36,010 nucleotides of DNA, taken from the IMG/VR virus record IMGVR_UViG_3300025408_000007; one strand, 5' to 3'. The DNA is from a virus. The notes under the pieces are model-generated. The model was not told the origin of the DNA, did not search any database, and worked only from the letters and a program-made list of their open reading frames with translations. Below are positions 1-36,010 of this stretch, in pieces (within the stretch, counting starts at the first letter, position 1; the number at the start of each line of letters is the position of its first letter). The translations under genes and the position numbers were made by a program.

Positions 1-83
1 GCTGGATGAAGGCCCTCATCGCCATCGAGGTCGTCATCGTGATCATCGTCTGCACCGTCTACCTGCTCGGGGGAAGTGGGTGA
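1..83 (+). CDS. 3' end of membrane protein (partial; identical to the end of 34527-35243)
   Basis: Identical to 35161-35243; encodes a C-terminal hydrophobic helix; TGA at 81-83. Confidence 0.85.
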   Translation, partial: WMKALIAIEVVIVIIVCTVYLLGGSG

Positions 84-850
84 GCGACAATGTTACCGCT
101 CCTCATCCCCCTGGCTCCTCACCTGGTGCGGGCAGCAACCGCCCCGAGACCGCAGCCGCAGGAACAGCTCCGCCCCTCCCCCTCCTCTCAGACCTCGCCG
201 ACCCCGGCCCCCGCCCGCTCTACCCCGTTTGACATTGCACTCCGGGGCGGCCTCGCCTTCGCCGGCCACCTCATCGGCTCCAGGGTGGACCTGCTCACCG
301 CACCCACCCGCGCCGTCAACCCTTCTATCCCCCGGGCCCGGGAAGAGTTCGCCGCCCGCCCCGTCGAGATGGTCCGGGGCGCCCTCATCGGCGCCAGCCT
401 GATCACCGGCGTCGCCGGAGGCGCTGCTCTCCTCGGTGGCGGGGGCGCCGTCGCCGCAGCAGGTCCGGCCGCGTCCGGCATCATCCGCACCGGCGGCGGC
501 GCAGCTCTCGGGTTCGCCACCCGCACCGCTCCATCCGTCGTCCAGCAGGGCGCCACAGTGGCCGCAACCGCCGCCGGCGCCACGCTCCCGATCGCCCTCG
601 CAAACGAGATCGGCCCCGCCTTCCCCGACCCCGGCCCGCAGTTCCCCACCGGCCGCCCCGGCCCGGAGATCAGCCCCGGCCGCAACCCCTACATCCTCGG
701 CCCCGGCCCCATCCCTCATTCCACCTGGGACCCCGGGCAGGCTGAGTTAGGCCCCGGGGACCGGATATCTCGGCTCGAACGCATCTCTCCCCCGTCCCCG
801 GTCGGCACCCACGAGGTCGGCCTCCACCGCGACCTCCCCGAGATCCGGCC
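1..850 (+). repeat. Direct repeat, copy 1 (copy 2 at 35161-36010)
   Basis: Colinear with no indels; about 49 substitutions in 850 bp by manual comparison, concentrated at 116-602. Confidence 0.97.
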
Positions 851-1577
851 AACCGCCGACGCATGGAGCCCCGGAGCCGCCGAGTTCCTCCAGCGCCCCC
901 AGACGAACGCCCGGTTCCGCGCCACCGAAGCGATCCCGAGCCCATCCCCGTTCGGCCCCTCCGCGTTCCCGGACGCCTTCCCTAACGTCTTCCCGACCGG
1001 CCCCCGGGGGTACATCGCCGACGAGGACGCCCCCTTCATCCAGGCCCCGTCCCCGGAAGTCCCGGCCGTCCACCCCGGCGAAGAGACCGTCCGCTACATC
1101 TTCACGCCCCGACCGGAGACCGTCACCAAACCCGACATAGCCACCTGGACGAAGACGCTCAACCTCGCCGAAGCCGGCACCCGGGACGCAACCGCCGACC
1201 TGACCGCCGACCTCTTCACCTCCCGGTCTACCTTCGCCCCGATGACCGCCCCGCTCTCTCTGGCGATCCCCACCTCCACCACCACTGACATCACCATCCC
1301 CGAGACCGCATACCCCGACACCACCGTCTTCCAGAACCCCGCCGCAAACCCCGTAGCGTTTCCCCCGGAGTTCCCCGAAGAGTTCCTCTTCGAGACCCCC
1401 TTCATCGACCAGACCCGGCGACGGGACCGCGACCCCACGAAGAGAAAGAAGACCGGCAGCCGCGGCAGCAAAGCCGAAACCGCGTTCTGGGAAAACCTCC
1501 GGGTAGCCACCCCCCGCGAGTTCCTCGGCCTCTCCCCGGCTCCCAGAAAGAAACCCGCGAAGCGGAGGAAACGATGA
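90..1577 (+). CDS. Pro/Ala-rich protein with basic C-terminal tail; possible internal virion protein
   Basis: 495-aa ORF with C-ending codon bias and operon spacing; ends RKKPAKRRKR. The second copy keeps the frame open. Confidence 0.8.
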   Translation: MLPLLIPLAPHLVRAATAPRPQPQEQLRPSPSSQTSPTPAPARSTPFDIALRGGLAFAGHLIGSRVDLLTAPTRAVNPSIPRAREEFAARPVEMVRGALIGASLITGVAGGAALLGGGGAVAAAGPAASGIIRTGGGAALGFATRTAPSVVQQGATVAATAAGATLPIALANEIGPAFPDPGPQFPTGRPGPEISPGRNPYILGPGPIPHSTWDPGQAELGPGDRISRLERISPPSPVGTHEVGLHRDLPEIRPTADAWSPGAAEFLQRPQTNARFRATEAIPSPSPFGPSAFPDAFPNVFPTGPRGYIADEDAPFIQAPSPEVPAVHPGEETVRYIFTPRPETVTKPDIATWTKTLNLAEAGTRDATADLTADLFTSRSTFAPMTAPLSLAIPTSTTTDITIPETAYPDTTVFQNPAANPVAFPPEFPEEFLFETPFIDQTRRRDRDPTKRKKTGSRGSKAETAFWENLRVATPREFLGLSPAPRKKPAKRRKR

Positions 1578-1792
1578 CCGACAAGACCCTCTATACCGAA
1601 GAAGAGACGGCAGCGATCGCCCGGTCTGCCGCCTACCGCGCCCGGCTCTCAACCGTGCTCGCCATGCTCGCCGAGACCTACCAGAACGGCCCGGAAGTAG
1701 TCCGGACCACCCTCGACGACATCCGCCGGGACTACGGCCTCACCCAGACCCCCGCACCCACTCCTCCCGGAGGCGACCGTGATGCAGAATGA
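1574..1792 (+). CDS. Hypothetical protein
   Basis: ATGA overlap with upstream stop; typical codon usage. Confidence 0.7.
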   Translation: MTDKTLYTEEETAAIARSAAYRARLSTVLAMLAETYQNGPEVVRTTLDDIRRDYGLTQTPAPTPPGGDRDAE

Positions 1793-2063
1793 CCGGGCAT
1801 CCGCCGGCGTCCTCGCCATCCTCGTTCTCGTCATCATCCTGGTCGGCTTCATCTACATCGCCACCGGCCCCGCCGTAGACACCCTCAACGGACAGTTTGC
1901 CGGCCAGTACGACAACCCCGTCTTCCCCGTATCCCTCGACCGGCAGAACTGCATGGCGAACCTCAACCTCATCTACGGCGCCTTCCTCGTCGTCGCTGTC
2001 ATCCTCCCGCTCGGCCTCTACGCCATCGTGACCGCAAACGCAGAGAATGACGGAGACGTCTGA
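1782..2063 (+). CDS. Two-TM helical-hairpin membrane protein; possible minor capsid protein
   Basis: Short charged leader (MQNDRA), two hydrophobic helices, GGAGG upstream. Confidence 0.75.
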   Translation: MQNDRASAGVLAILVLVIILVGFIYIATGPAVDTLNGQFAGQYDNPVFPVSLDRQNCMANLNLIYGAFLVVAVILPLGLYAIVTANAENDGDV

Positions 2064-2191
2064 TGATTCACAACCCCGTGCTGGTGCTGATCTGCAACAT
2101 CATCTACACCATACTCGGCCTCCTCGCGGTCCCACTCGGCCTCTATGTCATCGTGACGGCAAAACCCGAAGAACATAACGGAGATATCTGA
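2063..2191 (+). CDS. 42-aa membrane peptide paralogous to the C-terminal half of 1782-2063 (not in ORF track)
   Basis: MIHNPVLVLICNIIYTILGLLAVPLGLYVIVTAKPEEHNGDI; TGATG overlap; PLGLY-x-IVTA motif shared with the upstream gene. Confidence 0.6.
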   Translation: MIHNPVLVLICNIIYTILGLLAVPLGLYVIVTAKPEEHNGDI

Positions 2192-2192
2192 A

Positions 2193-2456
2193 ATGAGCGA
2201 TTATCCTATCGTAGTGCCGATCATCACCGGGCTCTTCACCATCATCGGCCTCTTCGCCCTTGTGCTCGGCTTCGGCCCGGTCTCCGACTGGTTCACCCTC
2301 TACATCAGCGCAGGCGGCCCCAACCCCTATGCCGACTCCTGGTATATGCTCGCCAAATTCTTCTACGCCCTGGTCATCGCCGTCGCCATCGTCGCCATCG
2401 TCTGGGTCTGGCAGAGCGTGATCGCCCGGGTGCGGTATCGGAGGGAGGTGCGGTAG
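2193..2456 (+). CDS. Two-TM membrane protein; possible minor virion protein
   Basis: Two hydrophobic helices and a basic C-terminus; abuts the next ATG. Confidence 0.75.
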   Translation: MSDYPIVVPIITGLFTIIGLFALVLGFGPVSDWFTLYISAGGPNPYADSWYMLAKFFYALVIAVAIVAIVWVWQSVIARVRYRREVR

Positions 2457-4982
2457 ATGCAGCGCAATCTCTTCCTCTGCATTCTGGTCGCGTGCCTCTT
2501 CCTCATCAGCCCGGTCACATCGTACAGTAACGAGATGAGCGAATGGATAAATACTGGGGGCCAGGGACGGTACTGGTCGTGGGGGGCCTCCTCCGGCACA
2601 ACTCCAGTAGACGTTCTTCACTTTTCTGATATCACCAGAGCCAATACTCTAAACTACGTAGCTCTAGATGTCCCTAGTGCAGTTGGATCATGGAGCGAAG
2701 GATCCCACCCTATGAGTTACACGCTAGGGGGTGAGACTCATGATGGCGTTTTTTACGTCTCATATTCACGCAACGCACTGGGGAGTATTACAGGCACTCG
2801 GTTCATATTATTTTTTTACGATTGGAATATTGGATCGTTAATGGGCGCACAAGATGTTCAGATCACTCCAATCCTGTACAATGCCACCCGCCTTTATTAT
2901 TCCGACCTTTACGAAGAGGACGGCACCCACTACGTACGGTTTCAGGGTTCCACCGGAGGACGCATCTATACTGATGGTTTGAAAATCAATAATGAATATA
3001 TTGGGCCTCGATATACCGTCACCATCAGTTCCGGCATTGACTGGATGAACCAGATCACCATCTCTGACAGATACGGTGGATCAGATCTCGACGTGGCCCT
3101 CCAGCGAGAATACGGGACCAAAGCCTACGCCTCCACGCTAGATATCCGGAGTCCCTCCGGATCGCTCTACTCTTCGTTCGGCACCACGGACGTGAGCCTA
3201 CTGTACCCAGTCGATAACGTCGTGATGGTAAACGTCACCTCTCCGAGCGGGCAGGTTTACTCCTACCCACAGAGCCTCTATACTCCCGACGAGCCGGAAT
3301 ACAGCCCTATGCTCTACGGCGAGGTCATCGACATCTACACCGGGGATCCCATCAGTGGCGCAACTATCACCGCGACCCAGAGCGCGATCAGCAGAACGCT
3401 CTCGACAACCTCAGATACCTCCGGGGAGTACGCCATATCTCCCGGCCCCGTCGCTGGCTACCCCATCACGATCTCAGCCAGCGCCAGTGGTTACCAGAGC
3501 GCCTCCCTCAGCTTCGCAGAAGTCCCCCGGTACTCGTCCTGGTATGTCCCCCTCCTGATGGTCCCCACCACGGCCCCCGACATCCCCACAGATCCAGAAA
3601 AATCTATGCTCTACGGCTACGTCATCACCCAGGGCAGCCAGCAGCCGATCCAGGGCGCGACCGTCACCCTCTCAGGCGTCGGCAGCACCACAACGAGCAG
3701 CACCGGGTTCTTCGTTTTCAACAACATCACTGCCGACACTTACACCATCAGCGCCTCCGCCCCCTACCACACCCCGCTCTCAGAATCCGTCACCGTCGGA
3801 GCAACCGCCACTCAGCACAACCTCGCCCTGGAAGGCACCCGCTCCCTCACCGTCACCGTCAAGGACGCCAACGACCTCACCTTAGTCCCCGGCACCACGA
3901 TCACCCTCAGCGACGGCCAGACCGCCACCGGCCAGAACCCCGCGACGTTCAATGTCGATTACGGCCAGTATACCATCTCCGTCGCCGCCGAAGGCTATTA
4001 CCCGGGCTCGCAGTACGTCTACGTAGACCGGACCGGCACCACCACCGCAACCGTCCTCATGACCGCCATTGCCGCAACCCCGGACCCGGCCGATCTCACC
4101 AACTACCCGCCGCACAACGTCCGGTTCCACTGCATCGACGACTACGGCGGCCCCCTCTCCAACGTCTCCGTCAGCGCAGAATACCTCGAAACAACGTCCC
4201 CGTGGTCGTGGTTCACCGACCTTCTCGGCATCCCCTCCACCGTCGCCATCAACGAAACCACCCTCGCCGGCACCACCGGCACCGATGGCAGTATCACCTT
4301 CTCCATGGTCGAGGTCGTCCGCTACGCCATCACCGCCCACGACCCCGCCTCGAACCTCAGCGTCAACTTCACCCTCTACCCGCAGGAGACCCAGTACACC
4401 ATCCAGTTCCGCACCCGGCCCCCCTCAGATGCCGAGACCCACCCCCTCTACGAACTCGAAGCCGTCCCGCTCGAAGGCGACACCCAGGTCTCTCTCCGCC
4501 TCGCCTACAAGGACCGCGACAACGCCACAACCTCCATCTGGTTCTGGGTCAAGGACGGCGCCGGCGAATACGTCCACACTGACACCCTTGAACCCACCCT
4601 CCTGAACTGGACCAACACCAGCTACACCGTCGAGAACCACCCCGCCTCATACACCTGGGGCTTCGACGCCACCCACGCCACCCGGGACACCATCAGCGCC
4701 GCCAGAACCATCACCCTCCACGGCTCCGGCCGTCTCGTAGACCTCGGCTTCGAAGACGACTTCTGGTACTACCTCCTCTCGGCCATCTGGATCGTCGGCA
4801 TCGGTGCCATCTTCTCCGGCTCACGGGTCCGGTTCGGCGCCATCATCATCCCGCTCATCGGCGGCGGCGTCCCCACCCTGATCGGCTGGCTCCCGGCCGC
4901 CACCGCCGGCCTCATCGGCATCCTCGTCTTCATCGGCGTCTTCGTCTACATGCGGAAATCCGAATACAAGTTGTATAGGTAG
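2457..4982 (+). CDS. Large secreted, membrane-anchored spike or tail-like protein with carboxypeptidase-regulatory-like beta-sandwich repeats
   Basis: Signal peptide; repeats of the G-x-V...PI-x-GAT...TT-x-x-x-G-x-Y type (GEVIDIYTGDPISGATI, GYVITQGSQQPIQGATV); three C-terminal TM helices. Confidence 0.8.
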   Translation: MQRNLFLCILVACLFLISPVTSYSNEMSEWINTGGQGRYWSWGASSGTTPVDVLHFSDITRANTLNYVALDVPSAVGSWSEGSHPMSYTLGGETHDGVFYVSYSRNALGSITGTRFILFFYDWNIGSLMGAQDVQITPILYNATRLYYSDLYEEDGTHYVRFQGSTGGRIYTDGLKINNEYIGPRYTVTISSGIDWMNQITISDRYGGSDLDVALQREYGTKAYASTLDIRSPSGSLYSSFGTTDVSLLYPVDNVVMVNVTSPSGQVYSYPQSLYTPDEPEYSPMLYGEVIDIYTGDPISGATITATQSAISRTLSTTSDTSGEYAISPGPVAGYPITISASASGYQSASLSFAEVPRYSSWYVPLLMVPTTAPDIPTDPEKSMLYGYVITQGSQQPIQGATVTLSGVGSTTTSSTGFFVFNNITADTYTISASAPYHTPLSESVTVGATATQHNLALEGTRSLTVTVKDANDLTLVPGTTITLSDGQTATGQNPATFNVDYGQYTISVAAEGYYPGSQYVYVDRTGTTTATVLMTAIAATPDPADLTNYPPHNVRFHCIDDYGGPLSNVSVSAEYLETTSPWSWFTDLLGIPSTVAINETTLAGTTGTDGSITFSMVEVVRYAITAHDPASNLSVNFTLYPQETQYTIQFRTRPPSDAETHPLYELEAVPLEGDTQVSLRLAYKDRDNATTSIWFWVKDGAGEYVHTDTLEPTLLNWTNTSYTVENHPASYTWGFDATHATRDTISAARTITLHGSGRLVDLGFEDDFWYYLLSAIWIVGIGAIFSGSRVRFGAIIIPLIGGGVPTLIGWLPAATAGLIGILVFIGVFVYMRKSEYKLYR

Positions 4983-4990
4983 GTGATACC

Positions 4991-5374
4991 ATGCGATTCC
5001 ATGACGTCCTAACCCTGCTCACCTTCTGTGGGCCGGCCATCGCCTTAGTCAACGCCCTCGGCGTCTTCAGCCACAACTACTACGCCGCCCCCGACACCAG
5101 CACCTTCACCCTCTCCGAAATGACCTCCCTTGCGGGCCAGACCGGCCCGCTCGGCATCGGCGATTATGTCGGCATGGCGGTCTCATCCGTCCTCGGCGGC
5201 ATGGGCTGGCTCCAGGACATGATCGGCACCATCGTCTTTGTCTACCCTACGATGGTCGATATCCTCCACGTCCCCGCCCCGGTCGCCGCAATCTCTCAGT
5301 GCGTGGTCGTCCTCTCCATCGTCACGTTCCTGATCCAGCTCGCCAGCAAATTCGGATGGGGGCAGGCGAAATGA
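4991..5374 (+). CDS. Membrane protein
   Basis: GGTGAT RBS; multiple hydrophobic segments. Confidence 0.75.
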   Translation: MRFHDVLTLLTFCGPAIALVNALGVFSHNYYAAPDTSTFTLSEMTSLAGQTGPLGIGDYVGMAVSSVLGGMGWLQDMIGTIVFVYPTMVDILHVPAPVAAISQCVVVLSIVTFLIQLASKFGWGQAK

Positions 5375-7026
5375 GGCGCCCGGCCCTCGCCCTCCTCCTC
5401 GGCTGCCTCCTGCTCGTCGCCGGGGCCTCGGCCCTCGACGGCTACGACTATTACCAGACGATCGAGTACGCCGCCTGCGACCAAGAGACCTATCAGCAGG
5501 ACATCGTGGTCCACCGCACCACCGGCACCGCGTACAACGAGACCGCCGGCGGGCTGGAGACCTGGCATATCTATGTCGGGGACCACTGCCGGGAGGATTA
5601 CGGGGATGTGCGGTTCACTAACAGCACCGGGGCGGAGCTCGCGTATTATCTCTGGCCGGATTATTCGAGCAGCAGCGCCCGGTTTGCCGTGCGGCTGGAG
5701 GGTGCGGACACAGCTGGGACGCTGACAGTCTGGTATGGGAACCCGACAGCGACGACGACGAGCGACGGGGACGCCGTATATCTCTTTTTCGATCAATTCG
5801 AAGGCACTGCTCTGAATACGAGCAAGTGGGATATCACAGCAACCTCACTCACAGTATCTGGTGGGATCTGTACGATCCCTGACAGTGGATGGAAAGGTAT
5901 TGCGACAAAGGCAACCTTTGGGAATGGCGTCATGGCGGTCTGCCATCATAAGGTTTATTCCTCAACGAGTACAACTAGGGTTGCGACCATGGTCGGGTTC
6001 TCCTCCCTGTCCAGTTATGACTCGGGGAGGAACATCTATTATTCCGGCGGCGGGAGCTACGAGTGGCCCGGCGGAGCATCGAAGCCCTTTGCGACTGGCG
6101 GGACTCGCGGAGTCTTCGCAAGCACGATGATCATCCGCAAGGCGGCCGCGTATGTCATGTATAATACCGCTGGAGATACCCGATCCGCGTCTGTGCTCAG
6201 CGGGAACTACCCATTCGTCATCAACAAAGCTGGCCTGGCTGAATATTATGACTACATCCTCGTCCGGGCCTACAGCGCCGCCCCGCCCGCCGCCCTCACT
6301 TTCTCCGGCGAACCCACCTTCATCGCCACCCCCACCGCCGGCCTCGCCCCGCTCTCCGTGCAGTTCACCGACACCTCCACCGGCGGCCCCACATCATGGC
6401 TCTGGACCTTCGGGGACGGCAACACCTCAACCGCCCAGAACCCCGCCCACACCTACACCACAGCCGGCACCTACTCCGTCTCCCTCACCGCCACCAACGA
6501 ATACGGCAGCGACTACGAACTAAAAACCGACTACATCACCGTCTACGGCCCCATCACCGCACAGTTCACCACCAGCATCACCGGCGGCACCGCCCCGCTC
6601 ACCGTCCAGTTCACCGACACCAGCGCCGGCGGCCCCACCTCATGGCTCTGGACCTTCGGCGACGGCAACACCTCCACCGACCAGAACCCGCAGCACACCT
6701 ACACCGTGGCCGGCACCCACACCGTCACTCTCACCGCCTCGCACCCCTACGATAGTGACACCGAGACCAAAACCGCCTACATCACCGTCGCCGTCCTCCA
6801 GCCCTTCCCCGGCCTCTCGCTCACTCCTACCGACCTCACCGGCGACGGCCTTTACGAAGACATCAACGGCAACGGCAGGTCAGACTACAACGACCTCACC
6901 ATCTTCTTCCTCAACCTCGCATGGGCCAGAGACAACGAACCAACCGAGTGCTTCGACTTCAACCAGAACGGCCGCCTCGACTACGCGGACGTCATCGCCC
7001 TCTTCCAGGTGATCAAAAATGCGTAA
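5371..7026 (+). CDS. Secreted adhesin: DUF2341-like + lectin-like domain + 2 PKD + C-terminal dockerin-like domain
   Basis: Signal peptide from ATG 5371; DYGDVRFT...WYGNP motif (DUF2341-like); two VQFTDTS-GGPTSWLWTFGDG PKD repeats; paired EF-hand-like loops DINGNGRSDYND and DFNQNGRLDYAD; no TM anchor. Confidence 0.85.
   Translation: MRRPALALLLGCLLLVAGASALDGYDYYQTIEYAACDQETYQQDIVVHRTTGTAYNETAGGLETWHIYVGDHCREDYGDVRFTNSTGAELAYYLWPDYSSSSARFAVRLEGADTAGTLTVWYGNPTATTTSDGDAVYLFFDQFEGTALNTSKWDITATSLTVSGGICTIPDSGWKGIATKATFGNGVMAVCHHKVYSSTSTTRVATMVGFSSLSSYDSGRNIYYSGGGSYEWPGGASKPFATGGTRGVFASTMIIRKAAAYVMYNTAGDTRSASVLSGNYPFVINKAGLAEYYDYILVRAYSAAPPAALTFSGEPTFIATPTAGLAPLSVQFTDTSTGGPTSWLWTFGDGNTSTAQNPAHTYTTAGTYSVSLTATNEYGSDYELKTDYITVYGPITAQFTTSITGGTAPLTVQFTDTSAGGPTSWLWTFGDGNTSTDQNPQHTYTVAGTHTVTLTASHPYDSDTETKTAYITVAVLQPFPGLSLTPTDLTGDGLYEDINGNGRSDYNDLTIFFLNLAWARDNEPTECFDFNQNGRLDYADVIALFQVIKNA
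6358..6780 (+). repeat. Tandem PKD-domain coding repeat (two copies)
   Basis: Near-identical DNA stretches cagttcaccgacacc...acctacacc beginning near 6361 and 6607. Confidence 0.85.
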
Positions 7027-8092
7027 CCTCCTCGCAACCCTGCTCCTCGCCGCCCTCCTCATCACCACGGCGAGCGCCGCGACCGTCTCCGTCAGCGACG
7101 TAACCTTCCAGAGGGACAGCACCGGGACCGCTACTATCACCCTCACCGGCGCAGACAGCGGCCTCTCCGGTTACTCCCTCACAGCCTCCGTCAGCGGCAC
7201 CGCCGCCCGGATCACACAGGTAGACTTCCCCGGCTGGGCCGTCATCCACAGCGCCGGCGACCTCCCCTCCTCCTCCGTCGCCCTCGACGCCGTAGACCTC
7301 AACAACGCCGTCACCGGCCCCACAGCAACCCTCGCCACCCTCACCCTCTCCGGCATCAGCCCCGGCACCGGCACCATCTCCGTATCCGTCACCTCCATGG
7401 ACGACGACGCCGGCCAGCCCATCACCCCCTCCACCGAGAGCGGCACCTACTCCGTCACCATCGCCCCTGGCGGCACCGACTACCCCCTCTGCGACGGCCT
7501 CACCATCAGCGCCGGCAACATCACCGCACAGAGCGTCCACCTCTCCGGCACCACCCCCTACCCCGAAGTCTGGATCGTCCTCGGCGCCGCCCCCGGAAAA
7601 TACGGGTATCAGTCCTCAATCATCTCCACCAACACCTCAGACTACTCCGCCACCATCGTCTCCCTCCCCCTCATCGCCGGCCAGACCTACTACGCCCGGG
7701 CAGGCACCGCCGGCGGCTACTCCCCGGAGACCTCCTTCAGCCTCCCGGCCCTCACCCCCGCCCCCGTCACCACCCACGGCGACATCTTCCACACCCTCAT
7801 GGCCGGCAACCTCTCCATCGGGGACGTCTGGACCGCCGAGGCCGACCTCTACGCCCGACCCTTCGGCGGCGGAGACTTCGGCCTCGCGGCGTTCATCTCC
7901 ATCGTCTCCGCGTTCGTCTTCGTCATCCTCTTCCTCAGGAGTGGTGATGTGATCGTCCCGTTCACGGTCGCCGCTCTCATCGGCGGTATGCTCGTCCCCT
8001 ACCTCCTCCCGCAGTTCGCGGAGATCGGGTATGCCTTCATGGTCGCGGCGATGATCGGCATAGGCTACAGCCTGTATCGGAGGTACATCTGA
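7019..8092 (+). CDS. Membrane-anchored cohesin-domain protein
   Basis: Signal peptide; GLSGY...ITQVDFPGWA...LPSSSV...AVDL...LATLTL...MDDDAG matches the pattern I recall for methanogen cohesin domains; three C-terminal TM helices. Confidence 0.75.
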   Translation: MRNLLATLLLAALLITTASAATVSVSDVTFQRDSTGTATITLTGADSGLSGYSLTASVSGTAARITQVDFPGWAVIHSAGDLPSSSVALDAVDLNNAVTGPTATLATLTLSGISPGTGTISVSVTSMDDDAGQPITPSTESGTYSVTIAPGGTDYPLCDGLTISAGNITAQSVHLSGTTPYPEVWIVLGAAPGKYGYQSSIISTNTSDYSATIVSLPLIAGQTYYARAGTAGGYSPETSFSLPALTPAPVTTHGDIFHTLMAGNLSIGDVWTAEADLYARPFGGGDFGLAAFISIVSAFVFVILFLRSGDVIVPFTVAALIGGMLVPYLLPQFAEIGYAFMVAAMIGIGYSLYRRYI

Positions 8093-8253
8093 TGACCCGG
8101 AAAAAGGATTACGTGGTAGACCTCCGGCCCCTCGGCGGCCGGGTGGTCCGGATTGACTCCCTGGACACCATCCCCCTCCCCGTCTACGACCGGCGGCAGG
8201 GGTGCTCTCTCGGCCGCTACACGCTCCGGGACCTACAGAAAAAATTCCTTTAA
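8092..8253 (+). CDS. Small hypothetical protein (53 aa, not in ORF track)
   Basis: TGATG overlap; MTRKKDYVVDLRP...KKFL. Confidence 0.45.
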   Translation: MTRKKDYVVDLRPLGGRVVRIDSLDTIPLPVYDRRQGCSLGRYTLRDLQKKFL

Positions 8254-8311
8254 TATATATTTTAGTGGGATACGATAGAATCTATATAGTAACAGATTCT
8301 AAATATATACT
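8250..8311 (+). promoter_or_regulatory. AT-rich promoter with TATA-like boxes and a TAGAATCT/AGATTCTA inverted repeat
   Basis: Sharp AT-rich island; TCTATATAG about 25 nt upstream of ATG 8312; 8-bp inverted repeat flanking it. Confidence 0.6.
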
Positions 8312-8476
8312 ATGCGACAGAGCCCCGCACGAGAAACCTTCCTGCTCGGCAGCGTCGAATCCAAAATCCTCGAAGCAGCCACCGAGAGCGGGATCGCCTG
8401 CTCCAAGTCCGACGCCGCCCGCAAAGCGCTCATTTTCTGGGGCGAACACCACGGGCTCTCCTGTGGGAAGAGGTGA
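8312..8476 (+). CDS. Small RHH-like DNA-binding protein (54 aa, not in ORF track)
   Basis: MRQSPARETFLLGSVESKILEAATESGIACSKSDAARKALIFW; the SKSDAARKAL segment resembles RHH helix B; its end contains the GAGGTGA RBS of the pilin. Confidence 0.55.
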   Translation: MRQSPARETFLLGSVESKILEAATESGIACSKSDAARKALIFWGEHHGLSCGKR

Positions 8477-8481
8477 ATTGA

Positions 8482-8856
8482 ATGTCCTTCAAAAACGATG
8501 AAGCAGTTTCTCCCGTGATCGGGGTGATCCTGATGGTCGCCGTCACCGTCATCCTGGCGGCCGTCATCGCCGCCTTCGTGTTCAACATGGCAGACGACGT
8601 AGAGACAACGAAGACCGTCATGCTCTCCGCAAAGTTAGTGCCGGACGGCATCGAGTCCATCCTCCAGGGCGGATCCGGGCTGGCGCAGTTAGTGGAGATC
8701 ACGTACAGCGTCAACGGGACCGAGAAGGCATCACAGACCGACAATTTCACCGTAGGGAACGTCTCGGTAATCCCCGGCGGGAAAGCGGCCCGGTTCCTCG
8801 TCGTCGGGCACTTCAGCGACGGCAGCGAACAGATCTTACTAAACAAACAGTTCTAA
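8482..8856 (+). CDS. Archaeal type IV pilin (class III signal peptide)
   Basis: KNDEA|VSPVIGVILMVAVTVILAAVIAAFVF is the canonical archaeal pilin N-terminus. Confidence 0.92.
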   Translation: MSFKNDEAVSPVIGVILMVAVTVILAAVIAAFVFNMADDVETTKTVMLSAKLVPDGIESILQGGSGLAQLVEITYSVNGTEKASQTDNFTVGNVSVIPGGKAARFLVVGHFSDGSEQILLNKQF

Positions 8857-8863
8857 CGGTGCA

Positions 8864-9196
8864 ATGAACCGGAACTCCCCCCTATTTTACGTGGCCCTGC
8901 TGCTGGCACTCCTCGCCGCCGACATCTTCACAACCGTCTGGTTCACGCGGCTCGGCATGGCCGAAGCAAATTACCTCCTCGCCCCCCTCGCCGGCTCGGT
9001 CTGGATGCAGGCCATCTTCAAAGCGCCGTTTGCCCTCGCCCTCATCACCGGCACCTTCCTCTGCTCCGCCTCCTGCGACCTCCTCCGGCCCGGGTCCGGG
9101 AAATACCCCTGGCTGGCCGTGCTCGCGGTCTACACGCTCCCGCCGGTCTACAATCTCGTCCAGATTACCCAGCACGTCGCCGGCGCATTTGGGTAG
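8864..9196 (+). CDS. Membrane protein, DUF5658-like
   Basis: D-x-x-TT...G-x-x-EAN-x-L motif; three TM helices. Confidence 0.65.
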   Translation: MNRNSPLFYVALLLALLAADIFTTVWFTRLGMAEANYLLAPLAGSVWMQAIFKAPFALALITGTFLCSASCDLLRPGSGKYPWLAVLAVYTLPPVYNLVQITQHVAGAFG

Positions 9197-9200
9197 GTTT

Positions 9201-9575
9201 ATGCCTCCCCTCCGCCACCTACCTTTTATGCGAGGGGATATCCGGTCGGGCTTATCGCAGGTATCCCGGAACGCTCAGGTCTCCGGGATCATCGGCGTAG
9301 AATTGATTGTGCTGGCCGTTTTCATAGGATGGTACTTCCACTCAATCATTCTCGGAGCCGCCGCCCTGGCCGGTCCGGTCCCGCTCTGGAAATATCCCGC
9401 CGTCACAATACTGGCGGCATTCGTCCTCACCGGGGTCTGGGGATACCTCGGCTGGCTCGTCGGGACGGCCGGGTTTCCGGGCCTGGAAGCCGGGATCGTT
9501 CTGGCGGGCGTGGGGCTCCTGGTCGGGTATGCCATCCATCTGCGAGGATTAGGACTCATCCGGGGGCTAGCGTGA
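9201..9575 (+). CDS. Membrane protein
   Basis: Four hydrophobic helices; ATG 4 nt after the upstream stop. Confidence 0.6.
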   Translation: MPPLRHLPFMRGDIRSGLSQVSRNAQVSGIIGVELIVLAVFIGWYFHSIILGAAALAGPVPLWKYPAVTILAAFVLTGVWGYLGWLVGTAGFPGLEAGIVLAGVGLLVGYAIHLRGLGLIRGLA

Positions 9576-10058
9576 TTACCGCCCCTTCCGCGCCCGCAGG
9601 CACACCGCGACCCCTGCCCCGGCAAGGCAGGTCAGTGCTATCAGGCTAGACCCCGTTGCCGGAGCCTCCATCTCTTTTGACAACGCGACCTCAGCCGCGG
9701 TAGGGCTGGGAGTAGATATCACGGGCTTCATCGTCTTGACAACAGTGGGAGGCAAGGGAACCGGGTTCTGCGGCGGCATCGTCCAGTGGACCGGCACCGC
9801 AGTCTGCACCGGAGCCGGAGTCGAGATCTTCACCGTTGGTATGGGCACGGGCGTCCGCATCGTCATAGGCGGGGGCTGCGGCGGGGTGGGACCAGGTGAG
9901 ACCGCCCACGGCGGGAGTGTTGATGGAGGGGGCAGCGGTGGCGGCGATCGGGGTGTGGGAGGCGGCACAGGCTCAAACCCCTGCACGGGGGAGATGACGA
10001 CAAACAGGGCCGCCACGAACACGAGCACAGTCAAAAAGATCCATTTATTTCGGCTCAT
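9576..10058 (-). CDS. Secreted Pro/Thr-rich surface protein with C-terminal anchor
   Basis: Signal peptide; PT-rich linker; PATG + TM helix + RARKGR tail resembling an archaeosortase-type sorting signal. Confidence 0.7.
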   Translation of the reverse strand: MSRNKWIFLTVLVFVAALFVVISPVQGFEPVPPPTPRSPPPLPPPSTLPPWAVSPGPTPPQPPPMTMRTPVPIPTVKISTPAPVQTAVPVHWTMPPQNPVPLPPTVVKTMKPVISTPSPTAAEVALSKEMEAPATGSSLIALTCLAGAGVAVCLRARKGR

Positions 10059-10299
10059 GCTGCCCCCCAGACTCTTCTTTTAATTTTTCGATGACGTCTC
10101 GGACTATCTCTGCCCTCAAACTCAGCAAGTTTTTGCGGGTCTCATGCTCCTCCTCAAGGGTTTTCGCCTTCATGAGTTGGGCGATAAGAGCCTGATTCAG
10201 GTTCGGATACTCTCCGTTTTTCACTTTAGCCTCTAGCCATCGATAGAGGGCGTTAGGTATTCGTCCCGAGATAGCGGAGGACCCAGAGCGAGCCGGCAT
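10045..10299 (-). CDS. Ribbon-helix-helix regulator (candidate repressor)
   Basis: ISGRIPNALYRWLE...YPNLNQAL RHH pattern; start placed at ATG 10299 rather than the longer ORF-track start. Confidence 0.75.
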   Translation of the reverse strand: MPARSGSSAISGRIPNALYRWLEAKVKNGEYPNLNQALIAQLMKAKTLEEEHETRKNLLSLRAEIVRDVIEKLKEESGGQHEPK

Positions 10300-10398
10300 C
10301 GAAATCACTTGATCCTCTATAAGGGAAACCAATAATCTGATGTATGCCGGGGCATTGATATAGGAAACAATATATATGATGTATGCCCAGTGAACATC
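10300..10398. promoter_or_regulatory. Divergent promoter region between the two RHH genes
   Basis: AT-rich ~100-bp gap containing AATATATAT; genes diverge on both sides. Confidence 0.65.
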
Positions 10399-10653
10399 AT
10401 GACAAACACTAAGAGCCACTCTGTGGCCGTGCGCCTCCCCCTACATCTCTATCGATGGTTGGAGGGTCTCGCTGGCGCAGGTCATGACTATCCTAACATA
10501 AATCAGGCCGTAATCGGGGAATTGACCCGCGCCAAACTGAATCGTGAATGGCACGATTCACTTTCACCCCGCGCACGGCCAACAGATAATAACCCCTGCC
10601 CGCCAAACGACCACATATGTCCGCGAGGTGAATCATGCCAGATGGAACAATGA
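10399..10653 (+). CDS. Ribbon-helix-helix regulator, paralog of 10045-10299
   Basis: VAVRLPLHLYRWLE...YPNINQAV. Confidence 0.75.
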   Translation: MTNTKSHSVAVRLPLHLYRWLEGLAGAGHDYPNINQAVIGELTRAKLNREWHDSLSPRARPTDNNPCPPNDHICPRGESCQMEQ

Positions 10654-10823
10654 AAAGTGGAGGCAGCCCCGCTCCGCGTCCCGCCAAGAACTTGGAAGGG
10701 GAAGCTGCCAACTGTCTAAGTGCTCGGGAACTTGAAATAGTTAACTCTGTTTCAGACCTGCTCGCACGTACGATCGCCTGTCAACCGCCGAACGAAGCAC
10801 GCATCAGGGGGCTTGCAGCATGA
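10635..10823 (+). CDS. Hypothetical protein
   Basis: GAGGTGA RBS upstream; coupled to the next gene. Confidence 0.5.
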   Translation: MPDGTMKSGGSPAPRPAKNLEGEAANCLSARELEIVNSVSDLLARTIACQPPNEARIRGLAA

Positions 10824-10987
10824 CCGCGCCCTCCGCGCCGCTCTACATCCGCCGGGAAGCCTACGAGGCCCTGCCGCTCCTCAAGCGTGCCTTGATCGAG
10901 CTCAAGATCCAGCAGGGCGAGATCGCGTTCATCGAGGATGTCGCCCCGCTCACGCAGCCGGCGACCGCGCAGGGGGTGCAGGCATAA
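10820..10987 (+). CDS. Hypothetical protein (55 aa, not in ORF track)
   Basis: MTAPSAPLYIRREAYEAL...; ATGA and TAATG overlaps with neighbours. Confidence 0.6.
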   Translation: MTAPSAPLYIRREAYEALPLLKRALIELKIQQGEIAFIEDVAPLTQPATAQGVQA

Positions 10988-11151
10988 TGCCCCTACCTCC
11001 GAACTACCACCTGGCGGCCACACGATGTTGTGCCACCTGCAATAGGGCAGATAGAGACGTCGCCAACGGCACCCTGCATTGCAGCTGGTACGCCGGTATG
11101 CGCGTGGGACGGGGATATGTCTGTGACGATTGGCAGCCGGAGGTGGCGTGA
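10987..11151 (+). CDS. Cys-rich small protein
   Basis: CCATC...HC...VCDDW; TAATG overlap. Confidence 0.6.
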   Translation: MPLPPNYHLAATRCCATCNRADRDVANGTLHCSWYAGMRVGRGYVCDDWQPEVA

Positions 11152-11540
11152 TGGCTCGCCGCACGCCCCCCACCGTCCGGGCCGCCCTCGCCGCCCTCGA
11201 CACCGCCACCGCAACCGGCAAGGACCTCCCGTTCCTGTACGACGCCTGCCCGCTCTGCAACACGCCGCTCAATCAGCACGTCAGCGGCACCCTTCGCCCG
11301 CTCAGGCACTTCGACTGCCCCGTCTGCGGGTGGTGGATGATCATCAGCGCCGCCGCGATCCGTGAGGCGATCGAGGGTGCAGCCGACCCCGACAGCGACA
11401 ATACCGCCGGCGGCTCGAACGGCGAAGTCTGGTTTAATGTCGAGACCGGCAAACTCATCCTGTGCCCCACAGAGTGGGACCGGAAGCACCGGCAGGAGTT
11501 CATCGCCCGTGCCGAAACCCGCGCACAGGGGGCGGTCTAG
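11151..11540 (+). CDS. Zn-ribbon protein
   Basis: CPLC and CPVC pairs; GGAGGTGG RBS. Confidence 0.65.
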   Translation: MARRTPPTVRAALAALDTATATGKDLPFLYDACPLCNTPLNQHVSGTLRPLRHFDCPVCGWWMIISAAAIREAIEGAADPDSDNTAGGSNGEVWFNVETGKLILCPTEWDRKHRQEFIARAETRAQGAV

Positions 11541-11541
11541 G

Positions 11542-11925
11542 ATGCCCTGGACCTGCGAATACTGCGGTCGCGAAAACCAGAACGACGACCGCGTAGGTAT
11601 GCAGGAACCCGCCTGCCTCCGGTGCGGCCACCGGCGAGGAGAGCGGGCCGCCGCCGTCAAAGACCTCCAGGCCCGGATCGCCGTCCTCCGCGAAGCGGAC
11701 AGCGCCTATACCGCCACGATCCGGCACTACAAGAGTGTCATCGACGGCCTGTGGACTGAACTCCACGGGTTCGAGGACAAGCACGACACGGCCGTCAAGG
11801 AGCAGTATGAGAACTCCCTCACCCTCCAGGAAGCCGAGGGCCGGCTCCGGGTCCTGCTAGCCATCGCCCCCACCCACCGGCAGACGCCCGAGGACCAGAG
11901 CACGCTCCAGGGGGTGACGGTCTGA
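11542..11925 (+). CDS. Zn-ribbon plus coiled-coil protein
   Basis: CEYC and CLRC pairs followed by a heptad-rich region. Confidence 0.7.
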   Translation: MPWTCEYCGRENQNDDRVGMQEPACLRCGHRRGERAAAVKDLQARIAVLREADSAYTATIRHYKSVIDGLWTELHGFEDKHDTAVKEQYENSLTLQEAEGRLRVLLAIAPTHRQTPEDQSTLQGVTV

Positions 11926-12341
11926 TGTCGCTCCCGGAATGCGTCAAGCGACTCCTCCCCGATCACCCGCCGTTACAGGAGGTCTCAAATTTCCGAACCA
12001 CATGGGCTGTGAAGGGGATCCCCCTCACCCCGATATTCAAGACAGCGAACACCGCGATCGCCATCTGTGACACCGAACAGCAGATCATTCCCTCCATGCG
12101 CGAGATAAGAGGGGAAGTCTGGTATTCTGTCGATCGCCTTGAAGAGGCACTAAGCATTGCCCGGCGTCTCAGAATCGATCGGGTATTTCTCTCTCAAACA
12201 GTAGTCAACGGAAAAATCAGCGCACCGCTCTCCATCATCGGCAAAGACTCCCGGATCGCAATCACAGTCGCACCTCACCTCAACTGGGATGATGACGAAG
12301 AGGACGAGGAAGATCAGGAAGACATGGAGGCGGATATCTGA
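11925..12341 (+). CDS. Hypothetical protein with acidic tail; weak clamp-domain-like pattern
   Basis: TGATG overlap; YS..RL..AL...PL.I......VAP pattern. Confidence 0.6.
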   Translation: MSLPECVKRLLPDHPPLQEVSNFRTTWAVKGIPLTPIFKTANTAIAICDTEQQIIPSMREIRGEVWYSVDRLEEALSIARRLRIDRVFLSQTVVNGKISAPLSIIGKDSRIAITVAPHLNWDDDEEDEEDQEDMEADI

Positions 12342-12484
12342 TGCGCTGCAAACAGTGCAATCACAAAATGCGGGTCATCAAAGGCGCCTACGCCGTCTGC
12401 CTCCGGGGCTGCGGCCGGGTCGTCTCGTTCCGCACCGGGGCAATCATCCCCGGCGACCCCATGCTCGTGGGGGTGCCGGCATGA
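12341..12484 (+). CDS. Small Zn-ribbon protein (47 aa, not in ORF track)
   Basis: CKQC...CLRGC; overlapping stops and starts on both sides. Confidence 0.55.
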   Translation: MRCKQCNHKMRVIKGAYAVCLRGCGRVVSFRTGAIIPGDPMLVGVPA

Positions 12485-12768
12485 TCCCGGCCGTCCGTCT
12501 CACCCCGGAGACCCTCGCAGACTTCGAGCGCCACCTCTCGGCCCGGGGCTGCTACACCCCCGCGACCGTCCGCAACAAAGTCTCTCTCGCCAGAGCCCTG
12601 CAAACCTCAACCTTCAGTGCCACCGGGTTCCCGCTCGACGAAGACGCCGCGATCGACCGGATCCGGGACACCCAGAGCCCCGGCCGCCGCCGGCGGACCC
12701 TGAACACGACAGCGCGAGACCTGATCGCGTTCCTCCGGACGAGACACACCGCAGAGGTGGCGGCATGA
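12481..12768 (+). CDS. Stand-alone integrase N-terminal (SAM-like / core-binding)-like domain
   Basis: LADFERHLSARGCYTPATVRNKV...TLNTTARDLIAFL resembles tyrosine-recombinase N-terminal helical domains; no catalytic domain. Confidence 0.55.
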   Translation: MIPAVRLTPETLADFERHLSARGCYTPATVRNKVSLARALQTSTFSATGFPLDEDAAIDRIRDTQSPGRRRRTLNTTARDLIAFLRTRHTAEVAA

Positions 12769-12935
12769 TCGAGGTCATCCGCTCCTCAACTGCTCTCCCC
12801 CGGACGCAGACCGTGATCCGGGCCGGGGACATCATCGTCCCCTGGACGATGCCGACCGAGCGCCAGCAGCGCCGCCGGTGGCGGTACGAAACCATCACCT
12901 CGGTCTGTGTAGAGGCTGCGGAGGCGGATGTCTGA
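12765..12935 (+). CDS. Hypothetical protein (56 aa, not in ORF track)
   Basis: GAGGTGG RBS; ATGA and TGATG overlaps. Confidence 0.5.
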   Translation: MIEVIRSSTALPRTQTVIRAGDIIVPWTMPTERQQRRRWRYETITSVCVEAAEADV

Positions 12936-13153
12936 TGGCAGACATTGACGGGTTCCTCCAGGAGATCGCCGGAGCGGTCGGCACCGCCCCCTTCACCGCG
13001 GCATCGCTGGCGATGCGGGACATCTACGTCCCCCGGGGCACCACCCTGCGGCAGCTCCACGCCGCCCGCCTCATCGAGAGCGCCGGCACCGCCTGGCGTC
13101 TCGCCCCCGGAGTGGCCGCCCGCATCCAGACCAGCGACCAGGTAACCGCGTAG
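12935..13153 (+). CDS. Small protein, possible winged helix
   Basis: GGAGG RBS; LRQLHAARLIE...WRL pattern. Confidence 0.55.
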   Translation: MADIDGFLQEIAGAVGTAPFTAASLAMRDIYVPRGTTLRQLHAARLIESAGTAWRLAPGVAARIQTSDQVTA

Positions 13154-13162
13154 GGCGATCCC

Positions 13163-13372
13163 ATGTCATCGGACATCGCGGAGCGCCCTCCGCTCACTCT
13201 CAATACCGGCCGGTGGATCTGCCGGCCGTGCATGCAGCACAAGACCCACCCCCGCTTCACTTACAGCGACACCGGCCTGAACGCCTGCCCCGTCTGCGGG
13301 GAACGCGCATGGTCGCCGGAGTGGAACCCAGAAGCGTTAGCGGAAGCGGCCCGGCGGCAGGGGGCGGCTTAA
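13163..13372 (+). CDS. Zn-ribbon protein
   Basis: CRPC and CPVC pairs. Confidence 0.6.
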   Translation: MSSDIAERPPLTLNTGRWICRPCMQHKTHPRFTYSDTGLNACPVCGERAWSPEWNPEALAEAARRQGAA

Positions 13373-13692
13373 TGCCCTTCTGGGACGACCACCGCGGCGG
13401 CAACCCCCTCGACGCCCTCAAGCGGGAGTATATCCTTGAGAACGTCGATCGCGGCATCGAGTACGCCCGGCGGGACATTGGCAGGATATACGAGTTCCTC
13501 CAGCACGCCGAGACCCGCCGCCGCGAACTCCTCCAGCAGGAGTATACTGACGTCATCGAGCTCCGCCGCCACACCAACTATAGCACAAAGCGCGTCGAGT
13601 ACTTCGTCTCAGTGCGCCGGGAGCCGGTGATCTCCAGAGCTTCCCCGGCGAATACCTCTGGAAAGGGTCAGACGGGGCGATCGCCCAGATGA
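13372..13692 (+). CDS. Hypothetical protein; 3' end may be a fusion junction
   Basis: TAATG overlap; coding-like 5' part; the last ~20 codons overlap a methyltransferase remnant in another frame. Confidence 0.55.
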   Translation: MPFWDDHRGGNPLDALKREYILENVDRGIEYARRDIGRIYEFLQHAETRRRELLQQEYTDVIELRRHTNYSTKRVEYFVSVRREPVISRASPANTSGKGQTGRSPR

Positions 13693-13772
13693 TCGCAAAC
13701 GCCATGCCGGCCGAGATGGCCGCCGCCATCGCCGGGGCACTCCCCGGCGCAACCACCCCGGAGGCCGCCTGA
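13629..13772 (+). pseudogene. C-terminal remnant of a C5-cytosine methyltransferase
   Basis: This frame reads DLQSFPGEYLWKGSDGAIAQMIANAMPAEMAAAIAGAL, resembling motifs IX/X (LQSFP...GS...QIGNAVP); there is no upstream catalytic part; its stop lies just before the next ATG. Confidence 0.55.
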
Positions 13773-13774
13773 CC

Positions 13775-15007
13775 ATGCACGAGCGCCAGCAGACCTTCCA
13801 GGACCTCGCGGCGCTCCACTACGTCCAGCGTCTGAACCCCGTGCAGGTGCGGATCCTCAAACTCCTCGCCCTCGGCGACTACACCCAGGCCGAGATCGGG
13901 CGGCGGCTCAACGTCAGCAGGCAGTACGTCAACCAGATTGTCAGCAAATTCCAGAAATACAACCTCGTCAAGAAGAACGGCCGCGCCTGGACCGTCAAGT
14001 ACCGCACCGACGACCGGCCCCACCGGGAAGACTACCTCACCCGGGAGAAGGCCGAAGCCGCCGCCGAGCAGGCCCGGAAGAACGGCATCTCCCCCACCAT
14101 CGAGCCCACCGCCGGCAGCCCCTACAACGCCACCTACGCCGTCAACCCGGCCCTCAGAAAACAGATCGACCGCGAAACCGACTACATCCAGTACACCAAC
14201 TGCCGCGTCCACAACATCCGCCGGTCCTACACCATCCTCAGACAATCCGGCCCCGTCGCCACCGACCCCCGCACCGGCTACGAAAAGAGCTGGAACATGC
14301 GGGGCGGCGCCCGCCACAAATTCTTCTACCCCGGCAAAGGCACCGCCCCGAACGTCACGATCGACGTCCACCCCGGCACCCTCACGGCCTACCCCGACCG
14401 GGGGCAGACCGTCACCGCCGAGAGCATCCAGGACGCCGAAGAACTCACCCGGAAAGCCATCGCGGATGCCATCGCCCTCTTCGTCGAAGGGCAGCGGCGC
14501 TTCGGCGTATACCTCGAAGTCACGCACGGCCGCCAGCCAACAAAAACCCACTACGGCTTCGCCTTCAGCACCGACGCCCCGCACGCTGCCGAACAAACCG
14601 CCCTCCCCGGCTTCTGGATCGACCACAGCCCCGAGAGCAACGGCGACCCCTACCACGCCGAGATCGAGACCCTCGACCCCGCCCGGGCGACCGGCCTCGA
14701 CCGGGCCATCATGCAGATGCACCGGCTTGACAGCACCATCGCCGACCACATCACCGCCGCGATCCCCCAGGCCATCCAGCCGCTCACCGCCCAGCTCAAC
14801 AGCATCGAGGCGGCCGTCTGCGGCGGCATCACCATGCAGCAGAAGCTCGACAACGTGACCCAGATTCTCGCCGCCGTCATGAAGCGGAACGAACAACTCT
14901 GGGACCTCGTTCTGACCAACCTTGTCCCCGGTCAAACCGGGCACGAAAACCACCCCTGCCAACCCCCCACAACGGGCGGCAACGGAGGAAGACATGCAAA
15001 GACATGA
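13775..15007 (+). CDS. Winged-HTH protein with large central domain and coiled-coil C-terminus; candidate replication initiator or regulator
   Basis: ILKLLALGDYTQAEIGRRLNVSRQYVNQIVSKF is a wHTH; strong codon bias. The replication role is inference only. Confidence 0.7.
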   Translation: MHERQQTFQDLAALHYVQRLNPVQVRILKLLALGDYTQAEIGRRLNVSRQYVNQIVSKFQKYNLVKKNGRAWTVKYRTDDRPHREDYLTREKAEAAAEQARKNGISPTIEPTAGSPYNATYAVNPALRKQIDRETDYIQYTNCRVHNIRRSYTILRQSGPVATDPRTGYEKSWNMRGGARHKFFYPGKGTAPNVTIDVHPGTLTAYPDRGQTVTAESIQDAEELTRKAIADAIALFVEGQRRFGVYLEVTHGRQPTKTHYGFAFSTDAPHAAEQTALPGFWIDHSPESNGDPYHAEIETLDPARATGLDRAIMQMHRLDSTIADHITAAIPQAIQPLTAQLNSIEAAVCGGITMQQKLDNVTQILAAVMKRNEQLWDLVLTNLVPGQTGHENHPCQPPTTGGNGGRHAKT

Positions 15008-15317
15008 TCCGAGTATCGAACCCCTGCCAGAAACGCAGGAGCAGGGCACACAGCCCTCTCTAACCTGCCACTACTGCGGCAAGCCCCTCAGATACGCCGC
15101 AGCCGTAGAAGCGTACGACCGCACCCGGAAGCGTCGCCTGCTCTTCTGTAGCGAGCAGTGCAAGCAGGCCGCCCGCAACCGCCCGGACCACTACTTCCGT
15201 TTCTCGCACAAGCGCCGCGACACGATCCGGGCGCACACCGCCGGGGCATACGAGGAGGCCGGCGATCACCGATGGGAGAACCTCGCCCGCGGTCTGACCG
15301 GGGATGGAGATGCCTGA
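14994..15317 (+). CDS. TRASH/YHS-like metal-binding protein
   Basis: CHYCGKPL...FCSEQC; GGAGG RBS. Confidence 0.65.
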   Translation: MQRHDPSIEPLPETQEQGTQPSLTCHYCGKPLRYAAAVEAYDRTRKRRLLFCSEQCKQAARNRPDHYFRFSHKRRDTIRAHTAGAYEEAGDHRWENLARGLTGDGDA

Positions 15318-15715
15318 TGAGGTACAAGTCCGCCCCCCGGCTCGAGTACCATCACATCCAGCCCTTAGTGATCGTCCCGCCCCCGCACAGTCCCGGAGAC
15401 CTGAACCTCCGGGCAATGCGGGAGCGGAGGAGGTTACAGCCCGTCCCGAAACCGCAGCGACCGGCACCGCGCCCCTGTACCATCACCATCTTCGCCATCC
15501 CCGGGCCGGAACCGGAACCGGAACCCATCACCGTGCCCACCCCATACGGCGCAATAACGATCGACCCGACCCCCCGCTCTCCCCTGGAAGAGATCGCCCC
15601 CATGATGCCCGTCGTGGCGATAACTCAGGCGGTGGCCCGGCCGAGGGGCGCCGGCGGCCTGCGGCAAAGGATCCGGTGCTGGATGAACGGTCTTTTCGGG
15701 AGGTGCCAGGAATGA
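15317..15715 (+). CDS. Pro-rich hypothetical protein
   Basis: TGATG overlap; end contains the GGAGGTG RBS of the next gene. Confidence 0.5.
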   Translation: MRYKSAPRLEYHHIQPLVIVPPPHSPGDLNLRAMRERRRLQPVPKPQRPAPRPCTITIFAIPGPEPEPEPITVPTPYGAITIDPTPRSPLEEIAPMMPVVAITQAVARPRGAGGLRQRIRCWMNGLFGRCQE

Positions 15716-15876
15716 CGCCCCGGCGATGCCCGCACGAGGTCCGCGAGGTCCGGGAAGGGTTCTGGATCGCGGCGGTGGACTATCGTTTCCGCTGCACCTG
15801 CCCCGACCGGGCAAACTGGAATTGTGATCAATACCTGTGCCTCTGCCCGGACCGCCGGGCGGTCCCGGTGGATTGA
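15712..15876 (+). CDS. Cys-rich small protein
   Basis: Five Cys in 54 aa; coupled start. Confidence 0.55.
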   Translation: MTPRRCPHEVREVREGFWIAAVDYRFRCTCPDRANWNCDQYLCLCPDRRAVPVD

Positions 15877-15885
15877 GGTGAAAGC

Positions 15886-16113
15886 ATGAGACCAAAAGAC
15901 GAGTTGTATCTCAAGGCGGTCGCCCGCCTGAAGCGGAGCAATGACGACCTAGAGCAGATCGTGAGGGCCATCCTCCTCAATCCCACGCTCCGGCAGGCAG
16001 CCACGGAAGAGTATTGCGACCTGCAGATGTGGGAGGAGGACATGGTTGCATCGGCAGCGTGCCGTAGGGCTGTGACTGACATCGAGGCCATCCTCGACTG
16101 GCCCGAGGAGTGA
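15886..16113 (+). CDS. Hypothetical protein
   Basis: GAGGTGA RBS; ends GAGGAGTGA. Confidence 0.65.
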   Translation: MRPKDELYLKAVARLKRSNDDLEQIVRAILLNPTLRQAATEEYCDLQMWEEDMVASAACRRAVTDIEAILDWPEE

Positions 16114-16116
16114 AGT

Positions 16117-16296
16117 ATGGACGATATTTCCATCATCATCACAGATCAGCCCTTGGGAGCGACAGGTTACGGGACCGTCGCCGTCTCCCCAGAGACGGCC
16201 TTCATCGCCATCCTGTTTCTAACTGTCATCTGTGGTTATGTCGGATACAAAGCGCTGATCTGGATTCTGGAAGCGATGCTGCTTCCTTACAGGTAA
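16117..16296 (+). CDS. Small membrane protein (59 aa, not in ORF track)
   Basis: MDDISIIITDQ...; one long TM segment. Confidence 0.55.
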   Translation: MDDISIIITDQPLGATGYGTVAVSPETAFIAILFLTVICGYVGYKALIWILEAMLLPYR

Positions 16297-16305
16297 GGAA
16301 TAGAG

Positions 16306-16485
16306 ATGAAACTGCTTAGGTTCGTCCTTCATAAAGTCTGGGGGAGCGACGTGGCACAAGATCTCGCCCATCTGGTCCTGCTGCCGGTAGTGGTTGTGGG
16401 CTTCGTCATAATCTGGTTTCGAGACAGGTGCAAGTCTCTAATCAGGGAGTATCGAGAGTTCAACCCGGAAATGGTAGAGGAGTGA
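16306..16485 (+). CDS. Small membrane protein (59 aa, not in ORF track)
   Basis: MKLLRFVLHK...EMVEE; ends in the junction motif. Confidence 0.55.
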   Translation: MKLLRFVLHKVWGSDVAQDLAHLVLLPVVVVGFVIIWFRDRCKSLIREYREFNPEMVEE

Positions 16486-16490
16486 CGACA

Positions 16491-16832
16491 ATGGAAAAAT
16501 CCGAACTTTACAACGAGGCGTGGCGGCTGTGGGGTGGGGATATGCAACTGGATATCCTCATCGAAGAGATGGCGGAGCTGACGCAGGCCATCATCAAGAC
16601 CCGGCGGCACAACGTGACCTGGAGTCACGCAGTTTTCGAGGAAATAGCAGATGTGCTCATCTGCCTGGAGCAGGTGGAAACCCGACTGAAAGCGCTGCCG
16701 ACTAGCTTTGACTGGGAGACCAACTCGCCCCGGGGATATCTCTGGGACATCGTGGAAGAGCTGAAGGCAGGCAAACTCGCCCGCCTCGAAGAGCGGCTCG
16801 CGGCTGCGAAGGCAGAGATGGTAGAGGAGTGA
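16491..16832 (+). CDS. MazG-like nucleotide pyrophosphohydrolase
   Basis: QLDILIEEMAELTQAI...EEIADVLI all-alpha NTP-PPase motif. Confidence 0.8.
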   Translation: MEKSELYNEAWRLWGGDMQLDILIEEMAELTQAIIKTRRHNVTWSHAVFEEIADVLICLEQVETRLKALPTSFDWETNSPRGYLWDIVEELKAGKLARLEERLAAAKAEMVEE

Positions 16833-16833
16833 T

Positions 16834-17643
16834 ATGACAACCTCTAGCACACCCCTCACTCACCTCTCGCTCTACTCAGGTATTGGGGGTATTGACCTCG
16901 CTGCGGAGTGGGCAGGGTTCAAGACCATCGGACAGGTTGAGAAGGACGCCTTTGCAAACAAGATACTAGCAAAGCATTGGCCGGGTGTGCCCCGATGGAA
17001 GGATATCAAGGATGTTGAAGTAGATGATGTCATTGGAAAAACTGGAATCAGATCACCGACCCTCATCTCTGGTGGCTTTCCGTGCCAGCCGTTCAGCAGC
17101 GTCGGACTCAAACGAGGCAAAGATGACCCTCGTTACCTCTGGCCGGAAATGCTTAGAATCGTGCGGGAGTACCGGCCGTCTTGGGTTGTTGGAGAAAATG
17201 TTGCTGGACTCAAAGGACTGGCACTCGACCAAATCTGCTCTGACTTGGAGGATATCGGTTACGCCTACCGGGCGTTCAGTATTCCAGCTGGAGCCGTTGG
17301 AGCCGACCAACTCCGGAGAAGAATTTTTGTGGTTGCCAACGATGTTGGCCTGCGATCTAGAGAAGCCGCTCCGCAGAAGGTGTCCGTCAGAGCGCAGCAA
17401 ATCTCACGGGACAATGTTCGTTGCAGCAATGGGGGAACTGCTGTTGCCAAGCACCGAATCGTTCCGCTCTCAATGTGGACGGGAGTACCTAAACCCACAG
17501 TTAATAGAAATGGTGATGGGGTTCCCTACAGGGTGGACAGATGCGTTGCACTCGGAAACGCAGTTGTCCCTCAGCAAATATATCCAATCCTGAAAGGGAT
17601 TGCGGAGATCGAACAGATGGTAGAGAACAGAAGGGAGGACTGA
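16834..17643 (+). CDS. C5-cytosine DNA methyltransferase (compact, virus type)
   Basis: Motifs I (LYSGIGG), IV (GGFPCQPFS), VI (ENV), VIII (Q-x-RRRIF) and X (LGNAVVPQ). Confidence 0.95.
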   Translation: MTTSSTPLTHLSLYSGIGGIDLAAEWAGFKTIGQVEKDAFANKILAKHWPGVPRWKDIKDVEVDDVIGKTGIRSPTLISGGFPCQPFSSVGLKRGKDDPRYLWPEMLRIVREYRPSWVVGENVAGLKGLALDQICSDLEDIGYAYRAFSIPAGAVGADQLRRRIFVVANDVGLRSREAAPQKVSVRAQQISRDNVRCSNGGTAVAKHRIVPLSMWTGVPKPTVNRNGDGVPYRVDRCVALGNAVVPQQIYPILKGIAEIEQMVENRRED

Positions 17644-17646
17644 AAA

Positions 17647-17808
17647 ATGGTTTACGAATTTGACGATGGAGAACTAATATCAGACCACTCTAAGTGGGTT
17701 AAAGTCTGCGACACCTGCGGAGAAGTGATTGTGTACGAAGCTGCCGACGAAGACGAGTTGTTATCGGGGCAGTACAAATGCCCGAGCTGCAAAACGACTC
17801 TCCGGTAG
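17647..17808 (+). CDS. Small Zn-ribbon protein (53 aa, not in ORF track)
   Basis: CDTC and CPSC pairs. Confidence 0.65.
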   Translation: MVYEFDDGELISDHSKWVKVCDTCGEVIVYEAADEDELLSGQYKCPSCKTTLR

Positions 17809-17817
17809 AGGAGTAAT

Positions 17818-18012
17818 ATGCACATTTATCAGAACGATGAAGGTGTCTTCTGCATGGCAACCGAAGTGAGATTATTACTCACCAAAGAGGCTTTAGCAGG
17901 AATTGAAGCACGGGCAAAAGACGGTGATGACCTCGCCAAGATGATCCTCGGCGGTATCGTGAAAGAAGAACAGGAACCGTATGATCCCGATGAGGATGAA
18001 GAGGATTGGTAG
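17818..18012 (+). CDS. Small acidic protein
   Basis: Bounded by junction motifs. Confidence 0.6.
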   Translation: MHIYQNDEGVFCMATEVRLLLTKEALAGIEARAKDGDDLAKMILGGIVKEEQEPYDPDEDEEDW

Positions 18013-18030
18013 AAAAGGAGAAGACAAATC

Positions 18031-18444
18031 ATGGACGATGAAACGTTTGAGATCATCAAGGCGGGCGCGGCTGACGCCCCACCGGAGCAGGCTCTATACC
18101 GCATCCAGCACACATACTCGGATGGCTCCGGGTCCCGGCTCAACGTAGATTGGGATGGGTTGCTCCGGCTGCATGAGGCGATCCATGACAGGATCGCTTT
18201 AGAGGGGCGAGTCTGTGAAACCTGTGGCACAAAGGGTTGCCACCGTCCGGCTACCTGGGAAATCGAGTGCCGAGGGGCTGGGGTTGCCAGCTGCCTGATC
18301 TACTCATGTGACGATCACTGCCCGGACCCGGCGATCCTATCGCCGCAGGACGAGATGCACAGGCTGGTAGAAAACCGCAACATAGAGCCGGAAAATGAGT
18401 TATCGAACCAAGTTCGTCAAAGTAAAGGAGATGAAAGAAAATGA
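18031..18444 (+). CDS. Apparent fusion protein with a Cys/His domain paralogous to 19381-19548
   Basis: C..C.T.GC...ATWEIE...CDDHCPDPAILSPQDE; internal junction motif at 18365. Confidence 0.65.
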   Translation: MDDETFEIIKAGAADAPPEQALYRIQHTYSDGSGSRLNVDWDGLLRLHEAIHDRIALEGRVCETCGTKGCHRPATWEIECRGAGVASCLIYSCDDHCPDPAILSPQDEMHRLVENRNIEPENELSNQVRQSKGDERK

Positions 18445-18800
18445 CATTACTCGAAGGATCTGACTGTCCAAAATGTATCTTCCACAAACACCCCAAGATA
18501 GGAGAATGCCCTATCTATGTGGCTGCCAACTACAACGAAGTTTGCCTCAGAATTGTTTGCTGTGACAATTTCAGACAGTTTACGCAGAGCCACGTTATCT
18601 TCACGCTCCGGGATCTTGAGATGGCGGAGCGCCACACTCGGGGCATTATCGGACACGAAGATATCGTTGACCGCCTCCAGTGGCTGCGTGAGAAACCCTT
18701 GTATGACCAGACCGTTACCCGCGAGGAATTGAGCGACACCGAGCGAGACCTCCTCGAAGACTACTGCCGGATAAAAGGAGAACTCATCCTTGATTCCTAA
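18441..18800 (+). CDS. Cys-rich hypothetical protein
   Basis: CPKC...CP...C...CCDNF; ATGA overlap. Confidence 0.6.
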   Translation: MTLLEGSDCPKCIFHKHPKIGECPIYVAANYNEVCLRIVCCDNFRQFTQSHVIFTLRDLEMAERHTRGIIGHEDIVDRLQWLREKPLYDQTVTREELSDTERDLLEDYCRIKGELILDS

Positions 18801-18826
18801 GTGGTAGAAAACAGGAAGGTGGACTG

Positions 18827-19006
18827 ATGGAAGATGCCAAAGAACTACTGGAAAAGATCGACCGTGCATTGATGCACGCTCAGGATCTCCTTGCAGACTC
18901 GCTCGACCACCACGGTGAGCGCGATCATGCCAAGATCCAAGAGGACATACTTGCGGCAATCTGTGCCCATGCGGCCCTCGAAACAAGGCTGGTAGAGGAG
19001 AGATAG
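18827..19006 (+). CDS. Small helical protein (59 aa, not in ORF track)
   Basis: MEDAKELLEK...LVEER. Confidence 0.6.
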   Translation: MEDAKELLEKIDRALMHAQDLLADSLDHHGERDHAKIQEDILAAICAHAALETRLVEER

Positions 19007-19008
19007 AG

Positions 19009-19146
19009 ATGGCGAGGTGCAAATATCAGAGCACAGATGGCAAAAAATGCTTCCGCCCCGGAGCGTCATTGAGGGTCTGTTGGCCCTACAACGAGCCCCC
19101 GATACGGCGTGAGCAGTGTAAACACTTCGTGGTAGAGGAGCGATAG
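19009..19146 (+). CDS. Small Cys-rich protein (45 aa, not in ORF track)
   Basis: Four Cys; ends VVEER. Confidence 0.55.
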   Translation: MARCKYQSTDGKKCFRPGASLRVCWPYNEPPIRREQCKHFVVEER

Positions 19147-19147
19147 T

Positions 19148-19366
19148 ATGGAACATCTAAGTCTCGGAAGACCTATCGAGGCGAGCCTCGGTCCTCGGTA
19201 TCGATGCCCGGTGTGCGGCCTTGACCTCTGGACTATCCTGGCCCCCTGGACCGGGTGGCAGGAGTGGTACAGGACCGAAGACGGGCGACGGCACTATAAA
19301 CACTCCTGCAACATCATGCGGGATGCCCACATCGCGTTTCGTCGGATGTTCGGGCAGGACTGGTAG
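19148..19366 (+). CDS. Small Zn-finger-like protein
   Basis: CPVC...HSC. Confidence 0.6.
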   Translation: MEHLSLGRPIEASLGPRYRCPVCGLDLWTILAPWTGWQEWYRTEDGRRHYKHSCNIMRDAHIAFRRMFGQDW

Positions 19367-19380
19367 AGGAGTGAAACACG

Positions 19381-19548
19381 ATGCCAAAATGCACAACGAG
19401 AGGATGCCGCCAGCTGGCGACCTGGGAAATCGAGATCCGCCGGGCCGGAGCGAAGTACGAGACATACTACGCCTGCGACGAGCATTGCCCGGATCCGGCG
19501 ATCCTATCGCCGCAGGACGAGATCCGCAGGCTGGTAGAGGGGCAATAG
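19381..19548 (+). CDS. Small Cys/His protein (55 aa, not in ORF track)
   Basis: MPKCTTRGCRQLATWEIE...CDEHCPDPAILSPQDE. Confidence 0.65.
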   Translation: MPKCTTRGCRQLATWEIEIRRAGAKYETYYACDEHCPDPAILSPQDEIRRLVEGQ

Positions 19549-19731
19549 ATGATCCATAAATGCGTGCTGTGTGGGAAGGAGGGCGAGTCCGAAGAAGAGC
19601 CTGTGGTGGGTTGGCAATATGTCGAGTGTGCCGATGGGGATATCTACCCCTATTGCCCCGATCACTCCGAGGGCGATATCCGCGCCGACCTGCTGGCAAG
19701 AGGTTACTCGGAAGGGCTGGTAGAGGAGTGA
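19549..19731 (+). CDS. Small Zn-binding protein
   Basis: CVLC...YCPDH. Confidence 0.6.
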   Translation: MIHKCVLCGKEGESEEEPVVGWQYVECADGDIYPYCPDHSEGDIRADLLARGYSEGLVEE

Positions 19732-19734
19732 AAG

Positions 19735-19923
19735 ATGATATTCACCGACGAGGAAGTTGAAAATATCAACAGGTATCAGCAATCCGGCAAATTCCACCCG
19801 CTAACCTGCGGGAACGGTCACGGAGACCTCATAGCAACAAATGATGGATTGATCTGCCCTGAGTGCGATTACCGGCAGACCTGGGTACATGGCTGGATTA
19901 AAAGCGGGGAATGGCCCTGGTAG
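19735..19923 (+). CDS. Small Zn-binding protein
   Basis: HPLTC...LICPECDY. Confidence 0.65.
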   Translation: MIFTDEEVENINRYQQSGKFHPLTCGNGHGDLIATNDGLICPECDYRQTWVHGWIKSGEWPW

Positions 19924-19934
19924 AGGAGTGAAGG

Positions 19935-20096
19935 ATGAAGGCAAAACTTAAGATCGAAGAGACCCGGGCCGGGTTCCGGTGCCGGGTCTGTGGCCGCCGG
20001 TTTAGGACCGAAGAGGCCGCGTTCGTCCACCAGTCATATGACTGCTCGCCGGATCTGCGACCGCTAGCTATCCGGTCTCATGTGGTAGAGGAGTGA
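19935..20096 (+). CDS. C2HC/C2H2-like Zn finger (53 aa, not in ORF track)
   Basis: CRVCGRRF...HQSYDC; ends VVEE. Confidence 0.65.
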   Translation: MKAKLKIEETRAGFRCRVCGRRFRTEEAAFVHQSYDCSPDLRPLAIRSHVVEE

Positions 20097-20365
20097 TGGC
20101 TAACCCTAACTCCCCTCTCTACCAGGTGGCGTTTGCGGCTCATCGGTGCGTCCGCTGCCGGACCCACTACGTCACGATCCCCGGCTCGATGTGCGGAGCG
20201 TGCGAGGACCACCTCATGAATCAGGCCCGGAAGGATGCAGTCGATTACTACATGCGGGCCGCCGGCCGGCGTCCGGGTGCTGCAATCACCGTGGGGGTGT
20301 GCCGACACGTGCAGGCCAAGCAAGCGCAGCCGGCGAACGCGACACTTGATCTATTTGGGTGTTAG
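20096..20365 (+). CDS. Zn-binding protein
   Basis: CVRC and CGAC pairs. Confidence 0.6.
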   Translation: MANPNSPLYQVAFAAHRCVRCRTHYVTIPGSMCGACEDHLMNQARKDAVDYYMRAAGRRPGAAITVGVCRHVQAKQAQPANATLDLFGC

Positions 20366-20428
20366 TCTATCGATACGGTAGAGTAATTCCCGGACCTATC
20401 ACTCCTCCCCCGAAGAATGATAGGCCAG

Positions 20429-20457
20429 CCCCCTTTTCTTTAAATCCTCTTTATTAC
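20429..20457 (+). terminator. Pyrimidine/oligo-T tract after the gene array
   Basis: CCCCTTTTCTTTAAATCCTCTTTATT-like tract, the usual form of archaeal intrinsic terminators. Confidence 0.45.
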
Positions 20458-20616
20458 ATCGAAGGCGTATCAAAAGCGCCTGGAAACTGATACTATCTCT
20501 TCCGCGTCAAACTGATAGATCCTCCTGCCCTCATTGTGAGGCACCGCCGGCCCGATCGTTTCTGCACACTCACTTTTATCGAGCATCAGTATAATATTCT
20601 GAATTTGTAAACTACC

Positions 20617-21116
20617 CTGTTAAGATTGCTCCGTTTCACGATCGGGCAAAATCTATCATCCATATCGCTTGACACTCCGAACGCATATATATGTCAAGTG
20701 AAAACTTGTCAAGTAAAGATGCTGTTAAATTTGCTCCGTTTCAGAATCGGAGCACCAATAACATACTAGTTGACACGTTGTCAAGCACACCCCTGTTCCG
20801 GCACTTGACATTCCCGTGGATCGCCCTCGCGGGCCGGAATGAAACCCCCTCGTTCTGACCTCATCCCCCACGAGGATCCGGGCCGGCCCCGGCGCCGCGT
20901 TCCGGCGAAACCCGGCCCACTCTCACAATTTCGCACTTCACCCGCTCCCCCGCCCCTCAGCAATTTCCGAACAGATGTCAAGTAAAATACATGGGGGGTG
21001 TTAGCGGGCCGCAAACCGCCCCGATACGGCAACGGCGCACGGGGAGGGAAAAAGGGATGTCAAGCACTGTCAAGCACTTGACAGGTTACAGAACAGGGGT
21101 CGTCAAGCACTTGACA
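20617..21116. repeat. Repeat-rich non-coding region: ~12 TGTCAAG/CTTGACA boxes and two ~33-bp palindromic repeats (candidate origin or res site)
   Basis: Boxes at 20668, 20692, 20707, 20770, 20779, 20804, 20976, 21058, 21068, 21077, 21102 and 21110; CTGTTAA..TTGCTCCGTTTCA..ATCGG at 20617 and 20722. Confidence 0.75.
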
Positions 21117-21132
21117 AAAGAGGGGGAGGGGA

Positions 21133-21762
21133 TCACTCAGGCACCGGCCGGCTCACGACCACGAGGCCAACCTCCTCTTGATCTCCTCTCCCCTCTTTCT
21201 TCCTCTTGTAAAATGTCGGGAGGGCATACCCGCACACGATGGCCGCCGCCCGCTCGGACAGCCCCTTTCCCTTCCAGTGCTCGATCTTTCCCCAATCGAT
21301 CTCGACCCGCTTCCGACCGATCTGTTTCCCCTGAGCCCTGGCCCGAGCCAACCCCGCCTTCGTATCCTCCTGGATCTTCTTCCTCTGGAGGTCGGCACCA
21401 AGCGTCACAGCCGAGGTGAGGAGGGGCTGAAGTTCCGGTTGAGCATTCAGGACGAACTCATCAAGTTTATTCAGCGAGATAACTTTGATACCCGCATCCT
21501 GCAGCCGCCATATCTCCTGCAGGGTCCCCTTCGCATCCCTGCCGAGGCGGGAGAGGTCGGTAACGTACAACTCCTGCACATCCCCGGTATTAAGCAGCGC
21601 GATCATCTGCTTGTACCCGGGCCGCTGTTCGGGATCCTTCGCCCCACTCACCCCTTGGTCGCGGAAGATCAGGTGTTCAGGGACCCCGACCTCCCGAAGC
21701 TGTTTGAGCTGCCGACCCATGTCCTGGCTGTCTTGCGAGGTCCGTGCGTATGCTATTTTCAT
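21133..21762 (-). CDS. Serine recombinase (resolvase/invertase family) with C-terminal HTH
   Basis: IAYARTS...DQGVSG...RPG...VTDLSRLGRD...RTKAGL-like...GKQIGR; start placed at MKIAYARTS. Confidence 0.93.
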   Translation of the reverse strand: MKIAYARTSQDSQDMGRQLKQLREVGVPEHLIFRDQGVSGAKDPEQRPGYKQMIALLNTGDVQELYVTDLSRLGRDAKGTLQEIWRLQDAGIKVISLNKLDEFVLNAQPELQPLLTSAVTLGADLQRKKIQEDTKAGLARARAQGKQIGRKRVEIDWGKIEHWKGKGLSERAAAIVCGYALPTFYKRKKEGRGDQEEVGLVVVSRPVPE

Positions 21763-22107
21763 ACTTAGTATCAATCTCCACCTTTGATATAGTATATCTG
21801 CTATCAAAAAGCATATACGTTTCGATAGTGTACGAATGGTCGTTTGATAGAGTGTCACCGAAGGCCCACTTTTGTTAAAACTGAATTATTTGAGTGTCGG
21901 CCAAAAGTGCGGTATATCGAGATGGGCGCAGGCAGAACCTAGATGTGATCCGGACGGTTCACTTTTACCACAAAACAGAACCCTGTTTTACCCTCTCAGG
22001 AAGGAACCAAATCAGAAAAGGACAATCTCTTATCGGGACACCCAGAGATAAAGGTTTTGGAATCGGAGAGGAAAGGTAATATATTATGCGTGTGTATGTG
22101 TGTGTGT

Positions 22108-22239
22108 ATGCAATCAAAGAAACCAAAGTGTCCGCGCTGTGAAAGTGGGACTGTGTATGTCCGGAAGGACGGATCGCTTGTGTGCCGCCGATGTGGATAC
22201 GATTCAACGAGGGATGAGCATGAAGATAAGGATCAGTAA
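22108..22239 (+). CDS. Small Zn-ribbon protein
   Basis: CPRC...VCRRCGY. Confidence 0.6.
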   Translation: MQSKKPKCPRCESGTVYVRKDGSLVCRRCGYDSTRDEHEDKDQ

Positions 22240-23266
22240 GATCGACGACTCAGCCTTCACCGTCCGGGAGAAGTTAAACCAAGAGCCGCTCGATGAGCTG
22301 AAAGAATCGCTCAAAGAGGATGGCCAGTGGGACCCGATCATCGTCCGGCAGAAGGGGGAGCGATACGAGGTCATCGCCGGACACCGCCGCGTGCAGGCCG
22401 CTAAGGAATTGGGGTGGGTTGAGATCGACGCGACGGTTAGGGATATTGATGAGACCGAAGCGTTGTTCCTTGCGCTGAAAACAAACCTAATTCGCGAAGA
22501 GATGTCTCCAAGGGAGCAGGGTAAAGTACTTCATCAGATTGTCACCATACTCGATATCAGCCAAAGGGAACTTGCTCGGAGAATTGGAAAAGGGGAAACG
22601 TGGGTGAGAGATAGGATAAAATCTGCCATTGATCTTCATCCTGATGTGATCAAGGCCGTCGATGAGAAAAAAATTACGTGGGCCGTCGCATCGAGAGTGA
22701 TCGCCACTTTACCTCTGCGCTCCCAGAGCGCATTTTTAATATATTTATTAGATAATAAAATAACTGGGGATGACGATGCACGGAAAGCACTTCGCCGTTT
22801 CCTCAACGACACCCTCTACACGGTCGGTTATGAGGGTAAATCTCTCGACCAGTTCCTAACTATCCTCAAGACAAATAAGATCGATACTCTGATCGATGTT
22901 CGCTTCTCTGTCGAGAGCCAGTACAAACCGGAGTTCAGCGGCAACCTCCTCGCCAGGGAGCTCCAGCGGAACGGGATCAAGTATGCCCACCGGAAAGAGT
23001 TCGGGGTCCCATACGAGTGGCAGAACCCTTACAAAGAGGGGGCCATACCGTTCGAATGCCTGGATAAATATTATCGGTGGAACGTCAAGAAGAACACCGA
23101 CTTTAAAGCGTTCCTCGATGGTGTCAAGGAGAACGGGAAAACCGCCCTGATGTGCTACGAGCGATATGCAACCGCAAAGAGGGAACAGACCATATCCTGC
23201 CATCGGTCCATCCTAGCGGCCATCATGCAGGAGACAGGGGAGTTTAAGGAGGTCGTCCATTTATGA
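22220..23266 (+). CDS. ParB/Srx N-terminal domain fused to a DUF488-like domain
   Basis: LKESLKEDGQWDPIIVR...VIAGHRRVQA...NLIREEM (ParB); LYTVGYEG...LIDVRF...LMCYER...CHRSIL (DUF488 pattern). Confidence 0.85.
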   Translation: MKIRISKIDDSAFTVREKLNQEPLDELKESLKEDGQWDPIIVRQKGERYEVIAGHRRVQAAKELGWVEIDATVRDIDETEALFLALKTNLIREEMSPREQGKVLHQIVTILDISQRELARRIGKGETWVRDRIKSAIDLHPDVIKAVDEKKITWAVASRVIATLPLRSQSAFLIYLLDNKITGDDDARKALRRFLNDTLYTVGYEGKSLDQFLTILKTNKIDTLIDVRFSVESQYKPEFSGNLLARELQRNGIKYAHRKEFGVPYEWQNPYKEGAIPFECLDKYYRWNVKKNTDFKAFLDGVKENGKTALMCYERYATAKREQTISCHRSILAAIMQETGEFKEVVHL

Positions 23267-24018
23267 AGGAACGCCTCCTCCTTCTTTGCATGACATACCC
23301 AACAGAAAGCCGGAAGTATGGCTCGTCTGTGTGTATGGCTGGGATTACGGACGAGGGGGAGTTCCGCAGGATTTATCCTGTTCCATACGAGGTATTCAGA
23401 AACAGAAAAGACCGATTTAAGAAGCGCCACTACATCGAGTATGAGATCAGGGAGAAAGGGGATTACAGGAAAGAGAGTTTCAAGGTCTATCCTGAATCCA
23501 TCCGCGTTCTCTCTGATGAGGTTGATTACGACGAAGGGATCAGGGTTATCGGGCAGCGACATGCCAGCACCCTGGAGGATCTTCAACTCGCATGGAAAGA
23601 AGATCGAACCTCCCTTGGAATAATCAAACCTGCCCTTCTTGATATGAAAGTGATCGGAAATAAACAATCCGATACAACTATTCAGAGCACACTCAACGAC
23701 GGCGGCATAATGCCGGAAATGCTCAAACACTCCTTTATCTACCACTTCCATTGCTCTGAATCATGCAGCTACATCCATAAGTGCAGTTGTCTGGACACTG
23801 AGATCGGGCAACTCTACAGGAAATTAAAGAAAGTCAATTCACTCGACCTTGCAGCCGCAAAAGTAAAAGACCGTTTTGTCACGTGGATGAAGGAGACTCG
23901 TGAGCCCTACTTCATGATGGGCACCCACTCCTACCACCCCAATAAATGGATGGTGATCTCCGTGCTCTACCCGAAGAAGAGAAATCAAACTTCTTTGGGT
24001 GTGTTCGGCGGGGGGTGA
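23263..24018 (+). CDS. Dual-OB-like protein of the type found next to DUF488 genes
   Basis: VCMAGI...FRRIYP...SLGIIKP pattern; ATGA-coupled to the DUF488 gene. Confidence 0.55.
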   Translation: MKERLLLLCMTYPTESRKYGSSVCMAGITDEGEFRRIYPVPYEVFRNRKDRFKKRHYIEYEIREKGDYRKESFKVYPESIRVLSDEVDYDEGIRVIGQRHASTLEDLQLAWKEDRTSLGIIKPALLDMKVIGNKQSDTTIQSTLNDGGIMPEMLKHSFIYHFHCSESCSYIHKCSCLDTEIGQLYRKLKKVNSLDLAAAKVKDRFVTWMKETREPYFMMGTHSYHPNKWMVISVLYPKKRNQTSLGVFGGG

Positions 24019-24187
24019 TAAACTATGGGTAATATAACCTTATCAGAAGCGGATCTACTATGACAGGTAACAACCGAAAGATCGCACAGTTGAAAACTTA
24101 CTTTTGCTAAAACAAGGGTGCTTTCGACGACGCCGATTGAAGAAAATTTGAGAATGTCGACAGGGGCGGTACGGCATCCCGGCAAAT

Positions 24188-24757
24188 TTGCCGGGAGGCT
24201 GGATCCAGTCTGCGCGCAACCACTCAATACTCCTCGTCCCCCCCGCTCCACCGGGGGCACTCCGGGTGTTGCTCAAAGAGTGGAAGGGGGGCCAGGCAAC
24301 CCCCACACAACCAGAAACGCTCCGCATCGAGAACGACGGCCCCGATATCGCCGAAACGAACTACTGGGAAACAGAGTGGGCCGATCGAGGCATCATCACG
24401 CTCTCCCTCAACGCCCGCACGTTCCGGATCCTCCTCCCGGACAGCATGGCCGGGCAGGTCGCCGACATGCGGACCGGGAAGACCATCATCATCTCGAAGG
24501 GCACCATCTCCAAAGGAAAGCACCGGGGGAAACTCGGGTATGAAGTGCTCTTCGACGACGGCACCGATACCCCGTACTCCCTCCTCCTTGATGGTCAGCA
24601 GATGGTCAGCCCACACCCGGCCGACAGCGAGCACGGGCAGGAGGTCCGGGTCTCCGTCTGGACCCGAGGCCCTCGGCGCGTGCTTGACGCCCCCGCCCGG
24701 TTCCGGGTCGTCTCCCGGTTGCCCTGCCTGCAGCCATGGGCGCAAGAGAAAGATTAA
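24188..24757 (+). CDS. Conserved hypothetical protein of plasmid/ICE type; start uncertain
   Basis: IENDG..I..TNYWETE...SLNA..FRILLPD...VLFDDGTDTPY pattern, recalled from mobile-element hypothetical proteins. Confidence 0.6.
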   Translation: MPGGWIQSARNHSILLVPPAPPGALRVLLKEWKGGQATPTQPETLRIENDGPDIAETNYWETEWADRGIITLSLNARTFRILLPDSMAGQVADMRTGKTIIISKGTISKGKHRGKLGYEVLFDDGTDTPYSLLLDGQQMVSPHPADSEHGQEVRVSVWTRGPRRVLDAPARFRVVSRLPCLQPWAQEKD

Positions 24758-24875
24758 ATGCCAACAAAATCAGAAGAGTATCTTGCGGTGCATAAATCCT
24801 CCCCGAAAAGGATGAGGCCGCCTTGAGTGCGGGTGGGACGAAGTAGGGGAGGGAGTGCCGGCAATTTTACTACCC

Positions 24876-25247
24876 TCAAACGCCGCTGCCAAAAACCTCT
24901 GCATTTTTCCCACATTTTGGGCAAGGGACGGTATCTAGATCCTCCTGGCCGTCCGCCAGTCGGTACGAATGGTAGATCTCACATCTCTTGCAGTATACCA
25001 CTCGATTCAGGGGATCCTCCTCTAGAAACCGAATTAATTTCTCCCCCTCTTTCACTCCTGCATACTGTCGGGCGCTCCCTCGCTTGACGAGCGCCCGAAA
25101 CTCAGGATCACTCACATACCTGTTGCGCCGGTACTCGCCGACGCATTCGCGGCACCATGACGATCTGACCACCGTGTGCCCTTTTCGGGGGCTAAACTCG
25201 CTAATGGGTCGCTCCCGCCCACACCGGGTACAGGTTTTCGTCTCCAT
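24876..25247 (-). CDS. Double Zn-ribbon protein
   Basis: KTCTRC...EF...WCREC and CKRC...CPKC. Confidence 0.6.
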   Translation of the reverse strand: METKTCTRCGRERPISEFSPRKGHTVVRSSWCRECVGEYRRNRYVSDPEFRALVKRGSARQYAGVKEGEKLIRFLEEDPLNRVVYCKRCEIYHSYRLADGQEDLDTVPCPKCGKNAEVFGSGV

Positions 25248-25256
25248 AGCGTCCCC

Positions 25257-33184: not shown

Positions 33185-33538
33185 ATGTCCCTGATCAAGA
33201 AGTACACCGCATACGCCAAGGAGCAGCTCGCCGTCGTCCAGACCTGCGGGGCTCGCGCCGCCTTCCAGAAGCTCCGGATCGACAGCGAGGACGGTAACGT
33301 CAACCTCGTTATCGGCTTCATCGTCACCGCAATCGTCATGGCGATGGGTGTCATCATCCTGGCGAACGTCGAATCTGCAACGCCGGCGATCGACAACACG
33401 TCCGCGTGGTACACGCTCCAGCAGTCGCTCGCGACCACGACCCAGAGCGGCTACGGCCTCCTGGCGATCGTGCTGATCATCATGGCAGCGGCCGGTATCC
33501 TCGGTGTGCTGTTCCTGTTCACGCCGCGGAACAAGTAG
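33185..33538 (+). CDS. Putative major capsid protein, spindle-shaped-virus type (cleavable leader plus two hydrophobic helices)
   Basis: Own promoter and GAGGTGAT RBS; charged leader ending SEDG, then TM - polar loop (DNTS) - TM, as in SSV1 VP1 and His1-type capsid proteins. Confidence 0.7.
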   Translation: MSLIKKYTAYAKEQLAVVQTCGARAAFQKLRIDSEDGNVNLVIGFIVTAIVMAMGVIILANVESATPAIDNTSAWYTLQQSLATTTQSGYGLLAIVLIIMAAAGILGVLFLFTPRNK

Positions 33539-33550
33539 GCGAGGTGCTTC

Positions 33551-34039
33551 ATGCTCCTCCGACCTCTTTTTCCCCTCTGCGCTATCGCGCTTCTCCTCCT
33601 CCTGCTCACCGCACCAGCCGCCGCCGTCAACGTCACCGCCACGAACACCACCACCATCCTTCCCGCAGACGTCGCATACCTCCCGTTCGAGATCTGGCTC
33701 CCGCTTGCCATCGCCCCGTTCCTCTTCCTCTTCCTCTCGCTCTGGTCCGGCATCAGCGCTCACGATCTCTGGGCTCTCCTGGCGTTCATCTTCTCGGCAG
33801 CCGCCGCCTACCTCTCGACCGCCATCGCCTTCACCACCACGCATACCGAAGTCATCAACGGCGAGATCTACGTCGTCCCCGTCGAAATCGTCGCCCACCC
33901 CCCTTATCTCCCCTACCTGATCGGGCTCATCACCGCGATCAGCGTCGTCAACATGATCCGGGTGATCTGGGAAGACTACTTCCGTCCCGTCCGGGACGCA
34001 AAACTGATGGAAGCCGGCGAAATGCCGCCCATGAGGTGA
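33551..34039 (+). CDS. Multi-pass membrane protein
   Basis: Signal peptide, NVT and NTT sequons, three or more TM helices. Confidence 0.75.
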   Translation: MLLRPLFPLCAIALLLLLLTAPAAAVNVTATNTTTILPADVAYLPFEIWLPLAIAPFLFLFLSLWSGISAHDLWALLAFIFSAAAAYLSTAIAFTTTHTEVINGEIYVVPVEIVAHPPYLPYLIGLITAISVVNMIRVIWEDYFRPVRDAKLMEAGEMPPMR

Positions 34040-34046
34040 CCACTCA

Positions 34047-34523
34047 ATGCCAATCGAAATGTCCAAAGAAGAGTATGACGCGCTGATGAAGCGGGTGAAC
34101 GACCCGAACCGCCCGCTCCCCCAGAGCGGCCCCTCCATCGCCGAGCAGTCCCTCTCCATGCTCCTCGACCCCGACATCCCGGACGACGGCAGCCTCGAAG
34201 ACCTCTGGCTCTTCTCCGGCGACGTCGCCCGACACGTCGAGCTCACGAACATCCCCACGCCCGAAGCGCACCGCAAGTTCCGCCGGGCCACCACCAGCAT
34301 CCTCCGCGTCGCCACCTGGGACGCCAAAGACTACCTGCAGCAGCGGATGGCGAAACTCGCCTTCTGCGACATCCTCGCCGGAAAATCCATCGGCTACACC
34401 CGGCACACCCGGGAGCGGGATGCTTTGAACGAGAACCGCCTGACGCAGACCCTGCGGGACGACCGTCCCCTCCCGCCCCGGAACGACGGCGGCGGCTTCC
34501 TCTCCTTCCTCAAGCGAGGTTAA
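34047..34523 (+). CDS. Hypothetical protein (morphogenesis cluster)
   Basis: Codon bias and operon position. Confidence 0.75.
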   Translation: MPIEMSKEEYDALMKRVNDPNRPLPQSGPSIAEQSLSMLLDPDIPDDGSLEDLWLFSGDVARHVELTNIPTPEAHRKFRRATTSILRVATWDAKDYLQQRMAKLAFCDILAGKSIGYTRHTRERDALNENRLTQTLRDDRPLPPRNDGGGFLSFLKRG

Positions 34524-34526
34524 CCC

Positions 34527-35243
34527 ATGTCAACCATAACCGTTACTCCAACCGGCGCCGAGGTCGGCGGAATGATCCTCGGCCTCCCCTGGTTCATCTG
34601 GGGCTTCGTAGTGCTCGGCCTCGTCATCCTCTTCAGCAACGCCTTATGGGTCTGGTACTGGTGGACCATGGGTCCCGTCTCCGGCTACTTCCGAGCCTCC
34701 CGCACCAACACCGACCTCGGCATTGTCTGCCTCAAGAGCGGCCGGATGCGCTTCTACGCCATGGACTACATCGCCGGCATCTTCAACGCCGTAGGGCTCC
34801 CGCTCTCGTGGATCCAGCGGTCCCCCGACTCGCACCGCTTCGGCGCCGTCAACGCCAAGATCTTCCTCGACACCTGGGGTATCGCCACCGACCCGAAGCT
34901 TCAGGCCGCGGTCAAAGCCGCCATCATCGACTGGAACGAGACCCACACCGAGAGCGATCAGATCGCCGACTACGAAGACCTCTACAACCTCGTCAAGGCC
35001 GGAAAGATTGACGATCCGATCTTGATGCCGGCAGTCTGCGAAGTCCCCCTCTACGAAATCGAACGCTACCTCCCGCACATCGGTGCCGGCGACCTCGAAG
35101 GCCACATCGCCGAGCGCGTCGCCGAAGAGACCGACGACCTCAAAACCTCCTCTTGGCCCGGCTGGATGAAGGCCCTCATCGCCATCGAGGTCGTCATCGT
35201 GATCATCGTCTGCACCGTCTACCTGCTCGGGGGAAGTGGGTGA
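34527..35243 (+). CDS. Membrane protein with N- and C-terminal TM helices
   Basis: Codon bias; hydrophobic ends. Confidence 0.8.
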   Translation: MSTITVTPTGAEVGGMILGLPWFIWGFVVLGLVILFSNALWVWYWWTMGPVSGYFRASRTNTDLGIVCLKSGRMRFYAMDYIAGIFNAVGLPLSWIQRSPDSHRFGAVNAKIFLDTWGIATDPKLQAAVKAAIIDWNETHTESDQIADYEDLYNLVKAGKIDDPILMPAVCEVPLYEIERYLPHIGAGDLEGHIAERVAEETDDLKTSSWPGWMKALIAIEVVIVIIVCTVYLLGGSG

Positions 35244-36010
35244 GCGACAATGTTACCGCTCCTCATCCCCCTGGCCCCTCACCTCGTGCGGGCGGCAACC
35301 TCCACCCGCCCACAGCCACAGGCACAGCTCCGCCCCTCCCCCTCTCCTCAGACCTCGCCGACCCCGGCCCCCACGCTCTCCACTCCGTTTGACATCGCCC
35401 TCCGGGCCGGCCCCGCCTTCGCCGGCCACCTCATCGGCTCCAGGGTGGACCTGCTCACCGCACCCGCCCGGACCGTCAACCCATCTATCCCCCGGGCCCG
35501 GGAAGAGTTCGCCGCCCGCCCCGTCGAGATGGTCCGGGGCGGCCTCATCGGCGCCAGCCTGATCACCGGCGTCGCGGGAGGTGCCGCCCTCCTCGGTGGC
35601 GGCGGGGCCGTCGCCGCAGCAGGTCCGGCCGCGTCCGGCATCATCCGCACCGGCGGCGGAGCCGCTCTCGGCCTCGCCACCCGCACCGCCCCCGCGATCG
35701 TCCAGCAGGGCGCCACAGTGGCCGCAACCGCCGCCGGCGCCATGCTCCCCCTCGCCCTCGCCAACGAGATCGGCCCCGCCTTCCCCGACCCCGGCCCGCA
35801 GTTCCCCACCGGCCGCCCCGGCCCGGAGATCAGCCCCGGCCGCAACCCCTACGTCCTCGGCCCCGGCCCCATCCCGCATTCCACCTGGGACCCCGGGCAG
35901 GCTGAGTTAGGCCCCGGGGACCGGATATCTCGGCTCGAACGCATCTCTCCCCCGTCCCCGGTCGGCACCCACGAGGTCGGCCTCCACCGCGACCTCACCG
36001 AGATCCGGCC
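35161..36010 (+). repeat. Direct repeat, copy 2
   Basis: Colinear with 1-850, ~94% identical. Confidence 0.97.
35250..36010 (+). CDS. Second, divergent allele of the 90-1577 gene (partial, runs off the window)
   Basis: Same frame kept open; many substitutions are synonymous. Confidence 0.8.
   Translation, partial: MLPLLIPLAPHLVRAATSTRPQPQAQLRPSPSPQTSPTPAPTLSTPFDIALRAGPAFAGHLIGSRVDLLTAPARTVNPSIPRAREEFAARPVEMVRGGLIGASLITGVAGGAALLGGGGAVAAAGPAASGIIRTGGGAALGLATRTAPAIVQQGATVAATAAGAMLPLALANEIGPAFPDPGPQFPTGRPGPEISPGRNPYVLGPGPIPHSTWDPGQAELGPGDRISRLERISPPSPVGTHEVGLHRDLTEIR

Follow-up and report, generated by a model that had tools for sequence, protein, structure and literature searches.

A 36-kb contig that very probably represents the complete, circular genome of an undescribed Methanoculleus virus outside the head-tail type

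The 36,010-nt stretch of viral DNA analyzed here over its whole length (the window) raises the question of what kind of element, and what kind of particle, it encodes. A first-pass annotation had read it as the complete genome of a probable temperate, spindle-shaped virus of a Methanoculleus-like methanogen that lacks head-tail genes. In agreement with that reading, Pfam and PHROG scans of about 45 ORFs returned no family of terminases, portals, HK97 capsids, or tail proteins. Our overall conclusion is that the contig very probably holds the entire genome, a circle, of a non-head-tail Methanoculleus virus not described before.

Comparison of the window with itself by blastn revealed a direct repeat between its two ends (94.2% identity over 851 columns), in which positions 1-89 equal 35161-35249 base for base and the differences are confined to one hypervariable gene (90-1577 and 35250-36010; 18 of 253 residues changed). 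With this 850-bp overlap, whose differences all fall in one gene, the unit comes to about 35.16 kb, in all likelihood a circle. Such an end fits an assembler that went past its starting point on a circular genome and on into another strain variant, as opposed to a clean terminal repeat, and the claim of a complete genome carries this caveat.

The predicted Methanomicrobiales host was examined by CRISPR-spacer matching, which the annotation had proposed, and seven spacers from five Methanomicrobiales genomes match the window. The protospacer at 29405-29441 agrees at 36 of 37 positions with a spacer in the CRISPR array of "MAG: Methanoculleus sp. isolate Yes49-05," and the same spacer is present in a second genome; about six additional candidates (33-37 nt, 97-100% identity) are matches at the sequence level. 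Short DNA matches to the Methanoculleus siphovirus Blf4 (86% identity) lie within 26013-27388. These matches support Methanoculleus, order Methanomicrobiales, as the host, a link that we count among the findings. Methanoculleus is a biogas methanogen. The DUF3800-X RNA motif has counterparts of 84-95% identity in about 35 Methanomicrobiales genomes; three of these loci scored 80-85 bits when excised and rescored.

Four related elements place the gene content in context. The cultured Methanofollis sp. W23 carries a syntenic contig (C2) of 37,497 bp with an exact 95-bp end overlap, which looks like an episomal circular element; L042 is a syntenic metagenome contig of 37,229 bp with 41% GC; L003 stops within its counterpart of the 495-aa gene; and L013 is distant. 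The genes from 30989 across the end of the numbering to the pilin gene, and with them the module from the ATPase to the pilin, are common to the window and W23, and 12 of them recur in L042. L013 keeps the order ATPase, hairpin protein, membrane protein, soluble protein, two-TM protein, with 25-32% identity for all except the multi-TM protein, which corresponds by position only. A module of 12 or more genes is kept across hosts of 41-61% GC in replicons of 35-37 kb. A pattern search of IMG/VR did not find relatives.

Table 1. Features of the window, with percent identity to counterparts in W23, L042, L013, and L003.
Feature	Position	Strand	Remarks
Imperfect terminal direct repeat	1-850; 35161-36010	.	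Unit length 35,160 bp
Pro/Ala/Gly-rich protein, 495 aa	90-1577	+	Basic C-terminus, strain-variable; second, partial copy 35250-36010
Three small genes	1574-2456	+	72 aa, soluble; 94 aa (1779-2063) and 87 aa (2193-2456), two-TM hairpins; all kept in W23 and L042
Membrane-anchored adhesin-like "spike," 841 aa	2457-4982	+	Signal peptide, C-terminal TM cluster
Membrane protein, 127 aa	4991-5374	+	Compared with W23 and L042
Secreted DUF2341 (lectin-like) protein, two PKD domains	5371-7026	+	PKD_4 E 3.1e-37; DUF2341 E 3.9e-22; without TM anchor
357-aa protein	7019-8092	+	Signal peptide, C-terminal TM helices; C-terminal 206 aa 67% in W23; no Pfam or PHROG match
Archaeal type IV pilin-like gene	8482-8856	+	Pilin_N E 1.7e-16
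DUF5658-like membrane protein	8864-9196	+	DUF5658 E 6e-4; weak BLASTP match to SSV1 DUF5658 ORF
410-aa protein, candidate regulator or replication protein	13775-15007	+	N-terminal winged HTH; Sigma70_r4, MarR_2 matches; phrog_10086
C5 cytosine DNA methyltransferase	16834-17643	+	PF00145 E 9e-36; W23 47%
Other protospacers	19744-19779, 19779-19811, 24373-24408, 24791-24828, 28645-28681		Exact or near-exact spacers, confirmed arrays, Methanomicrobiales genomes G158, G053, G234
Serine recombinase (resolvase)	21133-21858	-	PF00239 E 1.2e-28
ParB_N-HTH-DUF488 fusion (22100-23266) and coupled 251-aa gene	22100-24018	+	phrog_25907; L003 97-99%
DUF3800-X RNA motif (Rfam RF02984)	24786-24860	+	Between convergent gene blocks; 63.9 bits, gathering score 38.2
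Minus-strand gene block	25257-29460	-	Genes without assigned function, among them DUF6573 (28681-29106); repeated 105-nt element 26715-26818 / 27299-27401
Tyrosine integrase, 427 aa	29475-30758	-	C-terminal Cys4 extension; PF00589 E 5.6e-15; L003 99.3%
160-aa soluble protein	30989-31471	+	K/R-rich C-terminal tail; first gene of conserved module; W23 43%, L003 88%; no Pfam or PHROG family
129-aa protein	31628-32017	+	Directly upstream of ATPase, overlaps its start codon; W23 57%, L042 33%
P-loop ATPase, PAV1 ORF375 / pTN2-plasmid type	32014-33117	+	367 aa; Walker A GSGKST, LDEAH
Candidate major capsid protein precursor	33185-33538	+	117 aa; charged leader of ~36 aa, hydrophobic alpha-helical hairpin
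Four-TM membrane protein, 162 aa	33551-34039	+	Core module; W23 65%, L042 41%
Soluble core protein, 158 aa	34047-34523	+	Predicted all-helical; still 25% in L013
238-aa protein	34527-35243	+	N- and C-terminal TM helices, soluble middle; W23 73%, L042 50%, L013 25%

The protein on which the spindle assignment turned, hydrophobic and with two helices behind a charged leader, is present, with TM segments at about residues 36-66 and 86-116, and its AF2 model (pLDDT 88) has helices at 2-21, 23-65, and 76-112. Its family comprises 51 representatives at 50% identity, and 40 of 46 members have an N-x-S/T sequon in the inter-helix loop. When the PDB was searched with the family profile, the top entry of 177,635 sequences (E 0.058) was 7ro2, the capsid protein, defined by cryo-EM, of SMV1, a large virus of lemon shape, and hhalign against SMV1 gp03 gave 76% and 73% over 74 columns. 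When 88 ORFs with TM segments from SSV1, His1, PAV1, SMV1, HRPV-1, and His2 were ranked by hhalign, the SMV1 major capsid protein, SSV1 VP3, and SSV1 VP1 came first to third, with everything else at or below 1.5%. As a control, 100 shuffles that preserved segments and hydropathy scored 12.8 ± 2.7 against SMV1 (maximum 21.6) and the reversed sequence 19.3, versus 32.5 for the native sequence. A specific similarity to the SMV1 capsid protein is thus evident at the sequence level.

In a superposition of the AF2 model, 91 of 94 residues aligned with 7ro2_A (2.8 Å, Z 7.4), but 7ro2 was only 49th among the VIA-align hits, and Foldseek returned no matches for the model; the predicted helical-hairpin fold is generic and alone does not specify particle shape. 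Fifteen of 49 family members matched phrog_16261, labeled "virion structural protein" (best E 1e-6), and the nearest Pfam-bearing ESM-Atlas clusters were VP1_VP3 (0.85) and His1_capsid (0.84), which serve as leads only. In contrast to the SMV1 match, the protein falls outside the Pfam capsid families of SSV1 and His1: VP1_VP3 was absent from the 25 families listed for family members, and His1_capsid was reached by only 2 of 49 (E 0.049), among many equally weak matches to generic membrane families. hhalign gave 8.8% against an SSV1/His1/PAV1 alignment, 0.9% for His1 VP21, and 0.4% for PAV1 ORF121. Spindle morphology is only moderately supported by these sequence comparisons, and along another path than the annotation had proposed: the best match is SMV1, followed by SSV1 VP3 and VP1 in the ORF ranking, but not His1 or the joint alignment.

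The annotated ATPase, with both of its motifs, matched phrog_22963 (E 2e-34), the PHROG that also holds the homologous ORF375 of the spindle virus PAV1 (8.7e-196), and was related to PAV1 by tblastn (1e-9) and hhalign (99.4%). tblastn also found the Thermococcus and Pyrococcus plasmids pIRI48, pTN2, and pP12-1. In PAV1, this ATPase sits in the plasmid-shared half of the genome and it is found on non-viral Thermococcales plasmids (PMC3543421); since plasmids carry it too, it is no virus hallmark. Membership of the pleolipovirus VP8 family (phrog_1979) was ruled out by PHROG membership and hhalign. The 129-aa protein showed no detectable homology to PAV1 ORF137 and had no match in the PDB. The 158-aa protein gave a poor AF2 model (pLDDT 55), all helical and unlike a jelly-roll capsid protein. 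Beyond the hairpin protein, no window protein matched virion proteins of SMV1, PAV1, or SSV1.

The module continues into membrane and surface proteins. The further hairpin or multi-TM proteins of the annotation correspond to the 162-, 238-, 94-, 87-, and 127-aa products, and its large anchored spike to the 841-aa protein, which has two CarboxypepD_reg domains (E 2.4e-23) and one PEGA domain. Its C-terminal 560 aa are conserved (48% in W23, 32% in L042) and its N-terminal ~280 aa are not. The position of the 495-aa protein is occupied by proteins of 531 aa in W23, 1528 aa in L042, and 1859 aa in L013. The PKD region of the DUF2341 protein is similar to host genes.

This dominance of the module by membrane and anchored surface proteins would also suit a virus whose particle is enveloped and either pleomorphic or more or less spherical, in which the hairpin and small TM proteins form envelope or matrix and the large anchored proteins the spikes. 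The hairpin fold alone sets no shape, the family does not fall in the Pfam spindle-capsid families, and Methanofollis, the genus of the closest cultured relative, is reported to yield particles that are coccoid, enveloped, and 200 nm in size instead of spindle-shaped (PMC9583781). The analogues would be pleolipoviruses or these particles of Methanofollis aquaemaris. However, the latter carry no sequence, so that the link is circumstantial, and the shuffle-controlled similarity is to a lemon-shaped virus. Pleolipovirus VP3, the VP4/His2 spike, ORF6, ORF7, and VP8 were unmatched by PHROG membership and by hhalign (none above 1.3%), where the hairpin family reached 0.2% with VP3 and no large protein exceeded 1.3% with the spike. 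These comparisons put the two refuting conditions of the annotation to the test by sequence, and at that level they support a virus other than a pleolipovirus. We regard an enveloped particle as unlikely, though deserving some weight.

A plasmid-like element, integrated or episomal, whose operon serves cell-surface and membrane functions (adhesins, pilin, small membrane proteins) and which spreads by vesicles or otherwise, appears quite unlikely. The ATPase, which alone among the proteins has firm homologues in known elements, is shared with non-mobilisable Thermococcales plasmids (PMC3543421); ParB, resolvase, integrase, methylase, and pilin are all common on plasmids; CRISPR targeting does not tell plasmids from viruses; and the empty IMG/VR search points the same way. 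Against this, the hairpin family is specifically similar to a capsid protein established by experiment, the ORFs scanned include neither a conjugation ATPase nor a relaxase, and a module of at least 12 genes with large variable adsorption-like proteins in a near-constant 35-37 kb is typical of a packaged genome. A bacilliform or rod-shaped, clavavirus-like particle with the same capsid type is very improbable: similar hairpin proteins reportedly form both rods and lemons in cryo-EM work on SMV1 and ATSV, but the best matches are lemon-shaped viruses, SMV1 and then SSV1, and 35 kb would be large for known bacilliform archaeal viruses.

As annotated, the integrase is intact, with its R (ALRIEEL), HxxR (HVLRHAR), and Y (ECYVH) motifs. 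It is the sole basis for the term temperate, as no attP, attB, or integrated copy of the element was found; related integrases in other genomes adjoin a tRNA, and the window contains no tRNA-like sequence. Lysogeny would be one way for the virus to persist, by integration through this enzyme, or it may stay episomal, like its relative in Methanofollis, with ParB, resolvase, and methylase supporting maintenance.

The reading that we favor, with a modest lean, is an essentially complete, circular, ~35.2-kb non-head-tail Methanoculleus virus with an SMV1/SSV-like hairpin capsid and a lemon- or spindle-shaped particle. We hypothesize that the virion is encoded by one long co-oriented operon (30989-36010, running on into 1-9196), and that the 117-aa product is a precursor whose charged leader is cleaved off. 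The mature hydrophobic helix-turn-helix hairpins of ~80 aa would polymerize laterally to form the shell of the capsid, as the SMV1 and SSV capsid proteins do, with the usually sequon-bearing inter-helix loop exposed outward. The small membrane proteins nearby may be minor virion or assembly components, the PAV1-type ATPase may act in genome handling or assembly, and adsorption would proceed via the C-terminally anchored beta-sandwich protein of 841 aa, the DUF2341/PKD lectin-like protein, and the variable 495-aa protein. The window would then represent a new family-level lineage, probably spindle-shaped, and the circular element of Methanofollis W23 provides cultured material in which the virus reading may be tested in the laboratory.

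Gene calls based on third-position GC and translation gave a long plus-strand operon that starts at ~30989, reaches the right end of the window, and continues from position 1 to ~9200, a plus-strand stretch of numerous small genes at 9.3-24.8 kb, and a minus-strand block at 24.9-30.8 kb with the integrase gene at its end. The features listed by the first-pass annotation were all found in the sequence, namely an ATPase, a two-helix protein of 117 residues (the capsid candidate), other membrane hairpins, a spike, and an integrase; several more hairpin or multi-TM proteins are encoded as well. For the ATPase, a start at 31819 was rejected as an over-extended ORF and the ATG overlapping the upstream stop was preferred. 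Other recognizable genes encode a DUF2341 protein with two PKD domains, an archaeal type IV pilin-like protein, a C5 DNA methylase, a serine resolvase, a ParB_N-DUF488 fusion, a DUF6573 protein, and a wHTH protein. When ~45 ORFs were scanned with Pfam and/or PHROGs, no terminase, portal, HK97-fold capsid, or tail family was matched, in line with the proposed lack of head-tail genes.

Principal features of the window, with coordinates and strand
Feature	Coordinates	Strand	Remarks
ATPase	32014-33117	+	start codon (ATG, 32014) overlapping the upstream stop codon
Capsid candidate, 117 aa	33185-33538	+	charged N-terminal third, then two hydrophobic helices
841-aa protein	2457-4982	+	signal peptide, CarboxypepD_reg x2, PEGA x1, C-terminal TM cluster
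Tyrosine integrase, 427 aa	29475-30758	-	PF00589 E 5.6e-15; catalytic R, HxxR, and Y intact

The ends of the window form a direct repeat (1-850 versus 35161-36010, 94.2% identity). The first 89 bases of the two copies are free of any difference, and all 47 mismatches fall within the gene that starts at 90 (35250 in the second copy), where they alter 18 of 253 residues. This gene (90-1577) encodes a Pro/Ala/Gly-rich product of 495 residues and is hypervariable: its position in the relatives is occupied by proteins of 531, 1528, and 1859 residues, and the assembly of a related MAG contig (L003) also breaks inside its counterpart. It is possibly a host-range determinant. The ends are most simply read as those of a 35,160-bp circle, with the assembler having gone round once fully and then into a second strain variant of the hypervariable gene. 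The products of 30989-31471 and 90-1577 both have K/R-rich C-terminal tails (e.g. ...PRKRKSSKRKR) and, by analogy with SSV1 VP2, may be DNA-binding or genome-condensing proteins.

Methanoculleus is a dominant hydrogenotrophic methanogen of biogas reactors, and a Methanomicrobiales, Methanoculleus-like host had been proposed for this element, with CRISPR-spacer matching named as a check. A DNA search with the integrase region over 401 genomes from the order of the Methanofollis genome returned 37-nt matches (36/37) in two genomes, both inside CRISPR arrays with a 32-nt repeat. By exact spacer search, the 36/37 spacer was located in the record "MAG: Methanoculleus sp. isolate Yes49-05"; its protospacer is window 29405-29441. 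The right half of the window gave ~10 more matches of 33-38 nt at 97-100% identity, three of which were excised and their arrays confirmed. One array (genome G158) holds two adjacent spacers (36/36 and 33/33), and over the 24 nt compared its repeat departs from the Methanoculleus repeat at a single position; another (G053) has two spacers (37/37 and 34/36), and a third (G234), which matches Rfam CRISPR-DR60, has one 38/38 spacer targeting a DUF3800-X RNA motif. The total is seven spacers in five Methanomicrobiales genomes. Two cases of DNA sharing add to the direct support that the spacers give to the proposed host. Three short pieces within 26013-27388 match, at 86% identity, a gene for a hypothetical protein in Methanoculleus bourgensis siphovirus Blf4, to our knowledge the only sequenced isolated Methanoculleus virus, and 335 nt at 18037-18371 are 88% identical to a contig (C23) of a spacer-bearing genome (G008), an accessory gene that the virus has in common with its host or with a resident element. 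We consider the host link solid. The Blf4-like region also contains a 105-nt repeat (26715-26818 and 27299-27401, 90% identity), and Rfam gave no tRNA-like match in 26013-27388.

Relatives of the element were found through the ATPase, which has 16 homologues in a large protein collection. The homologue of Methanofollis sp. W23 is 72% identical and lies on a 37,497-bp contig whose ends overlap exactly by 95 bp, inside a ~143-bp tandem repeat present at both ends. This fits a circular replicon, and the tandem repeat is possibly its origin or iteron region. The W23 contig carries, in the same order, all the genes from 30989 round through position 1 to the pilin gene (8482-8856), minus most of the DUF2341/PKD gene; the methylase, DUF6573, and resolvase genes are also common to both. 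On the W23 contig (C2), the homologue of the gene at 33185-33538 occupies 23630-23980, minus strand. No tyrosine integrase is present on the W23 contig, and the W23 chromosome has only a 30%-identical integrase, adjoining a tRNA. In L003, the integrase and the hairpin protein are 99% identical to those of the window and ParB is in the 97-99% range, whereas the ATPase (L003:10001-11089) is only 74% identical to the product of 32014-33117; a 74% ATPase between neighbors of 97-99% suggests a recent recombination that swapped the ATPase gene. A 37,229-bp contig of 41% GC (L042) has 12 genes of the module. Its hairpin gene (L042:9064-9456) was left uncalled, the gene caller having given a 274-residue ORF (9168-9992) in another frame with partial overlap, so automated gene calling can miss this capsid-like family. 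The distant contig L013 retains the order ATPase (27%), hairpin protein (32%), multi-TM protein, soluble protein (25%), and two-TM protein (25%), followed by a protein of 1859 residues. The AlphaFold2 model of the 158-residue soluble core protein was poor (pLDDT 55).

The module is thus kept across hosts of widely differing GC, on replicons of 35-37 kb, next to a variable remainder, which is the pattern expected of a virion module. ATPase matches occurred in seven of the 401 genomes, none of which carries a close integrated copy of the element. Pattern searches of genome contigs with the single-protein ATPase and integrase found no relatives; an alignment-based search of genome contigs found three short MAG contigs, one labeled Methanomicrobiales. 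A chromosomal element in genome G012 (C1, ~953,000-966,000) with an integrase (26%), an ATPase of the type of PAV1 ORF375 (27%), and a 1542-residue protein was rejected as an integrated relative, neither the hairpin protein nor the module being present there; this is another kind of mobile element with the same type of ATPase.

An exhaustive HMMER search with the capsid candidate gathered 51 representatives at E <=0.001, nearly all of them unannotated proteins of 87-151 residues. Our alignment of 49 sequences omits two rows besides a 5975-residue protein that was matched in 12 stretches. The N-terminal part is variable, with an acidic residue or pair a little before helix 1; 40 of 46 members have an N-x-S/T sequon within the loop, helix 2 opens with a conserved TTxSGYGLL motif, and the C-terminus is basic. 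The AlphaFold2 model of the 117-residue protein (pLDDT 88) has helices at 2-21, 23-65, and 76-112 and contains the leader and hydrophobic alpha-helical hairpin, a common fold that is necessary but insufficient for an assignment to the SMV1 type. Foldseek with this model gave no significant match in the PDB or BFVD, and VIA-align returned many equally good helical hairpins.

The spindle-virus capsid families of Pfam did not account for the protein. VP1_VP3 (PF06281) was absent from the 25 families listed when the 49 members were scanned at E up to 1, although one member matches the SSV1 VP1 PHROG at 0.0021. His1_capsid (PF25665) was reached by 2 of the 49 members, with a best E of 0.049 among many equally weak generic TM matches. 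In hhalign, the family scored 8.8% against a joint alignment of SSV1 VP1/VP3, His1 VP21, and PAV1 ORF121, and 0.4% and 0.9% against PAV1 ORF121 and His1 VP21 taken singly. In a profile search of all PDB sequences, the first-ranking entry was 7RO2 (E 0.058, both helices aligned), the major capsid protein of SMV1 (PMC10866085). Against SMV1 gp03 (157 residues), hhalign gave 73-76% with E ~2e-5 (2.2e-5 at 76%) over 74 columns with 28% identity.

Because hydrophobic hairpins draw spurious matches, two control tests were run. Among 88 TM-containing ORFs of 60-300 residues from SSV1, His1, PAV1, SMV1, HRPV-1, and His2, the SMV1 major capsid protein scored 72.9%, followed by SSV1 VP3 (10.5%) and SSV1 VP1 (4.7%), with all remaining ORFs at <=1.5%. 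The SMV1 protein was also shuffled 100 times with composition kept separately for leader, helix 1, loop, and helix 2. The shuffles scored 12.8 +/- 2.7 (maximum 21.6) and the reversed sequence 19.3, versus 32.5 for the native protein (z ~7), a score that 0 of 100 shuffles attained. On the evidence of the 88-ORF scan and the shuffles, then, the similarity to the SMV1 capsid protein is specific at the level of sequence, and hydropathy does not explain it. A plain hmmsearch of 1170 ORFs from the same six genomes likewise ranked the SMV1 protein first, with SSV1 VP1 third, PAV1 ORF121 eighth, SSV1 VP3 eleventh, and His1 VP21 fourteenth. Homology of the capsid candidate to SMV1 gp03 is therefore likely from the sequence comparison, at a level short of the usual proof. 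The structure comparison is compatible with this but uninformative: VIA-align of the model with 7ro2_A gave Z 7.4 and 2.8 A over 91/94 residues, which ranked 49 among generic hairpins.

Weaker leads point the same way. The PHROG phrog_16261 ("virion structural protein") is matched by 15 of the 49 members (best E 1e-6), and the Pfam-bearing ESM-Atlas clusters nearest to the capsid candidate are VP1_VP3 (0.85) and His1_capsid (0.84). Ten further family members gave no PHROG match at E <=0.001. The possibility that phrog_16261 is the group of SSV1 VP1/VP3, of SMV1 gp03, gp06, or gp11, or of HRPV-1 VP3 was excluded by the PHROG assignments of those proteins, and the scan of PAV1 ORF121 and His1 VP21 against the PHROGs (E up to 0.01) gave no match for either. 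The profile and structure check of 33185-33538 against spindle-virus capsids thus bore out the hairpin fold, did not recover the Pfam VP1_VP3 and His1_capsid families, and gave the SMV1 capsid protein as the best match instead.

In SMV1 gp03 as in the capsid candidate, a leader at the N-terminus precedes two long hydrophobic helices. Like the window element, SMV1, a large lemon-shaped virus, has circular dsDNA of tens of kb and an integrase, but no further gene is detectably common to the two, the SMV1 ATPase is of another type, and its host is a thermoacidophilic crenarchaeon rather than a mesophilic methanogen. The short two-helix capsid proteins SSV1 VP1/VP3 (Fuselloviridae) and His1 VP21 (Halspiviridae) also resemble the candidate, and in SSV1 VP1 the leader again ends at an acidic residue right before helix 1 and sequons occur in the loop. 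An integrase and a DUF5658-like ORF are further likenesses to these families; however, the hhalign scores are <=10% or so, the window genome is more than twice as large, and the window lacks a DnaA-like ATPase such as SSV1 and His1 have. The DUF5658-like product of 8864-9196 is a 110-residue membrane protein with a weak match to DUF5658 (E 6e-4); pairwise BLASTP with the SSV1 ORF annotated DUF5658 gave E 0.003, and DUF5658 is also common in cellular archaea.

The ATPase leads to a different spindle-shaped virus, PAV1 of Thermococcales. It was assigned to the PHROG of PAV1 ORF375 (phrog_22963, 2e-34; hhalign 99.4%), with which it is clearly homologous, and lies outside the PHROG of pleolipovirus VP8. 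ORF375 has been described as a P-loop ATPase of the ABC-like kind with no assigned role, encoded in the half of PAV1 that is common to pTN2-type plasmids, and this type of ATPase also occurs in a Methanococcus voltae A3 provirus (PMC3543421). In agreement with that distribution, tblastn of the window ATPase also matched the plasmids pIRI48, pTN2, and pP12-1. Since the ORF375 type lies in the plasmid-shared half of PAV1, the ATPase ties the element to the euryarchaeal mobilome and not specifically to virions. PAV1 and the window are also alike in general gene order (a small two-TM protein, membrane and soluble small proteins, and large lectin-like surface proteins) and in the episomal lifestyle apparent in the relatives of the window. 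In contrast, the PAV1 capsid protein ORF121 and every other non-ATPase PAV1 protein lack detectable similarity by BLASTP and hhalign, and the window genome is twice the size of that of PAV1. Small family alignments against all PAV1 ORFs and selected SMV1 ORFs gave nothing beyond the ATPase-ORF375 pair, and pairwise BLASTP of four module proteins with their positional PAV1 counterparts gave no matches. Because only that pair scored, we dropped both the idea that 30989-33117 is the ORF180b-137-375 cassette of PAV1, for whose two upstream genes there was no homology support, and the idea that the PAV1-like character of the module extends past the ATPase. The core of Thermococcales spindle viruses includes two TM-anchored lectin-domain proteins (PMC12934983). 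In the window, one surface protein is a lectin-like DUF2341/PKD protein without a TM anchor and another is an anchored CarboxypepD_reg protein; neither showed similarity to PAV1 ORF676 or ORF678.

We conclude that the element is probably a virus of the known archaeal kind that lacks head-tail genes and has a helical hairpin as capsid protein, and that it represents a new lineage, probably at the family level. For the spindle shape proposed earlier, the SMV1-specific similarity of the capsid candidate speaks in favor and the results with the Pfam spindle-capsid families speak against. The particle may instead be enveloped and pleomorphic, of a new kind, as the module is rich in membrane proteins and Methanofollis aquaemaris has been reported with 200-nm coccoid enveloped particles (PMC9583781). 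Pleolipoviridae (HRPV-1 and His2) share with the window a membrane-protein-rich virion module that includes an ATPase gene, and an expected non-lytic persistence, but their VP3, VP4 spike, ORF6, ORF7, and VP8 have no match in the window: these HRPV-1 proteins and the His2 spike belong to other PHROGs and score <=1.3% in hhalign against the window families. As judged by sequence, then, neither a pleolipovirus matrix match of the capsid candidate nor a match of the spike to the pleolipovirus spike or fusogen, the two outcomes considered incompatible with a spindle virus, appears to hold. That the element is a plasmid and not a virus is less likely, given its capsid-like protein, its conserved adsorption-like genes, and its constant replicon size.

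A temperate lifestyle for this probable virus is plausible from its gene content. The integrase is intact, in keeping with the first-pass annotation, and 99.3% identical in L003, but no att pair and no integrated close relative was found; the window contains no tRNA-like sequence, and the W23 relative looks episomal. A carrier state by analogy with PAV1 would be equally possible. One hint of integration is that contigs as long as 177.6 kb are recorded as carrying the 158-residue protein of the L042 type among the same neighbors. Between the convergent gene blocks lies a DUF3800-X RNA motif (Rfam RF02984, 63.9 bits; 24786-24860, plus strand), which is 84-95% identical over ~60 nt to a locus in ~35 of the 401 Methanomicrobiales genomes; three of these loci, when excised, scored 80-85 bits. 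The motif may represent an attP directed at an sRNA gene of the host, or else an RNA captured from the host. It was not found beside the related integrases of other genomes, one of which has a tRNA there.

Among GenBank phage records, tblastn of the ATPase matched PAV1 only; megablast of 25 kb of the window gave nothing but the short Blf4 matches, and two pattern searches of IMG/VR viral contigs found no relatives. The hairpin and module family appears to be missing from IMG/VR, as searched by pattern, and from GenBank phage records, and standard virus-detection pipelines probably overlook it. In the 2025 ICTV summary, Eurekaviridae (Methanosarcina) is the sole classified spindle-virus family of any methanogen, and none is listed for Methanomicrobiales (PMC12451623). 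From Ngo et al. come two short contigs whose capsid proteins are of the SSV1/His1 type (PMC9796341). The methanogen spindle-virus contigs reported so far (Methanosarcina spindle-shaped virus 1 of Eurekaviridae; C1359 and C1697) were likewise predicted from anaerobic-digester metagenomes by way of a capsid-like protein, and C1359 has a Methanoculleus spacer match (PMC9796341; PMC12451623). By their descriptions they are set apart from the present element: their capsid proteins are of the SSV1/His1 type at HHpred 95-99%, whereas ours is nearest to SMV1, and C1359 and C1697 are 8-10 kb, C1697 with a protein-primed polymerase, whereas the window element is 35 kb and has no polymerase. The lineage is probably new relative to GenBank phage records, IMG/VR, and ICTV 2025.

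A conserved virion-like module emerges from the window and its relatives, with a capsid candidate that is open to testing and a firm CRISPR host link, and a related circular element is present in a cultured strain, Methanofollis sp. W23. The SMV1 link, if it holds, would join euryarchaeal and crenarchaeal lemon-shaped viruses at the sequence level. We consider it possible, if on balance somewhat doubtful, that all of the following hold together: that the element founds a new virus family, with genomes of 35-37 kb, in Methanomicrobiales (Methanoculleus, Methanofollis, and relatives of lower GC), that its capsid protein is truly homologous to that of SMV1, that its replication and maintenance half derives from PAV1/pTN2-type plasmid genes, and that the circular 37.5-kb element of W23 is a laboratory model for the family and maybe the source of the unexplained Methanofollis particles. 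Were this so, the "large lemon-shaped" capsid lineage would span from hyperthermophilic Crenarchaeota to mesophilic methanogens.

Follow-up and report, generated by a model that had tools for sequence, protein, structure and literature searches.

The window, by which we mean the whole 36,010-nt stretch of viral DNA analysed here, contains an array of small genes that acts as a minimal system for shuffling gene cassettes: its units of exchange run from one copy of a short junction motif to the next, exchange takes place in the core of that motif, and the exchanges are recent and horizontal. The region is best explained as a hypervariable operon of accessory genes that belongs to a temperate virus occurring in anaerobic digesters, landfill and wastewater. 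The reading that we favour, with a probability of roughly 55%, is that the junction is an adaptor combining stop codons in two frames with a Shine–Dalgarno (SD) sequence, and that its 7–11 nt core is the crossover point. The core inference of the original prediction, an array that shuffles cassettes and whose junctions pack stop, ribosome-binding site (RBS) and crossover into about 14 nt, holds.

Copies of the motif occupy nearly all gene junctions of the 4.3 kb array (Table 1). On both strands of the whole window YGGTAGA occurs 20 times, against 6.6 ± 2.6 in shuffled sequences, none of 100 shuffles reaching 20; the plus strand holds 15 copies between 16472 and 20382, where 0.67 would be expected from the array's base composition, and just three in the remaining 31 kb. 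TGGTAGAGGAG is found ten times with at most one mismatch (0.68 expected) and eight times exactly, at 16472, 16819, 18990, 19130, 19361, 19718, 19918 and 20083, and in six of these (all but 18990 and 19130) TGA follows to give TGGTAGAGGAGTGA. The recount thus reproduces the 15, eight and six copies first reported at nearly every boundary, and the enrichment over the rest of the genome that had been proposed as a check is present, as is enrichment over shuffles and composition. Reading of the junction sequences likewise confirmed that the motif is translated in different frames, with four copies giving V-E-E-stop, four giving W- or R-stop, others giving longer tails and the copy at 18802 being intergenic; the long sub-type described at 17618 and 18802 is real, and the GC content of the array is indeed below that of the core (0.545 vs 0.613 in the remainder of the genome). 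All array starts in the window can be read as ATG, the GTG at 20093 given for the last gene in the list of open reading frames (ORFs) being in frame with the ATG at 20096.

Table 1. Features of the array and its junctions.
Feature	Position	Strand	Description
Hypervariable accessory-gene array	16114-20392	+	15 small co-oriented genes, GC 0.545; outer joints in other metagenomes and in L007 coincide with its start (16113/16114) and end (20392/20393)
MazG-like protein, 113 aa	16491-16832	+	Weak PF03819 match (E 0.0086, under the curated cut-off)
C-5 cytosine DNA methyltransferase, 269 aa	16834-17643	+	PF00145, E 9e-36
Eleven small cargo genes, 45-137 aa	17647-20365	+	Mostly Zn-ribbon-like or orphan
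First junction	16105-16116	+	GAGGAGTGA, right half only, TGGTA core absent; joint 16113->19918 in run X5
Motif 1	16472-16485	+	TGGTAGAGGAGTGA; preceding ORF ends MVEE-stop; ATG 16491
Motif 2	16819-16832	+	TGGTAGAGGAGTGA; MVEE-stop; ATG 16834; end or start point of contig pieces in runs X3, X9, X15
Motif 3	17618-17646	+	Long sub-type TGGTAGAGAACAGAAGGGAGGACTGA; ATG 17647
Motif 4	17803-17817	+	CGGTAGAGGAGTAA; R-stop via TAG; ATG 17818; joint 17801->18989 in run X3
Motif 5	18007-18030	+	TGGTAGAAAAGGAGAAG...; W-stop; ATG 18031
Motif 6	18365-18371	+	Core within gene 18031-18444, no in-frame stop, ORF continues 25 codons (fused junction); contig-piece breaks in runs X3, X5, X9, X15
Motif 7	18802-18826	+	Long sub-type, wholly intergenic; ATG 18827
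Motif 8	18990-19008	+	TGGTAGAGGAGAGATAGAG; LVEER-stop; ATG 19009
Motif 9	19130-19147	+	TGGTAGAGGAGCGATAGT; VVEER-stop; ATG 19148
Motif 10	19361-19380	+	TGGTAGAGGAGTGAAACACG; W-stop; ATG 19381
Motif 11	19532-19548	+	TGGTAGAGGGGCAATAG; LVEGQ-stop; ATG 19549
Motif 12	19718-19734	+	TGGTAGAGGAGTGAAAG; LVEE-stop; ATG 19735; breakpoint of recent replacement in L007
Motif 13	19918-19934	+	TGGTAGAGGAGTGAAGG; W-stop; ATG 19935; joints 16113->19918, 19540->19929, 19935->18031
Motif 14	20083-20096	+	TGGTAGAGGAGTGA overlapping ATG 20096; VVEE-stop; pairs with inverted near-copy at 20110-20124
Terminal degenerate copy	20376-20392	+	CGGTAGAGTAATTCCCG, 3' of last gene, right array boundary; joints to 20392-20394 in other metagenomes; L007 similarity resumes at 20393
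Hairpin and T-rich run	20395-20450	+	Stem CCTATCACTCCTC/GAAGAATGATAGG; from its sequence a probable operon terminator

Outside the array, the genes of the window genome have ordinary GGAGG/GAGGTGA sites that lack TGGTA, as had been stated, and in the relatives L149 and L156 the motif is absent from genes outside the arrays. The motif includes GGAG and GTGA and in this resembles GGAGGTGA, which could suggest that it is simply a common strong RBS or coupling signal of the host. We consider this very improbable, since the virus and its relatives make no use of it for their core genes, and a scan covering each prokaryote species with one genome returned only unrelated hits, with no methanogen or plausible host among them, under a stringent requirement for two copies 155–185 nt apart that misses single uses.

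The same junction motif is present in about 30 related metagenome contigs, and 140 unique copies from 24 loci give the consensus T-GGTAGA-GGAGTGAAAG-ATG, or T GGTAGA GGAGtGAAAGatg, which has a sharp left edge with nothing conserved upstream of the core, and a distance from its G to the ATG that peaks at 16–19 nt. In these copies, which were ascertained on GGTAGA, the TGGTA part is better conserved than the SD; a check unbiased by this ascertainment is the position of the core relative to array ORF starts, and the core lies at most 40 nt upstream of 115 of the 155 (crudely called) starts. A second type of junction, TGTGCGT-stop-GGTGA, is found in two relatives (L148 and L156), where it precedes the same gene families, and junction modules are therefore replaceable; in L156 a single array has both cores. 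Replacement of this kind is unexplained by a simple model of crossover in the core.

Gene order in the related contigs is heavily shuffled. The 139 genes led by the motif group into 25 families, with 46 singletons besides, and for almost every family the left and right neighbours differ between contigs. Blocks of similarity between related contigs begin and end at the motif: of pairwise HSPs, 54% start 1–10 nt 5' of GGTAGA and 58% end 0–29 nt 3' of it, against about 4–8% for random positions, these breakpoints being inseparable from general gene-boundary breakpoints because nearly every boundary carries the motif. In the 45 pairs whose downstream genes belong to one family but whose upstream flanks differ, the upstream part has an identity of 0.47, the right half of the junction 0.84 and the gene 0.87. 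In the 32 pairs in which one upstream family is followed by different downstream genes, the upstream part reaches 0.80 and the right half 0.50; the between-family baseline is 0.52–0.53. Sequence on the core's left thus tracks the upstream gene and sequence to its right tracks the downstream gene.

Single cassettes have also moved between diverged genomes. Three of them are 98.6–99.4% identical between the window and L101/L149 (among them 18990–19143 at 99.4% and 19530–19737 at 98.6%), each HSP running from motif to motif, and in those contigs their order differs and their neighbours are unrelated genes, while a shared core gene is 83.5% identical; the cassette at 18802–19006 recurs at 97–98.5% identity in L031, L072, L113 and L156. 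A very close relative (L007) shares 99.994% identity with the window over 15,960 nt up to 19734, with divergence setting in inside the motif copy at 19718, and in L148 the core is 88–95% identical and the array almost wholly different. In four independent runs from four studies, contigs begin or end at motif copies, and their joints link one motif to another (e.g. 17801->18989 and 19540->19929, as well as 19935->18031, which every one of the four runs shows). Gene gain, loss and reordering with breaks at the motif, which the original prediction had put forward for comparison, is strongly supported: gene order differs among relatives, breaks are not unrelated to the motif, and the motif does not behave as a common host RBS.

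Besides the C5 methylase and the weak MazG-like match, the annotated cargo includes a PAPS-reductase domain and Zn ribbons, and from these annotations an anti-defence or early role may be suggested. The genes starting at 18031 and 19381 have a common C-terminal domain (76% nucleotide identity between 18235–18371 and 19402–19538) and belong to a family, F01, that recurs within arrays. Such paralogous cassettes would be expected if the motif were a relic of common descent, left by tandem duplication of an ancestral small gene with its junction and by divergence past recognition. This explanation is already largely refuted, and we give it very little credence: the same junction precedes C5 methylase, PAPS-reductase-domain and MazG-like proteins and many unrelated orphans, and cassettes 99% identical occur in different neighbourhoods of diverged genomes.

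In the adaptor reading, the module T-GGTAGA-GGAG-TGA-(2–6 nt)-ATG that precedes each small gene would stop an incoming upstream ORF in two of the three frames, as TGG-TAG or as GTA-GAG-GAG-TGA, and would provide an SD (GGAG/GAGG) 5–8 nt before the next ATG, giving tightly coupled translation from one transcript; this translational role is suggested by the sequence of the junctions. The 7–11 nt core would then act as the site of DNA exchange between co-replicating or related viruses because it is the only sequence common to otherwise unrelated genes, and units of core, SD and spacer, ORF and next core could be deleted, inserted, swapped or reordered and still be expressible. Recombination may proceed through microhomology (by annealing, end-joining or template switching) in place of a dedicated recombinase, and conservation of the core would follow from repeated exchange, which homogenises it, and from selection for expressibility. 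A RecT-family annealing protein is encoded downstream of the array in one motif-carrying lineage (L004), and none was found in the window's own genome. Besides the replaceable junction modules, it counts against the adaptor reading that a stretch of 7–11 nt is a very short basis for exchange driven by homology, and that no translation role was identified for the TGGTA part, whose pairing position would fall past the canonical 3' end (the anti-SD tail) of 16S rRNA.

An alternative is a dedicated site-specific system, a functional integron analogue lacking hairpins in which a viral or host enzyme recognises TGGTAGA (elsewhere GTGCGT) and moves single-gene units. It would account for an exchange point that maps to a 7–11 nt core with a sharp left edge, for a core conserved at least as well as the SD with a TGGTA that has no translational explanation, for a second core of the same architecture in relatives, as expected of alternative recombination sites, and for the transfer of single cassettes between genomes about 16% diverged; moreover, the window genome has genes for a tyrosine integrase and a serine resolvase. 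Nevertheless we hold it to be unlikely. Known tyrosine and serine recombinases, like integron attC sites, need inverted repeats, dyads or hairpins, but around the core there are no inverted repeats, dyad symmetry or hairpins (single-stranded DNA folds of 13 junctions gave z = −1.6 to +1.8, and no inverted repeat tied to the motif was found), and the left flank is free coding sequence. Nor is a recombinase consistently adjacent: the sole full tyrosine integrase (29475–30758) is 9 kb from the array, the resolvase is absent beside the arrays of L074 and L020, and p264, a gene often beside arrays, yielded no informative model. Nothing ties the integrase or the resolvase, both suggested as possible drivers, to the motif.

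The likening of the array to an integron stands for its architecture only. As in integrons, co-oriented, promoterless, unrelated genes vary in content and order between close relatives, and unit boundaries lie in a 7-nt core comparable to GTTRRRY. The attC site of integrons is a 57–141 bp imperfect inverted repeat (R''-L''...L'-R') that forms a hairpin at the 3' end of the cassette, whereas the repeat here doubles as stop and RBS. A true integron is rejected: the junctions lack an attC-like inverted repeat or hairpin, no IntI-type integrase with attI and Pc lies beside the array in the window, and the arrays of relatives are flanked by other genes.

A further possibility, which we judge slightly less probable still, is that the core is a regulator site, bound by a protein or RNA on DNA or by a factor on mRNA, the latter as proposed for start-associated sequences (SAS), that silences or times the operon, shuffling at the motif being a by-product of its conservation. 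The motif is asymmetric, in a single orientation, overlaps stops at short intergenic sites and is carried only by non-structural genes, in the manner of the stoperators of cluster A mycobacteriophages, which, as they are cited in the account of SAS, are genome-wide sites that bind the phage repressor, and of SAS themselves (PMC3203893); the temperate virus also encodes several HTH, RHH and Zn-ribbon proteins. On the other hand, no candidate binder was found, the two cores of the L156 array would require two factors, and strict spacing to the ATG suits translation more than the blocking of transcription. Unlike stoperators as described there, moreover, the sites are confined to one accessory operon.

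The closest likenesses appear to be with gene shuffling at the promoter-early stem-loops (PeSL) of T4-type phages and with SAS. PeSL are mobile regulatory cassettes (Arbiol et al. 2010, PMC2839356; Comeau et al. 2014, PMC4122927) of about 100 bp that comprise transcription signals, a promoter and a terminator hairpin (PMC2839356), and PeSL-like motifs have been reported in the haloarchaeal virus HGTV-1 (PMC3950731). In both systems the small genes of a hyperplastic region, most of them orphans, are flanked by a conserved expression signal; close relatives differ by insertions, deletions and replacements that map to this signal, and recombination between signals is proposed, by which the moved gene stays expressible. 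Excised mini-circles with one motif and its gene are a further trait of PeSL cassettes, and the material compared here consisted of assembled contigs. The module here differs in being 14–20 nt long with a 7–11 nt exchange core, in acting at the level of translation (two-frame stops and SD, as we read it) and in lying within one operon, and the junctions have neither a hairpin nor an AT-rich promoter element.

SAS of cluster K mycobacteriophages (Pope et al. 2011, PMC3203893) are asymmetric repeats of about 13 nt in one orientation, 3–7 nt upstream of mostly ATG starts, with an AGGAG SD core and conserved positions unable to pair with 16S rRNA, and about half have an upstream inverted-repeat extension (ESAS; PMC3203893). 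ESAS extensions are absent here, SAS were not reported to serve as crossover sites in the shuffling of genes, and their consensus in Mycobacterium phages is GGGATAGGAGCCC, as against TGGTAGAGGAGTGA in this unrelated virus; the host of SAS phages is a bacterium, and the present virus has archaeal-type features and genes. The resemblance lies in an asymmetric motif in one orientation, with an SD core upstream of ATG, preceding non-structural genes of different families, and in both cases an upstream stop codon sometimes overlaps the motif.

The small genes of the accessory array in this viral genome are joined by a short module, combining stop codons with a Shine–Dalgarno (SD) sequence, that is recognised by the core TGGTAGA (YGGTAGA in its wider form). 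On the plus strand this wider core is present 15 times between 16472 and 20382, where base composition predicts 0.67 copies, and three more copies are spread over the remaining 31 kb; counting both strands of the window gives 20 sites against 6.6 expected. The longer form TGGTAGAGGAG occurs ten times with at most one mismatch (0.68 expected) and is exact in eight copies, six of which continue with TGA. The motif copies are located at gene junctions; one of them is intergenic, and one (18365) lies inside a gene, being a stop-less variant through which the gene reads. Elsewhere the motif terminates the upstream ORF as TGG-TAG, as GTA-GAG-GAG-TGA or a few codons later. The junction motif is no general signal of this virus, the other genes of which are served by plain GGAGG/GAGGTGA sites. 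The cargo consists of a C5 DNA methylase, a protein weakly similar to MazG and about 12 Zn-ribbon or orphan proteins of 45–137 aa, and the array finishes at its 3' end with a hairpin and T-run. An inverted near-copy of the last junction motif, CTCCCCTCTCTACCA, lies 14 nt downstream of it, and the two form a hairpin of about 12 bp (−15.4 kcal/mol, z −1.6) that covers the start codon of the final gene in the array.

Coordinates of the array, of candidate factors and of features in related contigs
Feature	Sequence	Coordinates	Strand	Remarks
Accessory-gene array	window	16114-20392		GC 0.545 vs 0.613 elsewhere in genome
410-aa protein	window	13775-15007		upstream of array; conserved in virus group; N-terminal winged HTH
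p264	window	25257-26051	-	gene most often near arrays; >160 homologues, 70-96% identity, digester metagenomes
p264 paralogue	window	26139-26876	-	
Hairpin at last junction	window	20083-20124		
Inverted repeat	window	30787-30850		
DUF3800-X RNA match	window	24786-24860	+	
Type 2 junctions	L148	16811-19203	-	replace TGGTAGAGGAG at 7 junctions
Type 2 junctions	L156	6846-8869	-	replace TGGTAGAGGAG at 4 junctions
RecT-family protein	L004	1372-2052	-	
tRNA-like genes	L002	3458-3700		

Relatives carrying the motif were recovered by two routes. Of the 101 loci returned by a metagenome scan for two motif copies spaced 160–190 nt, about 21 have sequence in common with the window, and each of the latter has the motif at nearly every junction. 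Contigs obtained through two conserved proteins of the virus added the near-identical genomes L007–L012 and the more distant L148, L149, L153, L155 and L156, again with arrays (22 motif copies in 6.2 kb in L149 and 15 in L156). The motif is absent from the distant relatives L145 and L147 and from the upstream small-gene blocks of L005 and L006. The consensus of 140 unique copies is T GGTAGA GGAGtGAAAGatg, with T at position −1 in 94% of them and no conservation further left, and TGGCAGA and TGGTAGG are rare variants of the core. The ATG most often follows the core at a distance of 16–19 nt, which places GGAG 5–8 nt before the start. Matches were found neither by megablast of 12 kb against phage records nor by scans of viral_contigs and genome_contigs seeded with the 410-aa protein, and the consensus 20-mer was not found in the IMG/VR copy. 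The motif-pair scan of IMG/VR returned one true relative (L004), the other loci (L001–L003) being tandem-repeat and tRNA-gene look-alikes. The 11-mer TGGTAGAGGAG also turns up in L002, an unrelated AT-rich viral contig, where two tRNA-like genes contain it in their D-arm region; this is taken to be a coincidence, (U)GGUAGAG being common in the D-loop/stem of tRNAs.

The genes behind the motif are extensively shuffled. Of the 139 genes led by a motif, 46 are singletons and the rest make up 25 families, and the neighbours of almost every family differ from contig to contig; five different genes follow the family of gene 19381, and the order of this family and that of gene 19148 is reversed in L071 and L074. 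The breakpoints coincide with the motif: in an all-against-all BLASTN comparison, HSPs start 1–10 nt before GGTAGA in 54% of cases and end 0–29 nt after it in 58%, against about 4–8% for random positions. The right half of the junction (SD and spacer) tracks the downstream gene, with an identity of 0.84 against a baseline of 0.53 where the upstream flanks are unrelated, while the left flank tracks the upstream gene, with identities of 0.80 upstream and 0.50 in the right half where the downstream genes differ. Exchange therefore takes place in the 7–11 nt core itself.

Several comparisons indicate recent and independent exchanges. The window and the contigs L101/L149 have three single cassettes (each running from one core to the next) in common at 98.6–99.4% nucleotide identity, in alignments that extend from motif to motif, although their order differs, the surrounding genes are unrelated, and the core gene and the methylase cassette are only 83.5% and 72.5% identical, respectively. 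The cassette at 18802–19006 is found in four other arrays at 97–98.5% identity. The core of L148 is 88–95% identical to that of the window and its array is almost entirely different. Genome L007 is 99.994% identical to the window over 15,960 nt and then diverges within the motif copy at 19718, with similarity resuming at the right boundary of the array (20393) at only 79%. Contigs from four sequencing runs, belonging to four studies, start and stop at motif copies when aligned to the array, with motif-to-motif joints at 17801→18989, 19540→19929, 16113→19918 and 20090→19361, and the joint 19935→18031 is present in all four runs. As these contigs are assembled, the joints show alternative arrangements and not excision events. 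Parts of the array are also present as contigs in the RNA run X15, which does not demonstrate transcription or RNA ends.

Part of the junctions in L148 and L156 are of a second type, (T)GTGCGT followed by TAG, TGA or TAA and then GGTGA, which is read in at least two frames (as CA-stop and VRR-stop). Some of the gene families behind these type 2 junctions are the same as those behind TGGTAGA elsewhere, and both types are built alike, from a conserved core at the 5' end, stop codons in two frames and an SD. The junction modules can thus themselves replace one another, and their cores are not explained by any one pairing partner, rRNA for example; pairing between TGGTA and the anti-SD tail was rejected.

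The most economical reading of these data is that the junction module serves as a translation-level adaptor, which would terminate the upstream ORF in two frames, provide the SD for the next gene and, being the sole sequence in common, be the site at which DNA is exchanged, so that every recombinant would stay expressible. For the joining step at 7–11 shared nucleotides we favour microhomology-based annealing, end joining or template switching. Among the motif-carrying lineages, L004, a different virus type with two junction motifs, has a gene for a RecT-family annealing protein (PF03837, E 3e-33) some 2.5 kb downstream of its array; this is the only RecT homologue found among the contigs, with none in the window. 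An unlikely alternative is a hairpin-independent, site-specific cassette system of archaeal-type viruses, in which an enzyme cuts and joins the 7-nt core and so moves single genes between viruses, the TGGTAGA core (GTGCGT in sister lineages) sitting inside the dual-frame stop/SD adaptor. We keep a dedicated enzyme as an option because the TGGTA part is otherwise unexplained and the left edge of the core is very sharp. No inverted repeat or stable single-strand fold was found at the motif, so the attC structure that defines integrons is absent; no integrase flanks the arrays, and the resolvase adjoins some of them (window, L038, L155 and L156) and is missing beside others. Structure predictions of the 410-aa protein and p264 gave no pointer to a recombinase. 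The central alpha/beta domain of the former is modelled confidently, and its weak Foldseek matches are all TATA-binding proteins (E ~6e-3, probability ~0.9). p264 has no family assignment and a predicted model too poor for use (pLDDT 48.7); it and its paralogue are 30% identical and both have a C-terminal Zn ribbon. A third possibility is that the core is a binding site for a regulator. A CRISPR-like array was ruled out by the spacing of 140–800 nt, which is coding, and a shufflon by the orientation of the motif copies, which are direct and not inverted repeats. A long inverted repeat, whose arms are 20 nt each, immediately precedes the integrase gene; a link through it between integrase and motif was dropped, since its loop (CGTAGAGTGATA on the int strand) resembles the junction motif too loosely.

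The array works in like manner to the modular shuffling mediated by promoter-early stem-loop (PeSL) cassettes in T4-type phages (PMC2839356), and its junction module looks similar to the start-associated sequences (SAS) of cluster K mycobacteriophages (PMC3203893), but it is a member of neither family. It is set apart by a module that is translational in nature and by an exchange core that is very short. A full-text literature search for TGGTAGAGGAG returned primers only, and topical searches found no description of the motif or array. The idea of regulatory motifs as crossover points, known from the T4 PeSLs, would be extended from transcription to a translation signal, and SAS-like repeats, the function of which in mycobacteriophages is still open, would gain a concrete evolutionary role. 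The comparisons provide population-level evidence that these digester viruses, members of a poorly known group, renew their accessory genes singly; the genes are probably early or counter-defence ones, and the adaptor of 14–20 nt would guarantee both that the upstream ORF is terminated and that the incoming gene is translated. The very short core makes the mechanism experimentally tractable, as microhomology or a new recombinase; the site-specific reading, if true, would amount to a minimal integron that is based on a translation signal. The module also lends itself to stacking genes without promoters and with tolerance of reading frame, and candidates for small anti-defence proteins can be taken directly from the array.

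The two ends of the window (1–850 and 35161–36010) repeat each other, with 801 of 850 positions identical in an ungapped alignment, and the window therefore probably represents a whole genome of about 35.2 kb, circular or terminally redundant. It encodes surface proteins with PKD, DUF2341 and CarboxypepD-reg domains, an archaeal-type pilin N-terminus, a tyrosine integrase, a serine resolvase and a ParB-DUF488 protein, and no head-tail genes were recognised in it. The archaeal assignment of the virus is suggested by this gene content; a few homologues (P0012, P0085, P0134 and P0135) carry bacterial MAG labels (Bacilli bacterium and Ca. Darwinibacter acetoxidans), which reflect either mis-binned contigs or a non-archaeal host. 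The stringent motif-pair scan of genome_contigs, covering one genome per prokaryote species, gave 31 unrelated matches and no plausible host, and all relatives derive from digester, bioreactor, landfill or wastewater metagenomes. The genome also contains a match to the Rfam DUF3800-X RNA, which scores 63.9 bits against a gathering score of 38.2.
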